This document shows, piece after piece, positions 1 to 64,000 of a DNA stretch of 64,000 nucleotides. Below the pieces are notes generated by a model. It did no database searches and was not told where the DNA came from. It saw nothing but the letters and a program-made list of their open reading frames with translations. Every line of letters starts with the position of its first letter. Position 1 is the stretch's first letter. Made by a program: the position numbers and the translations under genes. The stretch comes from Parcubacteria bacterium C7867-008. Lineage in GTDB: Bacteria > Patescibacteriota > Minisyncoccia > Phycocordibacterales > Phycocordibacteraceae. The stretch spans positions 313,635 through 377,634 of the forward strand of contig LFCR01000004.1 in NCBI GenBank assembly GCA_001189215.1. The letters run 5' to 3'.

Positions 1-41
1 TCCCAGCGCCTATTTTATAGTTTTATGAATGCTTTAGCGAA

Positions 42-368
42 TTACTGCCCTTCTTTCAGTCGGTCGATGATCATCTTGTAGCCTCCGGTGCCTTCTTTGA
101 GCCAGCGGTTTATCTTGGTGATCGTTCTAGGAGAGACCATTTCGTCGCCGTCCCACTTTTCCTGAATCTGCGTGAAAGACATACCTGCGTCAAGCATTTT
201 TGCGACCTCCAATCGCATACCGAACTCACGGAGATCCCGCTCGCTCATGAGATCGCGGAAGAAAGCCTTGAGCTCGTCTTCGTTTTTAAGCGACAGAAAA
301 GCCCTGATGAGGTCAGGCGATCTCTGCTCGATTTCGGCCCATATTCCGTTCTTTTCCTGGTCGTCCAT
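42..368 (-). CDS. TrpR-like YerC/YecD family DNA-binding protein
   Basis: 108 aa; overall similarity to the YerC/YecD TrpR-like family as I recall it (segments WAEIEQRSPDL...LSERDLREFGMRLEVAKML...SPRTITKINRWL). Confidence 0.55.
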   Translation of the reverse strand: MDDQEKNGIWAEIEQRSPDLIRAFLSLKNEDELKAFFRDLMSERDLREFGMRLEVAKMLDAGMSFTQIQEKWDGDEMVSPRTITKINRWLKEGTGGYKMIIDRLKEGQ

Positions 369-425
369 AGTGCTTCACTTGATTATAGCAATTTTCAGGG
401 CCGGAGGGGAAGCTTGAGATTTCCT

Positions 426-782
426 TTACTTTTTCTTCAGTTTTTCTTTATCTTTTCTTGAGGAAAACTTTACTTTTGGGATCAGCTGGAACTTCTGCAC
501 CTCCCTGGTCGCCCGATCAACGTCGGCGCTTACCCGGAGGGCTATCTCCCTACTCCGTTTGCTCTTGCGGTTGTTGAAGACGAACTCCACTTCCTCGTCG
601 TCTATAAAAGTAGCGAGTGAGATGTAGACCGCCGCCAGGTGCCGTATGCGGTCCTTGAGCGCTTGCTTCATTTTTGCCTTTGGCTGCGAAAGCCTAGAAA
701 GCCGATTGAATATCTCGTGCCGGTTGAAGGGTATGCGGATGTTTTGGGCAGCCTTTTCGATCGCCTCTATGTCTTCGTCCAC
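426..782 (-). CDS. hypothetical basic protein
   Basis: 118-aa intact ORF in the same minus-strand operon, Lys-rich C-terminus, no recognisable domain. Confidence 0.35.
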   Translation of the reverse strand: MDEDIEAIEKAAQNIRIPFNRHEIFNRLSRLSQPKAKMKQALKDRIRHLAAVYISLATFIDDEEVEFVFNNRKSKRSREIALRVSADVDRATREVQKFQLIPKVKFSSRKDKEKLKKK

Positions 783-835
783 AGCATACGAACATACCGA
801 GAAACGGGCAGGATATCTAGGAGGACCCTATGGGC

Positions 836-1573
836 CTAATTTCCAATTATCCCTAATATAAGCAAGGCTCCTATTACAAGCATTAGTCCTGCCACCACGT
901 AGCGAACAAAACCAATGGTGGTCTTTTTCATATATCTCGCACCAAGCCACGCACCAGCAAACGCGCAAAGTGTCCCGAAACCAATTAAGGCTATCTCGTG
1001 TTGCGTTATAGATGCGGCGTCCTTCAACCCAATCGCGTAAGTTGGTAGACGCACAAGATCAATCAGGACGGCAATAAATACTCCAGTTGCTATATATCGT
1101 TTCGCATCAAAGTCGGACTTCAAGAGGAACATGGAGCGCAGCGCACCCTGCTGTCCTGATAGACCACCCATAAACCCTGTGAGGACGCCGCCGAGGGAGA
1201 GATACTTTTTTGGGAACGTAAGACGCTGGAACCACGTCTGAAACTCGAGGACCGCAAAAATAATGAGGACGGCACCAATCACGATAGCTGCGACACGTGT
1301 ATCCAAATAAGTGAGCAGGGACGCGCCGATAATGGCGGCTGGGATGGCAGGAAGGCCGAAGCGAAGTACCGTTGGCCAGTCAACGAGCTTTCTTACGAGC
1401 GAGCCCTTGAAGAGGTTGTTGAGTAAGTGGACCGTACCTGTTGCCGCGAGTGCGATAGGTGCAGAAAAGAAGAGTGCAAAAGCAGGAAGTAGGAGAGTTC
1501 CCAAACCGAAACCTGAGAATAACGTGAGTGCTGACGCACCGAATGCTACAAGCCCGATAATCAAAAAATCCAT
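836..1573 (-). CDS. TauE/SafE (DUF81) family anion permease
   Basis: 245 aa, about 7-8 hydrophobic helices, Gly-rich N-terminal helix typical of TauE/SafE sulfite-exporter-like permeases. Confidence 0.6.
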   Translation of the reverse strand: MDFLIIGLVAFGASALTLFSGFGLGTLLLPAFALFFSAPIALAATGTVHLLNNLFKGSLVRKLVDWPTVLRFGLPAIPAAIIGASLLTYLDTRVAAIVIGAVLIIFAVLEFQTWFQRLTFPKKYLSLGGVLTGFMGGLSGQQGALRSMFLLKSDFDAKRYIATGVFIAVLIDLVRLPTYAIGLKDAASITQHEIALIGFGTLCAFAGAWLGARYMKKTTIGFVRYVVAGLMLVIGALLILGIIGN

Positions 1574-1606
1574 ATGTTCAATATACTCTTTTTTCTAACA
1601 GGTGCT

Positions 1607-1867
1607 CTACGCTAGAAAAACTGGGTTCGGATTCTGGCCAATGACCTCGAGGGTGTCCTGCTTTATGATCCGGCCGCAGTCGGCGCAAACATACAAGCCG
1701 TTCCAGTTGCTCCCGATCGTAGGCTCCATCTCGTTCCCTTTCTCGTCACAGGGGTAAAAACCGCCGTCACAGGGCGTATTTTTGCAGATGCAGTGCCAGG
1801 CGTCCCGGTCCTCCGGCTCGTGGGTTATATGTTCTTTGGGCATAGTGAACGACACTACTGTAAGCAA
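1607..1867 (-). CDS. small Cys-rich protein (putative metal-binding)
   Basis: 86 aa with 9 Cys in C-x-C / C-x2-C spacing (CICKNTPCDGGFYPCDEKG...CADCGRI). Confidence 0.35.
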   Translation of the reverse strand: MLTVVSFTMPKEHITHEPEDRDAWHCICKNTPCDGGFYPCDEKGNEMEPTIGSNWNGLYVCADCGRIIKQDTLEVIGQNPNPVFLA

Positions 1868-1890
1868 AAAACATAGTCAACGGGTGGGAA

Positions 1891-2727
1891 TTACCAGCAA
1901 ACCACGGGTTTCTCACCGATCTGTTGTTCGAGGTAATTCTCTGCTTCAGTCCAACTACCGATTTCGTCGATGAGCTTGAGCGAGATTGCTGCAACCCCGA
2001 GCACGGAAGAGCCGTCAGCGATTTTCCTTACTTCTTCTACCGGGATGTTTCTGTTTTCGGCGACCGCTTCTATAAAGTTCTCGTGGACGATTTTAACGTC
2101 TCGGAGGAGCACCGCTTTTTCTTCCTCTGTGAGCGGCTTATCTGGATCGCCTGCGTCTTTGTATTTTCCGCTTGAGAGCTGAACGTACTTCTTGGTGTCG
2201 TCGATATTCTCCAGGTAAGACATCGTGACGCCGATGCCGCCAATATCTGAGTTCTTTGAGGCGAAGATATGATCCGCGCCGGTTGCGGCCAGGTATGCTG
2301 CCGATGTCCCGCTCTGCCGTATGACAACGACTGAAGGCTTGCTGAGCGCTTTAAGGGCGTTTGCTATTTCTTCTCCCGCCACTGGCGCTCCCCCGTATGA
2401 ATCCACTTCCAGCAGTACCGCCTTTATACTCGGATCATCATCTGCGCTCATGATCGCGCTGACTACTTCCTCGCTTCCGACCACATCCTCGGTCGCGGCA
2501 TCTTCTTCTTCCTCGCCCCTCATTTCATTCGGAACGTATGTGAGCATGGTGCCGTGGAGATTGATCCCCATCACTGTGCAGCTTGAGTCATCATAACTAT
2601 CCGAGAGCATCTCCCCATCCCCATACATGACCGAGTCGTAAATCGCGTAGCTGATGAAGCTCAGGACGACGAACGCGATAGCAATTCCACCGAAGAAGAG
2701 GGTGCCTTTAAGGTATTTGTTCGTCAT
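1891..2727 (-). CDS. sppA: signal peptide peptidase SppA (S49 family, 36K type)
   Basis: N-terminal TM anchor followed by ClpP/crotonase-like S49 signature SAAYLAATGADHIFASKNSDIGGIGV. Confidence 0.7.
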   Translation of the reverse strand: MTNKYLKGTLFFGGIAIAFVVLSFISYAIYDSVMYGDGEMLSDSYDDSSCTVMGINLHGTMLTYVPNEMRGEEEEDAATEDVVGSEEVVSAIMSADDDPSIKAVLLEVDSYGGAPVAGEEIANALKALSKPSVVVIRQSGTSAAYLAATGADHIFASKNSDIGGIGVTMSYLENIDDTKKYVQLSSGKYKDAGDPDKPLTEEEKAVLLRDVKIVHENFIEAVAENRNIPVEEVRKIADGSSVLGVAAISLKLIDEIGSWTEAENYLEQQIGEKPVVCW

Positions 2728-2729
2728 GC

Positions 2730-3308
2730 CTAGTACTGGTTGAACTGTGCTGGATCGACCTCGCTTGCGCTTGCGGTGCCACCAGCGACAGAGTTAAGAG
2801 TTACCTCCCAGCCCGCGGATTGCGTGCTCGTTGTATCGAAGGGGAAGGTATCGTCAAAGGATTGGAAGTGCTCGTTTCGGTTGAACTTCTGCGCGGTCGC
2901 GTCCCAGTCCGTTCCTTGGGCAAAGGCGAGCCAGTAGGTACCGTCGCTGATGCCCTCCATCGTGTAGGTATCGCCTGCCTTAATGTAGACAGTAAGGACC
3001 GAAGCGCCGTCACGGATCAGCTTTGCCACAGCGTCGTAGCTGGTTCCGTTCGATATCTCGAGTTGCCCCTCCCCACCGAGGTAGGCGGCACGCTTCTTTA
3101 TCACTGTGCCGGTCGGCAAGGAATTGCCTGGCGTGAGGTCCGGCTGGTAGTCGGAGGTTTGCTCTGCTTGTGCTGACGTATCTGGAGGCGGAAGCGACGA
3201 CGAGTTGCTGCTGTCATCGAGCGCCCCTGCAATGATCACGATTGCGATAAGACCGAGAAACCAGAAGCGGCCTGCTATGGAAAGTAAATGACTAAAAAAG
3301 TTCTTCAT
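2730..3308 (-). CDS. secreted/membrane-anchored hypothetical protein
   Basis: 192 aa, N-terminal hydrophobic anchor, Ser-rich linker; the stop abuts sppA by 2 nt. Confidence 0.4.
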   Translation of the reverse strand: MKNFFSHLLSIAGRFWFLGLIAIVIIAGALDDSSNSSSLPPPDTSAQAEQTSDYQPDLTPGNSLPTGTVIKKRAAYLGGEGQLEISNGTSYDAVAKLIRDGASVLTVYIKAGDTYTMEGISDGTYWLAFAQGTDWDATAQKFNRNEHFQSFDDTFPFDTTSTQSAGWEVTLNSVAGGTASASEVDPAQFNQY

Positions 3309-3311
3309 AAA

Positions 3312-3653
3312 TTATGTATTTGCTGATAATGATTTCTTCGGTGAATTGAAGAATACGAGCGCGACCACCAGGTCCGCGATGGACCAGAGGAAGTGTCCGA
3401 AGTAGAGAGGGTTAATAGGATTGAAAATGATGGCGATCACAATCATGACAACCATCCACTTTGTATTCTTCTCCTTGTGGTAAAGCCAGGCTGAGTGCGC
3501 TGCTGCTGCGAACACCACTAACTTCAGGAATTGGTAGGCGAAATAAGGCCAGATCGGAATTATCGCAATGAGCAGGAGGATGCCTGCGATCTTTGAGAAG
3601 AGTATTCGGTATTTTATATGCTCAGGGCTGGTCATGGCGTTATGCTCTTTCAA
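3312..3653 (-). CDS. small integral membrane protein
   Basis: 113 aa, 3-4 predicted TM helices; its start overlaps the end of the AAA+ gene. Confidence 0.4.
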   Translation of the reverse strand: MKEHNAMTSPEHIKYRILFSKIAGILLLIAIIPIWPYFAYQFLKLVVFAAAAHSAWLYHKEKNTKWMVVMIVIAIIFNPINPLYFGHFLWSIADLVVALVFFNSPKKSLSANT

Positions 3654-4725
3654 GGTCAGAGAACTGGTCGTAGTAGGTGATTTCGTGCTGGGAGATCGAC
3701 GGCTTGAATTTGCTGATGACCGAGACGATCATCTTTTCTGTGATCGAATTCCGGTCCTCTGCAACGGCGAGCCGGGCCACTTCCGTCACGATAAGCTCGA
3801 TGTCTGAGCTCACGAAGAATTCCGTCATCTCGGAGAGCTTTCCGAAGTCGATGTCCGCTTCGTAGGGACGGCCGGAGAGACAGAGCTTGAACATCTCCTT
3901 GCGAGCCTCGAAGTCTGGCGGCGACACGTAAATTCGCTTGTCCATGCGTCCGGAGCGCATGATCGCCGTATCGATGAGATGCGGGCGGTTGGTTGCGCCG
4001 ACGATAAGGATGCCGTTGTCTCCGGCGTCATTGAACTGCATGAGAAACTCGTTGATCTCCTCCTGCTTGTGCGCGGTGCTCGACACGAGGTTTTCTCTCT
4101 TAGGCAGCAATCCCTCAAGCTCGTCGATGAATACGATGGACGGACGCTTTGCTTTCGCCATGTCGAATACCTTCGCTATTTTCTCGACGCTTCCATGCAC
4201 GTAAGGAGAAGCAACGTCCGAGTGTTTTACCTCGACGAAGTTGTAGTTGATTTCTTCTGCGAGCTTACGGACGATGAATGTCTTGCCGCAGCCTGGTGGC
4301 CCGTAGAGAAGGATTCCATTCGGTACGGAGAGTTTGAATTTCTTGAATTTCTCCGGATTCAGGAGCGGCTCGATGACTTCCTCTCGGAGCAGCGTCTTTA
4401 GGTCGTTCATTCCCGCGACGCAGTCAAAGCCGCGCAGGACCGTCAGCTCGTCTATGATCTTGACGATCATTTCCTGCGAGTGGGATTCAGTGATCACGCC
4501 CAGCTCCTCCGTTCCATTGAGATTGAACTTCACGAGCTCGTACTTTCCTTTTCGATCGATGACGTCGTTCGGCTTTATCGTCGTGAAGAGGTAGAAGAAC
4601 TTGCCGTTAGACAGCGAATAAACCTCGGTGAAGAATATCTTCTCGATACGGGCGACGATGGTAATGTCATCCTTTAGCTTGAAGCCGGGATGCAGCGCTG
4701 GTTTTGTTGGTGTTGTATTTGTCAT
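3640..4725 (-). CDS. AAA+ family ATPase (Cdc48/SpoVK-like single AAA domain)
   Basis: Walker A GPPGCGKT, Walker B IVFIDELE, sensor-1 GATNRP and arginine finger (AIMRSGRMD), with an N-terminal substrate-like domain. Confidence 0.75.
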   Translation of the reverse strand: MTNTTPTKPALHPGFKLKDDITIVARIEKIFFTEVYSLSNGKFFYLFTTIKPNDVIDRKGKYELVKFNLNGTEELGVITESHSQEMIVKIIDELTVLRGFDCVAGMNDLKTLLREEVIEPLLNPEKFKKFKLSVPNGILLYGPPGCGKTFIVRKLAEEINYNFVEVKHSDVASPYVHGSVEKIAKVFDMAKAKRPSIVFIDELEGLLPKRENLVSSTAHKQEEINEFLMQFNDAGDNGILIVGATNRPHLIDTAIMRSGRMDKRIYVSPPDFEARKEMFKLCLSGRPYEADIDFGKLSEMTEFFVSSDIELIVTEVARLAVAEDRNSITEKMIVSVISKFKPSISQHEITYYDQFSDLERA

Positions 4726-4726
4726 A

Positions 4727-5593
4727 TTAATAAGGCGCCGTGCAGATGTACGCTCCGTCTTCTACATACCCCGCGTACCGGCTGTTGCGCCCCACGTCGC
4801 GCTCGCACGTTTGGTTGATGGAGGCGGTCGTGACACAGGCGTTGCGAGCTATGTTGAAATCGTATCCGTAGCTGCAGTCGCAGACCCGCTTCCCGTTTTC
4901 GGTAGTTGAATAGCTACCCGACCCGAAGGATGCCTGGCACGATTGATTGTAGGATGTCTGGCTGTAGCAAGCAGTTCGATCATTGTTCCAGGAATATCCG
5001 GCTTTGCAGTCGCAGATGCTGGTGCCCTCCTCGTCGTAGCGTAGGAAGCTCGAATTCGCCCACTCTGCCGAACAGCTGTCGTTCCGTGCCTCTAGTAGGC
5101 TAACGCACTGGTTCGTTGTATCGCTCGTGTAGTAGCCGCTCATGCAGCCGCAGCTGTTGTCGGTACTATCATAGGTAGCATACGATCCGTGCCGTTCCTG
5201 GCAGATCTCGTAGTTCGACTTCGTGGTCGGTTCTGGAGCCGTGTATACCGGCTCGGGTTCTGGCTCAGGATCAGCCACAGAAGGCTTAGGCAGCTCTGCG
5301 GGTGCCTCTGTGGTGTCTGCTACCGCCGTAGGGGCTTCTATAGCCGGTGTTGCGCCGGTAAGGGCGTCAGAGCCGCTATTATTGCCGCTGGTGCCTATCC
5401 AAGCGCCGATGATGATGATAGCGCCGACGAAGACGGCACCGGCGATCCACTTGGCATTGTCCGACATCGGCTCATCATCGAAGGAGGTCGAGGGCTCGTC
5501 TTTCTTTTTGGCAGCAGCTTTTTCAGGGCTCGCCGCTGGTGCGTCCTTCTCTAAGAAATCGAGATCAAGATTGAGTTTGTCCTTCTTTTCCAT
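4727..5593 (-). CDS. single-pass membrane protein with Cys-rich repeat ectodomain
   Basis: 288 aa; cytoplasmic N-terminus, one TM, Pro/Glu linker, then four or more repeats of C-x-C-x2-GY-x6-10-C. Confidence 0.45.
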   Translation of the reverse strand: MEKKDKLNLDLDFLEKDAPAASPEKAAAKKKDEPSTSFDDEPMSDNAKWIAGAVFVGAIIIIGAWIGTSGNNSGSDALTGATPAIEAPTAVADTTEAPAELPKPSVADPEPEPEPVYTAPEPTTKSNYEICQERHGSYATYDSTDNSCGCMSGYYTSDTTNQCVSLLEARNDSCSAEWANSSFLRYDEEGTSICDCKAGYSWNNDRTACYSQTSYNQSCQASFGSGSYSTTENGKRVCDCSYGYDFNIARNACVTTASINQTCERDVGRNSRYAGYVEDGAYICTAPY

Positions 5594-5597
5594 GTGT

Positions 5598-6311
5598 TTA
5601 TGAGGAGCCTAGGGCCGCGAATCCTATAACGAGTGCATAGAATATTCCCGGCGCGACAGCGAACCACCAGATCGCTCGACCTTTTTCTGCTCCCATGACT
5701 TCCCTTGCTGCTTTGTAGCCCATTCGTATTGCGTAAATAAGGACCGGGATCAAGAGCAGGAAGCAGATTATATCAACGACCGATCCGTCGTAGGCGTAGC
5801 TGGAGAAGTAGTCGTCTCCATACGCCATGTTATTGAAAACAAACGAGAGGATGCTTAGGAACGCGATCGGCAATGAGGAGAAGACATAAATATTCCTTGA
5901 TGTGTCGACGTTGCGGTTTCCCTTCGACCATCCTATTCGCACGTCATAGAACCAGCCCGCGATGAAATAAACGAGGGCTCCTGAGAGGATGCCGCCGAAG
6001 AGCGCGATTGCCCATGCTTCGCCCCAGCTCGAGTAGTCGCTGCTTGATCCGATGACGCGATCCGCGACAGTTCCCACGCCGACGACCCACACTACGAAGA
6101 GGAGGTATTTCGGGTTGTTCTTTGTCGTCAGATACTTCTCGGCGAATTTCGGGAAGTGCGTGAAGCACTCCTTGAAATACTCAAGGAACTTTACCTGGTC
6201 GCCGTGCGCTGCGGCCGCCTTTGGCTCTGGAGCTGCAGCCGTGCTCTTTTCAGCAGTCGGCTTGGCGTTTTCGTCCAGGAAGTTGAAGTCTAGGTGTGTT
6301 TTTTCGCTCAT
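5598..6311 (-). CDS. multi-pass membrane protein (Yip1-like topology)
   Basis: 237 aa, about 5 TM helices; its N-terminus shares the motif LDxxFLxxxAxP with the adjacent gene. Confidence 0.45.
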   Translation of the reverse strand: MSEKTHLDFNFLDENAKPTAEKSTAAAPEPKAAAAHGDQVKFLEYFKECFTHFPKFAEKYLTTKNNPKYLLFVVWVVGVGTVADRVIGSSSDYSSWGEAWAIALFGGILSGALVYFIAGWFYDVRIGWSKGNRNVDTSRNIYVFSSLPIAFLSILSFVFNNMAYGDDYFSSYAYDGSVVDIICFLLLIPVLIYAIRMGYKAAREVMGAEKGRAIWWFAVAPGIFYALVIGFAALGSS

Positions 6312-6315
6312 AAAA

Positions 6316-7914
6316 TTAATTGAATAGTGCGCCGAGCACGATGATGATAATGATCCACACTATCCAGCCGATTGCGCTCGACTTGGTGTTTTCGGCCTTC
6401 TTCTTTTTGATGACCTCGCCGAGGCCGACGTAGTAGTAGCCGTTGACGAGCACCTTGATCGCCATCTGCTCCCACCGCTCGTCGAACGCGTCGTCGATCT
6501 TCTTAATCATTTTATCCTGGATCGCATCGACCTCTTTGGCGTTTTCCGACGTCATGATTTTGACGTTGTCTTTTATCAGCTGTAGCCAGGAATCGACTAC
6601 CGACTTGTCGACATCGAATATCTCGATATTCTCGTAAACGATTGCGGCTGCTTTTTGCAGGCGAGGTGCCGCTTCGTCGTATTTATCCTTTTCAAATAGT
6701 TTGCGGCCCTCGAGGAATTCGCCCACGGCGTACATGGTTACTGCCTCCTTTTTCTTCGAGTTCATTGCATCGACCAGGTCCGTTTCGTCTTTGTGTTCTT
6801 CCTTAGTCTTGTCGATGAGAGCGATGGCTTCGACGTACTTCTTTTCTTTCAGGAGTTCGAGAACCGGGCTGATCTTTGCCATGTCCTTCTTGTTTTGCTC
6901 GAAGGTATCTAGGTCCTGCTGGAGTTTGTGCTTCATGCCTGGCGTACCCACGAACTGCATGGCGACCTTGAGCAGTTGCTCTGCCTTCGGAAGGTCGTCG
7001 AGGTTGTTATGGATATCCAGGACAATTGACCGGATGGCTGCGGCTGCGCGGTCCCGGATCGTCTTTGTCTGGCTGTCGTCGTACAGGCCGAGGTCTATAA
7101 GCTTGTTGCTGGATTCCTGAATCTGGCCGATGTACTGCTTTATCTGGGCAGCCTCATCTTGGTCGAACTCCCCGTCCTCGGACACCTTCATTGCTTCCAG
7201 TTTCTCGACCGCGGCGGTGATGTCATTGAAGATTGGGTTGAGGACCACCTTTTCGGTCTTCTGTCCTCGCACATTGAATAGCTGTCCGAATTCGCTTATG
7301 TACGAGTCGTCTTTGTGCTCGTGGCTGAGTTCGGTATAGAGGTCCGAGATGTATGACGCGCATTCGCTTTGGAATGCCGTGATGATTGCCTGATCGGTAT
7401 CTAGTTCGTCGTTCAGCTTGTAGGCTTTCGAGAAGGCGCTCCAGAATTTGGTCGAATTGACGATCTCGCTCCACAGCTGCAGGGATTTCTTGAGGTACTT
7501 CTCGTTGTTCTCTTTGAACAGGAGGAGTCCGTAGAGGATCGCCAAGTTCTTCTTATAGAAAAGTGCCTTGATGGTGTCGCCCTCGGCATGATGCTCCCAT
7601 ATCCTGATAGCCTCCTCCGGCTGCTTCTTCCTGAAGACTCCTACGGCCTGCTGGTCTATGTCGTCCGCGATGTGGAACCAGAAGAAGTATTCTTTGATCT
7701 GCTTCTTCGGCGAGGTAAGCCGCTGGATTGCTTCCTTCACTGATTCCTCGGTACGGAAATTATCAAAAATCCCGAGGTCGAGGTCGTACTCGGGAGTGTC
7801 GTCGATCTGAAGGAATTTTACGATCTCTTTCGCTCGCCTTTGTATGTCTTTCTGAGCTGCAGACGTGTCGAGGCCGAGGATGTGATACGCGTTGTTTTTG
7901 AGGAGGTTAGACAT
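6316..7914 (-). CDS. J-domain-like co-chaperone-like protein, C-terminal tail anchor
   Basis: N-terminal AYHILGLDTSAAQKDIQRRAKEIVKFL resembles J-domain helices I-II, but QIDD replaces HPD; the C-terminal 20 aa are a TM helix (IGWIVWIIIIIVLGALF). Confidence 0.45.
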   Translation of the reverse strand: MSNLLKNNAYHILGLDTSAAQKDIQRRAKEIVKFLQIDDTPEYDLDLGIFDNFRTEESVKEAIQRLTSPKKQIKEYFFWFHIADDIDQQAVGVFRKKQPEEAIRIWEHHAEGDTIKALFYKKNLAILYGLLLFKENNEKYLKKSLQLWSEIVNSTKFWSAFSKAYKLNDELDTDQAIITAFQSECASYISDLYTELSHEHKDDSYISEFGQLFNVRGQKTEKVVLNPIFNDITAAVEKLEAMKVSEDGEFDQDEAAQIKQYIGQIQESSNKLIDLGLYDDSQTKTIRDRAAAAIRSIVLDIHNNLDDLPKAEQLLKVAMQFVGTPGMKHKLQQDLDTFEQNKKDMAKISPVLELLKEKKYVEAIALIDKTKEEHKDETDLVDAMNSKKKEAVTMYAVGEFLEGRKLFEKDKYDEAAPRLQKAAAIVYENIEIFDVDKSVVDSWLQLIKDNVKIMTSENAKEVDAIQDKMIKKIDDAFDERWEQMAIKVLVNGYYYVGLGEVIKKKKAENTKSSAIGWIVWIIIIIVLGALFN

Positions 7915-7918
7915 GGGT

Positions 7919-10432
7919 TTATTTGGTAATGCCTGACATGCTGCCCTGGATTAGCTTCTGCTCCGAAGGCGGGAGGAGGAGCATCAGGTTGTGTACCGAT
8001 TTTTTAAGTGCGTCGACATCGCCCATCTCGATGGCACGCTGTCCCTTTTGAGTGTAGTAGTCGGCTTCGCTTTGGCTGGTCCACTTGTGATCCTTTTCAA
8101 GGATGGTGTTGAACAGATGGACCCAGGATGCCGGATTAGAAAGGACTACCTTGTGACCGAGTTCCTTGAGCTGCTCGAGAACTCGGCCAAGCATGACCTT
8201 GTCGCTAGATGCGAGCGCCTTCTCGCCTTCTTCTTTGACCACATTTAGCTGGTCCTGGTGAATCTCTTTTTCTTTTTCATCGCTGTAGGCATCTATAAGC
8301 TCTTGGATGTCCGTGGTTTTCTCATTGTATTCGGCAATCAGCTGTGGCAGCTCCTTTGCTTTCTCGAGGTAGTCGAGCTTGATCTTCAGTTCCTTGAGTT
8401 GCTTGTCTGCCTTGCGCTTCTCATCTTCGTCCACGTTCGCGGTTGCGATGCTGGTTTCGAGGGACTTCGTCAGGTCGCTCAGCTTTCCTTTTTCTTCCGG
8501 AGTGCAGGACTGACCGACTTTCTCACAGCGTGTGATCTGTTGCTTGAGCTGTGCCTCCATTTCCTCGATGCTGAGGTTCTCTGCATGAATAGTTGCACGG
8601 GCGCTGAAGGTTAGGTCGATTGAAGGAACGAAGGCTTCCACCTTGATCTCGCGGGATTCGTTTACCTCGATCGTGAGTGCGATCTCGGTACCTTCCGGGA
8701 GATCGTATGGGAGGTTTTCGCCGGTGACCTTCAAGTCACAGATGAATTGGTTTTGGTCCGGTACGTCGGATTCGCCCTCGCGTATCTTAATCGGGAGCGC
8801 GTTGTCCTTATCGCCCTTGGCGAGCTTCTTCAGGGTCTTGTAGGTCCGGGTCGCTTTGAGCGGCAGGATGCTGTTTTTCTCGAAGATAACCTCGAAGTCC
8901 TCCACCATTGCGAAGTTGCTGGTATTGAAATCTCGTCGTGCAACGCCCACGCCGATAGAGTGTGGTATTGGAGCTCCCGATACTGAAAGGCCGTGCGTGA
9001 TCGAGAACGATTCCGGTTCCGTCTTTATTGGATTGCCGTCAACATCGAAGAGGTATATCCAGAAGAGCGTGGTCTTGTTCTTCTCAATGCTCACCGTCTC
9101 CATGAATTTGCCGTTCTTGAGCTTCAGTTTCTTTCCACTGAAGGAACCTCCTTCGCTCTGTATCTGGACGTAGTATTCGCCCTCGGAGTCTTTGAGTTCT
9201 TCGACGATGCCGGTGATAGTTTCTTCAGTCTCGGAAGTGAGCGACTCGTAATTAAGACGCAACGTATGGATCGAGGCGTCCGTCGCCTTCTTCGATTCGA
9301 GGTATTCCTTCGGGATTTTCTGGCTTACGGCATAGATGCAGGCTCCGCGAGCTACGACTGTCAAAGGATCGGCCGAGGTGTCGACGTCGATCTTCAGGTC
9401 CTTCTCGAGACGCTCCTTGATATAAGGAATCATGGTCGGACCTCCGACGAGGACGATTTTAGCGACTGATGCCTGCTTCACTCCTGATTCCTTTATCGTT
9501 TCTTTGCTGAGCTCGATGGTCTTGTCTACCGACGGCTTGATCAGCTTCTCGAATTCGCTCTTGGTGTACGGGATGGTGAGGTAGATTTCCTTGCCATCAT
9601 CATCTGCGCCAATGTTCTCGACTTCGATGGTATAGCCCTCCATTTGTGAGAGGCTGATTTTCGCGTTCTCGGCGAAGTATTTGAGCTTAGAGAAAACGTG
9701 TAGGTATTTCTTGTTGCCACGATTGAAATCGGCGATCGTGAATTTCTCCAGAATCTTAGGGACGATAACCTTATCGACGATCGCGTTGTCGAAGTCTTTG
9801 CCGCCGAGGAAGTTGTCGCCGTTATGTCCGAGGACCGATAGCGTCCCGTCCTTTGATGAGATGAGGGCAACGTCGAAGGTGCCGCCGCCAAGGTCGTACA
9901 CTAGCCAGTTCTCGTTCTTAGCGTTCATGAATCCGTAAGCGATCGCTGCGGCGATTGGCTCCTGAAGGAGCACGACATGCTTGAAGCCAGCGTTATTGCC
10001 TGCTCGCTTCGTTGCCTCGGCCTGGAGGGTCGAGAAATACGCCGGGATCGTGATTACCGCGCCGACAGTCGAGGTATCTGGGAACTTGCGGAGAACATCC
10101 TCTTTGAGGGTCTTGAGTATCTCTCCGGAGATTTCTTCCGGGGTCAAATCCTCTCCGAGTCGGTCGAAGTGAACTTTGTCCGCGGTGCCCATCAGGCGCT
10201 TAACTTCCGCTTTGTTATTTGCAAATTCATCCTCGGAAGCATCCTTGAAAAGTTTTTCGTATGCTCGCTTTCCGACTATCTTATTCTTTGCTTTGTCGAC
10301 GCCGAAAACCGATGGCGTGTATTCGTCATTGAAAATGTTTTTTACGATCTCGACGTTGCCCTTGTTGTTCACGGCAACTTCAGAATTCGTTGTTCCTAGG
10401 TCTACGCCTATTTGTAGGTTTTGTGCGCTCAT
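7919..10432 (-). CDS. Hsp70-family ATPase (atypical, 837 aa, non-canonical C-terminal region)
   Basis: Actin-like Hsp70 NBD motifs IGVDLGTTNS, VITIPAYF, VYDLGGGTFDV, NGDNFLGGKDFD, VLVGGPTMIPYI and DPLTVVARGACIYA; the C-terminal ~450 aa do not resemble a DnaK substrate-binding domain. Confidence 0.75.
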   Translation of the reverse strand: MSAQNLQIGVDLGTTNSEVAVNNKGNVEIVKNIFNDEYTPSVFGVDKAKNKIVGKRAYEKLFKDASEDEFANNKAEVKRLMGTADKVHFDRLGEDLTPEEISGEILKTLKEDVLRKFPDTSTVGAVITIPAYFSTLQAEATKRAGNNAGFKHVVLLQEPIAAAIAYGFMNAKNENWLVYDLGGGTFDVALISSKDGTLSVLGHNGDNFLGGKDFDNAIVDKVIVPKILEKFTIADFNRGNKKYLHVFSKLKYFAENAKISLSQMEGYTIEVENIGADDDGKEIYLTIPYTKSEFEKLIKPSVDKTIELSKETIKESGVKQASVAKIVLVGGPTMIPYIKERLEKDLKIDVDTSADPLTVVARGACIYAVSQKIPKEYLESKKATDASIHTLRLNYESLTSETEETITGIVEELKDSEGEYYVQIQSEGGSFSGKKLKLKNGKFMETVSIEKNKTTLFWIYLFDVDGNPIKTEPESFSITHGLSVSGAPIPHSIGVGVARRDFNTSNFAMVEDFEVIFEKNSILPLKATRTYKTLKKLAKGDKDNALPIKIREGESDVPDQNQFICDLKVTGENLPYDLPEGTEIALTIEVNESREIKVEAFVPSIDLTFSARATIHAENLSIEEMEAQLKQQITRCEKVGQSCTPEEKGKLSDLTKSLETSIATANVDEDEKRKADKQLKELKIKLDYLEKAKELPQLIAEYNEKTTDIQELIDAYSDEKEKEIHQDQLNVVKEEGEKALASSDKVMLGRVLEQLKELGHKVVLSNPASWVHLFNTILEKDHKWTSQSEADYYTQKGQRAIEMGDVDALKKSVHNLMLLLPPSEQKLIQGSMSGITK

Positions 10433-10445
10433 AATGTTGGTGAGG

Positions 10446-10955
10446 TCAGTTAGTGACCAGAATTATTTTAGCTTTCCTGACCACCTGACCTTTGCAGATG
10501 ATGGTCGGCTCTACTGTCTCCTTTACAAAAGGAACCTCGATGCTTGGGTCTTTTTCAACCGACAAGACATCAAGGTTTAGGCCATCATTGTATTTTTTGC
10601 CTGTATAGTCAACGACCTCGATTTCATAACGGTCGAGGTAGGCAGTGAGCTTTTGGATTGAGGTTTCGAGGCCCTTCTTCTGGACCTCCGGGAGGTCGGG
10701 TCCGGCCTTTGCGATACGGTTCCCCATTCGCCATACTTCTACGGCAAGTTCGACGAGTTCGCCGACTCCCTGGCTGAGCTGTATGGTCTTAGGTTGTATT
10801 GAAAATCGGAGCTCTTCTCGGATCGCGTGAGTTGCTTCTGCGATCGCGTGTTCGATATGTCGTCGTGAGCTTAAGGAGAAATAAAGAACCACAACTAATA
10901 GTGCGAGGAGGAGGACTATCAGAATGATTTGTGGTCCAAGTATTAATGGGGTCAT
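10446..10955 (-). CDS. GrpE-like nucleotide-exchange-factor domain protein with N-terminal TM anchor
   Basis: The C-terminal YEIEVVDYTGKKYNDGLNLDVLSV...TIICKGQVVRKAKIILV aligns to the GrpE beta-domain (FGVEVI...DPNxHQAxxxV...GYxLNGRxIRxAxVxV); the N-terminal 25 aa are hydrophobic. Confidence 0.5.
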   Translation of the reverse strand: MTPLILGPQIILIVLLLALLVVVLYFSLSSRRHIEHAIAEATHAIREELRFSIQPKTIQLSQGVGELVELAVEVWRMGNRIAKAGPDLPEVQKKGLETSIQKLTAYLDRYEIEVVDYTGKKYNDGLNLDVLSVEKDPSIEVPFVKETVEPTIICKGQVVRKAKIILVTN

Positions 10956-11102
10956 AGCATAGCCTAAATCTTACCACTTTTTAATGTTAATGGCTATGGC
11001 AGAAGGCGGTGGGGACAAAAGCGCAAAAAAGCCGCTTGTTCCTAATGCTAACTATAGTATGTAGATTCATAGTTAGCAAGTGCCTAGACTTCATAGTAAC
11101 CT

Positions 11103-11315
11103 ATGAACAGGCAACTTTTAGTAAAATTCGGGAAGCGGGTGCGCGACGAAAGAATCAAAGCCGATCTTTCGCAGGAAAAGCTCGCCGAGAAGGCCAAGGT
11201 CCACAGGACCTACATTGGCATGATCGAGCGGGCCGAGAAAAACATCACGCTTTCAAACATGGAAAAGATAGCGAAGGCCCTCGGCATGAAGCTAAATCAG
11301 CTGATTGACTTCTAG
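11103..11315 (+). CDS. XRE/Cro-C1 family HTH transcriptional regulator
   Basis: 70 aa, classic HTH_3 (LSQEKLAEKAKVHRTYIGMIERAEKNITL...KIAKALGMKL). Confidence 0.8.
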   Translation: MNRQLLVKFGKRVRDERIKADLSQEKLAEKAKVHRTYIGMIERAEKNITLSNMEKIAKALGMKLNQLIDF

Positions 11316-11352
11316 TTGGCTTTCTGCTGAAAATAGCTATAATGTAAGCCAC

Positions 11353-11988
11353 ATGAGGACTAACGTTTATATCGATGCATCGAATCTTTTCTACGGCGGC
11401 AAGAAGTCGCTTGGTTGGAGCATCGACTATAAAAAGCTGTACGAATATCTTGAGGACAAATACCAGGCAGGACAGGTGTTCTTTTTCGGCGGCGTGGAGA
11501 TCCACAAGTTCCCTTTCAACTACCTAACGAATGATTCGGTGCCCGTGCGCGAGCTCGAGCAGTATCTGGTCAAATTGATTGCGGAGAAAGGCGACGCGCT
11601 GAGCGAAGCGGAGTTGAAGTTAATTGATCGCCACTTGAAGCGTGTGCGCTTCTATCTCAAGATTGCGAAGTTTGGATATCAAATGGTGTTGAAGCCGGTC
11701 AAGACTTTTTATGACGCGGAAGGCTCTCCAACTCGGAAGGCTAACTGCGATGTCGACATGGCTTTCTTTCTTATGCGCGATAAGAACATGTACGATCGTG
11801 CGGTCATTCTGTCTGGCGACGGGGATTTTCTGCCGGTGTTGAAGTTCTTGCGGGAGGAAGGCAAGAAGGAGATTTACATACTTGCTCACGCTTCGAGGAC
11901 GGCGAAAGAGATCAAGCGATTTGCTGCAGAGAAGTTTCTCGACTTCGCTTATTTGCGCGAACGCTTGAAGCGTACTGACGGAGAGTAG
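11353..11988 (+). CDS. NYN/LabA-like (PIN-fold) nuclease domain protein
   Basis: NVYIDASNLFYGG...CDVDMAFFLMRD...AVILSGDGDFLPVLKFLREEGK matches the NYN-domain acidic motifs. Start moved to the internal ATG (the ORF track starts at 11305). Confidence 0.6.
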   Translation: MRTNVYIDASNLFYGGKKSLGWSIDYKKLYEYLEDKYQAGQVFFFGGVEIHKFPFNYLTNDSVPVRELEQYLVKLIAEKGDALSEAELKLIDRHLKRVRFYLKIAKFGYQMVLKPVKTFYDAEGSPTRKANCDVDMAFFLMRDKNMYDRAVILSGDGDFLPVLKFLREEGKKEIYILAHASRTAKEIKRFAAEKFLDFAYLRERLKRTDGE

Positions 11989-12057
11989 ACCCATAAACAG
12001 CGAACGGCACCCATGTAGGATGCCGTTCAGGTCTGATGTGTCTATTATACTCCGCTC

Positions 12058-12264
12058 CTATTCCGTGTCAATCCCGATATGGGTATCTCGGTAATGGGCG
12101 TAGTTCCCCATTATTTCGAGGATTTCTTCCCTGTTGAGCTGTACACCTTCTTCGTCGAGGGCGAGCTCCTCTACTGCGATCGTATCGAACATGTTTGTCC
12201 GGCCGCTCTGGCGGACGCTTTCGTAGGCGAGGAACTTCTCTTTGCTGATCAGTGACTTTTCCAT
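12058..12264 (-). CDS. hypothetical protein
   Basis: 68-aa acidic ORF at the end of the lysis-side operon; no recognisable domain. Confidence 0.3.
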   Translation of the reverse strand: MEKSLISKEKFLAYESVRQSGRTNMFDTIAVEELALDEEGVQLNREEILEIMGNYAHYRDTHIGIDTE

Positions 12265-12305
12265 GTGAGCGACACATTACCTGGAACGTGTAGGAAGTAA
12301 AGCGT

Positions 12306-12483
12306 TTACTTCCCTGCGTAAGGCTGGCTTGAATCTCCCTTGTTCGAGAAGTAGAAGGACGAGGCCGCAATCGCCAGGATCATGAACTGGTCCACCGGCA
12401 GCTTGTTCAGGATAAATCCTGCGCAGGCGGTGAGCGTGAGGACGAGGAAGACGAGCTTTGATGCTGAATTGAAGATGGTCATT
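12306..12483 (-). CDS. small membrane protein (holin- or spanin-like candidate)
   Basis: Hand-translated 58-aa ORF (MTIFNSASKLVFLVLTLTACAGFILNKLPVDQFMILAIAASSFYFSNKGD...) with two hydrophobic segments, 2 nt downstream of the amidase gene. It is below the ORF-track length cutoff. Confidence 0.35.
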
Positions 12484-12484
12484 T

Positions 12485-13090
12485 TTATAATTGATTAAGA
12501 AGGTTAGTAATTTGCGCCTTGATGGCTTCCCTGCTCTGCGTCGGCACAGAGAGGATTCGCTTGAGCAGTTCTGTACGGACCGACTCGGGCTTTTCTTTGT
12601 AGTCGGAGATGTCGCCGTGGATGATGATATTCTTCTCGTCGAGGATGAATGCCGTCTCAGGATTGTTTGCGAAGGACTTCACAAGCTCGGCCAGCATTTG
12701 GTACTGCCACTCCGTGATGTCGTTTTCGTTCGGCTCGACCACGCCGTCCTGATCCACGTCGTATCCGGCTGCGAGCTCGATTCCGATCGTGTACTGGTTT
12801 GGATTGACGTAGGAGTTGTCGCGGTTCTTGAGCATAATCCGCTTCGCTCGGTCATTTGGGTTGCTGATCGCGCCTGCGTGCCATGCGACGTCGGTGAGCT
12901 TCACGAGCTGTGTGATCTCTCCTTCCTTCCGGCCGATGACGTAGTGCGCCGAGGATCGATTCGGTCTGTCAGCGTTTGATAGCCAGCTGACTGCTCCGTT
13001 GTATGCGCCGAGCGTCAGGTGCAGGACCACGGCGATCTTCTTCGTGGGACCGGCTGCGTAGTTCGGGGTCTGCTTGAATGGGATGTTCAT
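12485..13090 (-). CDS. N-acetylmuramoyl-L-alanine amidase (Amidase_2/PGRP, phage endolysin type)
   Basis: SAHYVIGRKEGEITQLV...VAWHAG...YTIGIELAAG matches Amidase_2 (T7 lysozyme-like) zinc amidase motifs. It sits between two small TM proteins. Confidence 0.75.
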   Translation of the reverse strand: MNIPFKQTPNYAAGPTKKIAVVLHLTLGAYNGAVSWLSNADRPNRSSAHYVIGRKEGEITQLVKLTDVAWHAGAISNPNDRAKRIMLKNRDNSYVNPNQYTIGIELAAGYDVDQDGVVEPNENDITEWQYQMLAELVKSFANNPETAFILDEKNIIIHGDISDYKEKPESVRTELLKRILSVPTQSREAIKAQITNLLNQL

Positions 13091-13095
13091 AAAAA

Positions 13096-13380
13096 TTATG
13101 GGTTAACTACTGGCAGTCGTTCGTCGAGAATCGTCTCGATCCGGGTGAGCCGTTCGCTTGTGCTTTGGAACTGGTCTTGGTTCTGATCGTCGATGCGCTT
13201 TACGTTTTCTTCGATCGTATGGATATGGTTGTCGCGTATGTTGTTCAGGGCCTCGATGACTTTGATGTCTTCCTTCGGTGCCTGCAGCATATTGAAGACT
13301 CCGAACGCGACGCCCACGATGCCGATCACGAGGGCCACCTGGTTGTATAAAAACTTCTTTAACGGCTCCGTTTTCTCCAT
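13096..13380 (-). CDS. holin-like small membrane protein
   Basis: 94 aa: one N-terminal TM helix (VALVIGIVGVAFGVF) plus a charged coiled-coil tail, immediately upstream of the endolysin. Confidence 0.4.
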   Translation of the reverse strand: MEKTEPLKKFLYNQVALVIGIVGVAFGVFNMLQAPKEDIKVIEALNNIRDNHIHTIEENVKRIDDQNQDQFQSTSERLTRIETILDERLPVVNP

Positions 13381-13408
13381 ACCCTAATGGTAGGAGTGAT
13401 TTTTTGAC

Positions 13409-13424
13409 TATCTGTAGGAATTAC
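13409..13424 (-). promoter_or_regulatory. conserved phage motif copy 1 (GTAATTCCTACAGATA on gene strand)
   Basis: Located 28 nt upstream of the holin-like start (13380). Confidence 0.55.
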
Positions 13425-13576
13425 AAAAGAGGACCAGGGTAAAGGACATTTGCACCACTAATCAGCTTATGGATAGAATTGGTCCATGCCTTACGCGGTA
13501 TTTTTCATATCCCTGGCGATACTCGTTTTTCTCGGAGGAGCTATCTTAGGACCTATCGGAGTTGCCCTTGGCGCAG

Positions 13577-15628
13577 TTATTGCGTTCCTGTTGGCACTTG
13601 GTTCAGCTTTTCTTTTTCACTAGAAAGAATCTCGTTGACCGCTTTCGTTCCTTGGGAGTTGAGAAGCTTGACCCAGTATTTCGCTGCCTCGAGCGATCCC
13701 ACTTCCATGAGCTTGTTTGCCAGCTCTGACTTCTGGACCGCGCGTAGCGTGTTGAACCAGGTGCTGTTGAGCGCGGTGGTAAGTCCGACGGCGAGTGTGC
13801 CTCCGGCCACAGTTCCGACTGCCGAGCCAGGAGGACCGGCTGCGAAGCCTCCGGCTGTTCCGCCGACTGTCGCGCCACTGCTTCCCATAACCGCGTTGAA
13901 CCATGAGATGAGTGGTCGTGCTTCCCTGCGCTTCGCCGTTTCGTCGAGTATGTCGAAGAGCCTCGAGTTGAGGCTGTATACCTTGTTGATCTTTTCGTAC
14001 TCCGGATTGTTCGTGTTCAGAAGGTCACGGATCGCGCCGTCGATCTTTCGGACCTGCGAGAGCATGCCGTTGTCATCGACTGTCTTGAGACTCTTTCGCG
14101 TTTCGTATACCACGTTGCCATAATCCTGTGCGAGTTCGCGGAGGTCTTGCTGATACGCTTCGGTCGGCATGTTGTAGAGGTGCAACGACTGAATGTCATC
14201 CCGTAGTTTCTTAAGCTGCGTGATCTTTGATGAATTTACCGATATAGGCTTCTGCGGCATCGCTTCAGACACCACCTGCTTAAGTGTTCGGGAATACTCG
14301 TCGATGCTGTCCATCTTTCCGAGATCCAGGTTATCGATAAGGTCGCCTATGTCATCGATGCCGTTATGGCGCAGCTGGTCCACGATGTTCTTCTTCGAGT
14401 CGGCGATGATCGCTGCGGTCCCTCCCGCTTTCTTGATCTGCTTCGCCATGTCCGGGTCTGCGAGGAGCTGCCGGGCAGTTTCGAGATGGTTGTCGATGGT
14501 GCTTTGGACCGCTCCGGTCTTTTCTGAGAAGGCTCGACCGCCTTGCGAGTAGTTCGAGATTTCGTCGTCGATCTTCGTGAGGATGCCGTCCGTGCCGATA
14601 GAGCCCTGGAGCTCGCCGAGCTTCTGATACTCCTCGTTCGAGAGCCGAATTCCCTTTTCCGCTTTCTTGATGAGTTGCTTGCGCGTACCCCATGCCTTCT
14701 CGTCGAGTAGGTCCGGAATGATTTTCTCGGCCTGCTCTTTGTATTTCTCTTTTGTCGCACTCAGTCCTCGCTTATAGCTTTCCACCGCTTCTTTTTTGAG
14801 GGTTTCCGGGCTGAGGTTCTTCATGTTCGCAAAGCCGGACAGCGTACCTCCTATAACGCCTGATATCGCTCCGCTTCCGAGCGCCCTTTTCATGATGGTC
14901 GGCAGGTCTTCGTCGTCCTGCATGGCGGAGGATGCACCGTAACTTACGCCTACCGGGACCGCTTCTCGCGCTCCTTCGATAAAACCTTTGCCGAATGCCG
15001 CGACTTTTGAGGTTGCGGTCGGTACCGTCTTTTGGAACGCCGTTGATGCGCCTTCCGGAAGCGCCCGCGCGAGCACCCCGCTTGCGCCTCCTTTCACGAG
15101 CAGCTTGCCGGTCTGTGCGCCCTTCGCGGCGTTGCCGTAGGTGCCGAATGAAGCGATGTCGGTTGCGACACCCAGTCCCTCGCCGAATATCTGCTTCGCG
15201 CTTTTGTTTACACTTGCGTTCGTCTCATTGATATCGATGGGCGGCTTGCTTGTGTCTTTCAGGTGCTGCTGTAGCGCAGCATCGAGGCGGGTAGTGTCTT
15301 CGCCGCGAGCTTTCTTTTCCTTAATGGTCTTAAGGAGATTGTTTGCGATCTCCTCGCTCCTTTTCATGAGCTCTGCGTTCTGGTTGTTCGTCCACGCCGC
15401 GCTTCCTGGCACGAATCCTGGGAGCGCGTCGGCGATGCTCTTACCGAACTTCAGTTCGCTTGAGATAAGGGTCTTACCGATTGTTTTTAGTACGCCGTCT
15501 TTCTTCGGCGGCTCTGGCTGCGCGTCGGAAGTAGGAAGGTTGTTCAACCATTCCTGGATTTCTTCCTGGCTTGCGCCTTGGGACTCGAGCGCTTCTATAT
15601 TCTGTTGTATTTTTTCGTGCGTAAGCAT
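13577..15628 (-). CDS. phage virion protein (internal-virion/tape-measure-like)
   Basis: 683 aa, largely alpha-helical with a Gly-zipper C-terminus (GSSGATVGGTAGGFAAGPPGSAVGTVAGG), in the tail-gene block. Confidence 0.45.
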   Translation of the reverse strand: MLTHEKIQQNIEALESQGASQEEIQEWLNNLPTSDAQPEPPKKDGVLKTIGKTLISSELKFGKSIADALPGFVPGSAAWTNNQNAELMKRSEEIANNLLKTIKEKKARGEDTTRLDAALQQHLKDTSKPPIDINETNASVNKSAKQIFGEGLGVATDIASFGTYGNAAKGAQTGKLLVKGGASGVLARALPEGASTAFQKTVPTATSKVAAFGKGFIEGAREAVPVGVSYGASSAMQDDEDLPTIMKRALGSGAISGVIGGTLSGFANMKNLSPETLKKEAVESYKRGLSATKEKYKEQAEKIIPDLLDEKAWGTRKQLIKKAEKGIRLSNEEYQKLGELQGSIGTDGILTKIDDEISNYSQGGRAFSEKTGAVQSTIDNHLETARQLLADPDMAKQIKKAGGTAAIIADSKKNIVDQLRHNGIDDIGDLIDNLDLGKMDSIDEYSRTLKQVVSEAMPQKPISVNSSKITQLKKLRDDIQSLHLYNMPTEAYQQDLRELAQDYGNVVYETRKSLKTVDDNGMLSQVRKIDGAIRDLLNTNNPEYEKINKVYSLNSRLFDILDETAKRREARPLISWFNAVMGSSGATVGGTAGGFAAGPPGSAVGTVAGGTLAVGLTTALNSTWFNTLRAVQKSELANKLMEVGSLEAAKYWVKLLNSQGTKAVNEILSSEKEKLNQVPTGTQ

Positions 15629-15630
15629 GG

Positions 15631-17220
15631 CTAATTCGGTAGGACATAGGTCTTGCCGCTCTTACTCGTAAACGATGCCGCTTCTCCTGTTGGAGCAGCT
15701 CCCTGGCCGAGCTCGGACTTGAGCGAGGTCGCCTTGCTGTTTAGCCCCGTGTAGATGGACTCGAAGCGGGATACGTCTCGTTGACCGGCGGCCATTGAGT
15801 TGAGCTGACTTGCGAGTGATCGCGTTGCAATGTCGAGCGTCATTGCCATGACTGCCTTGTTCACATCGCCGGTGCTGCGGAGGTTTGCGATCGTGCGCGA
15901 GTAGTTCTCGATATCCGCATCGGTCAGCACACCCACTTCGCCGTACACGCCTCGTGCGAGCTTCGGTACGATTGCAGTAATGGCGGCTTTCATCTGCTGC
16001 GCCTTCGTGTCATACGGATTGTTGCTCTTGATGATTCCGACGATCGGTCCGGTATCGACGCTGTTTATGAGGCTTGTGAGCGTATCGGCTTGACTGACGA
16101 TCGTCTGGATATCGGTGATTGGCTTCAGCTCGCCCTGGGTCATTACCCTGCCGCCCCTGGAACCTCGAATAGCCTCGAGGGTGTAGTTCGGGTCGTCATA
16201 GGCCAGCGTGGTTCCTGGACCGCTTCCGCTGCCTGATCCGCTTTTCGGTGCATAGGTCTTCGCGCGTTCTGCCACAAGCTTTGCGGTGCCGGTTTCAGGA
16301 TCGTAAACGTAGCGTGCTTCCCCTTCAGTTAGGTCGAACTGATTCGCTTCCATTTTCGCTTTGTCGAGATCGACTTTATCTTTTTCTACTTCTCGATTAG
16401 CCGACTCCTGCTGCGTCTTGATATCCGCGAAGAAGCTGGAAAGCTGGTCCTTCGTAAAGCCGTACTGGTCCTGGATTTTCTCGAAGTCCTTGTCGTCGAT
16501 CTCCGTAGGGTCCACGCCGAGCGCGAGCATGTTCCGGAGGAATGAGGTGATCTGCTCTTTCTTTCGACCTCCTTGCGTCTCGAGGAACTCGAAGTATTTG
16601 TCAGCGCCTTCCTTGATTGCCACACGCTTAGCCTCGATCTCTGCCTGCGCATCTTTACTTGCAGCACCGAGTAGAGCGCCGATCTTCACGTTCGCCTCGC
16701 TGCGATACGTCTGTTCTTCCTGGTTGTTGAAGTCCTCGGTTGCACGGAACTCTGACTCGCCGGTCGCGCTTCCGATTCGACCTCCAGCGGCCGCGAGCGC
16801 GTAGCTCTGGCCTTCGCGGTTCTTAGCGGTCGTGCCGCGGAAGTTCGCTATCTGGTCTGTAACGGCTGCATTTATGACGTCGATCTGTCCCTGGATGCGG
16901 GCACGAGTGGCGTTGCGAATGGCGGCTTCGTTGACCTTGTCGGTCGCCTGCGACTTCAAGGTTTTACCTATCTTCGTTGTCGTAGGGTCTTCCACGTAAT
17001 CAGGGACCGACACTTTCGCCACCTGTGCGATGGTTTGCTTCTTGCCTGCGTTCGGATCGGCTACAGGAGCATCCGCGCCCAGACTAATGCTCTTACCCGC
17101 ATATATCTTGTTCGGGTCGCTGATCGAGGGGTTAAGCACCATCAGTTCCTGGACGCTTTTCCCTGTCTGTGAGGCGATGCTGCTTAAGGTATCGCCGTAT
17201 TTGATGGTGTACGAGCTCAT
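15631..17220 (-). CDS. LysM domain-containing phage virion protein
   Basis: N-terminal LysM (YTIKYGDTLSSIASQTGKSVQELMVLNP...IYAGKSISL) followed by a long helical region. Confidence 0.6.
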   Translation of the reverse strand: MSSYTIKYGDTLSSIASQTGKSVQELMVLNPSISDPNKIYAGKSISLGADAPVADPNAGKKQTIAQVAKVSVPDYVEDPTTTKIGKTLKSQATDKVNEAAIRNATRARIQGQIDVINAAVTDQIANFRGTTAKNREGQSYALAAAGGRIGSATGESEFRATEDFNNQEEQTYRSEANVKIGALLGAASKDAQAEIEAKRVAIKEGADKYFEFLETQGGRKKEQITSFLRNMLALGVDPTEIDDKDFEKIQDQYGFTKDQLSSFFADIKTQQESANREVEKDKVDLDKAKMEANQFDLTEGEARYVYDPETGTAKLVAERAKTYAPKSGSGSGSGPGTTLAYDDPNYTLEAIRGSRGGRVMTQGELKPITDIQTIVSQADTLTSLINSVDTGPIVGIIKSNNPYDTKAQQMKAAITAIVPKLARGVYGEVGVLTDADIENYSRTIANLRSTGDVNKAVMAMTLDIATRSLASQLNSMAAGQRDVSRFESIYTGLNSKATSLKSELGQGAAPTGEAASFTSKSGKTYVLPN

Positions 17221-17227
17221 TTCTTTT

Positions 17228-19231
17228 TTAGACTTCGATCATCGTGTAGTACCTGCCGGGGTACATGATCGCGGCGTTAGGCAGAGGATTCTTTATCTTG
17301 AGATTCATTCCGTAGTCGTCGACATCGAGCATCGGGAATAGAAGTCCGCACCCGAACGGATAGTCGTAGCTGATCGTCTTCTTGTACTCGTCGTTAAGGT
17401 ACAGCTCTACGTTTGCGGAGAGCGGCCAGACGCTGTACATCGGCATGTATCGCGGCGATCGTTCGATGCCGAAGTGGATGGCGAAGTTGCCTACCTTTCC
17501 GTAGGTATGCCCGCCCTGGATGCGGTAGCTGACGTCGTTCGAGTAGGCGTCTTCGCCGCTGGCGATAGTACGCGCGGCATAGTAGCCCCTCGGATTGAGA
17601 CGATTCCTGACGGGATCGTATTCGATGAGATTCATCTGCGTGTCGTTTGCGAACCAGTATTTGTTCGAGCCGAGCGGCACAATCCAATGCAGATAGTTGT
17701 TTTGGCTGATTCCCGAGCGGGTTCGGTATGGAACCGTGGACGTCGTGCCGGAGACGGAAATAAGGAAGAGGTTTGCGCCTCCGCTGAATTCACCGTCTTC
17801 GTCGTCAGTGATGTACATGATCCTGTCGGCGGCGACTTGGATGCCGCGATGCTCGTTGAGACCGCCCGCTACCTGGGAATTAGTTACTCTGAAGGCGACT
17901 CCGTTCGATATCGTCGCAGCCGAGACTGTGCCTGCGGCAGTCCACATGGCACCGCCGTTGGCATAGAAGATTTGGTATTTGTTTGCACCGTTTGCGACAG
18001 GTATGACCTGAGTGCAGCCGGTTAAGACGACACCCGTACCGTAACCAGGAACCGTTCCCGTGAGCGAGACGACTACGATCTGCGGGTCAGCTGCCGTTGC
18101 TGGCTTCCATGCGAGAAGCGCCTTATCGACGTCGAGCTGTATGAGCCTGCTTTGCGCAAGGTCGACCGCCGTGAAGACCACGCCGGAGTTGACGGCGCAG
18201 CTTGTGCCGGTGATCGAGATGCTGGCGGTATAGATGTCCAAGCCGGTGCCCTTGTAGGAAAGAAGCGCCTTGTCGGTATTTACCATGACCACATCGCATT
18301 CTTCGATTCCGTTCGAGAAGCCGATGGATGCAGGGACCCCGAAGGTCAGTGCTCCGTCCGATGCGACCGAGAACACTACGACTTTCGTAAGACTCGCAGC
18401 GGCATCATGGAAGAGGAGTAGGCCGCGAGTAGAATCAACCTCGATCATCTTGTAGATGTTGTTGCTGCCGTTCGCCACCAGACCGGTGAGTGTGGTCTGC
18501 TCGAATCGCTTGTGCATGACGCTGAGCAGGAGTGAGTTCAGGCGCTTCACTTTCGATCCGTAGTTATCGGGAAATACGATCTTGAGGAAGCCGTTAAGGT
18601 CCACGAATGGATTGCATGGCTTGGAAGTCCTGCCTGTGTAGTTCTCGTTGTTGAGCTTCGACGGGTTAGGCATCGCCCATCCGGAGTTGTTAGCGTCGTA
18701 GTCCCAGATGGTGCGGAGTAGGAAGTCCGGAGTGGTCGCTTCTGCGCCTGCACGGGTCGTGCCGAGCGTTACTCCGTTGAACTGGTTACCTGCACCAGCC
18801 ATCGTCTCGGTAGTGGCGATACTGTTGCCGACGACGCCCGCAGTCTTTGCTGTTACCACAGCATTGTTTCCAACGAAGGTATCTATCGTGACGTCTTCGT
18901 TCACTTTCGTGGCCAGAGCATACTGCGTGCCGGGCGTGCCGATGAGGTTTACTGCGGCGACGAGGTTCGCCTGTGTTTCTATGGCGCTGCCTCCGATCTT
19001 CACGTTGCCGTCCGAGTTAGTCAGCGTGTCTTGAAAAGTGTAGACGCGCGAGCCGATGGTGATCGTCTCGCCGTTTATCGGATTGACCGGGATCGAGAGG
19101 GTTCCCTGCGCTTTGACCGGAGGATACGAGCCAGCTGCGATACCTTCCGTCTGGAGAGGCTGGATCGACATATGCGCCCACCCGCGTTGCGGGGAATGCC
19201 TCTCGTTCTTGAATGCGTTTATATTGAACAT
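17228..19231 (-). CDS. phage tail protein (tailspike/tubular-like)
   Basis: 667 aa, beta-rich Gly/Thr/Asn-rich composition, in the structural block. Confidence 0.45.
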   Translation of the reverse strand: MFNINAFKNERHSPQRGWAHMSIQPLQTEGIAAGSYPPVKAQGTLSIPVNPINGETITIGSRVYTFQDTLTNSDGNVKIGGSAIETQANLVAAVNLIGTPGTQYALATKVNEDVTIDTFVGNNAVVTAKTAGVVGNSIATTETMAGAGNQFNGVTLGTTRAGAEATTPDFLLRTIWDYDANNSGWAMPNPSKLNNENYTGRTSKPCNPFVDLNGFLKIVFPDNYGSKVKRLNSLLLSVMHKRFEQTTLTGLVANGSNNIYKMIEVDSTRGLLLFHDAAASLTKVVVFSVASDGALTFGVPASIGFSNGIEECDVVMVNTDKALLSYKGTGLDIYTASISITGTSCAVNSGVVFTAVDLAQSRLIQLDVDKALLAWKPATAADPQIVVVSLTGTVPGYGTGVVLTGCTQVIPVANGANKYQIFYANGGAMWTAAGTVSAATISNGVAFRVTNSQVAGGLNEHRGIQVAADRIMYITDDEDGEFSGGANLFLISVSGTTSTVPYRTRSGISQNNYLHWIVPLGSNKYWFANDTQMNLIEYDPVRNRLNPRGYYAARTIASGEDAYSNDVSYRIQGGHTYGKVGNFAIHFGIERSPRYMPMYSVWPLSANVELYLNDEYKKTISYDYPFGCGLLFPMLDVDDYGMNLKIKNPLPNAAIMYPGRYYTMIEV

Positions 19232-19235
19232 AAAA

Positions 19236-20057
19236 TTATCGTTTGCTTATGGCTTGTAATGCTCCATCCGGCTTGTACTGAATGACCCAGATGTTCGTAC
19301 CGTCGAAGATCGATCGGAGCACGTCGCCAGGGTCGTAGGTCAGCACGTAGGTCTTTCCGTTATCGAGGTCATGCACGCTCCGGACCCTGCCGCGGCGGTC
19401 GTAGTTGATCTGCGGGCTATTGAGGCCGGAGATGAGGGCAGCGCCGCCGAACGCGAGCGCGAGCACCCATTGCTTCGTTGCGACGTCATTGCTGCCGACC
19501 GGGTCCGCGGCAGACACGGGCGTATTCGAGGTGAGTCCGGACTGGAAGATCGGCCGGTCCTGGAACGTCTTCACGCCAGCGATATTCTCGTTGCCGGTCT
19601 TCCCTACCTTCCCGGCGGATTGATCGTCTGCGTACTTTTTTGTGACGACTTGCTTGCCGTCGTTGAACGAGGGATCGGCGTCGTATCGGAGCGGGTTCGC
19701 GGCGTCTAGCGTATCCGCGCCGTTCAGGATGTCGACGATGACTTTTAGGTTTATGAAATCGGTCAGGTAGCACTTCGCTCCTGCCCGGTGCCCGTTGAGA
19801 TTCTGAACGCCAGCGGTCTGTACGCCCTGGCGCGAGACGCTCACGATGTTTGCTATCGCGTTGCCGGTCAGGTCGAAGAGCAGGTGTTCCTCGTCGCCAG
19901 TACCGCGATCCACGATCATGCAGTACCTTCCGTTTGGGAGCGCGACGCTGTTCTTGTCGGTGATGCTCGTCAAAGCGCCAGCAACCGCCCCGTTTCCGAG
20001 CTTCGTTGCGAGCGAAGTCTCGAAGTTTGCGACTACTTTGGTGAGTTTGCTCGACAT
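19236..20057 (-). CDS. phage tail fibre protein
   Basis: 273 aa; contains the NIAGVKTFQDRPIF motif typical of phage tail-fibre shafts. Confidence 0.5.
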   Translation of the reverse strand: MSSKLTKVVANFETSLATKLGNGAVAGALTSITDKNSVALPNGRYCMIVDRGTGDEEHLLFDLTGNAIANIVSVSRQGVQTAGVQNLNGHRAGAKCYLTDFINLKVIVDILNGADTLDAANPLRYDADPSFNDGKQVVTKKYADDQSAGKVGKTGNENIAGVKTFQDRPIFQSGLTSNTPVSAADPVGSNDVATKQWVLALAFGGAALISGLNSPQINYDRRGRVRSVHDLDNGKTYVLTYDPGDVLRSIFDGTNIWVIQYKPDGALQAISKR

Positions 20058-20085
20058 GATGTAAGTATTTGCGTAAAAAACTGCC

Positions 20086-20101
20086 TATCTGTAGGAATTA
20101 C
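20086..20101 (-). promoter_or_regulatory. conserved phage motif copy 2
   Basis: Identical 16-mer, 28 nt upstream of the tail-fibre gene start (20057). Confidence 0.55.
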
Positions 20102-21999
20102 TGGTTCGTCTGCTTTCCATCGAGGCTGACGTGCTCTTTTTGGCGGTACGCTTTCGGAAGCCTGTCCTCGTAGGTCAGGATGTCCCAGTCGACCGATTCC
20201 ATGAGGCTCACGTAGCCGATTCCCTTCGCAATAAAGCGGATGCTTCGTCTGCGGAACTTCGGAATCTTTACCGCCTTGATCTGCATCTCGAAGGGGTATA
20301 CTTTCGCCTCGCCGTCCCCGCCGATGGCCGCGTCGCCGACCATAGTCGTGCCGACGCTCGAAGGACTCGTGCGGTTCACATAGCTCGCATCGCCGCGGAT
20401 CGTGCCGACCAGCGTGTATCCAGCGCCATCAAAGTCGGCGTAAACCTCCACGTATTGCGCTGGGTCGATCTCCCCGCGGTAGCGAAGGCGTCGGTACTTC
20501 TTGAGTCGCCGCGCTCCGTAGGTTTCGTATTTGCTGTCCCAGTTGTTCTGCACGACATTCCCGTCGTCGTCGAAGCCGTTGAGAATTTTATAGACAGTCT
20601 GCGTGTGTGGGCTTCCGCCGTAGAGCACTCCGGAATCGCGTGCGAGAGATTTCATTCCGTAGTTCGTCACGTCGACAGTGTTCTTCACGATGTCGATCAC
20701 GAGCATGCGGTCGTTCACGATGCTGTTTTGCGCCCGACAGGAAAGAACGATGAATTGCCCGTAGGTTTCCATGACTGCGTCGGAGTAGTCGAACTTCTCC
20801 CATGCGAAATGCGGAATGAGCTCGGTTGCGAGGATGTCATCGCCGAGTGGGTTCTTCTCCAGGACTGTGAGTTGCGGTCGGTCGGGATTTGCGGTGTTGA
20901 TGAAGAGCACGCCGCGTCCGGTCGTTACGACGCTCTTTCTTGTGAGCACGCCGATGTTGCGGCGGACCACTTGGTTGTTGAAGGTCTTATCGTCATCCGT
21001 GTACTTATGCTGATAGGCGCTTTGTTTCTTGAGCGAGTAGTAGTTGCCGTCGATGCCGATCACGAGCTGTTGGATTGCATCGCCTCCCTCGTCCTGGCGG
21101 ATGACGTCGCCTTCACCAGCGAGTCTCGCTGAGCTGTATGAAAAGTCGGCTACACCTTTGCTCGTGCTGTTCTCCCACACATAGGTGGCTTGGACATTGT
21201 TCGGGGTCGCGGCTGGAATAGTCACGAACGTGACGCTCCATGCGCCGGTGATGTAGTTGATTGTGCCGACGCCGCCCGCACTCCCCTTCAGGTTCCCGTT
21301 CTTGTCGTCTGTAAAGAGTTCTCCGCTACCATCCGTGCATCTGATCGTAACAAGCCCGCAGTTTCGTTTTGGCTGCCCCGGTTTGAATGCGAGTATGCCG
21401 GAGAAGGTGGTCTGGACTCCGTTCCCGCTTCCTATGAGCTCGTTCGATACTTGCGTGAAGCTAGCGCCATCTCGTTGCACGTCGATGTAGCTGCGGTAGA
21501 GGCTGGTCTGGTCCTTTGCGATTCCCCATAGGTACATGCGGGCCTTGTCGATGAGTGGGAAGCCGCAGAAGAAGTCGGTTGTCGTATAGAGCTGGACGTA
21601 GTCGTTCGGATTCGCGTTGGCGAACTTGAAGAGGCCGCCGGGGCCGCCTGCAAATGTCCACGCGCCGGTCAGCGAGCTGTAATTTGTGAAGACGTAGAGG
21701 TCGTTCGGATTGAGACCGGTGACCACGTTTATCCATGCTGTTCCATTGAAGTATTGGATCGTGGTCCCGATCTTGCGCCAGAGGATTGCAGCGCCGGTGC
21801 TCTTGTATCCGATATGAATTGCCGGACAGGTTCCCGCAGCGCCTTCAGCGCCTACAGTGACTTTGCCGCGAGCGAGTTCGATCTTGCCATCGAGCGTTAC
21901 CCAGTTGAGAGAGTCTTTGGCGCTGTCTTTCGGCGTATCCTCGTTGTCTTCACGGTTATGCACTCCTGATGCGAATTTCTCTATCTCGTGGTTTGCCAT
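20098..21999 (-). CDS. phage tail structural protein (tubular protein B-like size)
   Basis: 633 aa, beta-rich, in the structural block. Confidence 0.4.
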   Translation of the reverse strand: MANHEIEKFASGVHNREDNEDTPKDSAKDSLNWVTLDGKIELARGKVTVGAEGAAGTCPAIHIGYKSTGAAILWRKIGTTIQYFNGTAWINVVTGLNPNDLYVFTNYSSLTGAWTFAGGPGGLFKFANANPNDYVQLYTTTDFFCGFPLIDKARMYLWGIAKDQTSLYRSYIDVQRDGASFTQVSNELIGSGNGVQTTFSGILAFKPGQPKRNCGLVTIRCTDGSGELFTDDKNGNLKGSAGGVGTINYITGAWSVTFVTIPAATPNNVQATYVWENSTSKGVADFSYSSARLAGEGDVIRQDEGGDAIQQLVIGIDGNYYSLKKQSAYQHKYTDDDKTFNNQVVRRNIGVLTRKSVVTTGRGVLFINTANPDRPQLTVLEKNPLGDDILATELIPHFAWEKFDYSDAVMETYGQFIVLSCRAQNSIVNDRMLVIDIVKNTVDVTNYGMKSLARDSGVLYGGSPHTQTVYKILNGFDDDGNVVQNNWDSKYETYGARRLKKYRRLRYRGEIDPAQYVEVYADFDGAGYTLVGTIRGDASYVNRTSPSSVGTTMVGDAAIGGDGEAKVYPFEMQIKAVKIPKFRRRSIRFIAKGIGYVSLMESVDWDILTYEDRLPKAYRQKEHVSLDGKQTNQ

Positions 22000-22001
22000 G
22001 G

Positions 22002-22631
22002 CTAGATGAGTTTGAATCGTGCGTCTCGCAGCTTGAGGTTCTTTAGGTAGCGCTGGTACTGGACCGAGTTCTCCTGCATGCTGCTACGTGCCTTTTCTGA
22101 CTTCTTGATGATTTCCTCGTCGATGAGCATGGCGAAGACGATCATCGGGTGGTATTCGGCAGGAAGCTTTGGTGATGTCAGCGGGGTGATATCGTCAGGG
22201 CTCGTCTTGTAGTCGTATTCGTAGGCTGCGCCCGTGCCAGGACTCTGAGCGAAGTTGATCTTGCCGTCCGAAGGATCGAACCAGCAGACATTGCTGTAGT
22301 TGTTCGCATTCCGCTGCCCCATCGGGACGATTAGATGCGGCGCTTTGCTGCCGCCCACATAGACGACCTTCGTTATGGGCTCGCCGATCGTCGGATCGTC
22401 GCTGAAGTTCTCCATGAATTCATCGAAGTCGGTCGGAGGCGTGATCTTCCCGTCGCTCTCTACGCTTCCTGCTTTCTTGCGTCGCAAAAACTCCCACGGC
22501 TGCTCCATGTAGACGAGTCGCAGCTTGTCGTTTGCGAGGATTATTTCTTCGTCGCTCGAGAGGTCCGTCGTATCGTCGGTGTAGAGCTCGAAGCGGTCGA
22601 TGATTTGTTGTCCGGTGAGTGGTGTCGCCAT
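22002..22631 (-). CDS. phage tail/adaptor protein (tubular protein A-like size)
   Basis: 209 aa, immediately downstream of the capsid gene. Confidence 0.35.
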   Translation of the reverse strand: MATPLTGQQIIDRFELYTDDTTDLSSDEEIILANDKLRLVYMEQPWEFLRRKKAGSVESDGKITPPTDFDEFMENFSDDPTIGEPITKVVYVGGSKAPHLIVPMGQRNANNYSNVCWFDPSDGKINFAQSPGTGAAYEYDYKTSPDDITPLTSPKLPAEYHPMIVFAMLIDEEIIKKSEKARSSMQENSVQYQRYLKNLKLRDARFKLI

Positions 22632-22644
22632 AATTTCTTTTTTA

Positions 22645-22685
22645 CCCAGTGCTGGATGCAGGCTATGTCTGCATCCAGCACTGGG
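22645..22685 (-). other. perfect 17-bp-stem hairpin downstream of capsid gene
   Basis: CCCAGTGCTGGATGCAG-gctatgt-CTGCATCCAGCACTGGG, with no mismatches. Confidence 0.6.
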
Positions 22686-22715
22686 CCCCAGCCGAAGCTG
22701 AGGTCAGTGCAGTCT

Positions 22716-23918
22716 TTACGACTGGAGGAGAACGTCGAGGAACTGCGGCTTCCCGTCCGAGAACGTGAAGATTCCGTAGATCGCATCGGCGCGGATGATC
22801 TTCGCCCGCTGGTACGGGTCGTCGACCATTTCCATCTCCGCGAGGTCCTGGATGACCACGTCGATCGCACCCTTCTTTCCGTAGTACCCATGGATGAGGT
22901 TCTTCGTGAGGGTGTAGGTCGCGTTCCCGCCGAACACGAGGCGGCCGGAGCCGGTACCCGTGATCGTGATCGTATCGGCAGCGTCGCTGTCGACAGCCGC
23001 GAGCTGAAGGTCGACCCAGTTGGACTGGTCATAGCTCGGATCGACGTCGGTCCATGCGATGTACTTCACGCCTGCAGTACCAGAGGTCTGGTGGATTGCA
23101 TCGATGAGGTTATCGCGCGTCGCGTCTACGCCTGCTTCGATGAGCACGTTGCCCGGATTCGAGCCGATCGAGGTCACGAAGGTGTAGACGAAGCCGTTGA
23201 TCGAGAACGTCTGCCCGTTTGAGGGGTTTGACGCCATCGTGATCACCGCCTCAGCGAGAAGGTTCTCGGAGAGATAGAGCTCTGCGCCTCCTACCGGACC
23301 GGCATAGCCGTTCTTGAAGGCTGCTGCAGCTAGGTCGATATTCTTCGACATGACGTACTGCTCGATGATCGAGCCGCCGTAGCTGTCGAGCACAAGGGCC
23401 AGGCTTGTGAGGTCCTGGTTCGCCTTGCGAAGCTTCGCGCGTCCCTGCGAGAGGAGCTGCGGAAGGTTCGTGGTCGACAGCGTGACAGCGACGCCGCTCG
23501 AGGTCATCGTGGTAAGGTCGCCGGTGTCGAACGTCTGAAGGGCGTTCTTGACCTGCGCGAAGACGTCCGCGTCGATGTAACGTGAGAGCTTCTTTGCGAC
23601 TTCGGCACCGATCGTCTCCGCAGGATTCAGCGGGCCAGCCTGAATCATCTCCTTCTTGGAGATGCGGAAGTCGGCACCCTTGTTCTTGTTCACGAGGAGC
23701 GTCTCGCCAGCGTCATTGAGCTGGTCAATGGTGCGGTTGACGCCGATCGTGATGTTACGCACACGAATTGGTGCGAGAGAATACTTCACACGCTTTACCG
23801 ATGCTCCGTACTCGAGTTTCTTCTCGAGGCGCGTGTTGGCGATCTCCATCGCCACGAGCACCTTGTCGAACACCGCCTGGTAGGCGTTGTCGAACTGTTC
23901 CTTGAAAGTTACTAACAT
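22716..23918 (-). CDS. putative major capsid protein
   Basis: 400 aa; it follows a scaffold-like gene and precedes the strong hairpin. Confidence 0.5.
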   Translation of the reverse strand: MLVTFKEQFDNAYQAVFDKVLVAMEIANTRLEKKLEYGASVKRVKYSLAPIRVRNITIGVNRTIDQLNDAGETLLVNKNKGADFRISKKEMIQAGPLNPAETIGAEVAKKLSRYIDADVFAQVKNALQTFDTGDLTTMTSSGVAVTLSTTNLPQLLSQGRAKLRKANQDLTSLALVLDSYGGSIIEQYVMSKNIDLAAAAFKNGYAGPVGGAELYLSENLLAEAVITMASNPSNGQTFSINGFVYTFVTSIGSNPGNVLIEAGVDATRDNLIDAIHQTSGTAGVKYIAWTDVDPSYDQSNWVDLQLAAVDSDAADTITITGTGSGRLVFGGNATYTLTKNLIHGYYGKKGAIDVVIQDLAEMEMVDDPYQRAKIIRADAIYGIFTFSDGKPQFLDVLLQS

Positions 23919-23962
23919 GAGAGGGATAAATTAGAGTTGCTAATTGCCCTCCCAGAAATGGA

Positions 23963-24880
23963 CTAACTAGAGCGATGACGTGAGCGCTGCGTCAGTCGGT
24001 CGATAAGACCATCCTGGTACTTATCGAACTCCTGTCCGCCACGTTCGCGGGATTCAGCGATGCGCTTATGATCGTCCTCGCTTGGCTTCTTGTAATCCGG
24101 CTCCTTCGGATGGTTGCCGCCTTGTGAGCTGTAGCCTTCCATGCCGGGTTCCGGCTTTACTGCGTCGCCATAGAGTTCCTCGAGGATGTCTTCCATCGTG
24201 CGGCTGAGGTTTTCCTCGCTCGACAGGATGTATTTCCTCACGGCTTCCCTTTTGGCTACTTTTCCAAGCTCCGGATTCTCTGCGACCACGCGGTCGAATT
24301 CTTTCACTATCGCCGCGGTGATCTGCGCATTGTTGATCTCCTTTGATTGCGCTTCCGTCTTCTTCTTGATGTCCTTGATATCTGAGAGGTACTCGTCCTC
24401 GAACTGCTTCTTGGACTTGGTGAGGAGTGCGTTCGCCAGCTTTCGGGTGAACTCCGGGTCGGCACTTCCTTCGATGAGCGATTCGATTTCGTCTTTAGCG
24501 TCATCGCCGCGTGAACCTCCCTTTTTGATTTGCTCCTGCAAATCTTTTATGGTGGGAATGACCTCGTCGCGGATCATTTTTTTCATCTCGCGGTTCTCTT
24601 TCTTGAGATCAACGATGAGGCTGTCGCGCTCGTCGCTGTCCTTAGGCTTCTGGTCCTTGGAATCGCCTGACGCTCCGGCAACTTCCGCGATTGACTTGTT
24701 TGAGGGAGCAGCGTCATTGCCACCCTGATCGGCTGGCTTCTGGTCCCCTGCAGCTTTTCCTGACTTGTCGTCAGCGGGTGCTGCTTCCTGGTTTTGTGGT
24801 TTTGGCATAACGTTTTTATGTCGATGGTTTCGCCCCACCGATGTCCTGATGTGTACGCCGGACATTCGCGCGATTAACAA
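23963..24880 (-). CDS. putative scaffolding protein
   Basis: 305 aa, highly charged and helical, low-complexity N-terminus; it lies between the portal-side genes and the capsid gene. Confidence 0.45.
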   Translation of the reverse strand: MLIARMSGVHIRTSVGRNHRHKNVMPKPQNQEAAPADDKSGKAAGDQKPADQGGNDAAPSNKSIAEVAGASGDSKDQKPKDSDERDSLIVDLKKENREMKKMIRDEVIPTIKDLQEQIKKGGSRGDDAKDEIESLIEGSADPEFTRKLANALLTKSKKQFEDEYLSDIKDIKKKTEAQSKEINNAQITAAIVKEFDRVVAENPELGKVAKREAVRKYILSSEENLSRTMEDILEELYGDAVKPEPGMEGYSSQGGNHPKEPDYKKPSEDDHKRIAESRERGGQEFDKYQDGLIDRLTQRSRHRSS

Positions 24881-24937
24881 CCTTTTTAATAAGAGGTTGG
24901 CCCCTCTTACCGATAAGTGTGTTCGGGAAAAGATGTT

Positions 24938-24953
24938 TATCTGTAGGAATTAC
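24938..24953 (-). promoter_or_regulatory. conserved phage motif copy 3
   Basis: Identical 16-mer, 57 nt upstream of the scaffold gene start (24880). Confidence 0.55.
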
Positions 24954-25016
24954 TTTTTGCATCAAAAAACCACCGGCGTGCCGATGGTTTTTCTTTATCT
25001 TTTCTCCAGCTTTTCT

Positions 25017-25406
25017 TTATCTCGCCAGGGTGCTCGATGTGCTCGGCCGCTTACGCGAGAGCTCGTCGAGCAAGGTGTCTAGGTCATCCTGGGCTCCGGT
25101 AAAGCGTCGCATCATCTGGACGGACGCCTCGAAGCGAGCGACGACGGAGATGAGTCTGCCCAGCTCTGGGCTCTCATGCAGGACTGCGAAGAGTTCGTTC
25201 ATTGCCTTGCGGGATTCGGTCTGAAGTCTTTCTATAGTGTCCTTGCCCGCGGGAGTGCGCGTCCATGAGACGAGATCGCTCGCCACGTCGATGGCTTGGC
25301 TAATCTCCTCGACTTCAGCGGCGTCTTCCTTGGGTTCTTCCGGGACCGGCTGCGATTCGTCATGCGGTCCGGTAAGGATTTCTTCTTTTGGAGCTTCGTC
25401 GGTCAT
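25017..25406 (-). CDS. hypothetical acidic protein
   Basis: 129-aa intact ORF in the morphogenesis block. Confidence 0.3.
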   Translation of the reverse strand: MTDEAPKEEILTGPHDESQPVPEEPKEDAAEVEEISQAIDVASDLVSWTRTPAGKDTIERLQTESRKAMNELFAVLHESPELGRLISVVARFEASVQMMRRFTGAQDDLDTLLDELSRKRPSTSSTLAR

Positions 25407-25777
25407 AGCTTTAATTGCTTACGGACCTCCTTGTCTTCCGACATAAGCGTGCGAAGAATGCTCTTTGCCTGCTTTTCTTGGTCCTTGAACTGCTTTGCCT
25501 TGTTCTCCTGGATGGCTAGCATCGTCAGCGCATACCGCTTCTTCGGCGTGAGCTTTTTCATGTACGCCACGAGATCAGGATTTGCGCGACGAATGTTCTC
25601 TGCCATTGAATCCTGCAGCTTGGCGTTCGCTTCCATCTCGCGGGCCTGTTTGCGGACCTGCTCGACGTTGCGATTCATCTCGCGCAGAGAAAACTCCGCG
25701 ACTTGGCCGTGCTTCGTGATGCGATGGTCGCCCTTATCCTTCGCCTTCTTCTTGATCTGGTAGGAGAAGCGAAGCAT
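25403..25777 (-). CDS. hypothetical basic protein
   Basis: 124-aa Lys-rich ORF with 4-nt overlaps to its neighbours. Confidence 0.3.
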   Translation of the reverse strand: MLRFSYQIKKKAKDKGDHRITKHGQVAEFSLREMNRNVEQVRKQAREMEANAKLQDSMAENIRRANPDLVAYMKKLTPKKRYALTMLAIQENKAKQFKDQEKQAKSILRTLMSEDKEVRKQLKL

Positions 25778-26118
25778 TAGAATATTGCCGACCCGGCGTC
25801 GTTAGCTTCTTCCTGCTGTTCTCCCTCACCAGTTGCGGTCCCGGCCGTCGACTCTGCCTGGGCTTCAGCGGTACCTTCCTGATTCTCGACAGGAGCGGTA
25901 TCGCCTACTGGTGCAGCCGGTGCTTCAGGTTCGGTTGGAGCCGGTGCTGGCGCGACCTCGGCGTTACCGACGCCATTGTTGCGCTCGTAGTCATCGCGGG
26001 CATCGCGCTCGGTATCGAATAGTGGGCTGCGGAAGATGACCGAGCCCTCAGCGTCGTAGCGCTTCCAGAGCCACTTGCCGTTATCTTCTACGAACTTCAC
26101 GTTGTTTGATTCAGACAT
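25777..26118 (-). CDS. YegP/DUF1508-like domain protein
   Basis: The N-terminal VKFVEDNGKWLWKRYDAEGSVIFRSPLFDTERDARDDYER resembles the YegP (UPF0339) repeat; the C-terminus is acidic and low-complexity. Confidence 0.45.
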   Translation of the reverse strand: MSESNNVKFVEDNGKWLWKRYDAEGSVIFRSPLFDTERDARDDYERNNGVGNAEVAPAPAPTEPEAPAAPVGDTAPVENQEGTAEAQAESTAGTATGEGEQQEEANDAGSAIF

Positions 26119-26134
26119 AAATGTAATTAGTTAG

Positions 26135-28150
26135 TTAACTTGTTAATGCTGCGGTTGCCGCAGCCTCCGCGCCCGGATCGCCGAGCGGGACCGCATCAGC
26201 TGCAGCCAGCTCAGGGTTCTCGAGGCCGGTTCCATCGACCATTCCGGCTCCACCGCTGATCAAGCCTGCCTTTGCGGATTCTGCTACCACCGAGCGTGCG
26301 GCGTTTCGCTCTACGATCGGCGTTATTTGGTCGATGTAGGCGAATACTTCCGCATGCTGCTCGGAGGTGAGCTCGTGATCGTATTTGTCGGATAGGTCAT
26401 GGAGACGCTGAAGGAATGCTGTGTTCGCGTCTTTGTAGAGAGGAGGTGTGTGCCCGCCTATGATGAGCTGGAATGCTTCGTCCGCTTGCGCGACTATCTC
26501 GATTGCGTTGTAGTCGTTCGTGTCGAGTAGGCGCTTGATCGTGTCGTCATCTACGCCTGCGATTGTCGCCTGAGTTTCAAAGAGCACCTTCTGATTGATG
26601 GTTTGGTCGCCCTTGTAGGAACCCAGGAATGTAAGTTTATTCTTGCTGTCAGCGAGATTGCTCTGCGCTTCGGCGAGGCTCGATTCGACGAGGATATCGT
26701 AGTCCTCTTGGAACGGCTTCAGGTCGCGTGAGCTGACCATCTCGATCTCTAGACCCATAGGCCCGAGAATCTGTACCGCCATCTTCTTCTTAAGGTCCTG
26801 CATCACGCCCTCCTTGTGGAGGACTGCGAAGCGGTAGTAACCCTCGGCGTAGCTCTTATTCAAGAGGCCGAAGCGATCGCCTGCTTGCATGAGGTTTCCC
26901 TCGTAGATGCCGAGCGTTTCTTCGTCGCTCGTTCCCTTCACGTCTGATGTCACGCCGCTTTCTGTTTCTGCGATCTGTTCGAGCTTGTCGTAGACCATGA
27001 ATGGTCCTTCGATTGGTGGCGTCTGCCGTGTCTGCAGCACTCTGTTCACGTCCACGTTGCCTTCGATCTCTATGTAGCCGTCCTTTCGGTAGCGAACCTG
27101 CGCGAGGTTGCGGACGTAGTCGACATTCACGGCGGTCTGCGGTCGGTTGATCTGCTCGGAGTTGTCGAGCGATTGGTTAATGCTCTTTTCCTGCGCCATG
27201 AAGAGACCGCGGACGAAGTCGCAGTAGGCAGGCGTCCAGAACTCGCGTGGGTCCGGGAACGCTGCCCAGGTCCAGATTGGGTACTTACCGCTCTTACGGA
27301 TTTCGGTCCAGGGTTCGCAGCGGATGCAGTCGCCTGATGGCGTGAGCACGAGATAGTATCGGTCGTCGTTCTCGTCTGTGGTGATCCACGTATAGAAAAT
27401 AAATTGATTCTCGTTCTTCACTCCCTCTCGCGGAGTGCCGCTTGGCTTGCGATTCTCCTTGTCGGTATCTTGGCTTGTCTTTGTCTTTGCGTTCGTACCT
27501 CCATCAAGTAGTTCATCGACAATCTTCTTGTAATAAATGCCGTCTTTGATGCCCTTGGTTAGCTGCGCTCTTGTGAGCTTCGTATTCCACCATCCCAGGT
27601 ATCCCGCCTTCTCGACGCCGTTGCCGTCTTCTTCTTCGGTGCTGAGACCACCCACGTCCGGGTCTATGAGAAAGTCTTTCGGATCAATCAGGTTGAGGAT
27701 GCTTCGGTATTGGCCCTTGTCGTTCCGGGTCAGGTAGAGATAAATTGCGCGTCCATAAATCGCTGCATCGCGTTTGCCCATAAGGTCCTTGAAGTTCCAG
27801 CGTCCTGTCTTCGAGTCCTTGTCGCGTATGGCGTTCATCAGCTTCGCTTTCTTAAGGTCGGCTGATTCCCCTTTGACGTACTTGAATGTTAGCGGGCTGT
27901 CGATTTTCGAGAGAATGGTGTGGACGAAGCCATGCATCTTATAGAGCGGGACCTGGGCGCGAGTGTCGGCCTGCTGTGTTGAGCCTCCGTAAGGTGAGAC
28001 GACGGACGGACTGTTCTTGTCCGGGTTCATCATGTCCTCGTTCTTATTCCACGAAGACATTCGCGCTTTCTTGTAGCGATAGGAGTAGTCGATCTCTTTA
28101 AGCGCCTGCTTGGCGAGCGCGTCGCGTTTCTTGTAGTGGGCTAACGACAT
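26135..28150 (-). CDS. putative portal protein
   Basis: 671 aa, positioned between the terminase large subunit and the scaffold/capsid genes. Confidence 0.45.
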   Translation of the reverse strand: MSLAHYKKRDALAKQALKEIDYSYRYKKARMSSWNKNEDMMNPDKNSPSVVSPYGGSTQQADTRAQVPLYKMHGFVHTILSKIDSPLTFKYVKGESADLKKAKLMNAIRDKDSKTGRWNFKDLMGKRDAAIYGRAIYLYLTRNDKGQYRSILNLIDPKDFLIDPDVGGLSTEEEDGNGVEKAGYLGWWNTKLTRAQLTKGIKDGIYYKKIVDELLDGGTNAKTKTSQDTDKENRKPSGTPREGVKNENQFIFYTWITTDENDDRYYLVLTPSGDCIRCEPWTEIRKSGKYPIWTWAAFPDPREFWTPAYCDFVRGLFMAQEKSINQSLDNSEQINRPQTAVNVDYVRNLAQVRYRKDGYIEIEGNVDVNRVLQTRQTPPIEGPFMVYDKLEQIAETESGVTSDVKGTSDEETLGIYEGNLMQAGDRFGLLNKSYAEGYYRFAVLHKEGVMQDLKKKMAVQILGPMGLEIEMVSSRDLKPFQEDYDILVESSLAEAQSNLADSKNKLTFLGSYKGDQTINQKVLFETQATIAGVDDDTIKRLLDTNDYNAIEIVAQADEAFQLIIGGHTPPLYKDANTAFLQRLHDLSDKYDHELTSEQHAEVFAYIDQITPIVERNAARSVVAESAKAGLISGGAGMVDGTGLENPELAAADAVPLGDPGAEAAATAALTS

Positions 28151-28182
28151 GATGGACTGAGTATGTGAGCGAAAGTTGTTCT

Positions 28183-28197
28183 TTCTGTAGGAATTAC
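28183..28197 (-). promoter_or_regulatory. conserved phage motif copy 4 (one substitution)
   Basis: TTCTGTAGGAATTAC, 32 nt upstream of the portal gene start (28150). Confidence 0.5.
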
Positions 28198-28203
28198 CCC
28201 TAC

Positions 28204-29988
28204 TTAGATGCCGATATCAGGGTATTGAGGCTCTAAGACGTCGTATTCGTCGTCATATCCGGGCGTTACCTTGCCGTATGCGGTATCAATGACCCGCTCC
28301 GGGATCACATCGCGCGGTCGTTCAGTCCCTGCCGGGCGTGCGATGTCGCTTTGGTAGGCAGTTGCGTCGCCTGTATCGTCATAGGGCGCATCCGGGAAGC
28401 GAATCAGTTCGTTCTCAAGGTCCTTGCATTCGCCTTCAAGGTGGAAGATGCTGCGCGTTTCGTATCGGTACATGAGTCCCGTTCGGATACGGTCCTCTTT
28501 CGATCGACCAGCGTGCTTGAGCCACATGAGCGGCAGGAAGACTTGTCGCATGCGTTGCTCGTGCCGCAGCATCGGTTCGAGTCCACGCGTGAATGCCGTA
28601 TCTTCCCAGCCGAACTTCACGGCAGGTGTTCCTGCCTGGAGGAGGAAGGTGTAGACGCCGAACATCTTCTCAATGATCGCGGTTGGTCCGAGTCGTTCTC
28701 GCCATGCTTTCAAGTGCCACTTCCCTTCTTTGTCGGCCCAGTTGATGCAGATGCCCACATAGTCCCCGGCCTTATCGACTTCGCCTTCCTTTCTACTTGG
28801 TGTGTCGATCGTTACGTAAGCAGCGAGCTTCTTCTGCATGAGCGCTTCCCAGCTGATTGGCTGGAACCATTCGCGCTTGAAGAGTGCTTTCGTTTCGTCG
28901 AGTGGCTGACACAGCATCTCTGATTGGAAGTCAGCGTCGCCTTCTTCCGGCGTCCACATAGCACGGCGTTTAGCATCAACGCTCAGTTTCCCTGCTTTCT
29001 TCGCTTCTTCGTCCGTAATGACCCATCGTTCCGGCCAGGTAGGCGTATGCAGTCCTTCCATGAGAGTTCCTTCACAAATTGGGACCACGCGCACCCTAAG
29101 CTCCGGATCGACTTTCGCTCGCTCGATCACGCTCTGTACGTTTCCGTACTCGCTCAGGATGTTGCCGAGGTAGAGCACTCTGCGTCTACCCGAGTCCAGG
29201 CTTCGCTTGAACTCCTGGATATGCATGCGGATTTGCGCAGTTGATACTTCGCTCTTGAGAGTCTTCTTCGTCTCGAAGTCGTCGAGCAGGACGAAGCCTG
29301 GTCGCATTGATCCGTGGACCCGACCTCGCACGCTTTCCTGCGTGCTATGCGCTTCGATACGAACGCCTTCCTGGACGATGTTGCCTTGCTCATTCTTCGT
29401 CGGGTTCGTGACGAAGTCTTTGATTCGCTTTTGGGTCACTTCGTCCTTGCTGCGCTTTGCGTTGTATTTCTCTCCGAAGTCTTCAAGGAAGCGTCTGTTC
29501 GTTTGGAGCTCCCACACGATGTCGAAGAGGACGCGCTCAGAGTTCGTGCTATCGAAGGAGTCGGCGTTGATGTACGGCTCGATGTCGTAGGCGATCATGT
29601 AAAGGATAAGTGCCTTGGCGAAGCTCGTCTTTGCACTCTCTCCGAACATGAACCATGCGAGCTCTCGGATGCGGTGCTCGAGCAGGTCATGCACGTCGCC
29701 CATCATGTCGTAGTGGAACGCGCTAAATTCGCTCCGCACGTAATGTTGGAGGTAATACGCGACGAAATATCCGAAGTGATTCTTCAGATTATTCGTACGC
29801 ACTTCTTTCCGTTGATTCCGGAGTGCCTGGATTCCCACCAGGGTTACCGGCTTCAGCGATGCTTTCGGTTTCGGGTTTATCATTGCGGCTGAATAGTGAA
29901 TCGAATTCTGCTTGTTCTTCTGGCGTGTATTCCCTGACGCCCTGACGCTCGACCGGATTGACCTCGATGGCGAGCGGGACCTTTCCAT
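28204..29988 (-). CDS. terminase large subunit (start uncertain)
   Basis: 594-aa ORF with a deviant Walker A-like FGESAKTS and an acidic Walker B-like LLDDFE. The 5' 200 nt overlap the terS-like ORF in another frame, so the true start is probably an internal Met. Confidence 0.5.
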   Translation of the reverse strand: MERSRSPSRSIRSSVRASGNTRQKNKQNSIHYSAAMINPKPKASLKPVTLVGIQALRNQRKEVRTNNLKNHFGYFVAYYLQHYVRSEFSAFHYDMMGDVHDLLEHRIRELAWFMFGESAKTSFAKALILYMIAYDIEPYINADSFDSTNSERVLFDIVWELQTNRRFLEDFGEKYNAKRSKDEVTQKRIKDFVTNPTKNEQGNIVQEGVRIEAHSTQESVRGRVHGSMRPGFVLLDDFETKKTLKSEVSTAQIRMHIQEFKRSLDSGRRRVLYLGNILSEYGNVQSVIERAKVDPELRVRVVPICEGTLMEGLHTPTWPERWVITDEEAKKAGKLSVDAKRRAMWTPEEGDADFQSEMLCQPLDETKALFKREWFQPISWEALMQKKLAAYVTIDTPSRKEGEVDKAGDYVGICINWADKEGKWHLKAWRERLGPTAIIEKMFGVYTFLLQAGTPAVKFGWEDTAFTRGLEPMLRHEQRMRQVFLPLMWLKHAGRSKEDRIRTGLMYRYETRSIFHLEGECKDLENELIRFPDAPYDDTGDATAYQSDIARPAGTERPRDVIPERVIDTAYGKVTPGYDDEYDVLEPQYPDIGI

Positions 29989-30373
29989 CGACGCGGTCGA
30001 GGACTATGGAGATTGCCTTTAGGTCCCCGTCCATGGCCTTGCGCGTGAGCTTGTCGGCGATAACGTCGCCTACCGACACCTTTTGCCCGTCTCGCGTGAC
30101 GCCTCCTGCGCTGTCGACCTTGTATCTGATCTTTCCTGCCATGTGTCGGGCACCGAGCGGCTTGCCTGGATTACCTTCGGTGAAGCGGCCATTGACCGGG
30201 TCCCTGCCCGTATTTTCCCCGTATTTACGGTCAGGAGTTGGCGCTTCTAAAGGCCCGGAGTTGGCTTCTCCGGCTTCTACTGACGTTTGCTCCTGCGTGG
30301 CGGCCGGTACGGCCTTGGGAGCCGGGAGCAGGAGGAGCGTCTCTTGCGGTTTTTCATTATTCTTCAGGTTCAT
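29789..30373 (-). CDS. terminase small subunit-like protein
   Basis: Contains the NGRFTEGNPGKPLG motif common in phage small terminase/DUF5681-type proteins. Confidence 0.4.
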   Translation of the reverse strand: MNLKNNEKPQETLLLLPAPKAVPAATQEQTSVEAGEANSGPLEAPTPDRKYGENTGRDPVNGRFTEGNPGKPLGARHMAGKIRYKVDSAGGVTRDGQKVSVGDVIADKLTRKAMDGDLKAISIVLDRVDGKVPLAIEVNPVERQGVREYTPEEQAEFDSLFSRNDKPETESIAEAGNPGGNPGTPESTERSAYE

Positions 30374-31685
30374 GCTCGGTTATGGTCCGGGACCAGGCTT
30401 CCGGCTCGCCATTCCGGACTACCTGCTCTATGCCGGTGAAGTCCACCCATCGCTGCACGATCACGTCGGCGAACTTTGGATCGAGCTCCATTCCCACGCA
30501 GACGCGTCCAGTCTTTTCGCAGGCGATAAGCGTGCTGCCGCTGCCGAGGAATGGGTCGACCACCACGTCTTCTGCTTTCGAGCTGTTCATGAGCGCGTAA
30601 GTGATGAGCTCCACCGGCTTCTGTGTTGGATGTTGGTATTCGTTCACGCGGTCGCGCTTCATCGTCCAGATCGTGAGCTTTCCTTCAGTCTCGAGCTTCT
30701 TCTGCCGCTTCGCCCAGTTGAGGAGTTTCTGCTCGCTGTCGTGGAAGTCGATGATGGTCGAGTGTGTGCGATCGCCGTAGAAGACAGTCTCGGTGCCTTC
30801 CTTCGATGCGTAGAAGAATGGCTCATGCTTCCATCGGTAATCGCCCCAGCCCATCGATGCCGTCGGTTTATTCCAGATGAGTTGGTTTCGGATCGCCATG
30901 CCGAACTTCTTCAGCGCGTTCTCGAATTGCGCTTGCGTTGACGTTGAATGGAAGACGTACCAGCCAGCGCCGGTCTTTGCAGCGTTTGCGATCTGTCGGA
31001 ATGCGTTCTCAAGGAAAGTATCGAACGCCTCCGCATCCATGTGATCGTTCATGATGCCTTCGCTTGTCTTCTTACCGCGTCCCGCATAGTTCACGTTGTA
31101 CGGCGGGTCCGTGAAGACGCAGTCGGCTTTGCGGCCGTTCATTGCCCTGCTCCATGCTTCCTCGTCAGTTGAGTCGCCGCAAACGATCGTGTGTGGACCG
31201 AGCTGATACATGTCGTTCAGCCTGCTCCGCGGCTCGATCGGCGTTTCCGGGACCACGTCGTCCGCTTCATCGTCCTCGAGAATGATGTCGTGGTCGAAGC
31301 CTGTAAGCGTGATGTCGAAGCCAGCAGCGTCGAGCAGCTTCAGTTCGTCCGTGATGAGCATCAGGTCCTGGCCGGTGAGCGCGTTTATCTGGTTGTCGGC
31401 GATGCGATACGCTTTGACCTCGTCTTCGGTTAGGTCGTCGACCAGCACATACGGAATGACCGGCTCGCCTTTCTTCGTGAACGCTTTCTGCTCCATGAGC
31501 GTGTAGCCCAGGAGATCCGTCATGGCGATGAAGCGGCCGTGCCCGACCACTATCACGCCATCTTTATCGAGAATGATCGGCTGCTTGCATCCGAACGCCT
31601 TTATGGAATTGGCGATCTTCTCCAGCTGGAAGTCTGGATGCTCCTTGGCGTTCTTCTCGTACTTTTTTACGTCGGTGATCTGCAT
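30357..31685 (-). CDS. ParB-like nuclease domain / N6-adenine DNA methyltransferase fusion
   Basis: N-terminal ParB/Srx fold (PIILDKDGVIVVGHGRFIA) plus MTase motif IV FTDPPYNV. Confidence 0.8.
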   Translation of the reverse strand: MQITDVKKYEKNAKEHPDFQLEKIANSIKAFGCKQPIILDKDGVIVVGHGRFIAMTDLLGYTLMEQKAFTKKGEPVIPYVLVDDLTEDEVKAYRIADNQINALTGQDLMLITDELKLLDAAGFDITLTGFDHDIILEDDEADDVVPETPIEPRSRLNDMYQLGPHTIVCGDSTDEEAWSRAMNGRKADCVFTDPPYNVNYAGRGKKTSEGIMNDHMDAEAFDTFLENAFRQIANAAKTGAGWYVFHSTSTQAQFENALKKFGMAIRNQLIWNKPTASMGWGDYRWKHEPFFYASKEGTETVFYGDRTHSTIIDFHDSEQKLLNWAKRQKKLETEGKLTIWTMKRDRVNEYQHPTQKPVELITYALMNSSKAEDVVVDPFLGSGSTLIACEKTGRVCVGMELDPKFADVIVQRWVDFTGIEQVVRNGEPEAWSRTITEHEPEE

Positions 31686-31686
31686 G

Positions 31687-32094
31687 TTATTGCTTGTCCA
31701 TCCAGGACCTCATGCTGACCTCGCTGCATGAACCTTCTTTGCCGAGATCGTCGACGTAGCTATAGACCGGCTTTCCTTTGGCGGTAGGTGCGATGCCGGT
31801 CACGAGTCGCTCATCGCCTCTGCGGTTGCGACAGATGGTGCCGAAGGTATAGGTGAGCTTCTGGCCCGGATTCCGCTTCTCCCAGTGATGCTTGAGCGCA
31901 CCGAAGAATTCGGCCTGAACTGTTTCGAGGAATGCTTCGATCGCCTTCCTGCTTTCCGTTCGGAAGATGGGCAGGAGGCCGTGAGCTCCGATGATCCACG
32001 CGCCGACCAGGTCCGGGCGGGCGGCGAGGAACCGAGCGGAGAGGCTGATTGGATCGGAGACGTCGAGCACTTTGTTTTGTTTATCTTTTTTCAT
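31687..32094 (-). CDS. hypothetical protein
   Basis: 135-aa ORF whose stop is 2 nt upstream of the MTase start. Confidence 0.35.
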   Translation of the reverse strand: MKKDKQNKVLDVSDPISLSARFLAARPDLVGAWIIGAHGLLPIFRTESRKAIEAFLETVQAEFFGALKHHWEKRNPGQKLTYTFGTICRNRRGDERLVTGIAPTAKGKPVYSYVDDLGKEGSCSEVSMRSWMDKQ

Positions 32095-32097
32095 GGG

Positions 32098-32487
32098 TTA
32101 ATGGTTATGCTGATGTTCGGTCGCATCCGAGCCGAGGATTTCATTGCAGGTGCTGCATCGCTTGATCCATCGGTGGTGCTCGCATGAGTCGCGCCTTCGT
32201 TCCTGGCCCTGCATCTGAATGAACGCGTAAGTACCGCCGACTCTTTTGTGGTACTGGTCCTTTCGGCGCTCGCGGTAAATCTCCGCAATCTCCTCGGGCA
32301 TCTGTTTCGGCATGAGGGACCGGCGAATCCAGCCGTTGTGTCCCGCGTGGAAACGGACCGCCTTTGGATCGACGCTGAAGAAGCGGGCAATCCAGAGGAT
32401 TTTCCAGCCCTGGTCCTCGTATCGCTTTCGCGCTTCTTCGATCTGCGCGGCATTTAGTTTGTGGCGTGGGTTGTTGGCGTTGAACAT
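32098..32487 (-). CDS. HTH domain protein with C-terminal Cys/His cluster
   Basis: N-terminal LNAAQIEEARKRYEDQG...IARFFSVDPKAVRFH resembles resolvase/sigma-r4-type HTH; C-terminal CEHHRWIKRCSTCNE...HQHNH. Two overlapping Arg-rich ORFs in other frames were rejected. Confidence 0.4.
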   Translation of the reverse strand: MFNANNPRHKLNAAQIEEARKRYEDQGWKILWIARFFSVDPKAVRFHAGHNGWIRRSLMPKQMPEEIAEIYRERRKDQYHKRVGGTYAFIQMQGQERRRDSCEHHRWIKRCSTCNEILGSDATEHQHNH

Positions 32488-32514
32488 TTTTTCTAAGGGT
32501 GTTCAGGACTTTCT

Positions 32515-33087
32515 TCATTGGCCCCCATGCCTGAACCGATTGAGGGACATTTTTTGAGTGAGTTCTCTTTTCAGGACTCCTAAGTTATCCACAGGGTCCC
32601 TAATACTTGGTTTCTCTTTCTTTCCTAGGTTTTGTGTGTTCACTACCTGAACCGATTTCGGTCTACTACCTGAACCGCTTTTGGTACGCCCAGCAGACTG
32701 GTTCACTACCTGAACTACTTTTTCCACATCCATATGCAGGTTTATTTGGTAGTAGTTCCCCTTCGTCGTTCCCCTGATCGAAATCGCTCCCGCCTCATTC
32801 AGACTCTTGAGACCTTTGGCGACCGAGGCACGCGCTAAGCCCGCACCGTAATCGAGCACGTTGCCACGGCGATCTTTTATTCCATCCATGAATTGCGAGA
32901 AGCTGATGCGGTCTGCGTCTTTATGAAATCCGAACGTGCGACGGCAAATGTAAAGAAGACATCGCGCTTCTGCTTCAGGGATAAGGGGAATAACCTTATC
33001 GAGGAGAATGTTTGGTAGCTGTGTGCTGTTTGGTATGAAAGATGTTGTTTTGTGTTCATCCATAGTTTTTTGGAAGAGAAGAAGCAT
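32515..33087 (-). CDS. putative phage replication initiator (winged-helix, lambda O/DnaD-like)
   Basis: The N-terminal region resembles replisome-organiser wHTH; the 3' end of the gene contains iteron repeats. Confidence 0.4.
   Translation of the reverse strand: MLLLFQKTMDEHKTTSFIPNSTQLPNILLDKVIPLIPEAEARCLLYICRRTFGFHKDADRISFSQFMDGIKDRRGNVLDYGAGLARASVAKGLKSLNEAGAISIRGTTKGNYYQINLHMDVEKVVQVVNQSAGRTKSGSGSRPKSVQVVNTQNLGKKEKPSIRDPVDNLGVLKRELTQKMSLNRFRHGGQ
32529..32724. repeat. iteron-like direct repeats (candidate phage ori) inside replication gene
   Basis: ACTACCTGAAC at 32641, 32664 and 32704 (each preceded by TTC/TCT), plus CCTGAACCGATT at 32529. Spacings are 23 and 40 bp. Confidence 0.6.
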
Positions 33088-33187
33088 CGATTGCTCGATG
33101 ATTCTTCCCGGTTAGTCGGGGGCTTCGCCCCTGATCCCAGCCCTCGTACCACTGCGACCAGGGCTGGGTCAGTGGCGAAGCTAGTTA

Positions 33188-34378
33188 CTACTTGCCACTC
33201 TTAGGAGCCTTGGCGGCTTTCCGTTCGGGCTTCCCGTCTTTCGTCTCTCGAAGGTCTTTCTCGAACTTCTGCTCAGGTGTTGGTTCTGGCACCTGTTCGC
33301 CTTTTGCTTCAGCGATCTTCTGCTGTGCGAATTCCTGGACCTTGGCGTAGCCGTCCTCGAGGATGTCAGGGCGCATCGTCTCGATCGCGGACCAGCTGCG
33401 AGTCCCGAAGGCGTAGTCGAGAGCGTCTACCTTGTTCTTCCTCTCGGCCGCGCTTGTGCTCGGCCAGATAGATACCAGGTAGCTTTCGATCTCCTCGAGC
33501 CAGCGCTTCCTTTCGAGGACCCACTTGCGCTTGTCCTCCTCGGTCCGGATCAGCTCGCCTGCGTCCCTTACTGCAGGGCTAAAACGGGCTGCTGCCGGGT
33601 CTTTGATGACCGCCTCGATTGCCGGTGCGAAGTCCTCGTAGGTCGGGTTCTTGAAGACCTTTCCGTCGAGGAGGTTGCCGCGGCCCTTGAGGACAGTTGC
33701 CTGTCGCCATACCTCTCGGTTCTTTCGAGTGATGAGCTCGTGGCGCTCCATGAGCACCAGGACATCGAACTCGTAGGCGGCATTCTTCTCGGCCTGCATC
33801 TTCACGCCTGTCTTCGTGAATTCTTTGCGGCCATCCTCATCTACCTCCTGCTCCATGCGATCCGACACGCGCCCGGTGGCGATGATGTGGAGCGGTGACT
33901 GGACCATCGGTATCGAGAAGTTCCGGTTCCAGTCGGACTTGATTGCCATCCAATCCTGGATTTGGAACGTCTGACGATTGAGCTTTCGCTTGTACGCCTC
34001 TTGGAAGTCCATCCAGATGTGAGTGATGCTGTCGATCACTACGATGTCCGAATATCCTTCCTGACAGAGCTTCATTGCCGTTACCAGGTCAGCGAGCGAG
34101 TGTGACTCGCGCACCATCGCTTCGATCCCGTGCTCCTTGAAGAGAGGGACCAGGAACTTTGATGCTTTCTCGGTGTCGATAAGGACAATGGGCTTTGTGC
34201 TGCCGATCTTCTTGTGAAGACCGATTGCTACTAATGCGGCACTCCAGCTCTTGCCGGTGCCAGGCTCTCCTTCAAAGGCTGCCTTGAAGTAGGGTTTGGT
34301 GTTCCCGATTGCGGTGAAGAAGTTTTCTTCAGTCGCTATTGGGACCACGCTTGGTCTTTCTAATGTTGCGGTAGTCAT
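33188..34378 (-). CDS. RecA-fold ATPase, AAA_24/Sak4-like (phage recombination/replication)
   Basis: Walker A GEPGTGKSW, Walker B IVVIDSITHIW. Confidence 0.55.
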   Translation of the reverse strand: MTTATLERPSVVPIATEENFFTAIGNTKPYFKAAFEGEPGTGKSWSAALVAIGLHKKIGSTKPIVLIDTEKASKFLVPLFKEHGIEAMVRESHSLADLVTAMKLCQEGYSDIVVIDSITHIWMDFQEAYKRKLNRQTFQIQDWMAIKSDWNRNFSIPMVQSPLHIIATGRVSDRMEQEVDEDGRKEFTKTGVKMQAEKNAAYEFDVLVLMERHELITRKNREVWRQATVLKGRGNLLDGKVFKNPTYEDFAPAIEAVIKDPAAARFSPAVRDAGELIRTEEDKRKWVLERKRWLEEIESYLVSIWPSTSAAERKNKVDALDYAFGTRSWSAIETMRPDILEDGYAKVQEFAQQKIAEAKGEQVPEPTPEQKFEKDLRETKDGKPERKAAKAPKSGK

Positions 34379-34459
34379 AGTTTTTTTATGCTATTGACTC
34401 TCCGAAGCGGCCTCTGATACGATGTATCTGTTGGTGAGGGACCTTCTTCGGAAGGTCTT

Positions 34460-34756
34460 TTACTTTTTCTCCTTGAATAATTTGAGTCGTGCGTCTAAGT
34501 CGTCATGCATCTCCTCCTGGAGCTGACTGATGACTTCCCTGATTAACCCGTCCCGGATGATTCCGCATGCCATTACGGTGGCTTTGGTATCTTTCGTGTC
34601 GATGTTCGTCAGGCTGCCCATGATGTCGCCGATATATTCCGCGACCTCATCGAGCGTGTGAGGGATGATCATTTCCCGGACATTTGTCGGGGCTTTATCC
34701 TTCACTGCCGCTAGGGCTTCCCTCGCTAATGCTTTGCGTCGTTCTTGTTTCGTCAT
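34460..34756 (-). CDS. hypothetical protein
   Basis: 98-aa ORF whose 3' end overlaps the next ORF. Confidence 0.3.
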   Translation of the reverse strand: MTKQERRKALAREALAAVKDKAPTNVREMIIPHTLDEVAEYIGDIMGSLTNIDTKDTKATVMACGIIRDGLIREVISQLQEEMHDDLDARLKLFKEKK

Positions 34757-35033
34757 CTGATTCGTTGAATCGGACTCTGAACTCTCGCTTTTCCTTTCGC
34801 CTCTTTTGGTTCTTAAGGCTTAAGGGAGCGTTCTTGCTCAGGCTTATTCCTTTAGGCTGATAATCGATGTCGATAACGTCTCCGATTGAGAGTCGGTATC
34901 TTTGAGTGAGCCAGTGGCCTTCGAGGATCAGGGCTGGTATTCCTGGTCGCCGGTAGGTCACGGCGCGAGTGGTTCTAAGTGCTTTTTTCATTGCTAGCAT
35001 CTGACCCCGTCGGGCCGATCCCTTTCGGGACAA
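34695..35033 (-). CDS. SymE-like / AbrB-fold (SpoVT-AbrB) domain protein
   Basis: YRRPGIPALILEGHWLTQRYRLSIGDVIDIDYQPKGISL closely parallels E. coli SymE ([26 protein letters not shown]). The start is uncertain (internal Met residues). Confidence 0.5.
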   Translation of the reverse strand: MSRKGSARRGQMLAMKKALRTTRAVTYRRPGIPALILEGHWLTQRYRLSIGDVIDIDYQPKGISLSKNAPLSLKNQKRRKEKREFRVRFNESDDETRTTQSISEGSPSGSEG

Positions 35034-35042
35034 TGATCTGGA

Positions 35043-35528
35043 TTAGCTGCTGAACTCGTCGAGGAGTTTGCGCTCGGCACTCATCAGGATCGTGCTGCCC
35101 TCGCCCAGGCGCTTCTCGGCCAGGATGATCCTGTGCGTCTTGAAGCAATACTGGCCGAGCCTGGATGCCAGGAAGGAGGCAGCTACGTTGATGTCCCCCT
35201 TGAGCCCGATACTCCACTCCGTGACCTGCTCTACAGGCTTCAGGTACTCCTTGTAGTCGTAGATGGTGAGGACGATCATCTTGCCCTTGTGGATGGCCTT
35301 GAAGGCCCACTCGGCTCTGACCTTGCCGTCTCCGGACCGCCAGGGTCCTTCGTTGGTGCAGTCATGCGGCTTCCCGAATGCCTGGACCATGGTTTCGTAG
35401 TCGGCCATCATTTGGCCCCGACCGCCCGACCCCTTTACGTCTGCCCGCCTTGCTTTCACGAACTTAATTTGTGGCTCCATAATCACTTTTGATTGGCTGG
35501 TAAAATCGACCTTTTTGGGTGAGCTCAC
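35043..35528 (-). CDS. hypothetical protein (first gene of phage rightward-end operon)
   Basis: 161-aa ORF with no recognisable domain. Confidence 0.35.
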   Translation of the reverse strand: MSSPKKVDFTSQSKVIMEPQIKFVKARRADVKGSGGRGQMMADYETMVQAFGKPHDCTNEGPWRSGDGKVRAEWAFKAIHKGKMIVLTIYDYKEYLKPVEQVTEWSIGLKGDINVAASFLASRLGQYCFKTHRIILAEKRLGEGSTILMSAERKLLDEFSS

Positions 35529-35537
35529 GGGGCATAG

Positions 35538-35570
35538 AAAAAGCCCCGCTTGCGCGGAGCTTTTTCTTTT
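35538..35570 (-). terminator. intrinsic terminator downstream of gap
   Basis: AAAAAGCCCCGC-ttgc-GCGGAGCTTTTTCTTTT; on the minus strand the hairpin is followed by a TTTTTCT tract. Confidence 0.7.
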
Positions 35571-35588
35571 CGGTCTGTGATATGAAGG

Positions 35589-36632
35589 CTACTTTCCTTG
35601 CTTGGCTTCTGCCTCTTTCAGGTATTGGCCTGCTTTGATGACGTGGAGCAATAACGTCTGGGTGTACCCGGCTTCGTTGTCATACCAGGCAAGTACTTTA
35701 ACCAAGTTGCCGTCTACAACTCGTGTCATACCAAGATCTGCGATTGAAGCAAAGCGTTCTCCAATAATATCGCTTGATACCAGCTCATCATCTGTTGCTG
35801 AGAAGATACCCGCCCAACGTGCATCCTTAGCAGCGGTACGAAGAATCTCGTTTACTTCTTCTGCAGTGGTAGGACGCTTGGCGATGAACGTTATGTCAGC
35901 GATAGATCCTGCAGGCACGGGTACGCGAAGTGAGATACCATCAAACTTTCCTGCAAGTGACGTGTATGCCTTCGTAACAGCAACGGCAGCACCTGTTGAA
36001 GTTGGGACAATGTTCTGTGCAGCAGCGCGTCCTTCCTTCATATCTTTCTTTGATGGACCATCAACAATAGACTGACTCGCCGTGTACGCGTGTGTGGTTG
36101 AAAGAATTGCCTTTTCAATACCAATTGCCTCATCAAGAATAGCAATAACTGGTGAAGCTGAGTTCGTGGTACATGATGCGTTGCTGGTTATAGCGCATGT
36201 TCCAAGCTTTGATTCATCAAGTCCCATAAGAACTGTTGCACCAAGTGGATTCTCATCTTTTACGGGTGCTGAAATAACAACACGGCGAGCTCCGGCTGTG
36301 ATGTGTGCGTTTGCCTTTTCGTAATCAGTGAAAAAACCAGTTGACTCAATAACTACATCGATATTTAAATCTTTCCATGGGAGCAAGGTGGGATCTTTTT
36401 CTGAACAAAACACTACCTCCTTTCCGTTAACCATAAGCTTCCCTTCTGTAACTGATACCGGAAAGGGTGCGCGCTTATAGACGGTGTCGTACTTAAGAAG
36501 GTATGCGAGGTTCTCAAGCGAGCCAAGATCATTTACAGCCACAAGTTCAATCTCTGGACGATCAAAACTCTGACGAACAAAGGCGCGACCAATACGACCG
36601 AACCCATTAATTGCTACTCGGACTGGTTTCAT
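35589..36632 (-). CDS. gap: glyceraldehyde-3-phosphate dehydrogenase, type I
   Basis: NGFGRIGR Rossmann motif and the active-site SNASCTTN segment. Confidence 0.9.
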   Translation of the reverse strand: MKPVRVAINGFGRIGRAFVRQSFDRPEIELVAVNDLGSLENLAYLLKYDTVYKRAPFPVSVTEGKLMVNGKEVVFCSEKDPTLLPWKDLNIDVVIESTGFFTDYEKANAHITAGARRVVISAPVKDENPLGATVLMGLDESKLGTCAITSNASCTTNSASPVIAILDEAIGIEKAILSTTHAYTASQSIVDGPSKKDMKEGRAAAQNIVPTSTGAAVAVTKAYTSLAGKFDGISLRVPVPAGSIADITFIAKRPTTAEEVNEILRTAAKDARWAGIFSATDDELVSSDIIGERFASIADLGMTRVVDGNLVKVLAWYDNEAGYTQTLLLHVIKAGQYLKEAEAKQGK

Positions 36633-36643
36633 AGTTCATTTGA

Positions 36644-38605
36644 TTACTGGATACGGAACGAACCTCCGAAAATATTAAAAGAACCACGGAAAATATTGAA
36701 TTTTGAATCAGTAATAGGCGAACTATTTATTGCAGGACGTAGTGCGAAGGTTGTCACACCTGGAAGTACTGTGACTCCGTAGTTCCAAGTTACCGATGCT
36801 TGTGTTTGAGAGGTTGAAATAATTTTGTATATAGCGTTCTGAGGTTGGTTAGTTGAAATCTCGTTAAGTCCAACAAACGAATCTCCAGGCATTACAGTTG
36901 CTAGAGTTTGTGTGCCAGTGTCAATAGACGAGACACTGTATACGAGTGCTTTAGCTGTGAGTGTTGTGATAGCAGTGGTTGTTGCGGTAGCACCTCCTGC
37001 ACCCCCTGTATATGAGAAGGTACTGTTTGAAGGAGCAACATCATATTTACTTGTTCGATCAACATCACGGAACGTTGTGCAGATAACAGTCCAACGGTCA
37101 TTCGTGTTCGAGGTGAAATTATATGTGGAAGGTTCAGATCCTCCAGCATAGCGTGAGAATACGTAGACGTTTGCAGTTCCGTAGTTAGGACTCGTATAGT
37201 CTTTTGTGAATGGTGTTGCACCATTGTTATCTGAAAGTACCGCAGAACCACTATTAAAATTGATGGTGGCGATAACAACATCTCCTGATGCAGTACCCGC
37301 AGGTTTCGTACAAGATACCGCAGTACCGGAAGCCGCACTGCCGCTTGTGGTATCTATGACAGTTATGCCAGTAGGTGGTGCAATGAATGTAGCCATACTC
37401 ATCTTCACAAGCGACACCGCCGCCGGAGAGCCGGAGACAGAAGTAACCCAATTCACGAATTGATTGGCGCTGACCGCAATGGTGTTAGCTATATCACTTG
37501 CAGTGGTTGCAGCACTTGTGATAGTCGCACTAAGGGCCTGTGTTGCACCATTAATACGTAAAGCAAAGGTTCGAGTGGTCACACCACCGGGGGCCGCATC
37601 GATACTCGCGTAGATATTCTTCAAACTATAGTCAATACCTACCGTAGTAGAAGAAAGATTCTCAAGAGTGGTGTCCTGAGTAGCACCAACAATGGCATTG
37701 AAGCGGGTGCCGTTGGTGAGTACTGCACCCCGAACCCAAAGCGGAGCCTCGCCATCGGTAGTTGGCTTGTACGCGAAACCATAAAATACCTGACGGGCAG
37801 CGGGAGAGCCGACGGGTTCTGTGTGCACCGAGATTGTATCGCCCGCAGCAAATGATACCGTATGTACTACATCACTACACTGTAGTGTAGAAGCACCGCC
37901 TACATTACAGGTTACGGTCGTAGTAGCACCATTCTTATTTACATAAATATTGTATGACGTTCCAGCACCTGCAGCGAGCGCAAGCTGTCCATACAATTTT
38001 GTTAATGTGCCAGCAACAGGCATAATTGCGGACGAAGATGCTTCTACTGTGAAGGCTGAGCCTCCGTACGGCGGGAAGTAATTATATGCAGTGTTTGAGA
38101 CAATAGTTCCTCCTCCACCAAAACTTACCTCATCAGCAATACCGTGAGTATCAGATGCATTTATAACACCATTACTTGCTGCAGGAGTGCCCGCGGGTAC
38201 CTGCTGCCATGCGAGAAGATCTCCTGGAAGGTACGGGACGGTGTGCGTATTGTCCGCACAGCTACCTGAAGTATCGCTAATCGTGCAAGTAAGTGCGGTG
38301 GCAACGTTGTTACGGTAGAGAGTAATTACGTGAGATTTTCCTGCTCCAGGTGGAGTTACTAGTTGTACGGTGAGATTGCTCACCATGCCAGCACTTGATT
38401 GAGGTAGAGCACCTCCAGCAAAAGCGTTTGAGTTGACCCCAGATGTACCTCCTTCAAATCCAATGTATCGAGTACCGAACTGATTGAATGAAACATTGAT
38501 GGACGAGAAGACGGGTCGTTGCATCGCATACACCCCTAACGGCATTACCAGGAAGGCGACAAGAAAGGATCCTGCAACTCGTTTTGAGAATAAGTCTTGA
38601 AACAT
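36644..38605 (-). CDS. secreted Thr/Ser/Gly-rich surface protein
   Basis: 653 aa with an N-terminal signal/anchor (VAFLVMPLGVYAM) and beta-rich low-complexity composition, immediately downstream of the giant gene. Confidence 0.5.
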   Translation of the reverse strand: MFQDLFSKRVAGSFLVAFLVMPLGVYAMQRPVFSSINVSFNQFGTRYIGFEGGTSGVNSNAFAGGALPQSSAGMVSNLTVQLVTPPGAGKSHVITLYRNNVATALTCTISDTSGSCADNTHTVPYLPGDLLAWQQVPAGTPAASNGVINASDTHGIADEVSFGGGGTIVSNTAYNYFPPYGGSAFTVEASSSAIMPVAGTLTKLYGQLALAAGAGTSYNIYVNKNGATTTVTCNVGGASTLQCSDVVHTVSFAAGDTISVHTEPVGSPAARQVFYGFAYKPTTDGEAPLWVRGAVLTNGTRFNAIVGATQDTTLENLSSTTVGIDYSLKNIYASIDAAPGGVTTRTFALRINGATQALSATITSAATTASDIANTIAVSANQFVNWVTSVSGSPAAVSLVKMSMATFIAPPTGITVIDTTSGSAASGTAVSCTKPAGTASGDVVIATINFNSGSAVLSDNNGATPFTKDYTSPNYGTANVYVFSRYAGGSEPSTYNFTSNTNDRWTVICTTFRDVDRTSKYDVAPSNSTFSYTGGAGGATATTTAITTLTAKALVYSVSSIDTGTQTLATVMPGDSFVGLNEISTNQPQNAIYKIISTSQTQASVTWNYGVTVLPGVTTFALRPAINSSPITDSKFNIFRGSFNIFGGSFRIQ

Positions 38606-38623
38606 GGAACAATTATAGCATCG

Positions 38624-41600
38624 CTATGACGCAGACAGCACAACCGGAGCTGGAGCTGGTTCCGGTGCTGGAGTAGGAGCTGGTTCCGGTGCTGGAGTAG
38701 GAGCTGGTTCCGGTGCTGGAGTAGGAGTAGGTTCACTTGCTGGTAGCTGTGGTGCGCCCACATGTACCATTCGTGAGACCCCCGCACTCTGCCCTACCCC
38801 ATCCACTACTGAGTAGTTAATGGTATAGAGGCCGCTGGTATTTACATCCACCGTTCCTGTTACCGCAATTTGCGACGTAAGATCATTTCCTTGTGCATCA
38901 GTAGCAGTTGCTCCTGGGTCAGCCCAGTATGCACCCTGTGCAATATCAACGGCTGCGTCACCATTCAATGTAATGGTGGGTGCTCCAGGAACAGACGGTT
39001 CAGGTTCTGTTGGTGTTGGCTCCCCTGCGCTTGGAGTTGGTGGTGTGAACGGTGCAGCAACACTTGCAACCTGTGTTTGTTCCTCTGTCTGAACAATGAA
39101 GTAGTCGAAGGTTACATCTTCAGTCTGTGCTGAAGCAAGCGTGATTGTGAAACTTCCCTCCTGCTTCTCACGGATATACCAGCTACCATTGAGCGGTGAA
39201 GTAATAGTGACGAAGATCTTTGAGCTTGTGTGCATGAGTGGATTCGTCACTATTGTCTCTGTAGTTCCCACTGCAATGGTGCTAGTTGCAACTGATGAAG
39301 TTCCATCAGCAGCTGGAGCAGCAATAAGATTTGTGAACGCGAGCGAGCCAAAGCGTGCAATACCGTTCTGTATCAAGATACCCGCCTGAGCAAGCAGATC
39401 CTTAAGACCAGTAAGTGTAAGTGTTCCTCCAGTACCAGGGGTGCTTGATGCAATTGCCTCCAACATTGCAACACGGAGCTCAACTGCATCAATACGACCT
39501 GCAAGAAGTGCGGTTTGTGCGGTGAGTGATTGTACTCCCGTGATTGCATACGTTGCAGCCTTGTAGAGATCAACTCCTCCTTCTACAAGGATTTCACTCG
39601 GAAGAACACCGGTCGTTGATGCAATGGTGAATGTGATTGGTGTTGCAGGTGCAATAAATCCTGTCGCAAGAGCATTACCTGTAAGCGTAAGGCTTTGCGC
39701 GTTTATGTCGCTTGCTACTAGTGACTTAGGTTCAGACGGTTGTTCAGCATCCGGATGTTCAAGCTTACTGACCCGTGACCCAAGCGTCGTAGTAGACATA
39801 CTGAGAACTTCGAGTCTTCCAGCAAGATCCTTTATTGCGTTCACGCTCGCTGCAAGTATCGGACGATCGGAGAGACTCAAGTATCCCTGCGGACCAAGAT
39901 CTACAGCTTCTGGGATTACACTCTGGACGTTCTGTGCACTGAAACCAGCGTACAGCGTTGAACGGTCAAGACTACTTGTCGCATTCCAGTGGTAGAGAAT
40001 TGGATTAAGACCCTGTATTTCGGCAAGACCACGAGTGAACAAACCGTTTATATCCTTAAGACGTTCATCAGACGATACGGATAGGTTTCCGAGTGAATCT
40101 GTCTGCAATGTTCCTGCGCCGAAGGTTGCAAATCGTACTGACCCACTGGTACTGAGTTGAGCAGTAGGAGTAGTGGTACCGACGCCTATATTGCCTCCGT
40201 TACCGACCATGAAGTAGGTGCTTCCTGTTGACGTACCTACCGCAAAGATTGAAGAAGCACTATCTACCGTACTTACATTGAAGGTTGTTGAACCAACTGA
40301 GTTCTCAATGGCGAACGCATCTGAAACATCAGTTGTTGTCTTAAAACGAACACCTGCTGCACCAGAAACACTTAGTAGCCAGTTTGGTGTAGTAGTACCA
40401 ATACCTAGACGGCCGTTGGTGTTGTCCCATTTAAGAATACTTGCTCCCGAGTTTGCTGCCTGAGTGAGTTTGCTACCATCACTGAATACAATCCCGCCGT
40501 TATAGAAGGTTGTCGTAGCGGTACCACCACTTGCAAGTGTGTTGGTAAAGGAGGATCCAGTTGAAAGGCACACTCCGTTCATTGCGAAACAACCGGAAGT
40601 TAGGTTGATTCCTCCACTGCTATAAAAGGTTGATGTTGCAGTCGTAAAGTTGGCGATACCAGCGATAGAGAGAAGTGAACCAGGTGTTGTTGTACCAATA
40701 CCAACACTACCTCCATTACTGACCAAGAAACTTGTTGCAGATGATGAACCGACAACAAATGCTGGGGCTGTACCAATTGCATTTGGATTAACAGAGAAGG
40801 ATCCCCATGGCGTAGTACTTGAAATACCGACATTTCCGGTATTACCGAGAACCGAGATACGTGTAGTGCTATTCGCGCCAATACTTACTCCGCTTGATGT
40901 ACCTCCAGCCGAAATAACAATCTCACGATCATTGGTTTCGGTAATAAGACCGAATTGTGAACTGTTTGTGTACAACCTACCTGCGGTATTGCCTCCCGTA
41001 AGTCGAAGCTCGTTACCGGTATTTCCAGTCGGGTCATGTATCACGAGTGTTGCGCGACCCGCCGTACCAGGAGCAGGTGTAGCGGTGCCTATACCAACAT
41101 AGCCACTATTGGTAACAATGAACTTTACTCCAGTACTAGACCCAATTACAAAAGAAGGCGCTGTACCGTCTGCTGCGCTTGGATTTACTGATAGGCGTCC
41201 CCATGGTGATGAACTACCTACACCAGTAAATCCTTCGATAATGGCACCATTTGTTGGGGCGGTAATTCCTGCATAGGTTGCACCCAGGCCGAGGTTTCCT
41301 AATACGTTGAGACTTGAATTGGTCGCATTGGTATTAATACTGAACCCAGCGCTATTTACTTGTGCAGTACCAGTTGTACCCACGGTGCCATTAGCGCGGA
41401 AAACGATACGTCCAGAAGTTGGAGTCTGGAAGTAAAGATTACTATCACCTCCTCCAAAGAAACCAACCATGGTTGAGTCACCAAGACTGCCGTTTAGACT
41501 AATCGCTCCGTATGAAGGTGCACCCGCATCCACACCAAAGACGATTGGGTTTGATGCTCCAACTGTGTATTGAGTCATCTGACCATTCGCGTCAACCTTT

Positions 41601-44600
41601 AGATATGAACGTGTTGAAGAACCAATAACAAATGCGGGAGCACTACCCAGTGCTGCAGTTGGATTAATTGAGAGTAGTGCGGTTGGAGTTGACGTGCCAA
41701 GTCCAAGACGAGTGTTTGATTCACTCCAGAAAAAGTTTGCAGCAGCTGATGATTGGGTCAGCTTAGTACCATCAGAGAAGACCACGCCACCGTTGTAGAA
41801 CGATGTTGTAGCTGTACCTCCTGCCGCAAGTGTATTTGAGAATGAGCCTGCACCAACACAGGTGCCATTGATTGCGAAACAACCAGCAGTTAGGTTGATA
41901 CCTCCGGTTGAAGAGAAGCCGATGGCAAATGAAGGTACAGACCCGTATGTTGCGAGGGGATTGATTGAGAGCTGCGCCCACGGCGTGGAAGATGCAATAC
42001 CTACGTTACCTCGAAGATCACCATTTGCAGTAACTCCAAGGAGTACGTTACCGTCACGACCACCAATACCTCCCGATCCAACGGCACCACCTGCAAGGAA
42101 TACGTCCCCACCGTTACCGGCAGAACCTCCATTGTATGGACCTCCATCACCAGCAGTGAATAGCAGAGCACCTCCATCACCTCCACCAAATATGCCATCA
42201 TCCCCACCTCCTTTACCTGCATTGAGGATGATTCGCCCTCCGGTTCCTGCGATGTCAAAAAGTTCTACAAACTGCGAAGCATCATCAGCATACACCACGA
42301 GTCCATCTAAACCATTACCAGTGCTTGCTTCGCGTCCAGCAATAGAAAGGATACCCATCGGGGAACTTGTACCTACGCCTATCTTTCCGATAGGAGTGAG
42401 ACTCAAACCGCTACTAAAATCTCTAATGAAATTAAATTGACCGTTATCAAGACTAAATTGAGCAACACCATTGTTAAACTGTTTAAGATTTGCTGTGGCA
42501 AGAGCACCCGCAAACGTACTGGTGGCAGCAGTATTTGTTGCAGAGAAGAATGAGCCTACGACCTCACCTGCCACAGAAAGCCTTGCGTATGGAGATGATG
42601 TACCAATACCAAGATTCTTAGTGCTCTCACTCCAGAAGAAGTTTGCAGCGGATGCGGATTGCGTAAGCTTCGAACCATCACTGAACACTACCCCACCATT
42701 GTAGAAGGTGGTGGTTCCAGTACCGCCTGCCGCAAGTGTATTTGAGAATGAGCCTGCACCAACACAGGTGCCATTGATTGCGAAACAACCAGCAGTTAGG
42801 TTGATACCTCCGGTTGAAGAGAAGACAGGGTTAATTGATAGACGTCCCCACGGGGTTGAGGTACCGAGACCGAGGAACTTATTTGATTCACTCCAGAAGA
42901 AGTTGGCTGGGTCAGAAGATTGGGTAAGTTTTGTACCATCGCTGAATACGACACCACCGTTGTAGAACGTAGTGGTTGCAGTACCCCCATTTGCTAGAGT
43001 ATTGGAGAATGAACTACCTCCCACGCAAGTACCATTAATTGCAAAGCAGCCTGACGTTAGGTTGATACCTCCGGTTGAAGAGAAGGTTGAGGTTGCGGTA
43101 CTGAAGTTAGCAATACCTTGTATTGAGAGGAGTGAACCGGGTGTTGAGGTACCTATACCTACGAGTCCTGCGTTTGTGACTACAAAGTTAGTTGCCGTTG
43201 AAGATCCGATTACAAACGCAGGAGAAGTGCCGTTGCTTGCAATTGGGTTAATTGATAGACGCCCCCAAGGAGTGGTTGTTGCAACACCAACAGAACCTCC
43301 AAAATAGTTCTTGTTTGTTACAGAAGATGCATATACGCCGTATGTTGCACCTGTCACGTTTATACCTGCTCCGATAACAGAGTCACTAAGTATTGCATTG
43401 TTAGTTCCATCTGTAGCACTAAGTCCAACACCACTGCTCACATCAGCAATATCAATAGTATAAGGAGAGCTGGTGATGCGAACGGCACGATTCACTTGTG
43501 CAGGATCAGCATTAACAAGGAGTGCGGTCGTGTTTGGTAGGAAGGAAAGGGTACCTGATGTGTTTGAAAGACTAGCACCTTGAGCAACAACAAAGCCTGA
43601 AACGTATGCACTACCCCCAACTGAAAGTGTTGAGCCAGGGGTTGAGGTTCCGATACCAACGCGTCCTGCGCTAGTAACTAGGAAACTTGTTGCGGTTGAC
43701 GAACCAATACTAAATGCTGGAGCCGTGCCATTTGCAGCTGTTGGATTAATTGAAAGCTGAGCCCATGGTGTTGTTGAACCGACACCGACAAAACCATTAC
43801 CTGCCACCATGAAATCAGTCTTCGTGGAAGATCCGACTACAAATGAAGGTCGTGTACCGTTACCACTCTGGTTTATAGAGACCATTCCCCATGGTGATGT
43901 TGTTCCAAAGCCTGCCTGAATGGTGTTAAGTGCTGCCGTGCCTGATCCAGCTAAGGTAAGGGTCGGTATACCGGTGCCTGCGTTGTTGTCGATACCAATG
44001 TTTATTTTTGTGTTGAAGTTAGAGCGGATAGCTAGATCATTTTGTGCAGCACCCACAAACCATGAGTTCGCCGCACCAGAAAGAGCGAGTGCTGTCGTGT
44101 TAATGCCGGAACGAGCCAGCTTGATCGCAGGACTAAAGTTTGTGCCAGTCTGGGTTATAAGCAGACCGTCTCCTTCAATCGCGGTACTTATATTGAGCTT
44201 TGCTGCTGGAAACGCTGTTCCTATACCGACATTCGTAGTTGATGCAACGACGAAGCTTGTGCCAGTTGAAGATCCAATGGCAAACGCTGGTGCAGTAGCA
44301 TTCGTTGCCGTTGGGTTAATAGAAAGCTGTGCCCATGGCGTCGAGGTACCTAGACCAACATTTCCGTTATAGAGCGCTGTGAAGATCGGTGCCGTGCTTG
44401 TGGCGTTATTAATAGAAAGAATAGAAACATTCTGTGATTTCGTTGTTGAGGCGCTGAACGATGAGAAACCGTTTACGTTCAGACCGCTTCCGGCATTGAG
44501 ACTTCCCCATGCGTAAATGTCTCCATTCGCTGTAATGTTCTCGGTTACATTAAGGACGTTCGTAGCAATGTTCCCGGCGTAAAGCGAAGGCACTTCGGTG

Positions 44601-47600
44601 CCATTGATGTCGACAATCTGAAGGCCTGAGGAAGCATCCGCAACATACGCATACTTTCCAGAAACATAGACATCGGCAGTAGAACCTGAGGTATCAAAAG
44701 TCCCAATAAGCACCGGGGATGCGGCGTTCGAAATGTCGACGACTTGAACTCCATCCGCGCCATCTGCGACATACGCGTACTTTCCGGAAACGTAGACACC
44801 GCCCGCAGCTCCCGTGGTGTTATAGGTGCCAGCGAGTGAAGGCGCAACAGGGTTCGAGATGTCGACAATCTGAAGGCCTGAGGAAGCATCCGCAACATAC
44901 GCATACTTTCCAGAAACATAGACGGCTGCTGCAAATCCCGTGGTGTTATAGGTGCCAGCGAGTGAAGGCGCAACAGGGTTCGAGATGTCGATTATTTGGA
45001 GACCAGCAGTATCATCAGCGACATACGCATACTTTCCAGAAACGTATACATCCGTGGCGAAGCCTGTGGTATTAAACGTTCCAGCAAGCGTAGGTGACGC
45101 CGGATTCGATATGTCGATGACCAAGAGACCAGCTGAGTTATAACCAACATACGCGTACTTTCCGGAAACGTAGACACCGCTGGGAATGTCTACGCCAATG
45201 TAGGATCCCACAAGTGTAGGTGACGTTGGGTTCGAGATATCGATGACCTTGAGTGCCCCAGTATCATCAGTAATATAGGCGTACTTTCCTGAAACATAGA
45301 CATCGGCAATAAATGCCCCGCTGCTATACGTGCCAGCAAGCGTAGGTGACGCCGGATTCGATATATCGATGATTTGGAGTCCTCCAGAATCATCGGCGAC
45401 ATACGCATACTTTCCTGAGACTTGCACACCAAAGGACTGGCCTGGCGTGTCGTATGTTCCCATCAGCGTCGGATTCCCAAAAGCAGTCTGGATGAAGTTC
45501 CCTCCTGCGAGCGCGAGCTTAGCGAATGGACTTGATGTACCAATACCAACAAGTCCCGCATTTGTAACAACAAAGTTTGTTGCTGATGAAGAACCTATTG
45601 CAAACGATGGCGCCAAACCATTTGCTGCTGTTGGGTTAATAGAAAGCTGTGCCCAAGGTGTGGTTGAGGCAAGAGCAACGGTTGAGGTGAAGTTGTTTGC
45701 AGCACCCCAGGTATTTGCGGTGGTAGTACCGAATGCGAGAGAAAGAATGTTTGAAGAGAGTTGGATTGGATAGGTTGCAGTGAGAGGTGCTTGGTAATCG
45801 GTGCCGGATACTGCAACTGAGAGAAGACCGTTAGTTGATTTAACAAGACCACTGCCAAGACCATCGATTGTCGCCGTTCCATGAACAAGGAAGTTGCCTT
45901 CAACAGACAGTGCTGCAGACGGTGAGGTTGTTGCAATACCAAGGAAACCTGATGAGTTGAATCGTGCACGTTCAATACCCGACGTAGTGAAGCCGATTGT
46001 ATTTGCACCAGCGTGGAAGATACCCGTACCGAGGTCTGACGCCCACGTAAACGATGGTGCTGATGCGCCATCTGCGTTAAGACCAATGAATTGTGATCCT
46101 GTAGTGATGGAACCAGTCGTGTTGATAGTGGTTGCCGTAAGTCCCCCGTTGAAATCTTGGAGTTGGCTCCATTGGTTGGCAGTCGTAGTACCAAATGCGA
46201 GTGATACGTTGGTTCCAGAAAGTTGAAGTGGGTATGAGAAAGAGAGTGTATTGCCACCGACACAAGTTCCGTTTACCGCAAAACATCCATTGGTTAGGTT
46301 GATGCCTCCCGTTGAAGAGAATGTTGACGTTGCGTTAGTGAAGTTAACAATACCTTCTATGGAGAGGAGTGAGCCTGGAGTGGTGGTACCTATGCCAACA
46401 TTTCCATTGTTAAGGATATTAAACAGTGTTGTTGTTGCAGTTAACGTTGAAGATCCTATTGCAAAAAGGGTCTTATCTGTTGAGCCAGTATTTGCGTGTA
46501 TTGAGAGTTTTGCATAGGGCGAGCTACTGGCAATACCAATCTGTCCAGTAGTTGCATCTAAGAATGAAGTTGCACTTGTTGTTGCAGGAAGCGTACCGAA
46601 AAGCAGGTTGCCAATATTGAGTTGATTATTTGCTGTTGCACTTGCAAAACGCGTATTGAAACCAATCCCAATATTGTTTCCTCCCGTAGTAATGTAGCCA
46701 GTGCCACTAGTACCTGACTGAGTTCCCAGGAATGTGTTGTCGCCACCGGTAGTAATTGCACCACCAGCTCGAACACCCACCGCAGTATTGTTAGATCCTG
46801 ACAACAAATTCGTCATGGCAAATACACCAAATGCAGAGTTAGCTGCTCCCGTGGTATTTGAACTTAGTGCCGTTGCCCCGAACGCACTGTTATTTGACGC
46901 GGTTGTGTTTGAACCGAGAGCGCTGGTACCAATTGCCTGGTTGCGTATTCCTGTTGTGTTTGAACCGAGAGCGCTGCCCCCAATCGCAATGTTGTTATTT
47001 CCCGTCGTGTTGGTTGAAAGTGCCAGGGTACCAATCCCAATATTAAATGCACCTGAGTTTGCACCAAGCGTGCTTGAACCAAAACCTGCATTGTTTCCTA
47101 TATACACGCCATCACTTGCTGTTGCGCCATATCCAGCACCGGTACCCAGGAAGACGTTGCGTGCACCTGTGGTCTTTGTTGGTGATCCGTTTGCACCAAG
47201 CCCACCAAAGAAGTTACTGGTACCTAGTACCGAGATAGTTGTTGAACCCTGATAACTCAACAGGTTTGTGTTGCTGTCTACATTGAAGCCGCCTGTTGCT
47301 GTGGTGGTGCCTACAACGGATAGCGTCTGGTACGGGGTAGTAGTTCCAAGACCGAGTCGTGCATTTGATTCACTCCAGAAGAAGTTAGCAGCAGCTGATG
47401 ACTGGGTCAGCTTGGTGCCATCAGAGAACACTACACCGCCATTGTAGAACGTAGTGGTTCCCGTGCCACCACTTCCAAGACCGAGCGTTCCTCCAAGAGA
47501 ACTTAATGAAAGACAGGTTCCATTTATTGCGTAGCAGCCAGCTGCGAGATTTAGTCCACCAGTTGAGTAGAATGTTGAAGTTGCAGTGGTGAAGTTAGCA

Positions 47601-50600
47601 ATACCACCTACAGACAGAAGTGAGCCAGGTGAGGTTGTTCCGACACCAAAGAATCCAGATGAGTTGAAACGGCCTCGTTCAATACCACTGGTACTAAATC
47701 CAATGGTGTTGGCAGACCCATGGAAGATACCTGTACCCAAGTCACTTCCCCATGTAAATGATGGTGCGGACGCACTATCACCACTTAGACCAATGAACTG
47801 TGAACCGGTAGTGATGGAACCAGTCGTGTTGATAGTTGTTGCCGTAAGGCCTCCATTAAAGTCTTGGAGTTGGCTCCATTGATTAGCAGTGGTGGTACCA
47901 AACGCAAGTGATACGTTAGTTCCAGAAAGTTGAAGTGGGTATGCGAATGAGAGTGTATTGCCACCAATACATGAACCGTTAATTGCGAAACATCCATTCG
48001 TGAGGTTAATACCGCCTGATGATTGGAACGTTGAGGTTGCAGTGGTGAAGTTTGCGATTCCTTGTATTGAGAGGAGTGAACCAGGAGTTGAGGTACCGAT
48101 ACCAACATTTCCGTTATTGAGGATATTAAACAGAGTTGTTGTGGCGGTAGGTGAACTAGAGCCAATAGTGAAGAGATTGGTATTTGTTTCTCCACTGTTT
48201 GCATGGATGGAGAGTTTTGAGAATGGTGAAGAAGTACCAATGCCAACGTTACCGTTATAGAGCGCAGTAAATATTGGCGCAGAACTTGTCGCGTTGCTTA
48301 CTGAAAGTACTGAGATGTTCTGTGCACGAGATGTAGATGCATTAAATGTAGAGAAACCATTTACATTGAGACCATTTCCAGCCATGATAGTCCCCCATGC
48401 TGAAATATTTCCTCCAGAGAAAATGTTGTCGGTTGCGTTAAGTACGTTTGTTGCAATGTTTCCTGCCGTAAGTGCCGGTACATCAACGCCGTTGATATCA
48501 ATGATCTGAAGCCCCGCAGAAAGATCACCAACATACGCATACTTGCCGACGACAGTTACACCATATGCGGTACCTGATGTGTCATACGTACCCACAAGTA
48601 ATGGTTGTGCAGGATTGGTAACATCAAGTACCTGGAGACCCGAACTACCATCTCCAACATACGCATACCTTCCAGCAACAAAGATGCTGTGTGCAGTACC
48701 AGCAGTATCAAAGCTACCAACAGACGTTACTGATGCTGGGTTTGAGATATTAACGATTTGAACGCTTGCGAAAGGAGAACCTCCGTCTGAAATGTATGCG
48801 TACTTCCCAACCACCGTCACATCTTCAGCAATCCATGGGGTGTCATAGGTACTAACTAGTCTTGGATTTGCAGGGCTTGAAATATCAATGACGCGCAAAC
48901 CGCTGAAATCGTCTGCAACGTATGCATACTTACCAGCAATAGAGATGCCGCTTGGTGCTGAGAGGCCAGAAAGGAATCCGACACCGACTGGAGCAGTTGG
49001 GTTTGAAATATCAATCACGACGACATTTGCCCCTGTGCCATCAGTAACATACGCATACCTACCCACTATCGCAACACCATTGTAATCAAAAGCGCTAATA
49101 CTGTAGTTTCCTACCAGTGCTGGAGCCGTTGGATTTGAGATATCGATAACCTGAAGACCGCTTCCCGAGTCTGCGATGTACGCGTATTTACCTGAGATAG
49201 CAATTGCACCAGCGACACCAGGAGTGTCGTACGTACCTACAAGAACAGGTAGTGCAGGGTTTGAAACATCGATAATCTGAAGGCCGCTACCCGCATCTGC
49301 GACGTAAGCGTAACTACCTATAACTTGTGCAACTACAGCAGAACCTGCTGTGTTGTATGTTCCAAGTAGGGTTGGATTTCCAACAGCAGTCTGCACAAAG
49401 TTTCCTCCTGCAAGCGCAAACTTCGCAAATGGCGATGTTGTACCGATACCAACACGTCCTGCATTTGAAACAATAAAGCTTGTTGCTGACGAAGAACCAA
49501 CAACAAACGCTGGTGCGGTGCCGAGGGTTGCTATTGGATTAACAGAGAGTTGTGCCCATGGTGTTGACGTACCGACACCGAAATTACCCGTGCTACTCAC
49601 TCTCGCCTTTTCAGAACCACTTACATAAAATACGTGACTACCTGAGACTGGCACTATGTAATCAAGCTGACTTCCGCTAACGCCCAAACCAAATACCGTA
49701 GAGCCATCGTCATACAATTTGAGCTTTGGATTGTTACCCGCTGAGCTAGAGAAGGTACCACCCAAAGATACTACGACCGGACTGGCAGTTGACTGACTTG
49801 TCTGAGAGCCTATTTGTAGATTCGATTGTGGGTTTGTTGTACCAATTCCAACATTTCCTGCATTTGAAACAATGAAGCTTGTTGCTGACGAAGATCCAAC
49901 AACAAACGCTGGTGCGGTACCGAGCGTTGCTATTGGATTAACCGAGAGTTGTGCCCATGGTGTTGTAGAAGCAACACCCACACGTCCAGCGTTGAGTATC
50001 GAAACTAACGTGGTTGGACTCGCAGCAATGCCACTCTGAAAATTGAAATTTCCAGTAGCAGCACGGAAATTCACGTTTCCATTTGATCCATCATTATAGA
50101 ACCCAAAACCATTTGCGCCGGCGTCTGCTGTACGGTTCGAAGAGTTATAGTAGAAACCTGCAGTACTGGATGTATCGTTTTTAAAGACTACGATTGAGTG
50201 CGCTGTTGCACCTGCGCTTGAATTTTGGAAACTAAGTGGTGCAAATTGACCGCTGACTGATGTTGCAACTGTGAAGGTGTCAGTAGTATATATTTTTCCA
50301 TCGACGGAAAAGCGCTGTGCGGGTGTTGTGGTTCCTATACCCACATATCCTGAGTTTGATACTAGGAAGCTTGTTGCAGAGGACGAGCCGATTACGAATG
50401 CTGGTGATGTACCGAGAGTAGCTGTTGGGTTAATTGAGAGCTGTGCCCACGGTGTTGAAGTTCCGAGACCAAGGAATTTGTTTGATTCACTCCAGAAGAA
50501 GTTTGCTGCTGCAGAAGACTGTGTGAGTTTTGTACCGTCACTGAATACAACACCTCCGTTATAGAAGGTGGTTGTTCCTGTACCACCACTTCCAAGTCCA

Positions 50601-53600
50601 AGAGTTCCTACAAGAGAACTGAGTGTGAGACATGTTCCATTAATTGCATAACACCCGCCTGTAAGATTGAGTCCGCCAGTACTGTAGAAAGTCGATGTTG
50701 CTGCAGTGAAGTTAGCAACACCTTCAATTGAGAGGAGTGATCCTGGTGAAGTCGTTGCGATACCAAGGAAACCACTTGAGTTAAACCGTGCGCGTTCAAT
50801 ACCGCTTGTGCTGAATCCAATTGCATTTGCACCAGCGTGGAATATTCCTGTAGTGAGATCAGACGCCCAAGTGAATGAAGGTGCTGATGCGCCATCAGCG
50901 TTAAGACCTATGAACTGTGAGCCAGTTGTGATGGAGCCTGAAGTGAGGATGGTTGTTGCCGTAAGTCCCCCGTTGAAATCTTGGAGTTGGCTCCATTGGT
51001 TGGCAGTCGTTGTACCAAATGCGAGTGATACGTTAGTTCCAGAAAGTTGAAGTGGGTATGCGAATGAGAGTGTATTACCACCAATACATGAACCGTTAAT
51101 TGCGAAACAACCGGAACTTAGGTTGATTCCTCCACTGCTATAGAAGGTTGATGTTGCAGTGCCAAAGTTAGCAATACCTTGGATGGAGAGGAGTGAACCA
51201 GGTGTTGAAGTACCTATACCAACCCTACCTCCATTACTGACCAAGAAGGTTGTTGCAGATGATGAACCGACAACAAATGCTGGGGCGGATCCGTCACTTG
51301 CGATTGGATTTACTGATAGGTTTGCCCATGGCGTGGTAGATCCAACACCAAGCTTACCGATATAGTAGCTCGTATCGTACCCTATACGCGCATAGTCCTT
51401 ATAGGTTCCATCGTTGCGGAATCCTGAGAATAGGAAGAAAGCATTTGATGAATTGACAGTCTCACGGACACTTCGAATATCGGTAAGGACGCGTCCAGAA
51501 CCTATACTTCCAGCGGGATTGATCTGAAGCGTGATATTCGCAAACTGGTTGGCATTGTTGCCCGTATTTGTATTCTCCATTACGAAGGTACGACCAGCAT
51601 CTCCCATATCGGTATTTGCTGCATATGTACTGGTGTCTGATTTCTGGAGTGTTAGGAGACCGCGCACATCAGTACCCCCGATAGCCCAGCCATTTGTTAC
51701 TGCACCTTGGCCCGCATAGAGTATGGTACCTCCTGCAACACCCTGAGGGCTGACGGTGAGTGCACCGTTTGCAGCAACAGTGAATGACGTGTAGTTACTT
51801 CCATCATACCCAACACGCAACTGTTCCGTAGTACTTACCGCATGAAGCTTAGCTGCAGGCGCAGCGGTTCCGATACCCACACGTCCTGCATTTGTAATCA
51901 CAAAGTTGGTTGCAGACGATGAACCAACAACAAATGATGGTGCTGTACCGTTTGCAGCTGTTGGGTTAACGGAGAGTTGCCCCCATGGAGTGGTTGAAGC
52001 AAGAGCAACCGTTGATGTGAAGTTGTTTGCAGCACCCCAGGTATTTACTGTTGTGGTACCAAAGGCGAGTGAGATTACATCCGATGAATTAATTAATGGG
52101 TAGGTAAACACGAGTGGTACTTGATAATCAGTACCTGCTGAAGCAACTGAAAGGACACCAGCAGTTGCTTTAAGCAGTCCGGTGAGTGATGTATTAACGG
52201 TGGTGAGATTAGGAGCAGAGACAAGTGTTCCAATCGTAGATGTTGCATTAATGCGTGCATCTGCACGGGCATCTGTGAAGTATCGATTTGTAAGACCTTC
52301 AGCAAGTGCATCCGTAGTAGTTGCACTGAAGTATGAGTAGAAGCGCTCACCAAAGTTTGTCAGATTTACTGCATTCAAGTAATAACTTCCCTCCTGTCCA
52401 TCAAACGTACCGGTCCAGTCACCGGTGCGATCGAGAGTAAGAACACCTGCGGTGTTTACAAGACCACTACCGGTGAGTGAGGTGAAGTATGAGCTGTTGA
52501 GACCGAAGGTGGTGGTGTTGAGTGAGGTGGTGGTTGCGTTGCCAGCAGTGAGTGCACCGGTGACTGCAAGGGCACCGCCGATCGTAGCGTTCCCTGAAGT
52601 TCGTAGCGTGCCTGCAACGGTGTTAAGTATCCCGACACCAATACCGCCAGTGAAGTATCCTGAGCCACTTACTGACAATTGGGTAGGCGCTGTAGTTGTT
52701 GCGATACCGAGACGTGAAGAGATGTACTGCTGCCCAATTACCTCAAAGATGCTGTTTGAGGTACTTGTTGCACTACCACCAATTACTACAACATTTGATG
52801 TGTCTTGCGGGTAAATAAGTCCTGATGATGTAGCAAATACACCATCACCACCACCCCCACCTGAAATGGTCTGATCAAGGCCCCATGCAGGAAGACCTGC
52901 CTGAACCTTGAGTACCTGGCCGGCAGAGCCAATTGGTAGGGTTGTTAGGTTGCCGCTACCATCCGCAAAGAGAATATCTCCAGAATTATAGGTAGAAATG
53001 CCCGTTCCTCCGTTCACCTGTGCAAGAACACCCGTGTGATTAGCGAGATCTAGGTAATAACTTCCCTCCTGTCCATCAAACGTACCGGTCCAGTCACCGG
53101 TGCGATCAAGCGTCAGAACACCTGCAGTGTTTACAAGACCACTACCGGTGAGTGAGGTGAAGTATGAGCTGTTGAGACCGAAGGTGGTGGTGTTGAGTGA
53201 TGTGGTGGTTGCGTTGCCAGCGATAAGTGAAGAAAGGAAACTTGGGCCAGAAACAGTAAGTGCGGTTGTAGAAGCACCCCCGTTGAACTGCTGAAGTGCA
53301 TTCCATTGATTTGCGGTGGTGGTACCGAACGCAAGTGAGACTGAGTTAATCGCACGGACGAGAGGATATGCGAACGAAAGCGGATTCTCGTAATCAACTC
53401 CAGCAACTGCAGGTGAAAGGACACCTGCAGTTGCTTTAAGAATTCCGGTAAGTGATGTGGCCACCGTACCAAGATTTGGCGCTGAGGTAAGAGTACCGAT
53501 TGTTGATGTTGCATTGATGCGCGCATCCGCACGAGCATTTGTGAAGTATAGATTTGTAATGCCTTCTGCAAGTGCATCAGTAGTCTTTGTGGTGAACCAG

Positions 53601-55864
53601 TAGTCAGTTGAAGTTGTAGAGAAATAATTGTTTGTACTATCGAGACCAAGTACACCATTCACCACAGAAAGTCCGAGACCAGTGAGATCAGTAACGTAAT
53701 CACTACCGAGTGCAATCGCGCCACTTGCAATGCGTGGCAAGGTTGAAGTGCCCGTTCCTGTTGCGTTGAAGATATCTCCCGTAATCGTACCTGCAACCGT
53801 GAGAAGTGATGCTGGTGTAGTAGTACCGATACCAACGTTACCGCTCGTATCAATGGTTACGCGTGCAATGTTGTTCGTTATGAACTGAAGTGGATTTACA
53901 TCAAGGGTACCAAGTACGGCAGTGGCACCATATGAATTTCCTCCTTGTTCAAAAGAAGTACCGCTCGACGTTGTTCCGGTGAATGTAAGAACACCGTTAA
54001 CAACAGTAAGACCAGTACCAGCGAAATCGGTTATGTAGTCACCACCGATACCAAATGAATTCACTACAAGGTTAGGTAGTGTTGATGTTGCGCTTAGAGA
54101 TGTTGCGGTGAAGAACGGTGCGCTTATCTCTCCAGAACTTGTGAGCATGCCACCGAGAGTGAGTGTTCCATCAAGAGTTGAATCGCCAGTTACATGTAGT
54201 GAGCTTGCAGTAATATCGCCTCCGTTTACTACATCACCACCTCCACCACCACTCGAACTGCGACGAATGAGGCGTGCAAGACTCTCACTCACGCCTGTAA
54301 GGCGCATATCGAGCATTTCCTTCGTAACGCCACCTTCTGTTGAGTTATAGAAATTCTGAATATTCGTTACATTTGTGCTGTTTCCGCCTGTACCGTAGCC
54401 AATTCCGTAGTTTGGACGTGAAGCATCCCCAGGGATAGTAACGGCAGGGGGAAGCGGTACAACTGCAAGGTTTCTATTGCCTCGTAGGAATGCGAGCACG
54501 CGGTCAATACCTGTATGGACAGCGGCCTGCAAGCCATGAATTGCTTCGTAGGTAGCTAGTGCAACGCGGCGTCCAGCATTCAAGAATGACTCAGACGATA
54601 CTGGAGTAAATGGTGAGAATGACGCTGGGTTCGCAACAATCGTTGACACGTCAGCTGTATTTATTTCAGGGAGAGAGACATTTGGAATATTAGAGGCTGA
54701 TGCAAATAGTGCGTCTGTGGCGGCAGGAACATCAATTCGTGCGAGTGATACTGCGCCTCTCATCGCAAGAAGCTGATTGTCGATAGTCTGTTGAGTAGCA
54801 AGAGCGAGCGAACGAATGTTTGTGTTTGCACCTTCCACAAAAGCTATTGCTGCTGGACCCGCATTAATTTCTGCATCTGCTGCATATGCGACCACTGTGT
54901 TCGAACCTTCAGCCCAAGATGTAATTCCATATGCATATGCATCGAGCATTGAACCTGATGTACTTGGTGCGCGGGCAATCAGATCACGAGTAGTTGCTGC
55001 AACGGAGAGAGTATTCTCGCCTGCACGATTAATGCCGAGATTATATGTATCAAGTAATGAATACAACACATCTCGTGTATCCGAGCCGAAGGTAATATAT
55101 CCATCAAGTGCGCGTGCTGTAAGTGACACATCGCCCCCTATAAAACGACTGAACGCGCGCTCGGTGTGAGCGCGCGAATGCTGTAGCGTTGCAGCGCGTG
55201 CTGCTGCAACGTTGTACGCAATAATCCGGTGTCCTGTTTCTGCGCGTGCATCAGGCACATCAATACGCGCAAGCATTGAACGTATTGTTGCGCTGTCGAT
55301 TGCAGGTACAAGTGCTTTTGCAAACTGTGTACGTTCTTGAGGAATAGCATTCAGTGTTGCTGTAGCTGTTGACGCAACACGGAGCCGCGGCTCCGTTGCA
55401 GAATCACTATTTGATACTGCACGAACCGCATTCATCGCAAACGAACCTGCATGTTCAACAACAGAACCAATGGGGCCAAATGCTGCATAGACACTTCCGC
55501 CCATAACGATAAGTGATGCAATAAATGCTGCTGCTGGAGCACGTAGTACTGAAGCATAAGGGCTTCGGACTGTGGCACGAGACACTTTCTTGTTCCTATT
55601 GTCTATTTTTGAGGCGTTCCTTTGTGCCTGCTGATATTCCTTTTCGCGAGTCTGCGAAAGTTCTGTTGCAATATCGCGCTTTCGATCATCTTGCTCGCGA
55701 ACAAACTGCTCGAGTGAATCACGATCAATCAACCACGTTCGACCAACTTGAGTTCCGGTAATTTTTCCTGAGCGACAGAGGCGGGAAAGGTAGTCAGCAT
55801 TGTACCCCGACAGCGATGCTGCGTCCTTAGTGGAGAGAAGATTTTTTTGAAGGATCAAAGTCAT
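38624..55864 (-). CDS. giant multidomain surface protein (5,746 aa): N-terminal HTH, single TM, LVIVD propellers, phage-fibre repeats, S74-like domain
   Basis: One uninterrupted 17,241-nt ORF. Excisionase/MerR-type HTH at aa 1-60; a TM helix at about aa 108-130. A ~45-aa module (PWAQLSxNP...APxFVxGSSxATxFxVxNxGxVGIGT) occurs in more than 13 copies. Two LVIVD-repeat blocks carry GKYAYVADxxSGLQIIDISNP. Phage_fibre_2-like NTAxGxxALxxNTTG repeats, a SDERLKDINGL...ILYHWN S74-like chaperone domain, an Ig-like domain and a PTPAPEPA linker follow. Confidence 0.85.
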   Translation of the reverse strand: MTLILQKNLLSTKDAASLSGYNADYLSRLCRSGKITGTQVGRTWLIDRDSLEQFVREQDDRKRDIATELSQTREKEYQQAQRNASKIDNRNKKVSRATVRSPYASVLRAPAAAFIASLIVMGGSVYAAFGPIGSVVEHAGSFAMNAVRAVSNSDSATEPRLRVASTATATLNAIPQERTQFAKALVPAIDSATIRSMLARIDVPDARAETGHRIIAYNVAAARAATLQHSRAHTERAFSRFIGGDVSLTARALDGYITFGSDTRDVLYSLLDTYNLGINRAGENTLSVAATTRDLIARAPSTSGSMLDAYAYGITSWAEGSNTVVAYAADAEINAGPAAIAFVEGANTNIRSLALATQQTIDNQLLAMRGAVSLARIDVPAATDALFASASNIPNVSLPEINTADVSTIVANPASFSPFTPVSSESFLNAGRRVALATYEAIHGLQAAVHTGIDRVLAFLRGNRNLAVVPLPPAVTIPGDASRPNYGIGYGTGGNSTNVTNIQNFYNSTEGGVTKEMLDMRLTGVSESLARLIRRSSSGGGGGDVVNGGDITASSLHVTGDSTLDGTLTLGGMLTSSGEISAPFFTATSLSATSTLPNLVVNSFGIGGDYITDFAGTGLTVVNGVLTFTGTTSSGTSFEQGGNSYGATAVLGTLDVNPLQFITNNIARVTIDTSGNVGIGTTTPASLLTVAGTITGDIFNATGTGTSTLPRIASGAIALGSDYVTDLTGLGLSVVNGVLGLDSTNNYFSTTSTDYWFTTKTTDALAEGITNLYFTNARADARINATSTIGTLTSAPNLGTVATSLTGILKATAGVLSPAVAGVDYENPLSFAYPLVRAINSVSLAFGTTTANQWNALQQFNGGASTTALTVSGPSFLSSLIAGNATTTSLNTTTFGLNSSYFTSLTGSGLVNTAGVLTLDRTGDWTGTFDGQEGSYYLDLANHTGVLAQVNGGTGISTYNSGDILFADGSGNLTTLPIGSAGQVLKVQAGLPAWGLDQTISGGGGGDGVFATSSGLIYPQDTSNVVVIGGSATSTSNSIFEVIGQQYISSRLGIATTTAPTQLSVSGSGYFTGGIGVGILNTVAGTLRTSGNATIGGALAVTGALTAGNATTTSLNTTTFGLNSSYFTSLTGSGLVNTAGVLTLDRTGDWTGTFDGQEGSYYLNAVNLTNFGERFYSYFSATTTDALAEGLTNRYFTDARADARINATSTIGTLVSAPNLTTVNTSLTGLLKATAGVLSVASAGTDYQVPLVFTYPLINSSDVISLAFGTTTVNTWGAANNFTSTVALASTTPWGQLSVNPTAANGTAPSFVVGSSSATNFVITNAGRVGIGTAAPAAKLHAVSTTEQLRVGYDGSNYTSFTVAANGALTVSPQGVAGGTILYAGQGAVTNGWAIGGTDVRGLLTLQKSDTSTYAANTDMGDAGRTFVMENTNTGNNANQFANITLQINPAGSIGSGRVLTDIRSVRETVNSSNAFFLFSGFRNDGTYKDYARIGYDTSYYIGKLGVGSTTPWANLSVNPIASDGSAPAFVVGSSSATTFLVSNGGRVGIGTSTPGSLLSIQGIANFGTATSTFYSSGGINLSSGCFAINGSCIGGNTLSFAYPLQLSGTNVSLAFGTTTANQWSQLQDFNGGLTATTILTSGSITTGSQFIGLNADGASAPSFTWASDLTTGIFHAGANAIGFSTSGIERARFNSSGFLGIATTSPGSLLSIEGVANFTAATSTFYSTGGLNLTGGCYAINGTCLTLSSLVGTLGLGSGGTGTTTFYNGGVVFSDGTKLTQSSAAANFFWSESNKFLGLGTSTPWAQLSINPTATLGTSPAFVIGSSSATSFLVSNSGYVGIGTTTPAQRFSVDGKIYTTDTFTVATSVSGQFAPLSFQNSSAGATAHSIVVFKNDTSSTAGFYYNSSNRTADAGANGFGFYNDGSNGNVNFRAATGNFNFQSGIAASPTTLVSILNAGRVGVASTTPWAQLSVNPIATLGTAPAFVVGSSSATSFIVSNAGNVGIGTTNPQSNLQIGSQTSQSTASPVVVSLGGTFSSSAGNNPKLKLYDDGSTVFGLGVSGSQLDYIVPVSGSHVFYVSGSEKARVSSTGNFGVGTSTPWAQLSVNPIATLGTAPAFVVGSSSATSFIVSNAGRVGIGTTSPFAKFALAGGNFVQTAVGNPTLLGTYNTAGSAVVAQVIGSYAYVADAGSGLQIIDVSNPALPVLVGTYDTPGVAGAIAISGKYAYIADSGSGLQVIDISNPTAPALVGNYSISAFDYNGVAIVGRYAYVTDGTGANVVVIDISNPTAPVGVGFLSGLSAPSGISIAGKYAYVADDFSGLRVIDISSPANPRLVSTYDTPWIAEDVTVVGKYAYISDGGSPFASVQIVNISNPASVTSVGSFDTAGTAHSIFVAGRYAYVGDGSSGLQVLDVTNPAQPLLVGTYDTSGTAYGVTVVGKYAYVGDLSAGLQIIDINGVDVPALTAGNIATNVLNATDNIFSGGNISAWGTIMAGNGLNVNGFSTFNASTSRAQNISVLSVSNATSSAPIFTALYNGNVGIGTSSPFSKLSIHANSGETNTNLFTIGSSSPTATTTLFNILNNGNVGIGTSTPGSLLSIQGIANFTTATSTFQSSGGINLTNGCFAINGSCIGGNTLSFAYPLQLSGTNVSLAFGTTTANQWSQLQDFNGGLTATTINTTGSITTGSQFIGLSGDSASAPSFTWGSDLGTGIFHGSANTIGFSTSGIERGRFNSSGFFGVGTTSPGSLLSVGGIANFTTATSTFYSTGGLNLAAGCYAINGTCLSLSSLGGTLGLGSGGTGTTTFYNGGVVFSDGTKLTQSSAAANFFWSESNARLGLGTTTPYQTLSVVGTTTATGGFNVDSNTNLLSYQGSTTISVLGTSNFFGGLGANGSPTKTTGARNVFLGTGAGYGATASDGVYIGNNAGFGSSTLGANSGAFNIGIGTLALSTNTTGNNNIAIGGSALGSNTTGIRNQAIGTSALGSNTTASNNSAFGATALSSNTTGAANSAFGVFAMTNLLSGSNNTAVGVRAGGAITTGGDNTFLGTQSGTSGTGYITTGGNNIGIGFNTRFASATANNQLNIGNLLFGTLPATTSATSFLDATTGQIGIASSSPYAKLSIHANTGSTDKTLFAIGSSTLTATTTLFNILNNGNVGIGTTTPGSLLSIEGIVNFTNATSTFSSTGGINLTNGCFAVNGTCVGGNTLSFSYPLQLSGTNVSLAFGTTTANQWSQLQDFNGGLTATTINTTGSITTGSQFIGLNADGASAPSFTWASDLGTGIFHAGANTIGFTTSGIERARFNSSGFLGIATTSPSAALSVEGNFLVHGTATIDGLGSGLVKSTNGLLSVAVSGTDYQAPLTATYPIQLSSNILSLAFGTTTANTWGAANNFTSTVALASTTPWAQLSINPTAANGLAPSFAIGSSSATNFVVTNAGLVGIGTSSPFAKLALAGGNFIQTAFGNPTLMGTYDTPGQSFGVQVSGKYAYVADDSGGLQIIDISNPASPTLAGTYSSGAFIADVYVSGKYAYITDDTGALKVIDISNPTSPTLVGSYIGVDIPSGVYVSGKYAYVGYNSAGLLVIDISNPASPTLAGTFNTTGFATDVYVSGKYAYVADDTAGLQIIDISNPVAPSLAGTYNTTGFAAAVYVSGKYAYVADASSGLQIVDISNPVAPSLAGTYNTTGAAGGVYVSGKYAYVADGADGVQVVDISNAASPVLIGTFDTSGSTADVYVSGKYAYVADASSGLQIVDINGTEVPSLYAGNIATNVLNVTENITANGDIYAWGSLNAGSGLNVNGFSSFSASTTKSQNVSILSINNATSTAPIFTALYNGNVGLGTSTPWAQLSINPTATNATAPAFAIGSSTGTSFVVASTTNVGIGTAFPAAKLNISTAIEGDGLLITQTGTNFSPAIKLARSGINTTALALSGAANSWFVGAAQNDLAIRSNFNTKINIGIDNNAGTGIPTLTLAGSGTAALNTIQAGFGTTSPWGMVSINQSGNGTRPSFVVGSSTKTDFMVAGNGFVGVGSTTPWAQLSINPTAANGTAPAFSIGSSTATSFLVTSAGRVGIGTSTPGSTLSVGGSAYVSGFVVAQGASLSNTSGTLSFLPNTTALLVNADPAQVNRAVRITSSPYTIDIADVSSGVGLSATDGTNNAILSDSVIGAGINVTGATYGVYASSVTNKNYFGGSVGVATTTPWGRLSINPIASNGTSPAFVIGSSTATNFVVTNAGLVGIGTSTPGSLLSIQGIANFSTATSTFSSTGGINLTSGCFAINGTCVGGSSFSNTLANGGTATTTFYNGGVVFSDGTKLTQSSDPANFFWSESNKFLGLGTSTPWGRLSINPVFSSTGGINLTAGCFAINGTCVGAGSFSNTLAAGGTGTTTFYNGGVVFSDGSKLTQSASAANFFWSESTKNLGIGTSSPYARLSVAGEVVGSFFSATNTAATSTFAGALATANLKQFNNGVAQFSLDNGQFNFIRDFSSGLSLTPIGKIGVGTSSPMGILSIAGREASTGNGLDGLVVYADDASQFVELFDIAGTGGRIILNAGKGGGDDGIFGGGDGGALLFTAGDGGPYNGGSAGNGGDVFLAGGAVGSGGIGGRDGNVLLGVTANGDLRGNVGIASSTPWAQLSINPLATYGSVPSFAIGFSSTGGINLTAGCFAINGTCVGAGSFSNTLAAGGTATTSFYNGGVVFSDGTKLTQSSAAANFFWSESNTRLGLGTSTPTALLSINPTAALGSAPAFVIGSSTRSYLKVDANGQMTQYTVGASNPIVFGVDAGAPSYGAISLNGSLGDSTMVGFFGGGDSNLYFQTPTSGRIVFRANGTVGTTGTAQVNSAGFSINTNATNSSLNVLGNLGLGATYAGITAPTNGAIIEGFTGVGSSSPWGRLSVNPSAADGTAPSFVIGSSTGVKFIVTNSGYVGIGTATPAPGTAGRATLVIHDPTGNTGNELRLTGGNTAGRLYTNSSQFGLITETNDREIVISAGGTSSGVSIGANSTTRISVLGNTGNVGISSTTPWGSFSVNPNAIGTAPAFVVGSSSATSFLVSNGGSVGIGTTTPGSLLSIAGIANFTTATSTFYSSGGINLTSGCFAMNGVCLSTGSSFTNTLASGGTATTTFYNGGIVFSDGSKLTQAANSGASILKWDNTNGRLGIGTTTPNWLLSVSGAAGVRFKTTTDVSDAFAIENSVGSTTFNVSTVDSASSIFAVGTSTGSTYFMVGNGGNIGVGTTTPTAQLSTSGSVRFATFGAGTLQTDSLGNLSVSSDERLKDINGLFTRGLAEIQGLNPILYHWNATSSLDRSTLYAGFSAQNVQSVIPEAVDLGPQGYLSLSDRPILAASVNAIKDLAGRLEVLSMSTTTLGSRVSKLEHPDAEQPSEPKSLVASDINAQSLTLTGNALATGFIAPATPITFTIASTTGVLPSEILVEGGVDLYKAATYAITGVQSLTAQTALLAGRIDAVELRVAMLEAIASSTPGTGGTLTLTGLKDLLAQAGILIQNGIARFGSLAFTNLIAAPAADGTSSVATSTIAVGTTETIVTNPLMHTSSKIFVTITSPLNGSWYIREKQEGSFTITLASAQTEDVTFDYFIVQTEEQTQVASVAAPFTPPTPSAGEPTPTEPEPSVPGAPTITLNGDAAVDIAQGAYWADPGATATDAQGNDLTSQIAVTGTVDVNTSGLYTINYSVVDGVGQSAGVSRMVHVGAPQLPASEPTPTPAPEPAPTPAPEPAPTPAPEPAPAPVVLSAS
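38653..38724 (-). repeat. 3 x 24-bp perfect tandem repeat (encodes PT linker)
   Basis: GAGCTGGTTCCGGTGCTGGAGTAG appears three times exactly, in-frame, encoding (PTPAPEPA)x3. Confidence 0.9.
44500..45480 (-). repeat. LVIVD-repeat beta-propeller block 2 (coding, within giant gene)
   Basis: Seven or more units of SGKYAYVADxxxGLQIIDISNPxxPxLxGTY; approximate limits. Confidence 0.6.
48300..49330 (-). repeat. LVIVD-repeat beta-propeller block 1 (coding, within giant gene)
   Basis: Eight units starting GSYAYVADAGSGLQIIDVSNP; approximate limits. Confidence 0.6.
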
Positions 55865-56619
55865 GTCGGATATCCGAATTAACTAAATTCTATCGCACTA
55901 ATTCAGAATCTCTTCACTTTTATTTGTGGATAAAATTTACTATTTCCTCATGAACGTTTTTTAAGAAATTAATAGTGAATTCGGATACTGAAAAGTAATG
56001 AATTTTGATTCAAAATAGTTGCATCTAGCTCTTAGACTACCGTTAATTTTAAATTCTTTGAGAAGATTTAAATTTCTCGACCTAAAATCAAGCAATGCAG
56101 GTGGCAATTTCAGAAAGTCTCTACTGACATTCAGTACATCTATCCGCACAAATTGAACGCAATGAGCGAATTTGTAGAATAAGTTGTCAAAGTGTTTAAA
56201 ACGATGACTAGATTGCACTATTTAATCTAATTATTCATTTCCTGCACATATTTTATATATAGTGGTCGAGTATCCGATATACCTAGTATTTACTTACTAT
56301 TTTAATAATACTTATTTCCTATTAATCTTTTTGTTTAATAGCAGATAGCTTACTTGAAATACTCTGTGTCCAAACGAGACTGACACGAACTGCATATCTA
56401 TATGGAAATATATAAGTCTCATCTATAAATTCCTTTGCGTCGAGTATTTATACCTATGTATACGTTTAAATTGCTTAGAACGCATTTAAATGCCTTGTTT
56501 ATTCTTTAGTATAGGCAAAAACTCACTTATACGTGCAACATTAGTTTCTATAAATGAAAACTGCGCCTCATATTGGCGCAGTTTTCATTTATTTTTTGCC
56601 GAGATAACTATTCCTTTAT
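55865..56619. promoter_or_regulatory. 755-bp AT-rich non-coding leader/promoter region of the giant gene
   Basis: No credible ORF. Contains a 12-bp palindrome TCGGATATCCGA abutting the start codon, and a GTATCCGA(A/T) motif three times (55866, 55978 inverted, 56269). Confidence 0.5.
56556..56597. terminator. bidirectional intrinsic terminator
   Basis: GAAAACTGCGCC-tcatatt-GGCGCAGTTTTC perfect 12-bp stem followed by ATTTATTTTTT; it lies 23 nt past the stop of the 56620-57621 gene. Confidence 0.75.
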
Positions 56620-57621
56620 TTACTTAGTATAAGTGCTCGTTCCACCGAGAAAATCAAATATTGGTAGCAACATATTTGTGTCTTTAAGATAACGATCTGC
56701 AAAACCTGTACCTACTGCTGTAGTGGCTAGAGTAAGAAGAATGAGTGCAAGAAGGCCGGCGCGAACAATAATGGATCCTGAACCAGAATGAGTTCTTCTA
56801 CCTAGCATACGACGCTGCTTACGTGCCTCAGCAATAGCCTGTTTGCGCTCTTTCTTGCTTGGAACATGTACTTCCTGCTCTTCTAAAGCCTCTTCACGCT
56901 CTGCTTCTGTTGAATGATGTATCAAGACTGGCTCTGAACCTTGTTCTATCTCATCAAACTCAGGCTCTTCGATAGTTGCTATATGAGTATTTATAACTAC
57001 TGGTTCAGGCATCTCAACCACTGCAGGTGCTCGATATGCGGTGAAAGGAACTGAAATAACCTCATCTTCAGGATCTTCTTCCTCAATAACAGTGCTGTGC
57101 GTCTCTTTAAATGCCTGTATATTCTCTTCTATCTCGAGTTCACGATCATGTTCTTCCTCGCGTGCATCGATTATTTGAGGTGTTTCAATGAACGTATCTT
57201 GCTTTTGAGCAAACCATTCTTTCCACGCAGACTGCATATCTGAGAGAGATTCGGCAGTATCACCTGGCTCTTGAGCTTCATCAGGAGCTTCAATAGGCAT
57301 GGGGCGCTCTACAACGGGCATAACGGGCATTGAGGGGACCGTATCAGCAACATAGACAGGATTTTCCCACGTTGAAGAAGATACAGTCTCATCTTTTGGC
57401 ATAGCTATAACAGATTCTAAAACTGGTTCTGCGTGTGCATCTCCTCCGAAACGATGAGCACGTATAGAAGTCTCAAGTACATACCAGCTTCGTCCAACCA
57501 TACGAGCCTCTACATGTCCTTCGCGACATAGCTGCCCAACGTAATCCTTTGCGTACCCAGTTATATCTGCAGCCTTTTTAGACGAGATATATTGCTTGCC
57601 GTCGATAGTAAGTTCATTCAT
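56620..57621 (-). CDS. HTH (excisionase/MerR-like) domain membrane protein, paralogous N-terminus to giant protein
   Basis: N-terminal KKAADITGYAKDYVGQLCREGHVEARMVGRSWYVL is very similar to the giant protein N-terminus (KDAASLSGYNADYLSRLCRSGKITGTQVGRTWLI). It has an acidic middle region and a C-terminal TM helix (IIVRAGLLALILLTLATTAVG). Confidence 0.6.
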   Translation of the reverse strand: MNELTIDGKQYISSKKAADITGYAKDYVGQLCREGHVEARMVGRSWYVLETSIRAHRFGGDAHAEPVLESVIAMPKDETVSSSTWENPVYVADTVPSMPVMPVVERPMPIEAPDEAQEPGDTAESLSDMQSAWKEWFAQKQDTFIETPQIIDAREEEHDRELEIEENIQAFKETHSTVIEEEDPEDEVISVPFTAYRAPAVVEMPEPVVINTHIATIEEPEFDEIEQGSEPVLIHHSTEAEREEALEEQEVHVPSKKERKQAIAEARKQRRMLGRRTHSGSGSIIVRAGLLALILLTLATTAVGTGFADRYLKDTNMLLPIFDFLGGTSTYTK

Positions 57622-57705
57622 ACATAAAGTATAAGGCTATCTCGTCTTGTATGGAATAGAATATCAACAGTAGATAAAGGATAACTAAATCAGTGTTGCT
57701 TCTCC

Positions 57706-59124
57706 CTATTTCGATAATTCTGCAAGTAACAACTCTTTGATTAGCCCAGGGTTCCCTGCTCCTTTGGTTGCCTTCATAGCCTGACCAACTAAGAACTGGA
57801 GGGACGATTCCTTGCCTGCTCGATACTCAGCAGCTACAGCCTCATTAGCTGCAATAACCTCTTGTACTGCGGTAGTGAGGGCCCCAGTATCGCTCACCTG
57901 GATCAAGTTGTGAGTCTGTGCCAAAACCTCAGGATCTCCACCCTCAATAGCGAGTAGTGCGAGTGTATCCTTTGCGCCACGTGATGAAAGCTTATTCGCA
58001 GCAATCATACGAATAAGTTTCGTAAATGATTCAGGAGTTACGTGCACTTCACTCGTTGCGTTTGCATAAATACCTGCAAGATCAGATACGAAATAATTTA
58101 TTGCATGTGTACGTAGATTTGTATCGTCTTTAACTAGCGCAATAACTTCATCAAAGAATGATGTACGCTGCATATCATTTGCTACATACGCAGCATCTTC
58201 TTCTTTCATTCCGAATGCGATGTACCGTGCACGCTTTTCCCACGGTAGTTCTGGTAGTGATGCTTTAAGTGCTTCATCGCTCCATTCAGGAATTCGAGAA
58301 CGATATATTTTAGGAATATCGGGCTCAGGGAAATAGCGATAATCAGCACTCCCTTCCTTCAAACGCTGATGGAATGTTACCTGTTTATTCTCATCCCAAC
58401 CGCGCGTTGCCTGCTGCACCGTTCCTCCCTCTTCAAGAAGTTTGATCTGTCTTTCAACTTCATAATCAATTGCACGCTCGACAGAGCGGAATGAATTTAA
58501 GTTCTTAACTTCAACCTTTGTACCAAAGGTATCTGTTTTTGATACGGAAATATTTGCCTCAATTCGCATCTCCCCTTTCTCAAGGTTTGCGTGAGACACT
58601 CCAAGGGTACGAAGAAGCAGCTGTAATTCTCGTGCAAACTTTCCTGCAGTTTCCGCGTCGTGAATGACCGGTTCTGTTACCAACTCCATGAGTGGAACTC
58701 CTGCACGATTGAAATCTACAAGACTTGCGCCAGCTGCATGTGATGAGCGTGCCGTGTCTTCCTCAAGATGCACACGCGTAATGGCAACACCTGCAAGTTC
58801 TCCTCCTGCAACGAATGGGTACTCAAACTGACTGATCTGATATCCCTTCGGAATGTCTGGGTAGAAATATGATTTACGATCGAACTCACTGTAGTCAGCA
58901 AGTTTTGCACCAAGCGCGGTGCCAACGCGAAGTACGTTATGAATTGCGTCACGATTAGGAACAGGAAGTGTGCCTGGGTGTGCAAGACATACTGGGCACA
59001 CGTTTACATTCGGACGTGTTTCTTCCGGATCGTTCGGTGAGTCACAAAACATCTTAGTCTTTGTGGCGAGTTCAGCATGAACTTCAAGACCTATGGTGGT
59101 GCGGTATCCAGATGTGTCTGACAT
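57706..59124 (-). CDS. gatB: aspartyl/glutamyl-tRNA(Asn/Gln) amidotransferase subunit B
   Basis: Full-length similarity to GatB (TTIGLEVHAEL, CPVCLAHPGTLPV, YFPEPDIP). Confidence 0.9.
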   Translation of the reverse strand: MSDTSGYRTTIGLEVHAELATKTKMFCDSPNDPEETRPNVNVCPVCLAHPGTLPVPNRDAIHNVLRVGTALGAKLADYSEFDRKSYFYPDIPKGYQISQFEYPFVAGGELAGVAITRVHLEEDTARSSHAAGASLVDFNRAGVPLMELVTEPVIHDAETAGKFARELQLLLRTLGVSHANLEKGEMRIEANISVSKTDTFGTKVEVKNLNSFRSVERAIDYEVERQIKLLEEGGTVQQATRGWDENKQVTFHQRLKEGSADYRYFPEPDIPKIYRSRIPEWSDEALKASLPELPWEKRARYIAFGMKEEDAAYVANDMQRTSFFDEVIALVKDDTNLRTHAINYFVSDLAGIYANATSEVHVTPESFTKLIRMIAANKLSSRGAKDTLALLAIEGGDPEVLAQTHNLIQVSDTGALTTAVQEVIAANEAVAAEYRAGKESSLQFLVGQAMKATKGAGNPGLIKELLLAELSK

Positions 59125-59177
59125 ACGCTTAGCCTAGAGGTTAGGGGGCAAACGCGCAACCGACACTTTCGGCCAGT

Positions 59178-60179
59178 TTACTTCTTTTCAAGTGCTTCGA
59201 GGCGCTGAGCCAGGGTATCGGAAAAGGCCTTCAGGAGGTCGTCATCGATAACCGAGAGCGGTATAACTGCTTTGCCGGAGGCATCAGAAAGCTGCTTTAT
59301 CTTCTGTGTAAGCTCTTCTGGTGATATGAGATCGCACTTAGAAAGCATCACAATCTCCTCCTTCCCTTCCAAATTTCCACTAAACGATTCCAGTTCCTTT
59401 CGTATGGAATGGTAGCTTTCTACAACGTCTTCTTGCTCAGCCGAGACGAGATGTGCAATTATTTTAGTACGTTCTATATGGCGTAGGAACTTTGAACCAA
59501 GACCTTTGCCAGACGAGGAGCCTTCAATAAGACCTGGGATGTCTGCAATCATGTATCCGTAGAACTCACCGAGATGCGGATCAAGAGTAGTGAATGGATA
59601 GGATCCAACTTTGGACTGGGCGCGCGTTAATGCATTAAGGAGTGAGGACTTCCCTGCATTCGGGAACCCAACCAATCCAACATCTGCGATGAGTTTAAGG
59701 GTGATATGGATATCCCCAGCCTGCCCCGGTTTACCCGGTGTAGACTCCTTCGGATTCTGGTGTGAAGCAGTTTTGAAGTGAGGGTTACCAAGACCACCAA
59801 TGCCACCCTTGAAGATTATTTTCTCTTCACCGTCTTCAAAGAATTCATGCAACTCTTGCGTAGTGCAGTTCTTTGCAACCGTTCCAACAGGAACATTTAT
59901 CACTATATTCTCACCATCACGACCATGTTTATCGTTACTACCACCTGGTGCACCGTTCTCTGCATTGAACTTCTTTGCATAGCGATAGCGTGCAAGTACA
60001 CCAAGATCACGCACCGCGCGAAGGATAATATCGCCACCACGGCCACCATCACCGCCGGCTGGACCCGCTTTCTCATTACCCTTTATGTGCAGCCAGCGAA
60101 CCACGCCGTTTCCGCCGTGTCCTGCTCGTGCATGGATGTGCATTTCATCGATGAATGCCATATATGTCCACCCTATCAC
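59178..60179 (-). CDS. obg: GTPase Obg/CgtA
   Basis: Obg fold (FIDEMHIHARAGHGGNGVV...GGDGGRGGDIIL) plus a G-domain (GLVGFPNAGKSSLLN). The true start is probably the Met 6 codons in. Confidence 0.85.
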   Translation of the reverse strand: MIGWTYMAFIDEMHIHARAGHGGNGVVRWLHIKGNEKAGPAGGDGGRGGDIILRAVRDLGVLARYRYAKKFNAENGAPGGSNDKHGRDGENIVINVPVGTVAKNCTTQELHEFFEDGEEKIIFKGGIGGLGNPHFKTASHQNPKESTPGKPGQAGDIHITLKLIADVGLVGFPNAGKSSLLNALTRAQSKVGSYPFTTLDPHLGEFYGYMIADIPGLIEGSSSGKGLGSKFLRHIERTKIIAHLVSAEQEDVVESYHSIRKELESFSGNLEGKEEIVMLSKCDLISPEELTQKIKQLSDASGKAVIPLSVIDDDLLKAFSDTLAQRLEALEKK

Positions 60180-60214
60180 AAACGCCGTTTTGTACCATAT
60201 AGAGGTACTTTCGG

Positions 60215-60376
60215 TTAGTAATTAGAGATTCGGTACGCTATGAAGATTCCAACCAACCCACCTACGGCTCCAAAGATAACAGATGAAAATGAGAAGATGC
60301 CTGCACCCCATAAACTTGGAATATAACTTCCTACAAAGGAGCCAACAGCCATTCCTACAAAAATAACTTGTTTCAT
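60215..60376 (-). CDS. small Gly-zipper membrane protein (GlsB/YeaQ/YmgE-like)
   Basis: Hand-translated 53-aa ORF MKQVIFVGMAVGSFVGSYIPSLWGAGIFSFSSVIFGAVGGLVGIFIAYRISNY, below the ORF-track length cutoff. Confidence 0.35.
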   Translation of the reverse strand: MKQVIFVGMAVGSFVGSYIPSLWGAGIFSFSSVIFGAVGGLVGIFIAYRISNY

Positions 60377-60388
60377 TCCTGAATGATA

Positions 60389-61642
60389 CTACGCGTTACT
60401 TCCTGCAATGAATCCACTGGTCCAACACAACTGCAGTGAGTATCCGCCCGAGGGTCTGGTGATATGAAGAAGGTCCCCTACTATGAATAAATTCTCTATC
60501 TTCTGTGAACGCATCGTACGCATATCCATTTCGTTGAGCGGAACACCGCCATCAGCAACTACCGCTTTCTCGAACCCGAGAAGACCCGTAACAGTGAGTG
60601 TAAGACCTTTCAGGAGTTCTGTAAGTAGACGTCGTTCTTCCTTGGTCACACTGTGTGTCTTTGTTTCAGGATTAATCTCAGGAAGACGCTCGAGTAGTAC
60701 TTCAGTGGTGCCGTTTGGTACAAAGGTTCGCAGTGCATTTCTAAGTGAACGATTCTTAACCGTATCAAAATGATCACGTAGTTGCCGATCAAGAATACCC
60801 AGATCAATCTTCGGGAATAGGTCTATACGGGCTGTAACCAGTCCTTCGTGCAGAAGATCTGATACCTTCCCAGCAGCATTCAATATAGTTGGTCCTGAGA
60901 GGCCTTGATGAGTGAAAAGGATGGGTCCTTGTACCGAGAACTTTTGTTTGATCTCAGTGGTAAATGTGATTTTGACGTCAGGTAGTGATGTACCCGCAAG
61001 ATCCTTTACCCATGACTCCTTAACCTTAAGCGGTACTATGGTTGGTGTAGGAGCAATCACCGTGTGACCAAGAGTATTCAGCCAATTAAACCCGTCTCCA
61101 GTGGAACCGGTCTCAGGGTGTGAGAGGCCTCCCGTAGCAAAGATATATGAGGCAGCACTGTACTCTGTAGTTCCAGCGAGTATTGATTCAATACGTCCAC
61201 TTTTAGTTCGTATTTCCTGGACCGGTGCCTTGAGTTTCACCAAGACCTTTCCACTGATTAGTTGCGTACGAAAGAATTCAACCACATCTCGTGCATGTTC
61301 ACTTTTTGGAAAGGCACGTTTCTTTGCCTGAACGACGACTGGTAGCTTATTTGATTCAAAGAACTCGTACGCTCCTTTCATACCAAAGGTTGCGAATGGC
61401 GAGTGGAGGAATGGTTGCGCACTTCCATAGTTAGAAAGAAGGGTGTGTTCATCCTCCTCAGCATTTAATATGTTGCAGCGTCCTCCTCCTGATATAGCGA
61501 GCTTTTCTCCAAGCTTTGCGTTCTTCTCAAGCAGAAGCACGCGCTTACCGCGCGTGCTTGCTGTTACGGCTGCCATCATACCGGCAGCTCCCCCGCCGAT
61601 TACGATTACATCGTATGTTTCCTTTAGGTTTCTAGTACCCAT
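60389..61642 (-). CDS. FAD-dependent oxidoreductase, HI0933/BaiN-like family
   Basis: DVIVIGGGAAGMMAA dinucleotide-binding motif and the GGGRCNILN motif characteristic of the HI0933 family. Confidence 0.75.
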   Translation of the reverse strand: MGTRNLKETYDVIVIGGGAAGMMAAVTASTRGKRVLLLEKNAKLGEKLAISGGGRCNILNAEEDEHTLLSNYGSAQPFLHSPFATFGMKGAYEFFESNKLPVVVQAKKRAFPKSEHARDVVEFFRTQLISGKVLVKLKAPVQEIRTKSGRIESILAGTTEYSAASYIFATGGLSHPETGSTGDGFNWLNTLGHTVIAPTPTIVPLKVKESWVKDLAGTSLPDVKITFTTEIKQKFSVQGPILFTHQGLSGPTILNAAGKVSDLLHEGLVTARIDLFPKIDLGILDRQLRDHFDTVKNRSLRNALRTFVPNGTTEVLLERLPEINPETKTHSVTKEERRLLTELLKGLTLTVTGLLGFEKAVVADGGVPLNEMDMRTMRSQKIENLFIVGDLLHITRPSGGYSLQLCWTSGFIAGSNA

Positions 61643-64000
61643 CCTTCTGCTAGTAACGGCTCGGCTTTCTTATATTTGAGTGTTTGTGTCTTGTCTCCGT
61701 TACGGATCGTAACTGTGTCATTACGACCGTGCGTCTGATCATTCACTACAGGAGCGTTTTCTACATTTGCCGTGCCATCACCTCCTTCACTAGCAGCTAC
61801 CAGCTGACGACGAGTCTTTTCCTCCTGGGCACGTATACGCGCATCATCTGAAGGAACGATACGTGGAATAGCTTCTGTTATCTGCTGAATGATACCCTCT
61901 TCCATCTGACGGAATCGCATAAGGCCTTCACGACGATACTCAATGAGTGGATCACGCTGTCCATATGCACGAAGGGATACGGTGCGTCGTAGGTAGTCCA
62001 TGGTTTCGAGCTGTTCAAGCCAGAATGCATCGGTAACCTGGAGGATGAGACGGCGAAGGAGGAGTGCCCAAGTCTCTGGACCAAGCTCTTCACGCTTTGC
62101 TTCGTATGCAGCAATAGCAGCTTCATCGCCTGCAATCATGTCTTGTACGAGTCCTTCTATCTCTTCTGCAGTACCTACCAGTGCAGTACGGCGACGAGCA
62201 TACATAGAGAGACGTTGTGTATTCATCACATCGTCGTATGCAAGCACCTGCTTACGCGCATCAAAGTTGAATCCTTCGATACGCTTCTGTGCAGTCTCTA
62301 GTGACTTACTGATCATGCCGCTGGCAATCGGTTCATCCTCTGCAATCTTGAAGGTACCCATAACGTTCTTCAGCATGTCTGATGCGAATACACGCATGAG
62401 TTTATCTTCAAGCGATACATAGAATCGTGTCTCTCCCGGATCTCCCTGACGACCAGATCGTCCACGAAGCTGATTATCAATGCGACGTGCCTCATGGCGT
62501 TCAGTACCGATAACCGCAAGACCACCGAGTTCACGGACTTCTTCTTGCTCTGCAGGGTCAACGGGTGCGCCACCGAGCTTAATGTCCACACCACGACCTG
62601 CAAGGTTAGTTGCTACCGTCACACGACCCTTACGTCCTGCCTGTGCGATGAGTTCACCTTCACGTTCATGATTCTTCGCGTTAAGTATCTCGTGCGGAAT
62701 CTTTGCGTCTGCAAGGTACTGCCCGACAATCTCGTTATCTTCAATAGATACGGTACCAATAAGTACTGGCTGCCCCTTCTCTTGAAGGATACGCACCTCA
62801 CGCGCCAGCGCCATGTATTTACCCTTGTTGGTCTGAAAGATGAGATCGTTATGATCAATACGCTTAACGGCGCGATTCGTTGGCACCACCACCACATCAA
62901 GCTTATATACCGTGTAGAACTCTTCCTCGGAAGAAAGACCGGTACCGGTCATACCCCCAAGCGCTTCATACATGCGGAAGTAGTTCTGGAAGGTAACACT
63001 CGCATAGGTGCGCGTTTCTTTCTGAATTGAAAGACCTTCCTTTGCCTCAATGGCTTGATGAAGACCTTCGCTCCAGCGACGTCCCGGCTGCAGACGTCCC
63101 GTGAATTCATCCACGATAACGACTTCCCCATCTGCCACCACGTATTCCTTGTCCTTATGGAAGAGCGCTTTAGCACGAACGGCAGTTTCAAGATGATGCG
63201 CCAGCTTAACACCGCCCTCAGTATATAGATTCTCTATGTTGAGTGCTTTCTCTGCCTTAGTGATACCAGCATCAGTAAGCTGAATAGCACGCTCTTTCTC
63301 ATCAACAGTATAGTCTTCCTCTTTATTAAATCCTCGTGCGATGGCAGCAAACTTTTCATAGAGCTGTTCTGCGTCAGCAGCAGGGCCTGAAATGATAAGT
63401 GGCGTACGTGCTTCATCAATAAGGATGGAATCGATCTCATCCACGATTGCGTAGTGGTGGCCACGCTGCATGATCTGGGATGCGTCGTACGCAGTGTTAT
63501 CGCGGAGGTAATCGAAACCAAGTTCATTGTTGGTTGCGTACGTGATATCAGCCGCATAGGCTTCAATCTTGGTAGCGGGTCGAAGGAAGTCATAGAAAAC
63601 ACGGAATGAACCAGTCTCATCACGAGACTCATCTTCGCTCTTAGTTACGTGTGACGGGTCATAGAGGTAAGCACCACTTGAAGCAACCACACCAACAGTA
63701 AGTCCTAGGTAGTGATACACCTGACCCATCCACGCAGCGTCACGACGTGCGAGGTAGTCGTTCACTGTAACGAGGTGTACTCCTTTGCCTGCTAGTGCAC
63801 GAAGTGTTGCAGCAAGTGTTGCTACCAGTGTCTTTCCTTCACCTGTGCGCATCTCGGCAATCTTTCCCTTAGCGAGAGCAAGACCTCCAATGAGCTGTAC
63901 ATCATAGTGACGTTCTTTAAGGACGCGACGAGATGCTTCACGCACGAGTGCAAATACTTCAGCAATATCTGCATCCTTCTCAGGATGGCCGTCTGTACGC
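61624..64000 (-). CDS. secA: preprotein translocase SecA (5'-truncated by window edge)
   Basis: DEAD-like motor motifs (MRTGEGKTLVATL, IVDEIDSILIDEARTPLIISG). The first in-window residues, REASRRVLKERHYDVQLIGG, correspond to an internal SecA segment, so the N-terminus lies beyond 64000. Confidence 0.9.
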   Translation of the reverse strand, partial: RTDGHPEKDADIAEVFALVREASRRVLKERHYDVQLIGGLALAKGKIAEMRTGEGKTLVATLAATLRALAGKGVHLVTVNDYLARRDAAWMGQVYHYLGLTVGVVASSGAYLYDPSHVTKSEDESRDETGSFRVFYDFLRPATKIEAYAADITYATNNELGFDYLRDNTAYDASQIMQRGHHYAIVDEIDSILIDEARTPLIISGPAADAEQLYEKFAAIARGFNKEEDYTVDEKERAIQLTDAGITKAEKALNIENLYTEGGVKLAHHLETAVRAKALFHKDKEYVVADGEVVIVDEFTGRLQPGRRWSEGLHQAIEAKEGLSIQKETRTYASVTFQNYFRMYEALGGMTGTGLSSEEEFYTVYKLDVVVVPTNRAVKRIDHNDLIFQTNKGKYMALAREVRILQEKGQPVLIGTVSIEDNEIVGQYLADAKIPHEILNAKNHEREGELIAQAGRKGRVTVATNLAGRGVDIKLGGAPVDPAEQEEVRELGGLAVIGTERHEARRIDNQLRGRSGRQGDPGETRFYVSLEDKLMRVFASDMLKNVMGTFKIAEDEPIASGMISKSLETAQKRIEGFNFDARKQVLAYDDVMNTQRLSMYARRRTALVGTAEEIEGLVQDMIAGDEAAIAAYEAKREELGPETWALLLRRLILQVTDAFWLEQLETMDYLRRTVSLRAYGQRDPLIEYRREGLMRFRQMEEGIIQQITEAIPRIVPSDDARIRAQEEKTRRQLVAASEGGDGTANVENAPVVNDQTHGRNDTVTIRNGDKTQTLKYKKAEPLLAEGWVLET

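What the first reader, a model, noticed from the sequence alone, without database searches (positions are those of the whole stretch)
42..10955. Thirteen-gene minus-strand cluster: membrane-tethered Hsp70-like / J-like / GrpE-like trio co-operonic with AAA+ ATPase, SppA and Cys-rich membrane proteins
The genes from 10955 down to 1607 are separated by 2-25 bp or overlap, and the wider run continues to 42 with somewhat larger gaps, which suggests one operon. Order: a GrpE-like domain with an N-terminal TM; an 837-aa Hsp70 NBD protein with a ~450-aa non-canonical C-terminus instead of the DnaK substrate-binding domain; a J-like protein lacking HPD with a C-terminal tail anchor; a Yip1-like protein; a Cys-repeat ectodomain protein; an AAA+ ATPase; a small membrane protein; a secreted protein; SppA; a Cys-rich small protein; a TauE permease. 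A complete, membrane-anchored, non-canonical Hsp70 cycle coupled to an unfoldase and a membrane peptidase is not a standard annotated system. It may be a dedicated membrane-protein quality-control, secretion or assembly machine, perhaps for the giant surface proteins. Its divergent promoter is shared with the prophage XRE gene, so phage cargo or a defence function cannot be excluded.
Basis: partly seen in the sequence, partly recalled or inferred. Interest (0 to 1): 0.75.

Follow-up and report, generated by a model that had tools for sequence, protein, structure and literature searches.

The report
Mobile membrane-tethered Hsp70–AAA chaperone module
The cluster is real, but its conserved part is a 4-to-9-gene module: a specialised Hsp70, its own GrpE-like and HPD-less J-like/TPR partners, a Cdc48-like AAA ATPase, and membrane proteins that all carry the same short N-terminal tag. 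The module travels on prophages and other integrative elements of tiny CPR bacteria and some archaea, and no paper found here describes it.

Summary
The 13 minus-strand genes and their tight spacing are confirmed. Comparison with about 55 related loci shows a smaller functional unit.

- **Universal core:** GrpE-like, then an 837-aa Hsp70, then a J-like/TPR protein, then a Cdc48-D2-like AAA ATPase.
- **Bacterial (CPR) versions:** the GrpE-like and J-like proteins are membrane-anchored, and one or two membrane proteins lie between the J-like and AAA genes.
- **Lineage-specific or unrelated genes:** DUF6804, the 192-aa protein and SppA are lineage-specific. TauE and the 86-aa protein are not part of the conserved block. 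The 118-aa protein and the Trp-repressor-like gene recur only sporadically.

A structure model and a profile alignment both show an SBD-beta and a helical lid, plus a roughly 90-aa insert.

The new observation is a shared tag. Every membrane protein encoded inside the module, in four unrelated classes, starts with the same cytoplasmic motif (about K-x-H-L-D-I-D-L-E-F-L-D). The motif was found nowhere else in about 1 Mb of loci.

The module lies in the accessory slot of prophages and integrative elements. In this window and in a 73%-identical relative it lies between the lysis cassette and the integrase. Elsewhere it lies next to serine recombinases, restriction-modification, Gabija-like and AbiE genes.

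Best reading: a mobile, self-contained Hsp70/AAA machine that controls its own tagged membrane proteins, probably for phage exclusion or abortive infection. The biological role is inferred, not shown.

The parts
10446..10955 (-). GrpE-like nucleotide-exchange factor, 169 aa. N-terminal TM helix (about res 5-27, 10875-10943). GrpE-homologous C-terminal half (res 93-165, 10461-10679).
   Evidence: PF01025 E=0.0026 for this protein. 24/29 orthologues hit PF01025, best 5.5e-9. Alignment A3 has invariant W75 R76 G125 E149 P150. Always directly upstream of the Hsp70.
7919..10432 (-). Specialised Hsp70, 837 aa. NBD res 1-370 (9323-10432). Family-specific beta insert res 389-480 (8993-9268). SBD-beta res ~488-614 (8591-8971). 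Long helical C-terminal region res 622-830 (7943-8569). Conserved C-terminal ...SGIT tail.
   Evidence: PF00012 E=4e-75. AF2 pLDDT 78.5. Foldseek hits to full-length DnaK/BiP, E~1e-33. hhalign SBD-beta E=1.9e-5. Catalytic D11, K78, E158, D180, T185, D187 kept; DnaK J-contact residues R167/N170/T173 are V154/Q157/I160. More than 120 homologues at 58-95% identity.
6316..7914 (-). J-like/TPR co-chaperone, 532 aa. N-terminal J-like domain without HPD (res 1-80, 7675-7914). TPR-like alpha-solenoid (res ~85-480). C-terminal tail-anchor TM (res ~510-531, 6322-6387).
5598..6311 (-). Tagged membrane protein, class 3: Yip1-like, 4-5 TM, 237 aa. N-terminal tag HLDFNFLDE (res 6-14, 6270-6296).
   Evidence: PF04893 E=8.6e-8. 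Tag alignment. Class assignment.
4727..5593 (-). Tagged membrane protein, class 2: single-pass, N-in, Cys-rich repeat ectodomain, 288 aa. N-terminal tag LNLDLDFLE (5549-5575).
   Evidence: Motif scan. N-termini. Class clustering.
3640..4725 (-). Single-domain classical AAA+ ATPase, 361 aa. Unique N-domain (res 1-~95). Walker A GPPGCGKT, Walker B IVFIDELE, pore loop SPYVHG, arginine-finger region RSGRMD.
   Evidence: PF00004 E=1.4e-34. Closest solved sequences are archaeal VAT and Cdc48/p97 D2, E=4.5e-89. Present in every locus whose contig reaches it.
3312..3653 (-). DUF6804 small membrane protein. Frequent accessory gene of the module.
   Evidence: PF20619 E=1.2e-18. Found after the AAA gene in about half of the loci.
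2730..3308 (-). 192-aa protein with an N-terminal TM or signal anchor. Lineage-specific accessory gene.
   Evidence: Homologues only in close relatives and in L020/L042. No Pfam family.
1891..2727 (-). SppA-type S49 serine peptidase with an N-terminal TM. Lineage-specific accessory gene.
   Evidence: PF01343 E=7e-30. TIGR00706 145 bits against a 155 cut-off. Present next to the module in only about 9 loci.
11103..11315 (+). XRE-family HTH regulator, 70 aa. Divergent here; the first gene of the module in other loci.
   Evidence: HTH_3/HTH_31. A homologous XRE gene lies 2-6 bp upstream of the GrpE-like gene on the same strand in 13 of 48 loci.
10956..11102 (.). Divergent intergenic region. Carries a sigma-70-like site on the minus strand (11079-11051).
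   Evidence: This is a consensus match only; the number of such matches is not above the shuffled control.
42..1867 (-). Four downstream genes that are not part of the conserved module: an 86-aa Cys-rich protein, TauE, a 118-aa protein and a Trp-repressor-like protein.
   Evidence: TauE and the 86-aa protein never recur next to the module. The Trp-repressor-like gene recurs in L008 and L059 as part of the same prophage arm.

Best explanation
The core is a horizontally mobile, self-contained chaperone/unfoldase machine, and its parts suggest the following working model.
- A specialised Hsp70 has an intact ATPase site, an SBD-beta and a lid.
- Its own GrpE-like exchange factor recycles it.
- A dedicated J-like/TPR protein positions it. 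That protein has lost the His-Pro of HPD, and the Hsp70 has changed the matching contact residues.
- In CPR bacteria both co-chaperones are anchored in the cytoplasmic membrane, so the Hsp70 cycle runs at the inner face of the membrane beside a Cdc48-D2-like hexameric AAA+ unfoldase.
- The dedicated clients or partners are the one or two membrane proteins encoded inside the module. They have unrelated bodies: a coiled-coil ectodomain, a Cys-rich ectodomain, Yip1-like 4-TM and another 4-TM type. All begin with the same cytoplasmic amphipathic acidic handle (~HLDIDLEFLD).
- I infer that the Hsp70 SBD, the TPR solenoid or the AAA N-domain grips this handle. ATP-driven holding, unfolding or extraction then sets the state of these membrane proteins.

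The module is cargo of prophages and integrative elements. It sits beside defence genes and is often headed by an XRE regulator. The most likely biological role is therefore conflict-related: the tagged membrane proteins act as exchangeable sensors or effectors for phage exclusion or abortive infection, kept in check or activated by the chaperone/AAA pair.

Shown: composition, synteny, domain homologies, the shared tag and the mobile-element context. Inferred: who binds the tag, the direction of action and the defence role.
For: - Synteny. GrpE-like > Hsp70 > J-like > [tagged membrane protein(s)] > AAA is kept in every locus whose contig reaches those genes. This holds across many Patescibacteria classes, in Woesearchaeota and in Nitrosopumilaceae.
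- Hsp70 competence. The catalytic residues are kept. The full NBD+SBD+lid fold is predicted.
- Co-chaperones. GrpE homology is found in 24 of 29 orthologues. J-domain homology is moderate and no HPD is present.
- AAA. All motor motifs and the pore-loop aromatic residue are present, and the nearest solved sequences are VAT and Cdc48 D2.
- Tag. It is present at the N-terminus of 47 distinct module-encoded proteins in 4 ectodomain/topology classes and absent from all other ORFs of the loci and the window. The class-1 family (223 hits) is of the same order of size as the J-like family (434 hits) in the same database, and both members checked lie inside the module.
- Mobile context in this window and one relative. 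The module lies between the phage lysis cassette and the integrase, both here and in a 73%-identical relative.
- Mobile context elsewhere. Large serine recombinases are the commonest nearest neighbours (7-8 of 150 proteins from about 42 loci), followed by 3 tyrosine integrases, methylases, Mrr, Fic and TraG/HerA. Gabija-like genes, a HaeII R-M system plus a cI/cro switch and AbiEii/SLFN/HsdM are adjacent in individual loci.
- Unrelated flanks. Even close relatives share only the module block.
- Horizontal transfer. CPR and Nitrosopumilaceae Hsp70s are 50% identical over 829 aa.
- Regulator. An XRE gene directly heads 13 of 48 modules.
Against: - No component hits any PADLOC defence model, apart from a generic AAA similarity to IetA.
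- No recognisable toxic enzymatic effector is present.
- The archaeal versions lack both the membrane anchors and the tagged proteins, so the tag-client idea cannot explain the whole family.
- The Hsp70 is unusually well conserved for a conflict system (58-95% identity).
- Only 1 of 2.9 million IMG/VR contigs carries the module, and no INPHARED phage or PLSDB plasmid does. CPR elements are probably poorly sampled in those collections.
- Which protein binds the tag was not tested.
- Co-transcription was not shown. The promoter and terminator scans are consensus matches only.
Confidence: 0.45

Rival explanations
1. Mobile proteostasis or stress-tolerance island. The module is a general Hsp70 + AAA+ bichaperone (disaggregase or membrane-protein extractase) that reduced-genome hosts gain by horizontal transfer. 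It would be analogous to the ClpK/ClpG-carrying heat-resistance islands of Proteobacteria. The tagged proteins would only be membrane adaptors.
For: - The module forms a complete Hsp70/NEF/J set plus an unfoldase with intact motifs.
- Sequence conservation is high.
- Soluble four-gene versions exist in archaea without any tagged protein.
- An S49 or trypsin-like protease sometimes follows the module.
Against: - The J-like protein has lost HPD and has no client-binding domain of the DnaJ type.
- The tag is restricted to module-encoded proteins, which argues for dedicated rather than general clients.
- The neighbours are recombinases and defence genes, not sHsps, thioredoxins or other stress genes.
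Confidence: 0.2
2. Phage life-cycle function. The prophage carries its own chaperone machine for virion morphogenesis, genome replication or control of lysis timing, and the tagged membrane proteins act as holin-like or spanin-like factors.
For: - In the window and in L059 the module directly follows the amidase lysis cassette in a prophage.
- Terminase genes lie within 10 kb in L058 and L061.
- Many phages depend on DnaK/DnaJ/GrpE (established knowledge).
Against: - Many loci show no phage structural genes. Their neighbours are RecG/RNR genes, transposases, R-M systems or conjugation-type genes.
- The slot between lysis genes and the integrase, and an XRE-headed operon, are typical of lysogen-expressed cargo.
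- The module was found on only one IMG/VR contig and in no isolated phage genome.
Confidence: 0.15
3. One reading: a housekeeping membrane-protein quality-control, secretion or assembly machine of the CPR cell envelope, perhaps serving the giant surface proteins.
For: - The co-chaperones are tethered to the membrane.
- SppA, a TauE permease and a 5746-aa ORF lie in the same window.
Against: - SppA is kept only in close relatives, and TauE and the giant ORF never accompany the module.
- Flanks differ between close relatives, and the module sits inside a prophage here.
- Archaeal versions are soluble.
Confidence: 0.12
4. A chance juxtaposition of unrelated genes with no functional link.
For: None beyond the lack of experimental data.
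Against: The same gene order is kept in about 55 loci, at Hsp70 identities from 95% down to 50% and across two domains of life, and genes are spaced 1-13 bp apart.
Confidence: 0.02

Closest known systems
DnaK-DnaJ-GrpE with ClpB (bacterial Hsp70/Hsp100 bichaperone)
   Same: An Hsp70 with NBD, SBD-beta and lid, a GrpE-type exchange factor, a J-type partner and an AAA+ unfoldase working together.
   Different: - The Hsp70 falls far below the DnaK and HscA equivalog cut-offs (251 against 822 bits). It carries a 90-aa insert and a 210-aa helical extension.
- The J partner lacks HPD and has a TPR body plus a tail anchor.
- The GrpE-like protein is TM-anchored.
- The AAA is a single Cdc48-D2-like ring, not the two-ring ClpB with an M-domain.
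- All genes lie in one operon on mobile elements.
E. coli HscC with tail-anchored J-proteins DjlB/DjlC (the third prokaryotic Hsp70 system; Mayer 2021, PMC8215388)
   Same: A specialised, sporadically distributed Hsp70 paralogue works with dedicated membrane-anchored J-proteins and is presumed to act on membrane proteins.
   Different: - Mayer infers from the absent GrpE signature and non-conserved contact residues that HscC probably does not use GrpE (PMC8215388). HscCs are also short (550-580 aa).
- DjlB and DjlC are listed there as class C J-domain proteins. That their HPD is canonical is from my own knowledge.
- Neither an AAA partner nor tagged clients are described for HscC.
Mitochondrial import motor (mtHsp70, Tim44, Pam18, HPD-less Pam16, Mge1) and ER Sec63/BiP
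   Same: An Hsp70 cycle is tethered to a membrane by anchored J and J-like proteins, with a GrpE-type NEF, and pulls on polypeptide segments that emerge at the membrane. An HPD-less J-like subunit is part of the machine. This comparison rests on established knowledge and was not tested here.
   Different: - No translocon partner was identified.
- The machine faces the cytoplasm of a prokaryote.
- The only J-type protein present is the HPD-less one.
Tom70/Tom71 and other TPR co-chaperones that dock Hsp70/Hsp90 tails
   Same: A membrane-anchored TPR solenoid. The best fold matches include Tom71-Ssa1 tail and FKBP38-MEEVD complexes. The Hsp70 has a conserved C-terminal tail (SGIT).
   Different: - There is no EEVD motif.
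- The TPR solenoid is fused to a J-like domain and anchored at the C-terminus.
Cdc48/p97/VAT and Msp1-type membrane-protein extractases
   Same: The AAA domain is closest to the VAT and Cdc48 D2 domains and has an intact pore loop. It lies next to membrane proteins that carry a cytosolic handle.
   Different: It has one AAA domain rather than two, an unrelated N-domain and no ubiquitin-type adaptors. Extraction activity is inferred only.
Toxin-antitoxin-chaperone (TAC) systems with a chaperone-addiction (ChAD) tag (bioRxiv 10.1101/2024.02.24.581848)
   Same: A dedicated chaperone is encoded with partners that carry a short chaperone-recognition extension. The system is mobile and linked to defence.
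   Different: TAC uses a SecB-like chaperone and a soluble toxin-antitoxin pair. Here the chaperone is an Hsp70/AAA pair, the tagged proteins are membrane proteins, and no toxin fold is recognisable.
Hsp70-like CnuD of CoCoNuT type IV restriction systems (PMC11090510) and IetAS
   Same: An Hsp70-like ATPase (CnuD) or a classical AAA ATPase (IetA) works inside a defence operon.
   Different: - CnuD is associated with McrB/McrC, has degenerate ATPase motifs and has no GrpE or J partners.
- The IetA model scores 102 bits against a 510 cut-off.
- No IetS protease is present.

Membership tests
Hsp70 superfamily (PF00012) | Actin-fold nucleotide-binding domain with the catalytic Asp/Lys/Glu/Thr set | tested here: met
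   PF00012 E=3.9e-75 over res 8-368. D11, K78, E158, D180, T185 and D187 align with DnaK D8, K70, E171, D194, T199 and D201.
Hsp70 superfamily (PF00012) | Beta-sandwich substrate-binding domain followed by a helical lid | tested here: met
   The AF2 model aligns with full-length DnaK and BiP over 620-790 columns. hhalign of res 512-600 against the DnaK SBD-beta gives E=1.9e-5, probability 78%. The helical region has no sequence similarity to the DnaK lid.
DnaK / HscA equivalogs (TIGR02350, TIGR01991) | Score above the curated whole-protein cut-off | tested here: not met
   251 bits against 822.55 for DnaK, and 217 bits against 708.55 for HscA.
GrpE (PF01025) | GrpE C-terminal four-helix-bundle and beta-domain region detectable by profile | tested here: inconclusive
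   The window protein scores 17.9 bits, below the 25.8 cut-off. At family level 24 of 29 orthologues hit, best E=5.5e-9, covering profile positions ~91-162. A profile search against PDB sequences finds no GrpE. The long N-terminal dimerisation helix was not examined.
J-domain (PF00226) | His-Pro-Asp motif in the loop between helices II and III | tested here: not met
   All 37+34 aligned sequences have I-D-D-x-P-E-Y-D-L-D in this loop. Only an Asp is kept (D39 or D46, depending on the alignment).
J-domain (PF00226) | Four-helix J fold and sequence homology | tested here: inconclusive
   Of 14 PDB profile hits, 10 are J domains, best E=0.0063. hhalign gives 55% probability. PF00226 hits 4 of 37 members, best E=0.0079. 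The AF2 helices lie at 9-12, 21-36, 56-65 and 69-77. No J domain appears among the top whole-chain fold hits.
Classical AAA ATPases (PF00004) | Walker A and B motifs, second region of homology with arginine fingers, aromatic pore loop, AAA lid | tested here: met
   PF00004 E=1.4e-34 and AAA_lid_3 E=7e-7. The motifs are read directly from the sequence (GPPGCGKT, IVFIDELE, SPYVHG, RSGRMD). The alignment to VAT D2 is shown.
Cdc48/p97/VAT | Tandem D1-D2 AAA domains with a double-psi-barrel N-domain | tested here: not met
   The protein has a single AAA domain in 361 aa. Residues 1-~95 match nothing in the PDB by sequence. TIGR01243 scores 177 bits against an 803 cut-off.
IetAS anti-phage system | IetA equivalog score and an adjacent IetS subtilase | tested here: not met
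   NF042959 scores 102 bits against a 510 cut-off. The PADLOC IetA hit (E=5e-33) covers the generic AAA core. No S8 protease was found in any locus.
Known anti-phage defence systems (PADLOC-DB v2) | Any component matching a defence-system model | tested here: not met
   There are no hits for the GrpE-like, Hsp70, J-like, Yip1, Cys-rich, DUF6804, 192-aa, SppA or 86-aa proteins.
Prophage / integrative-element cargo | Location inside an element bounded by a recombinase, variable flanks and association with other accessory or defence genes | tested here: met
   The element boundaries (att sites) were not determined.
SppA (S49) | Peptidase_S49 domain above the cut-off | tested here: met
   PF01343 scores 104.5 bits against 24.9. 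TIGR00706 scores 145 bits against 155, just below. The catalytic Ser/Lys were not checked rigorously.

The most novel reading that the evidence does not exclude
This is a fourth kind of prokaryotic Hsp70 system and the first Hsp70-centred immune or exclusion system. It is a phage- and island-borne machine (XRE regulator, GrpE-like, Hsp70, HPD-less J/TPR receptor, Cdc48-like AAA). It uses a short N-terminal 'LDxDLxFLD' handle as a universal adaptor to hold, extract or release interchangeable membrane effector or sensor proteins. The module has been exchanged between CPR bacteria and DPANN/Thaumarchaeota.
Probability: 0.25. Interest if true: 0.85.

Novelty: new variant of a known kind. Interest (0 to 1): 0.7.

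Why it matters
- **A further Hsp70 system.** Reviews list only three prokaryotic Hsp70 systems: DnaK, HscA and HscC (PMC8215388). This module would add a widespread, mobile one, with at least 210 clusters at 50% identity of its signature J/TPR protein. It has its own exchange factor, a J-like partner that has dispensed with HPD, and an obligate Cdc48-like AAA partner.
- **A testable recognition code.** The shared N-terminal handle on otherwise unrelated membrane proteins is a compact code. It links a chaperone machine to defined clients, which is rare for Hsp70s.
- **A possible new defence principle.** The module rides on CPR prophages next to defence genes. It may show how ultra-small, CRISPR-poor symbionts resist phages, or how their phages remodel the host envelope.
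- **Gene flow between domains.** The module documents exchange between CPR bacteria and archaea.

Tried and rejected
- **Single-sequence and profile searches against PDB sequences.** These covered the Hsp70 C-terminus, the GrpE-like family and the whole J-like family, and gave nothing useful. Only the profile of the first 100 residues recovered J domains.
- **Internal duplication in the Hsp70.** hhalign of the insert (372-482) and the C-terminal helices (615-837) against the SBD and lid found no relationship, so this idea was dropped.
- **PADLOC.** No defence model matched except a generic AAA similarity.
- **Literature.** Seven full-text searches found no description of the module. The CoCoNuT CnuD Hsp70 was read and rejected as unrelated in context.
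- **Other collections.** Searches of INPHARED phages and PLSDB plasmids gave no match. IMG/VR gave one contig.
- **Tag in archaeal loci.** A relaxed motif search found no tag there.
- **tRNA scan for an att site.** No tRNA gene lies in the window.
- **Link to the giant surface protein.** Rejected, because the giant protein is never syntenic with the module.

Full report
**What is in the window.**
- Thirteen ORFs lie on the minus strand between 10955 and 42. From the GrpE-like gene down to SppA the gaps are 13, 4, 4, 4, 1, an overlap of 14 (or a gap of 4 with the JGI start), 3 and 2 bp.
- The gaps then widen to 23, 33, 53 and 57 bp.
- A sigma-70-like site lies on the minus strand at 11079-11051, and no convincing minus-strand terminator lies inside the cluster. 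These are consensus matches only.
These are the Hsp70 NBD (E=4e-75), Yip1 (9e-8), classical AAA (1e-34), DUF6804 (1e-18), S49/SppA (7e-30), TauE (6e-25) and a Trp-repressor-like protein (2e-14).
- The GrpE call is sub-threshold for this protein alone (E=0.0026).
- The window comes from a Patescibacteria (Paceibacteria-type) contig, JGI 3300001199 J055_10000269.

**The Hsp70.**
- The claim that the 837-aa protein has a non-canonical C-terminus instead of an SBD does not hold.
- An AlphaFold model built from 36 homologues (pLDDT 78.5) has four parts: an NBD (1-370), a six-stranded beta insert (389-480), a beta sandwich (about 488-614) and a long helical region (622-830).
- Foldseek aligns the model with full-length DnaK, BiP and Hsc70 structures over 620-790 columns at E~1e-33.
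- A family profile of residues 478-640 aligns with the E. coli DnaK SBD-beta at E=1.9e-5.
- The insert and the helical extension have no detectable relatives.
- The catalytic residues are intact. The three DnaK residues that contact the J-domain HPD loop (R167, N170, T173) are V154, Q157 and I160, and these are invariant or nearly invariant in the family.
- The protein falls far below the DnaK and HscA equivalog cut-offs.

**The co-chaperones.**
- *GrpE-like family.* In alignment A3 the bacterial members have an N-terminal TM helix. The C-terminal half hits PF01025 in 24 of 29 members, best E=5.5e-9.
- *532-aa family.* It has no Pfam family of its own. Its conserved first 340-390 residues define at least 210 clusters at 50% identity at E<=1e-30 among 1.84 billion representatives.
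- *J-like domain.* A profile of the first 100 residues searched against every PDB sequence returns 14 hits, of which 10 are J domains, best E=0.006. hhalign gives 55% probability.
- *No HPD.* The HPD loop reads IDDxPEYDLD in all sequences, so the His-Pro is absent and only an Asp is kept.
- *Rest of the protein.* It is a confident all-helical TPR-like solenoid (pLDDT 86.9). The weak fold matches include Tom71 bound to the Hsp70 tail, P58IPK and FKBP bound to MEEVD. It ends in a conserved tail anchor.

**The AAA.** It is a single classical AAA domain whose closest solved relatives are the archaeal VAT and Cdc48/p97 D2 domains (E=4.5e-89). Walker A and B, the arginine fingers and an aromatic pore loop are present, and the roughly 95-residue N-domain is unique. 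Its similarity to IetA is generic (102 bits against a 510 cut-off).

**Synteny.**
- I fetched 49 loci from species-representative genomes using the J-like family, and further loci by exact-protein look-up. All ORFs were then compared with the 13 window proteins.
- GrpE-like, Hsp70, J-like and AAA occur in that order in every locus whose contig reaches them.
- DUF6804 follows in about half of the loci.
- The 192-aa protein, the Cys-rich protein and SppA occur only in closer relatives.
- TauE and the 86-aa protein never recur. Weak homologues of the 118-aa protein lie near the module, on the opposite strand, in two loci (L014, L030). The Trp-repressor-like gene recurs only as part of the same prophage arm.
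- The loci are mostly Patescibacteria of many classes. They also include Woesearchaeota and Thaumarchaeota, among them a complete Nitrosopumilaceae chromosome.
- The CPR and Nitrosopumilaceae Hsp70s are 50% identical over 829 residues.
- In the Nitrosopumilaceae locus read in detail (L050) the GrpE-like and J-like proteins lack TM segments, and in the archaeal loci the AAA gene follows the J-like gene directly.

**The shared tag (new observation).**
- In the bacterial loci one or two genes lie between the J-like and AAA genes, occasionally just outside them. Their products fall into four classes with unrelated bodies:
  - class 1: a roughly 200-aa single-pass protein with a conserved Cys-bracketed extracellular coiled coil (27 loci; alignment A4);
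  - class 2: a Cys-rich-repeat single-pass protein (window 4727-5593);
  - class 3: a Yip1-like 4-TM protein (window 5598-6311);
  - class 4: another 4-TM type.
- All begin with the same cytoplasmic motif, for example MKEPKDHLDIDLEFLDKKEP, KLKLDLDFLGE or SLNFDFLD. The window proteins have LNLDLDFLE and HLDFNFLDE.
- A regular-expression scan found the motif only at the N-termini of these proteins. It occurred in none of the other ORFs of about 1 Mb of loci. In the window it matched one further stretch, inside an antisense ORF on the plus strand within the Hsp70 gene, which I take to be a chance match.
- The archaeal loci have no such protein.
- The class-1 family (223 database hits) is about as large as the J-like family in the same database (434). 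Both members looked up lie inside the module.
- The alternating hydrophobic and acidic pattern would form an amphipathic strand. The positive-inside rule places it in the cytoplasm. Both points are read from the sequence.

**Genomic context.**
- Window 12-36.6 kb is a prophage. It carries a large terminase subunit (phrog_38, 1e-40), a ParB-methyltransferase, a Sak4-like protein and an amidase lysis cassette.
- The source contig carries a tyrosine integrase about 1.5 kb beyond the window start.
- A relative whose J-like protein is 73% identical (L059) has the same layout: LysM, a large protein, amidase, Fic, the module, SppA, TrpR, a phosphoribosyltransferase, the integrase and then host LeuRS. 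The module therefore occupies the classical lysogenic-conversion slot.
- Other loci put the module next to accessory or defence genes:
  - Gabija-like OLD/UvrD genes and a Cas4-like gene, with a terminase downstream;
  - a HaeII R-M pair, Fic and RadC on one side, and a cI/cro switch plus a serine integrase on the other;
  - AbiEii, SLFN and HsdM;
  - transposases and an Mrr-like nuclease in Nitrosopumilaceae.
- Among 150 nearest-neighbour proteins from about 42 loci, the commonest families are those of large serine recombinases (7-8). Tyrosine integrases (3), methylases, Mrr, Fic and TraG/HerA follow.
- Close relatives share only the module block and have unrelated flanks.
- An XRE HTH gene like the window's divergent one lies 2-6 bp upstream of the GrpE-like gene, on the same strand, in 13 of 48 loci.
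- The module is nevertheless rare in viral collections: 1 IMG/VR contig and no INPHARED or PLSDB record.

**Interpretation.**
- *Shown:* a conserved, mobile, co-linear module with an apparently active Hsp70, a GrpE homologue, an HPD-less J-like/TPR receptor and a Cdc48-like AAA. In bacteria it also has membrane tethers and tag-bearing membrane proteins.
- *Inferred:* the handle is the recognition element by which the Hsp70 SBD, the TPR groove or the AAA N-domain engages these proteins. ATP-driven holding or extraction then controls them.
- *Likely role:* four unrelated membrane bodies share one adaptor, which resembles effector swapping in conflict systems. The mobile-element and defence-island context and the XRE regulator point the same way. 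I therefore favour a lysogen-expressed exclusion or abortive-infection role (overall confidence 0.45).
- *Weaknesses:* there is no PADLOC match and no recognisable toxic enzyme. The archaeal versions are soluble and have no tagged protein. The Hsp70 is highly conserved. No interaction or expression data exist.

**Comparison with known systems.**
- The closest functional analogues are the DnaK/DnaJ/GrpE-ClpB bichaperone, E. coli HscC with tail-anchored DjlB/DjlC (PMC8215388), the mitochondrial import motor with its HPD-less Pam16, and Tom70-type TPR receptors. Cdc48/Msp1 extractases and the chaperone-addiction tag of TAC systems are also comparable.
- The module is not a member of the DnaK, HscA, Cdc48 or IetA families by their curated cut-offs or architectures. 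Its J-like domain fails the HPD criterion.
- Seven full-text searches found no description of the module. The Hsp70-like CnuD of CoCoNuT systems is a different entity.
- I rate it a new variant of a known kind, namely a specialised Hsp70/AAA+ system, with interest 0.7.

Noticed in passing
window 12000-36650: A prophage on the minus strand. It has an amidase lysis cassette (12485-13090), large structural ORFs, a large terminase subunit (28204-29988, phrog_38 E=1e-40), a ParB-methyltransferase fusion (30357-31685), a Sak4-like protein (33188-34378) and a phrog_21942 protein (35589-36632). GC drops from about 0.52-0.58 to about 0.46-0.50 at roughly 36 kb. The integrase lies about 1.5 kb beyond the window start, so the Hsp70 module is inside the element.
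   Followed up: partly
window 11103-11988 (+): An XRE HTH gene (70 aa) overlaps the start of an NYN-domain (predicted RNase) gene. The pair may be a regulator plus nuclease or a toxin-antitoxin-like or defence gene pair, sitting between the lysis cassette and the module. The NYN gene is not found next to the module in any other locus.
   Followed up: partly
window 38624-55864 (-): A single 5746-aa ORF, preceded by a 653-aa ORF at 36644-38605. It is never syntenic with the module.
   Followed up: no
window 836-1867 (-): TauE and the 86-aa Cys-rich (zinc-ribbon-like) gene are absent from the otherwise co-linear prophage arm of relative L059. They look like a local insertion between SppA and the 118-aa and TrpR genes.
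   Followed up: partly
window 13096-13380 (-): A 94-aa ORF just upstream of the amidase has a weak HEPN_Cthe2314 hit (E=7e-4, below the cut-off). Its position would suit a holin, so the HEPN hit is probably spurious.
   Followed up: no
L043:3149-5188 (Thaumarchaeota MAG): A second, canonical-looking Hsp70 (PF00012 E=7e-125) lies about 1.7 kb upstream of the module's GrpE-like gene.
   Followed up: no
L058:1-5325 and L060:1157-3281: A Gabija-like pair (AAA_15/OLD-TOPRIM plus UvrD) and a Cas4-like gene lie immediately upstream of the module in L058. A cytosine methylase plus HaeII-type endonuclease lie immediately upstream in L060.
   Followed up: partly
L016, L022, L023, L034, L037-L039, L045, L047, L049, L051, L053 (record titles): Several module-bearing contigs belong to MAGs labelled Gammaproteobacteria, Pseudomonadota, Bdellovibrionales, Akkermansia, Bacteroidota, Xanthobacteraceae or Methylocystaceae. 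Their proteins are 40-55% identical to CPR versions. I could not tell whether these labels reflect binning errors or real transfers outside CPR and archaea.
   Followed up: no
L050:10001-11758 (Nitrosopumilaceae): The archaeal J-like protein lacks the tail anchor. It carries a Cys4 zinc-ribbon-like insert and a beta-rich C-terminal region of about 170 aa that looks PH-like by eye. This may replace the membrane tether and tagged partner of the bacterial versions.
   Followed up: no
window 7922-7945 (C-terminus of the Hsp70): The last residues (…SGIT-x) are invariant or nearly so across 36 homologues (G834, I835, T836). They may form a docking tail analogous to EEVD.
   Followed up: no

What the first reader, a model, noticed from the sequence alone, without database searches (positions are those of the whole stretch)
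11000..35600. ~24.5-kb podovirus-like prophage or phage remnant with no integrase
Nearly all genes are transcribed leftward: early genes and replication (35.5-32.5 kb), then the ParB-MTase fusion, terS/terL, portal, scaffold, capsid, tail genes and lysis, with an XRE-HTH + NYN pair on the opposite strand at the left end. The compact size and gene order resemble short-tailed phages. Phages of candidate-phyla bacteria are poorly described. No tyrosine or serine recombinase and no tRNA is present. The element may therefore be a defective remnant, use an integrase outside the window, or replicate as an episome (it carries a ParB domain and its own ori).
Basis: partly seen in the sequence, partly recalled or inferred. 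Interest (0 to 1): 0.6.

Follow-up and report, generated by a model that had tools for sequence, protein, structure and literature searches.

The report
Gap-integrated temperate podophage of Parcubacteria
The flagged stretch is a real, intact-looking short-tailed prophage in a candidate-phyla (Parcubacteria) genome, but it is about 38.8 kb rather than 24.5 kb, and its "missing" integrase sits just beyond the left edge of the window, so it is an ordinary integrase-driven prophage inserted into the end of the GAPDH gene.

Summary
The phage genes are real. Large terminase, SU10-type portal, amidase endolysin, ParB-methylase and a replication O-like initiator pass profile searches. The capsid protein and a podovirus tail nozzle were confirmed by predicted fold.

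The boundaries and the "no integrase" claim do not hold. The window matches Parcubacteria bacterium C7867-008. A contig 100% identical to the window's left 10.4 kb continues past position 1 with a PRTase-like gene, a 378-aa tyrosine integrase, a displaced GAPDH 3' fragment (attR), then rpiB-rpe-tkt.

Four related genomes without the phage have rpiB-rpe-tkt directly after intact gap. This is an empty site. attL lies inside the gap 3' end at 35662-35689, and attL to attR is 38,803 bp.

The element therefore includes the 24-kb phage core, a roughly 9.5-kb variable cargo (NYN/XRE, Hsp70-like cluster, AAA ATPase) and a conserved SppA...TrpR-like-PRTase-Int module.

At least 11 other metagenomic contigs carry relatives at the same gap site, one in tandem with a second phage. 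Their phage proteins are 79-96% identical to the window's, while host proteins on the same contigs are 49-64% identical. That points to recent horizontal spread.

Verdict: a new member of a known kind, of moderate interest as a well-resolved phage lineage of Patescibacteria.

The parts
35662..35689 (-). attL core region inside the gap coding sequence (CCTGGTATGACAACGAAGCCGGGTACAC, encoding ...WYDNEAGY...)
   Evidence: This is the only att-like site in the window (pattern search, 3 mismatches allowed). The matching attR, CCTGGTACAACCATGAGATGGGGTATAC, lies after the integrase on L159. The same junction sequence follows Int in L140, L155, L156 and L157.
35533..35661 (-). Phage-supplied replacement 3' end of gap (last ~24 codons, stop at 35589), followed by a terminator hairpin
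   Evidence: The tail ...TQTLLLHVIKAGQYLKEAEAKQGK* differs from the empty-site relatives' ...THTLVEHAIKAGNA*. The displaced fragment after Int reads ...THTLVEHAIKAGQA*, which matches those relatives. That the tail is phage-derived is an inference.
34460..35518 (-). Early region: conserved box CCAAAAAGGTCGA (35499-35518) and three small early genes (35043-35480, 34695-35033, 34460-34756)
   Evidence: The genes are conserved in the same order directly after gap in relatives. The box is conserved in L001, L006 and L014. No family hits.
33188..34378 (-). AAA_24 / Sak4-like ATPase (recombination or replication)
   Evidence: PF13479 9e-8; phrog_1366 9e-40 and phrog_124 Sak4-like 6e-11.
32515..33087 (-). 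Replication initiator O-like, with internal iterons at 32637-32722 (probable origin)
   Evidence: PF04492 9e-8; phrog_678 9e-18; direct-repeat families D2 and D19.
30357..31685 (-). ParB-like domain fused to an N6/N4 DNA methyltransferase
   Evidence: phrog_498 2e-132 and phrog_620 6e-37; PF01555 4e-34.
28204..30373 (-). DUF5681 protein (29789-30373; small terminase by position only) and large terminase (28204-29886)
   Evidence: PF18932 2e-7; phrog_38 1.4e-40.
26135..28150 (-). Portal protein
   Evidence: PF23899 SU10_portal 9e-13, 47.9 bits against a cutoff of 30.
22716..24880 (-). Scaffold-like protein (23963-24880, by position and composition) and major capsid protein (22716-23918)
   Evidence: Capsid protein: AlphaFold2 pLDDT 79.9, pTM 0.78. 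Foldseek PDB top hits are the Sf6, CUS-3, P22, A4 and T7 capsid proteins, E 2e-9 to 1e-7, with 180 hits at E<=1e-3.
20098..22631 (-). Head-tail adaptor (22002-22631) and tail nozzle/hub (20098-21999)
   Evidence: PF24175 SU10_adaptor 1e-5, 26.4 bits against a cutoff of 27. Nozzle: AlphaFold2 pLDDT 86.2; Foldseek hits the Pa223, A4, VP1, SU10, P22 gp10 and T7 gp12 tails, E 3e-15 to 1e-9.
13577..20057 (-). Tail fibre-like 273 aa, 667-aa tail protein, LysM 529-aa protein and 683-aa protein (probably fibres or spike plus ejection/internal proteins)
   Evidence: phrog_16641 tail fibre, weak; LysM PF01476 7e-12. Conserved in order in relatives. The roles are inferred.
12058..13380 (-). Lysis cassette: 94-aa membrane protein, Amidase_2 endolysin (12485-13090), 58-aa membrane protein, 68-aa ORF. 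This is the end of the conserved phage core.
   Evidence: PF01510 3.5e-18; phrog_1794 amidase. Similarity to relatives stops after the 58-aa gene.
11103..11988 (+). Cargo: control-protein-type XRE HTH plus NYN nuclease
   Evidence: PDLC03665 8e-24 and PADLOC NYN 2e-8; PF01936 1.6e-18.
2730..10955 (-). Cargo: 169-aa protein, Hsp70-like 837 aa, 532 aa, Yip1, Cys-rich 288 aa, AAA ATPase (IetA-like), DUF6804, 192 aa
   Evidence: PF00012 4e-75, PF00004 1e-34, PF04893; IetA 5e-33. Relatives carry R-M or other defence genes at this position.
1..2727 (-). Integrase-proximal module, in-window part: SppA-like S49 peptidase (1891-2727), 86-aa ORF, TauE (836-1573), 118-aa protein, TrpR-like HTH (42-368). 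It continues outside the window with a 337-aa PRTase-like protein, the 378-aa tyrosine integrase and attR.
   Evidence: PF01343 7e-30 and PF01371 2e-14. The gene table of L159 shows PF00156, PF00589 and then rpiB. L159 positions 1-10368 are 100% identical to the window. The same order is seen in L155 and L140.
13409..28197 (-). Four copies of GTAATTCCTACAGAWA (28182-28197, 24938-24953, 20086-20101, 13409-13424) upstream of late genes
   Evidence: Four found against 0.07 expected. Conserved in relatives. A role as a late promoter or regulatory box is inferred.

Best explanation
The finding is the central part of a 38.8-kb temperate, short-tailed (podovirus-like) phage integrated in the chromosome of Parcubacteria bacterium C7867-008.

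Integration. A phage tyrosine integrase recombined attP with an attB inside the conserved WYDNE.GY-coding 3' end of gap (GAPDH). The phage supplies a replacement gap tail and a terminator at attL (window 35533-35689). The original gap tail is displaced to attR, about 3.1 kb left of window position 1, just before rpiB.

Gene order, read from gap on the minus strand:
- early genes
- Sak4-like ATPase and an O-like initiator with iterons
- ParB-methylase
- terminase, portal, scaffold, HK97-fold capsid, adaptor, nozzle, fibres and internal proteins
- lysis genes
- a variable cargo slot, here NYN/XRE plus an Hsp70-like/AAA cluster
- a conserved SppA...TrpR-like-PRTase-like-integrase module next to attR

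Shown: phage gene identities, both att sites, the integrase, the empty site in relatives, and recurrence at the same site in many genomes.

Inferred: the exact crossover position, the roles of the TrpR-like, PRTase and SppA genes, the late-promoter motif, and whether the prophage can still be induced.
For: - Structural and replication genes were verified.
- The capsid protein is 100% identical to a protein of Parcubacteria bacterium C7867-008.
- L159 is 100% identical to window 10368->1 and continues TrpR-like -> PRTase-like -> PF00589 integrase -> gap fragment -> rpiB-rpe-tktN-tktC-PfkB-aldolase-L25.
- In L023-L026 (gap 83-89% identical), intact gap is followed directly by that same gene string: rpiB 67-78%, tktN 76-90%.
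- The window holds a single att-like site, at 35662-35689.
- The same architecture, gap-phage-cargo-SppA-118aa-TrpR-PRTase-Int-gap', occurs in IMG/VR 3300025323_000513 with a 37.4-kb unit followed by a second, different phage. Int-gap'-rpiB occurs in L140, L156, L162 and L165.
- The early module sits directly after gap in at least 11 independent contigs.
- On L121, host obg, gatB and gap are 49%, 52% and 64% identical to the window's, while phage AAA_24, portal and capsid are 89%, 90% and 96%. This argues for horizontal spread, not vertical inheritance.
Against: - The integrase and attR are not in the window. They were read from another assembly record whose overlap with the window is identical.
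- No excised circular form or free-phage contig was found.
- No repressor has been identified with confidence.
- All genes including the integrase lie on one strand, which is unusual for a lysogeny module.
- The att core is short and imperfect, so the exact crossover point is inferred.
- Some relatives are decayed (L008/L119 lack scaffold, capsid and adaptor; L140/L142 hold a remnant). Inactive copies exist in this family.
Confidence: 0.88

Rival explanations
1. Composite of two elements: a ~24-kb integrase-less phage (12.0-35.6 kb) beside a separate integrative island (cargo plus SppA...TrpR-PRTase-Int). The island provides integration in trans or merely shares the gap hotspot.
For: - Similarity among relatives stops right after the 58-aa lysis gene, and the cargo differs in every relative.
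- The TrpR-PRTase-Int trio also occurs next to unrelated gene sets (L161-L163).
- The integrase-proximal genes are less conserved (57-82%) than the structural genes (85-92%).
Against: - No att-like site or gap fragment lies between the lysis genes and the cargo in the window.
- Where tandem elements do occur, a gap fragment separates them.
- The same core-cargo-Int order is bounded by gap and gap' in the window, in IMG/VR 3300025323_000513 and in L140.
- A P22/T7-like capsid protein fits a genome of about 40 kb better than one of 24 kb. This rests on general knowledge of T=7 podoviruses.
Confidence: 0.07
2. Cryptic or defective prophage: correctly bounded by att sites but no longer able to excise or form particles.
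For: - No free or circular form was found.
- Decayed copies exist in relatives.
- The window's copy lacks the RusA and Dcm genes present in relatives.
- No recognisable repressor or excisionase.
Against: - All core genes are full length against relatives.
- The integrase has the R...HxxR...H...Y residues, read from the sequence.
- Both att sites are intact.
- Near-identical capsid proteins (93-97%) occur in other samples.
Confidence: 0.25
3. Integrase-less element: an episome maintained by ParB and its own origin, or an element integrated by host Xer recombinases at dif.
For: No recombinase in the window. A ParB-like domain and iterons are present.
Against: - A dedicated tyrosine integrase lies beside attR.
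- Host genes flank the element and relatives show an empty site.
- The ParB-like domain is fused to a methylase, and there is no ParA.
- Gene orientation does not switch across the site, so it is not a terminus.
Confidence: 0.01

Closest known systems
Temperate P22-like/Sf6-like podoviruses (lambdoid short-tailed phages with a tyrosine integrase)
   Same: - HK97-fold capsid protein whose best structural matches are Sf6, CUS-3 and P22
- gp10/nozzle-like tail hub
- O-like replication initiator with iterons
- Tyrosine integrase next to att
- Unit size of about 39 kb
- Moron/defence cargo near one prophage end
   Different: - Sequence identity to any cultured phage is very low; large-terminase identity is at most 28%.
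- All genes including int are on one strand.
- attB lies in a protein-coding gene (gap) rather than a tRNA or thrW-type site.
- No cI/cro-type switch was recognised.
- The host is a Patescibacteria (CPR) bacterium.
Escherichia phage SU10 / phiEco32-like kuraviruses
   Same: The Pfam portal model SU10_portal passes its threshold and SU10_adaptor is borderline. The nozzle model matches the SU10 tail chain 7z47_G at E 5e-12.
   Different: - Kuraviruses are described as lytic phages with genomes of about 77 kb, prolate heads and their own transcription factors. This is from my own knowledge and was not tested here.
- This element is 38.8 kb, temperate, and has no polymerase genes.
- The capsid model's top matches are P22-like and T7-like capsid proteins, with no SU10 entry among the 50 listed.
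- The resemblance is distant and confined to the structural module. It is not membership.
Prophages already reported in Paceibacteria/Patescibacteria MAGs
   Same: Integrated tailed phages in ultra-small CPR genomes, some carrying C-5 DNA methylases. Reported prophage lengths average about 44 kb (PMC12455944).
   Different: - That report is a survey and does not mention integrases at all.
- The source-genome paper (PMC4508563) mentions no phage.
- Here both junctions, the target gene, the empty site and the family-wide recurrence are resolved.

Membership tests
Integrated temperate tailed phage (Caudoviricetes prophage) | Large terminase, portal and HK97-fold major capsid protein | tested here: met
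   phrog_38 1e-40; PF23899 above its cutoff; capsid fold matches at E 2e-9.
Integrated temperate tailed phage (Caudoviricetes prophage) | Site-specific recombinase adjacent to an attachment site | tested here: met
   A 378-aa PF00589 integrase lies ~500 nt from attR on L159, just outside the window.
Integrated temperate tailed phage (Caudoviricetes prophage) | attL/attR sharing a core, with the target gene duplicated in part | tested here: met
   attL is at 35662-35689. attR is a gap fragment after Int. The shared sequence is CCTGGTA...GGGTAYACCCA.
Integrated temperate tailed phage (Caudoviricetes prophage) | Empty site in related genomes | tested here: met
   L023-L026 have gap followed directly by rpiB-rpe-tkt. 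The window's genome has the same string after attR.
Integrated temperate tailed phage (Caudoviricetes prophage) | Excision or induction (attP circle, free virions) | not testable with these tools
   No reads were available, and no circular or free contig was found in the look-ups.
Podovirus morphotype | Adaptor plus nozzle/tail hub directly after the head genes | tested here: met
   SU10_adaptor 26.4 bits, cutoff 27. Nozzle fold E 3e-15 to 1e-9 against Pa223, VP1, SU10, P22 gp10 and T7 gp12.
Podovirus morphotype | No tail tube, sheath or tape-measure protein | tested here: met
   No such family hit among any protein from 12 to 22 kb in PHROGs or Pfam. Absence of a hit is weaker than a positive test.
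Kuravirus (SU10/phiEco32-like) | Genome of about 77 kb, lytic lifestyle, SU10-like capsid protein | tested here: not met
   The element is 38.8 kb, integrated and has an integrase. The capsid model's top matches are P22-like and T7-like capsid proteins, with no SU10 entry among the 50 listed. Only the portal, adaptor and nozzle resemble SU10.
Episomal phage-plasmid with ParABS partition | ParA/ParB partition pair and an extrachromosomal state | tested here: not met
   The ParB-like domain is fused to an N6/N4 methylase. There is no ParA, and the element has chromosomal flanks and att sites.
Xer-dependent integrative element (IMEX) | No recombinase of its own; integration at dif at the replication terminus | tested here: not met
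   It has its own integrase. The target is the gap 3' end. Gene orientation does not switch at the site.

The most novel reading that the evidence does not exclude
This prophage may be the best-resolved example of a widespread, Patescibacteria-specific lineage of temperate podophages.
- They target the universally conserved WYDNE.GY-coding end of gap and stack in tandem there.
- They carry an exchangeable 8-13-kb defence/chaperone cargo slot.
- They may control lysogeny with a module not previously described (TrpR-like HTH + PRTase-like protein + SppA-like peptidase next to int) rather than a cI/Cro-type switch.
- The Hsp70-like/J-like/GrpE-like/AAA cargo in this copy could be a new phage-borne defence or host-manipulation system.
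Probability: 0.2. Interest if true: 0.6.

Novelty: new member of a known kind. Interest (0 to 1): 0.35.

Why it matters
Phages of candidate-phyla bacteria are known mostly from surveys. This work resolves one completely: host (Parcubacteria C7867-008, 808 kb), target gene, both junctions, integrase, empty site and a family of relatives.

- The prophage makes up about 4.8% of a reduced genome and brings defence-like and chaperone-like cargo. That bears on how ultra-small symbionts acquire genes.
- The gap 3' end emerges as a recurrent integration hotspot in Patescibacteria, useful for prophage detection and boundary calling. IMG/VR entries for this family are truncated.
- It is also a caution for window-based scans. 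'No integrase' was an edge effect.

Tried and rejected
Exact seeds and blastn-short over 1-13.6 kb against 35.3-36.7 kb gave only chance-level matches, because attR is outside the window.
- **A GAPDH remnant inside the window.** A low-stringency tblastn found none.
- **Host Xer/dif integration.** Rejected on gene orientation and skew, and later by the integrase itself.
- **A hidden integrase in the extra DNA that relatives carry between RepO and the methylase.** That DNA encodes RusA and Dcm.
- **Exact-protein look-ups of GAPDH and TerL.** Not on record. The TrpR-like look-up succeeded.
- **PDB sequence searches** with the capsid protein (alone and as a profile), the nozzle and the portal found nothing. 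Fold search was needed.
- **Free or circular phage contigs.** Look-ups of capsid, nozzle and integrase homologues on ~35-kb contigs returned integrated copies, or no DNA.
- **Rfam** found nothing in the window.
- **PADLOC** called no complete defence system in the cargo.

Full report
**Observation**

Nearly all long ORFs in the 64-kb window lie on the minus strand, and there is no tRNA. G+C is 0.53-0.58 across 12-35 kb, against 0.46-0.50 in the right flank.

- large terminase (phrog_38, 1.4e-40)
- ParB-like/N6-N4 methylase fusion (phrog_498, 2e-132)
- replication O-like initiator (phrog_678, 9e-18; PF04492)
- AAA_24/Sak4-like ATPase
- SU10-type portal (PF23899, 47.9 bits, cutoff 30)
- SU10-type adaptor (26.4 bits, cutoff 27)
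- Amidase_2 endolysin
- a LysM protein
- NYN nuclease and a 70-aa XRE HTH at 11103-11315

Iterons lie inside the O-like gene at 32637-32722.

The capsid assignment was weak by profile (phrog_544, E 0.001) and had no PDB sequence hit. I built an alignment of 26 homologues and predicted the structure (pLDDT 79.9, pTM 0.78). Foldseek returned the Sf6, CUS-3, P22, A4 and T7 capsid proteins at E 2e-9 to 1e-7.

The 633-aa protein after the adaptor was modelled the same way (pLDDT 86.2). It matches the tail nozzle/hub proteins of Pa223, A4, VP1, SU10, P22 gp10 and T7 gp12 at E 3e-15 to 1e-9. No tube, sheath or tape-measure protein was detected. The structural assignments hold and the podovirus-like reading is supported.

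**Searching for the ends**

No direct repeat above chance links 9-13.6 kb with 34.3-37 kb, nor 1-13.6 kb with 35.3-36.7 kb. No GAPDH remnant lies left of the phage.

IMG/VR relatives (TerL 67-85% identical) show that conserved phage sequence stops right after a 58-aa membrane-protein gene (window 12306-12482). Beyond it, each relative carries different defence-type cargo:
- type III R-M plus SIR2
- helicase, two methylases, a restriction enzyme and an Abi-like protein
- Dcm
- HTH_17, Dcm and HpaII

The window's counterpart is a control-protein-type XRE plus NYN (PADLOC 8e-24 and 2e-8), followed by a 169-aa protein, an Hsp70-like 837-aa protein, a 532-aa protein, Yip1, a Cys-rich protein and an AAA ATPase with IetA similarity. 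After the cargo, the order SppA-118aa-TrpR-like recurs in the window (1-2727), in IMG/VR 3300025323_000513 and in a metagenome contig.

**Recurrence at gap**

The early module (three small genes, the AAA_24 protein, the O-like initiator) lies directly after gap in L001/L120, L006, L113/L144, L121, L122, L134, L136, L137, L139, L142, L150 and L152. Some of these carry a different structural module.

On L121 the host genes obg, gatB and gap are 49%, 52% and 64% identical to the window's. The phage AAA_24, portal and capsid proteins on the same contig are 89%, 90% and 96% identical. The phage is therefore much more conserved than its hosts, which points to recent horizontal spread and site-specific integration.

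Other relatives occupy a second locus, near rpmA.

**The integrase**

Contig L140 gave the key. There, TrpR-like is followed by a PRTase-like gene, a 392-aa PF00589 integrase and a ~95-nt gap 3' fragment. A decayed early module and then rpiB-rpe-tkt follow.

L142 has the same sequence (99.5% identical) from that point on, but with an intact gap upstream. This places the recombination point at the TGGTAYGAYAAYGA (WYDNE) codons.

The same integrase (94% identical) follows TrpR-PRTase in IMG/VR 3300025323_000513, the window's closest relative. A gap fragment comes next, and then a second, different phage. This is a tandem array with a first unit of 37.4 kb. L156, L162 and L165 show Int-gap'-rpiB.

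**The window's own genome**

The capsid protein is 100% identical to a protein of Parcubacteria bacterium C7867-008. An exact look-up of the TrpR-like protein returned L159. Its first 10,368 bases are 100% identical to window 10368->1.

L159 continues leftwards in this order:
- 337-aa PRTase-like protein
- 378-aa PF00589 integrase, 1.5-2.6 kb beyond window position 1, with the R...HxxR...H...Y residues visible in the sequence
- the sequence CCTGGTACAACCATGAGATGGGGTATACCCACACG..., encoding ...GYTHTLVEHAIKAGQA*
- rpiB, rpe, a 107-aa ORF, tktN, tktC, PfkB, aldolase and L25

In the phage-free relatives L023-L026 (gap 83-89% identical), intact gap ends ...GYTHTLVEHAIKAGNA*. It is followed directly by that same gene string: rpiB 67-78%, rpe 53-86%, tktN 76-90%, tktC 72-89%. 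This is an empty site.

The window's gap ends instead with ...GYTQTLLLHVIKAGQYLKEAEAKQGK*, which is best read as the phage-supplied tail. The only att-like site in the window is at 35662-35689. attL to attR measures 38,803 bp.

**Mechanism**

Shown:
- a tyrosine-integrase prophage inserted in the gap 3' end
- both junctions and the empty site
- a complete packaging, head, short-tail and lysis gene set
- a replication module with iterons

Inferred:
- The crossover lies near GGGTAYAC.
- The four GTAATTCCTACAGAWA boxes mark late transcription units. There are 4 against 0.07 expected, and they are conserved in relatives.
- The TrpR-like/PRTase/SppA genes next to int belong to the lysogeny module, because the TrpR-PRTase-Int trio recurs even in distant elements.
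- The cargo slot carries defence or host-modifying genes expressed from the prophage.

Inducibility is unknown. Decayed copies do exist in relatives.

**Comparison and novelty**

The closest working analogues are temperate P22/Sf6-like podoviruses. SU10 resemblance is limited to the portal, adaptor and nozzle. TerL identity to any cultured phage is at most 28%.

Prophages in Paceibacteria have been reported in surveys (PMC12455944). The paper describing this genome does not mention a phage (PMC4508563).

This is therefore a new, well-resolved member of a known kind. It is not an integrase-less oddity, a remnant or an episome. Interest is moderate. It rests on the gap hotspot, the tandem arrays, the cargo slot and the uncharacterised int-proximal module.

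Noticed in passing
window 28182-28197, 24938-24953, 20086-20101, 13409-13424 (minus strand): GTAATTCCTACAGAWA occurs four times, against 0.07 expected by chance. Three copies lie 28-31 nt before the portal, tail-fibre and holin-like start codons. The copy before the scaffold gene is 57 nt from its listed TTG start. The motif is conserved before the portal and fibre genes in relatives. It is a candidate late promoter or regulator box.
   Followed up: partly
window 2730-10955: The prophage cargo encodes an Hsp70-like 837-aa protein. Its neighbours are a 169-aa protein (weak GrpE hit) and a 532-aa protein with a J-domain-like N-terminus lacking HPD (by eye). Further along are Yip1, a Cys-rich 288-aa protein, an AAA ATPase resembling IetA (5e-33) and DUF6804. 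PADLOC calls no known defence system. It may be a new phage-borne chaperone or defence cluster.
   Followed up: partly
window 11103-11988 (+): The XRE HTH is of the restriction-modification 'control protein' type (PDLC03665, 8e-24) and is paired with a NYN nuclease. L016 has the NYN gene without the XRE. This looks like a small toxin or defence module rather than the phage repressor.
   Followed up: partly
L001+L017+L155 (IMG/VR 3300025323_000513); L140/L142; L008/L119: Two different prophages sit in tandem at gap, separated by Int plus a gap fragment. A decayed early-module remnant persists after gap in two assemblies. One relative has lost the scaffold, capsid and adaptor genes.
   Followed up: yes
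L107 1-345, L109 1140-1495, L110 1790-2150, L114 1-370, L014 1-335: Relatives integrated at a second locus (near rpmA) carry a conserved ~250-nt non-coding region before the first early gene. It holds three GTCGCA(C/A)AA repeats and a long hairpin. The window lacks this motif (0 matches).
   Followed up: partly
window ~35000-35040 (minus strand): A conserved leader, GTCCCGAAAGGGATCGGCCCGACGGGGTC, with possible small hairpins precedes the second early gene. It is shared with L001, L006 and L010. There is no Rfam match.
   Followed up: no
window 22716-23918 (residues ~222-286) and 17228-19231 (residues ~41-111): The capsid protein's inserted region and the N-terminal part of the 667-aa tail protein cross-match at 35-41% identity in relatives. 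This suggests a shared surface domain.
   Followed up: no
window 38624-55864 and 56620-57621: A giant 5746-aa ORF and a 333-aa ORF both begin with an excisionase-like HTH segment (by eye). The phage-free relative L023 has an ORF of more than 2940 aa before gap. The window's gatB-to-gap interval is expanded by these genes compared with relatives where gatB abuts gap.
   Followed up: no
window 12071-12044 (minus strand): A perfect TTGACA-16-TATAAT promoter-like site lies at the end of the late operon. It points into the convergent NYN gene and is followed by a hairpin at 12029-12001.
   Followed up: no
L161-L163, L165: Integrases 54-55% identical to this one are also next to rpiB (L162, L165). 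In L161-L163 they keep the TrpR-like and PRTase-like neighbours beside otherwise unrelated genes. The integration module appears modular, and the gap/rpiB junction appears to be a general hotspot in Patescibacteria.
   Followed up: partly

What the first reader, a model, noticed from the sequence alone, without database searches (positions are those of the whole stretch)
13409..28197. Conserved 16-nt motif GTAATTCCTACAGA(T/A)A 28-57 nt upstream of four phage late operons
The plus-strand sequence TATCTGTAGGAATTAC occurs exactly at 13409, 20086 and 24938, and with one substitution at 28183. All four lie in the only intergenic gaps of the structural and lysis region, on the gene (minus) strand, and in copies 1 and 2 exactly 28 nt before the start codon. 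A 16/16 match four times in 24 kb is not chance. Candidate roles are a phage-specific promoter (T7-like single-subunit RNAP promoter, or a late sigma/activator site) or a 5'-UTR RNA element. No phage RNAP is visible in the window, so the recognising factor is unknown.
Basis: seen in the sequence. Interest (0 to 1): 0.7.

Follow-up and report, generated by a model that had tools for sequence, protein, structure and literature searches.

The report
Activator-dependent late promoters of a prophage
The repeated 16-base motif is most likely the upstream half of four late-gene promoters in a small prophage of an ultra-small (CPR/Patescibacteria) bacterium. It is probably the docking site of a previously undescribed 129-residue phage DNA-binding protein, whose recognition helix changes in step with the motif across related phages.

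Summary
GTAATTCCTACAGATA (gene strand) occurs three times exactly and once with one mismatch, and nowhere else in 64 kb at up to 3 mismatches (0 of 100 shuffles reach 4).

The element is a ~23.5 kb podovirus-like prophage (about 12.0-35.5 kb) beside GAPDH in a Patescibacteria genome. It shows no recognisable RNA polymerase or sigma gene.

About 30 related phage genomes carry the same architecture at the same four positions:
- a near-invariant GTAAT-like pentamer;
- 8 phage-specific bases;
- an A/T tract;
- a -10-like hexamer nAtACT exactly 27 nt after the pentamer;
- a start codon 6-9 nt later in three of the four window copies. In copies 1 and 2 the predicted transcription start is the A of the ATG, which explains the "exactly 28 nt".

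There is no -35 hexamer. Copy 3 follows an intrinsic terminator.

A 129-aa early protein (32098-32487, minus strand) tracks the motif type. It has an N-terminal helix-turn-helix and a C-terminal Cys/His (zinc-ribbon-like) motif, and matches no Pfam, PHROG, NCBIfam or PDB entry. Its Mantel r with motif similarity is 0.75, against 0.49 or less for 14 other genes, and the signal is strongest in the recognition helix.

Best reading: these are activator-dependent late promoters served by host RNA polymerase. The T7-like and RNA-element readings are not supported. No transcription start or binding data exist.

The parts
28182..28197 (-). Late promoter P4 (portal operon), upstream element: GTAATTCCTACAGAAA. 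The 13-nt core GTAATTCCTACAG spans predicted -44 to -32.
   Evidence: The same element sits at the syntenic site in L003, C30, C32, L040, L096 and others.
28160..28165 (-). P4 -10-like hexamer CATACT, 16 nt after the motif. The predicted start is A at 28153, 3 nt before the portal ATG at 28150.
   Evidence: A34 and T38 are conserved in 96% of 52 promoters.
24938..24953 (-). Late promoter P3 (scaffold/capsid/adaptor/633-aa operon), upstream element GTAATTCCTACAGATA.
24916..24921 (-). P3 -10-like hexamer CACACT.
24964..24993 (-). Intrinsic terminator (13-bp stem including the flanking A/U pairs, then a U6 run) ending the portal operon, 10 nt upstream of the P3 motif.
   Evidence: dG -16.6 kcal/mol, z -5.3. 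Relatives keep the stem through compensatory changes, read by eye.
24892..24907 (-). Conserved stem-loop AGAGGGGCCAACCTCT at the predicted 5' end of the P3 transcript. It starts 8-9 nt after the -10 hexamer and is probably a 5'-terminal stabilising hairpin.
   Evidence: near-invariant in almost all relatives even where the flanks differ; diverged in L015. (dG -11.4 kcal/mol, z only -1.9).
20086..20101 (-). Late promoter P2 (tail operon: 273, 667, 529 and 683 aa), upstream element GTAATTCCTACAGATA. It overlaps the TAA stop of the 633-aa gene.
20064..20069 (-). P2 -10-like hexamer AATACT. The predicted start is the A of the ATG at 20057, giving a leaderless mRNA.
13409..13424 (-). Late promoter P1 (lysis operon: 94-aa holin-like protein, amidase), upstream element GTAATTCCTACAGATA.
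13387..13392 (-). P1 -10-like hexamer TACCAT. The predicted start is the A of the ATG at 13380, giving a leaderless mRNA.
32098..32487 (-). Gene for the candidate specificity factor (129 aa). It has an invariant N-terminal arm (NxNNPRxKL), a three-helix HTH (residues 13-50), two long helices, and a C-terminal C102/H104/C111/C114 motif on a beta hairpin. It lies in the early/middle operon, four genes upstream of TerL (135-aa gene, ParB-methyltransferase and TerS lie between).
   Evidence: for the protein; for co-variation; for the prediction test and replication.
12000..35550 (-). Approximate extent of the ~23.5 kb podovirus-like prophage that holds the regulon. It runs from the GAPDH terminator (35540-35570) to just past the DUF5049 gene. 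Exact ends are not determined.
   Evidence: GrpE and Hsp70 on the left and GAPDH on the right are host genes.

Best explanation
The four motif copies are the upstream elements of four late promoters of a ~23.5 kb prophage in a Patescibacteria (CPR) bacterium.

Each promoter has four parts:
- A 13-nt site, GTAATTCCTACAG, at predicted -44 to -32, followed by 3 A/T-rich bases.
- An A/T tract.
- A sigma-70-type -10 hexamer (consensus nAtACT) exactly 16 nt after the 16-mer.
- A transcription start about 7 nt further on. This coincides with the A of the ATG in copies 1 and 2 (leaderless mRNAs), lies 3 nt before the ATG in copy 4, and sits at the foot of a conserved 5' hairpin in copy 3.

No usable -35 hexamer is present. 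The 13-nt site is proposed to be bound by the phage's own 129-aa HTH/zinc-ribbon-like protein (32098-32487, minus strand), which is made from the early/middle operon. This protein would then recruit or stabilise host RNA polymerase holoenzyme in place of the -35 contact, as a class-II-type or 'sigma-appropriation-like' activator. That would switch on the portal, capsid, tail and lysis operons together.

Within the site, the invariant N-terminal arm and conserved parts of the protein would read the near-invariant AAT-C positions. The variable recognition helix would read the phage-specific bases.

Shown here: the motif statistics, the conserved promoter geometry, the absence of a -35 hexamer, the terminator, and the protein-motif co-variation.

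Inferred, not shown: the transcription start sites, physical binding, the direction of regulation (activation), and which polymerase surface is contacted.
For: 1. Non-random, promoter-like placement. Four copies only, all on the gene strand and upstream of operon-first genes. Copy 3 directly follows a strong intrinsic terminator, so transcription must restart there.

2. Conserved architecture. 59 instances in 26 related genomes sit at the same four syntenic sites. A -10-like hexamer lies exactly 27 nt after the GTAAT-like pentamer (29 nt in two divergent types). A34 and T38 are conserved in 96% of instances, and an A at position 45 in 83%.

3. Phage-specific specificity segment. Positions 1-12 are 84-100% identical among the promoters of one genome (69% at position 13). 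Positions 6, 8, 9, 10, 12 and 13 are only 21-41% identical between motif types. At least 12 motif types were seen.

4. No canonical promoter at the sites. The sigma-70 scan finds none there, although a perfect TTGACA-16-TATAAT exists at 12071-12044 in the same window. A distant relative (L019) has TGGTATAATTA three times, one copy just upstream of the portal gene and the other two at comparable spacings.

5. Co-variation with one protein.
- Identity to the window's protein is 72-80% in phages with the same motif and 33-55% in the others.
- Same-type pairs average 82% identity; different-type pairs average 48%.
- After dereplication the AUC is 0.99 with the largest well-sampled effect size of 19 genes.
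- Mantel r between motif similarity and protein identity is 0.75 (n=30). The best of 14 other genes reaches 0.49, and the two flanking genes give 0.06 and 0.28.
- Within the protein the signal peaks in helices 2-3 of the HTH (r=0.66).

6. Prediction tests.
- Two homologues at 65-68% identity that keep the RFHAGxNGW helix were predicted to keep the type-A site. Their contigs carry GTAATTCCTACAA and GTAATTCCTGCAG before the portal gene.
- An independent metagenome set repeats the helix-class to motif pairing and adds new pairs.

8. Regulon confined to the phage. There is no copy of the motif in the roughly 40 kb of host DNA in the window.
Against: - There is no experimental 5'-end, expression or binding evidence. 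The -10 hexamer and the start site are inferred from conservation only.
- Co-variation is a correlation across related genomes that are not independent. Structural genes also show a background correlation with motif type (r 0.4-0.5).
- A site overlapping the -35 region could equally serve a repressor.
- The site has no dyad symmetry, which is unusual for bacterial activators. Monomeric GcrA and T4 MotA are precedents.
- The C-terminal half of the model is of low confidence (pLDDT 59-73). Zinc binding and a polymerase contact are guesses.
- The promoter preferences of Patescibacteria sigma-A are unknown, so 'no -35' is judged against the E. coli-type consensus.
- Three large virion proteins (633, 667 and 683 aa) have no detectable homology to anything. 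A cryptic polymerase cannot be formally excluded.
Confidence: 0.72

Rival explanations
1. The motif is an operator for a repressor. The 129-aa HTH protein, or another phage or host factor, binds over the -35 region and keeps the late operons silent. The promoters are otherwise recognised directly by the host holoenzyme.
For: The site overlaps the -35 region. A prophage needs its late genes off, and no CI-like repressor was found inside the element. Protein-site co-variation is equally expected for a repressor-operator pair.
Against: - The sites lack any TTGACA-like hexamer at 16-18 nt from the -10, so they should be weak without help.
- The spacing between site and -10 is rigid at 27 nt in all four promoters of all phages (29 nt in two types). 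This suggests a stereospecific contact with polymerase rather than simple occlusion.
- The gene sits co-directionally inside the lytic early/middle operon just upstream of the packaging genes, the usual place for late activators.
- The site is asymmetric.
Confidence: 0.12
2. The motif is the promoter of a phage-encoded RNA polymerase (T7-like single-subunit or other) or of a phage sigma factor that the searches failed to recognise. It might be hidden among the unannotated 633-, 667- or 683-aa proteins or the small early proteins.
For: - A 13-16 nt identical, phage-specific sequence is typical of single-subunit polymerase promoters.
- The motif loosely resembles the T7 promoter layout, with TAAT at the 5' end and ATA before a G (my own comparison from memory).
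- Several proteins have no detectable homologues.
Against: - The whole element is only ~23.5 kb, and every ORF of 600 aa or more lies in the virion or tail module.
- No Pfam, PHROG, NCBIfam or PDB polymerase or sigma hit was found.
- A conserved sigma-70-type -10 hexamer at fixed distance downstream, and start codons 6-9 nt after it, are unexplained by a T7-type promoter. That type starts transcription at the 3' edge of the conserved block.
- The motif co-varies with the small HTH protein, not with the large proteins.
- The 129-aa protein is too small, and lacks a sigma region 2, to be a stand-alone sigma.
Confidence: 0.05
3. The motif is a generic repeat with a non-transcriptional role: a packaging (pac) site, a parS site for the ParB-like domain, a methyltransferase target, a recombination site, or an RNA element acting in read-through transcripts.
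For: - The element encodes a ParB-domain/N6-methyltransferase fusion (30357-31685) and a small-terminase candidate.
- Copies 2 and 4 would be transcribed by read-through from the upstream genes.
Against: - The ParB-methyltransferase (Mantel r 0.11), TerS (0.24) and TerL (0.09) do not track motif type.
- The sites are always upstream of operon-first genes at a fixed distance from a -10 hexamer.
- The motif is not palindromic as parS sites are.
- Rfam finds nothing.
- The motif lies upstream of the predicted start of the transcript it precedes.
Confidence: 0.04
4. The promoter reading is right but the specificity factor is a different early protein, such as the 145-aa product of 35043-35480. Alternatively, the 129-aa protein works only together with the conserved 135-aa neighbour (31687-32094) as a co-activator pair.
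For: - The 145-aa protein is 80-84% identical in two type-A phages and in one phage with a related motif, and 40-60% identical elsewhere.
- The 135-aa gene follows the activator gene after a 3-nt gap and is conserved in all relatives.
Against: - Mantel r is 0.26 for the 145-aa protein against 0.65 for the HTH protein on the same 16 genomes. Pairs of different motif type reach 85% identity in the 145-aa protein.
- The 145-aa protein has no recognisable DNA-binding motif.
- The 135-aa protein does not co-vary (r 0.06). It could only be a constant partner, not the specificity determinant.
Confidence: 0.07

Closest known systems
Phage Mu Mor and C activators (middle and late promoters)
   Same: These are small (about 130-140 aa) phage-encoded HTH proteins. 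They bind just upstream of and overlapping the -35 region of several promoters that lack a -35 hexamer, and they activate host sigma-70 holoenzyme. This rests on my own knowledge of the Mu literature.
   Different: Mor and C are dimers on imperfect dyad-symmetric sites, whereas the site here is asymmetric. There is no sequence relationship (no Pfam Mor hit at E up to 10). The protein here has a C-terminal Cys/His motif.
T4 MotA/AsiA sigma appropriation (middle promoters)
   Same: An asymmetric, roughly 9-13 bp phage-specific box replaces the -35 element upstream of a good sigma-70 -10. It is read by a monomeric phage protein. This rests on my own knowledge.
   Different: The MotA box is centred near -30, while the site here is centred near -38. 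No AsiA-like protein was identified, and the role of the conserved 135-aa neighbour is untested. There is no homology.
Caulobacter GcrA (and phage GcrA-like proteins)
   Same: - GcrA is a monomeric, non-canonical activator that contacts sigma-70 and an asymmetric cis element (PMC9976885, PMC5887438).
- As with GcrA/CcrM, an N6-adenine methyltransferase gene lies close by, one gene downstream.
   Different: There is no sequence-level match to the GcrA family. The C-terminal half is a Cys/His motif rather than GcrA's sigma-interacting domain. The match is a generic three-helix HTH, also shared with Tc3, Hin and resolvase. No evidence shows that the site is methylated.
P2 Ogr / P4 Delta and the RinA/Ltr late activators of Gram-positive phages
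   Same: These are small phage proteins (Ogr binds zinc) encoded upstream of the packaging genes. Ogr turns on several late operons through a common upstream site; RinA/Ltr proteins turn on the single late (packaging and lysis) operon. This rests on my own knowledge.
   Different: Ogr sites are dyads (TGT-N12-ACA) near -55. RinA-type proteins are sigma-region-4-like. No homology was detected to any of them. Here terS and terL lie upstream of the first activated promoter.
T7-group single-subunit RNA polymerase promoters
   Same: These are long, phage-specific, near-identical sequences before each late operon.
   Different: There is no polymerase gene in the element. A conserved sigma-70-type -10 lies at fixed distance downstream of the motif. 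Specificity tracks a 129-aa HTH protein.

Membership tests
Sigma-70-type bacterial promoter (-35/-10) | A -10 hexamer resembling TATAAT (A at position 2, T at position 6), 5-9 nt upstream of the transcription start | tested here: met
   nAtACT lies at a fixed 16 nt after the motif, with A34 and T38 in 96% of 52 promoters. The start site itself is not mapped.
Sigma-70-type bacterial promoter (-35/-10) | A -35 hexamer resembling TTGACA, 16-18 nt upstream of the -10 | tested here: not met
   The consensus scan finds no promoter at any of the four sites. The bases at that position are ACAGAw (read).
Activator-dependent (class-II-like) phage late promoter | A common cis element abutting or overlapping the -35 region, at fixed phase, in all co-regulated promoters | tested here: met
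   The 13-nt core is at predicted -44 to -32 in 4 of 4 window promoters and in 59 instances in relatives.
Activator-dependent (class-II-like) phage late promoter | A phage-encoded DNA-binding protein that recognises the element | tested here: inconclusive
   Co-variation (Mantel r 0.75; prediction test passed) and an HTH fold point to the 129-aa protein. Binding was not and cannot be tested here.
Activator-dependent (class-II-like) phage late promoter | Transcription depends on the protein (activation rather than repression) | not testable with these tools
   This needs reporter assays or in vitro transcription.
T7-like single-subunit RNAP promoter | A cognate single-subunit RNA polymerase gene in the same genome | tested here: not met
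   No polymerase match was found in Pfam, PHROGs or PDB for any protein of the ~23.5 kb element. Three large proteins remain unannotated.
T7-like single-subunit RNAP promoter | Transcription starts at the 3' edge of the conserved block (-17 to +6) | tested here: inconclusive
   Conservation of a separate -10 hexamer 16 nt downstream, with start codons 6-9 nt after it, argues against this. No start-site data exist.
GcrA family | Sequence membership (Pfam GcrA) and a C-terminal sigma-70-interacting domain | tested here: not met
   [not shown]
Mor/C family | A Pfam Mor domain and a dyad-symmetric binding site | tested here: not met
   There is no Pfam Mor hit. The 16-mer has no internal inverted repeat (read from the sequence).
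Cis-regulatory RNA element (5' UTR) | The element lies within the transcript and has a conserved structure or a known family | tested here: not met
   The motif is upstream of the predicted -10. Rfam gives no match in the window. A separate conserved 5' hairpin exists only in the copy-3 leader.

The most novel reading that the evidence does not exclude
The 129-aa protein founds a previously undescribed family of monomeric phage transcription activators, combining a Hin/GcrA-like HTH with an N-terminal arm and a zinc-ribbon-like tail. This family substitutes for the -35 contact at leaderless late promoters in phages of Patescibacteria. It has a readable recognition code: helix ...RFHAGxNGW pairs with CCTACAG, ...(I/L)FH(I/V)R(Y/F)NGW pairs with GCAC, and so on. 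That code has diversified into at least a dozen mutually orthogonal protein-promoter pairs on an otherwise conserved phage backbone. A further possibility is that recognition is coupled to the neighbouring N6-methyltransferase, as in GcrA/CcrM.
Probability: 0.5. Interest if true: 0.68.

Novelty: new variant of a known kind. Interest (0 to 1): 0.58.

Why it matters
Almost nothing is known about how transcription is organised in Patescibacteria (CPR) or their phages, because almost none of these organisms is cultured.

If the model is right, this locus provides three things:
- A concrete promoter architecture: a -10 hexamer, a short discriminator and leaderless starts.
- A defined four-operon late regulon.
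- A cognate regulator that can be tested in vitro or in E. coli.

The natural series of at least 12 matched protein-site variants on a nearly constant backbone is a ready-made dataset for working out how a minimal HTH reads DNA. It is also a possible source of orthogonal activator-promoter pairs.

Conceptually it is one more instance of a familiar phage strategy, a late activator replacing the -35 contact. It is not a new principle.

Tried and rejected
- Known phage DNA. A megablast of 16 kb against 50,697 phage records found no match.
- Giant 5746-aa ORF as a virion RNA polymerase. It is an LVIVD-repeat, Ig-like, S74-chaperone surface protein of the host.
- tRNA or tmRNA attachment site. None is present.
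- Flanking genes as part of the phage. The Hsp70/AAA/S49 genes at 2-10 kb have no homologues in related phage contigs, and GrpE and Hsp70 are host genes.
- Other candidate specificity factors. The 145-aa (35043), SymE/AbrB-like (34695), 98-aa (34460), 135-aa (31687), TerS and ParB-methyltransferase proteins all associate with motif type much more weakly than the HTH protein.
- Wrong-frame ORFs. ORFs 32141-32518 and 32091-32453, which I first used, are off-frame artefacts of the real gene 32098-32487.
- Family assignment of the 129-aa protein. Pfam, PHROGs, NCBIfam, a PDB sequence profile and the BFVD fold library gave nothing significant. AFDB50 was unavailable.
- Attachment-site repeats. No exact repeat of 9 nt or more links the two prophage junctions.
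- The 7-mer TCCTACA in the loop of a hairpin at 12001-12029 as a decoy of the motif. A type-E relative has the same hairpin with TCCTAAA, so it does not track motif type.
- A possible fifth site (TTACTTCCTACAC, about 12288-12300). It has the wrong spacing, no -10 hexamer, and is not conserved in C30.
- A terminator upstream of copy 1. The fold is not significant.
- More distant relatives (portal 35-55% identical). They lack a detectable homologue of the protein within the regions fetched.
- Literature. A search for the motif string found only chance hits in insect barcode papers. CPR prophage papers do not mention this motif or regulator in their titles, abstracts or the passages read.

Full report
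**Observation**

The plus-strand 16-mer TATCTGTAGGAATTAC (GTAATTCCTACAGATA on the gene strand) is exact at 13409, 20086 and 24938. It has one mismatch at 28182-28197. No other site in the 64 kb window matches at up to three mismatches on either strand. Chance expectation is 0.35, and 0 of 100 dinucleotide-preserving shuffles reach four matches. The 11-mer core is likewise exact only at these four places.

All long ORFs in the region lie on the minus strand. Each copy lies upstream of a gene that begins a block:
- portal (ATG at 28150, 31 nt after the motif);
- a 305-aa scaffold-like gene followed by the 400-aa capsid gene (57 nt to a TTG);
- a 273-aa tail gene (28 nt);
- a 94-aa holin-like gene followed by an amidase (28 nt).

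Gaps of 84 and 44 nt around the capsid gene have no motif.

**What the element is**

Protein-family scans identify these genes:
- TerL (28204-29988) and a DUF5681 small-terminase candidate;
- an SU10-type portal and adaptor;
- a transglycosylase-bearing internal protein and an amidase;
- a ParB-domain/N6-methyltransferase fusion;
- a RepO-like protein and a Sak4/AAA_24 ATPase.

GAPDH (35589-36632), a giant LVIVD-repeat surface protein, GatB, Obg and SecA on one side are host genes. So are GrpE and Hsp70 on the other side.

The element is therefore a podovirus-like prophage of about 23.5 kb (roughly 12.0-35.5 kb). Related IMG/VR contigs of 22-23 kb agree with that size.

Portal homologues come from metagenome-assembled genomes labelled Patescibacteria, Saccharibacteria or Paceibacteria. 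In at least five of them (L008, L010, L012, L016, L092) the element again lies next to GAPDH.

No recognisable RNA polymerase, sigma factor or integrase is present.

**The motif is one version of a conserved promoter architecture**

I fetched relatives through three genes:
- the portal (genome contigs);
- a tail protein and the methyltransferase (viral contigs);
- later, the regulator itself (metagenome contigs).

The exact motif recurs only in a subset of relatives. Every relative nevertheless carries its own repeated element at the same four syntenic positions. The common plan is:
- a GTAAT-like pentamer;
- about 8 phage-specific bases;
- an A/T tract;
- a hexamer nAtACT (CATACT, CACACT, GATACT, TACCAT, TACAAT and so on) beginning exactly 27 nt after the pentamer (29 nt in two divergent types);
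- the start codon 6-12 nt later for the portal, tail and holin promoters.

Over 52 aligned promoters:
- positions 3, 4, 5 and 7 (A, A, T, C) are nearly universal;
- positions 1-12 are 84-100% identical among promoters of the same genome (69% at position 13);
- positions 6, 8, 9, 10, 12 and 13 are only 21-41% identical between motif types;
- the second and last bases of the hexamer (A34, T38) are conserved in 96%;
- an A at position 45, seven bases after the hexamer, is present in 83%.

These are the signatures of a sigma-70-type -10 element and a purine start.

In window copies 1 and 2, position 45 is the A of the ATG. In copy 4 the predicted start is 3 nt before the ATG.

In copy 3 the predicted start falls at the foot of a stem-loop, AGAGGGGCCAACCTCT. 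This stem-loop is nearly invariant in almost all relatives even where the flanks differ.

Copy 3 is preceded by an intrinsic terminator (dG -16.6 kcal/mol, z -5.3, then U6). Its stem is maintained in relatives by compensatory changes, read by eye.

None of the four sites has a TTGACA-like hexamer at 16-18 nt from the -10. Yet a perfect TTGACA-16-TATAAT exists elsewhere in the window (12071-12044). A distant relative (L019) carries TGGTATAATTA three times, one copy just upstream of the portal gene. Canonical promoters therefore appear to be used in these hosts, and the late promoters here look incomplete on their own.

**The candidate recognising factor**

Closely related phages (portal 76-90% identical) use different specificity segments. 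The reader of the site must therefore be encoded in a variable cassette.

Among the small early genes, the ORF 32098-32487 stood out. It is the real frame; two overlapping ORFs in the mechanical list are off-frame artefacts. Its product is 72-80% identical in phages with the TCCTACAG motif and 33-55% identical in all others.

An all-against-all comparison gives a mean of 82% for same-type pairs and 48% for different-type pairs. The highest different-type values fall between types whose motifs are themselves similar.

After dereplication, its within-minus-between difference (24 points, AUC 0.99) is the largest among the well-sampled genes of the 19 tested. The 145-aa protein shows a nominally larger gap (31 points) but from a single within-type pair.

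Across 30 genomes, the Mantel correlation between motif similarity and protein identity is 0.75 for this protein. Comparison values:
- 0.49 or less for the 14 other genes;
- 0.06 and 0.28 for its two flanking genes;
- 0.26 for the other early candidate, the 145-aa protein.

Within the protein, the correlation is strongest for residues 28-56 (r 0.66).

Two predictions were then tested.

First, homologues at 65-68% identity that retain the helix ...RFHAGxNGW should retain the type-A site. Their contigs show GTAATTCCTACAA and GTAATTCCTGCAG before the portal gene.

Second, an independent set from metagenome contigs reproduces the pairing of helix class with motif. It also adds new pairs, for example helix RFHARTNGW with GCAATACCCACAA.

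The four sites are spread over 15 kb of a backbone that does not otherwise partition so sharply. Simple linkage is therefore an unlikely explanation.

**What the protein looks like**

It matches nothing in Pfam, PHROGs, NCBIfam or PDB sequences.

The family is rare. A profile search of 1.84 billion representative proteins finds 66 clusters at E up to 1e-3 and 19 at E up to 1e-10. The weaker hits include tandem-HTH proteins that Pfam assigns to the HTH_23, HTH_7, HTH_38 and Sigma70_r4 families.

The AlphaFold model (mean pLDDT 76; above 90 for residues 11-50) shows:
- a three-helix HTH (residues 13-24, 30-36 and 41-50);
- two long helices;
- a beta hairpin carrying the invariant C102, H104, C111 and C114.

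The invariant N-terminal arm (NxNNPRxKL) precedes helix 1. Its H/Y9 variation tends to accompany changes at motif positions 1-2.

My inference is that the conserved arm and scaffold read the conserved AAT-C positions, and the variable recognition helix reads the variable bases. The conserved C-terminal half would contact a conserved partner, most plausibly RNA polymerase.

**Mechanism proposed**

The early/middle operon produces the protein. That operon runs from the early genes through the HTH protein, the 135-aa protein, the methyltransferase, TerS and TerL.

The protein binds the 13-nt site centred near -38 of four promoters that have a -10 but no -35. It recruits or stabilises the host holoenzyme. 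This turns on the portal operon (which ends at the terminator), the capsid operon (whose 5' hairpin probably adds stability), the tail operon and the lysis operon.

The geometry and the co-variation are shown. Binding, activation and start sites are inferred.

**Rivals**

- Repressor-operator pair. This fits the co-variation. It fits less well the missing -35, the rigid phasing and the gene's position.
- Cryptic phage polymerase or sigma. This is disfavoured by the conserved -10 at fixed distance, the small genome, and co-variation with the HTH protein rather than with large proteins. Three virion proteins remain unannotated.
- pac, parS, methylation-target or RNA-element roles. These are disfavoured by the lack of co-variation with TerS, TerL and ParB-methyltransferase, by the asymmetry of the site, and by the absence of an Rfam hit.

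**Comparison with known systems**

In function this is closest to three systems:
- Mu Mor/C: small HTH activators overlapping the -35 of -35-less promoters.
- T4 MotA: a monomer on an asymmetric box replacing the -35.
- GcrA: a monomeric, sigma-bound activator. It gives the best fold match, and an N6-methyltransferase gene lies close by (PMC5887438, PMC9976885).

It is also related in logic to P2 Ogr and the RinA/Ltr late activators.

It is not a member of any of these families by sequence. Its site is neither a dyad nor at their positions.

I found no paper describing this motif or protein.

**Verdict**

Its promoter/activator-site reading is supported and made more specific. The polymerase and RNA-element readings are not supported.

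The finding is a new variant of a known kind of system. Its added interest is that it lies in CPR phages and offers a natural series of matched protein-site specificities.

Noticed in passing
window 38624-55864 (-): A single 5746-aa ORF with about 14 LVIVD repeats, a beta-propeller, an S74 intramolecular-chaperone domain, a bacterial Ig-like domain and an HTH_17 match at its extreme N-terminus. It is a giant host surface protein. The HTH_17 at the start, also seen in the neighbouring 333-aa ORF 56620-57621, is odd.
   Followed up: partly
window 24892-24907 (-), and the same position in L001-L016, C30-C33 and others: The stem-loop AGAGGGGCCAACCTCT, 8-9 nt after the -10 of the capsid-operon promoter, is almost invariant in relatives whose flanks differ (diverged in L015). 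It is probably a 5'-terminal stabilising hairpin or a translational element for the most abundant virion proteins.
   Followed up: partly
window 22632-22715 (-): A very strong double hairpin lies directly after the capsid gene and has no U-tract (dG -47.7 kcal/mol, z -7.0). It may be a 3' stabiliser or attenuator separating capsid from adaptor and tail expression.
   Followed up: no
window 12001-12071 (-); same arrangement in C33 (L043+L033) around 24964-25050: A perfect TTGACA-16-TATAAT promoter is followed about 8 nt after the predicted start by a 12-bp hairpin and a U-rich tail. It lies at the prophage/host junction and is conserved in a relative of a different motif type. It may be a small RNA or the attachment region. 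There is no Rfam match.
   Followed up: partly
window 11103-11315 (+) and 11350-11988 (+): An XRE-family HTH protein (70 aa) and a probable NYN/LabA-like protein lie on the opposite strand just outside the lysis end of the prophage. The NYN gene is also present next to the C33 relative. The pair could be a repressor or toxin-antitoxin-like pair, or host genes.
   Followed up: partly
window about 12000-35550; L008, L010, L012, L016, L092: The prophage has no recognisable integrase or excisionase, and no direct repeats of 9 nt or more at its junctions. Yet it sits immediately downstream of the GAPDH gene and terminator in several different genomes. How it integrates is unexplained.
   Followed up: partly
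window 30357-31685 (-) and 31687-32094 (-): The regulator gene is followed by a conserved 135-aa protein of unknown fold and then a ParB-domain/N6-adenine methyltransferase fusion. The regulator's HTH best matches the GcrA DNA-binding domain, which reads methylated DNA. A methylation-dependent or co-activator-dependent mechanism is therefore conceivable but untested.
   Followed up: no
L012 5505-6011: In this genome the regulator homologue appears frameshifted after about residue 125 of the ORF as called, about residue 95 in window numbering. The C-terminal Cys/His motif is replaced by unrelated sequence, although the cognate sites (TGAATACCTACCGA) are intact. This may be a decaying prophage or an assembly error.
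   Followed up: no
L019 9932, 12712, 17416: A distant relative (portal 40% identical, a Saccharibacteria-labelled genome) has TGGTATAATTA three times: one copy about 60 nt upstream of the portal gene and two more 2.8 and 7.5 kb downstream. These are extended -10 promoters. No homologue of the regulator was found in the region fetched.
   Followed up: partly
window 12000-35500 (-), gene starts: Hardly any phage gene has a Shine-Dalgarno-like sequence; upstream regions are A/T-rich instead. Together with the predicted leaderless late mRNAs, this suggests SD-independent initiation in this phage-host pair.
   Followed up: no
window 34695-34991 (-): The small early protein reads like a SymE/AbrB-type swapped-hairpin DNA-binding domain (...PALILEGHWLTQRYRLSIGDVIDIDY...). 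This is my reading of the sequence only. No library match was found, and it does not track motif type.
   Followed up: partly
window 12288-12300 (-): TTACTTCCTACAC matches the motif core at 10 of 13 positions. It lies 23 nt before the ATG of the DUF5049 gene (12058-12264). It has the wrong spacing, no -10 hexamer, and is not conserved in C30, so it is probably chance.
   Followed up: partly
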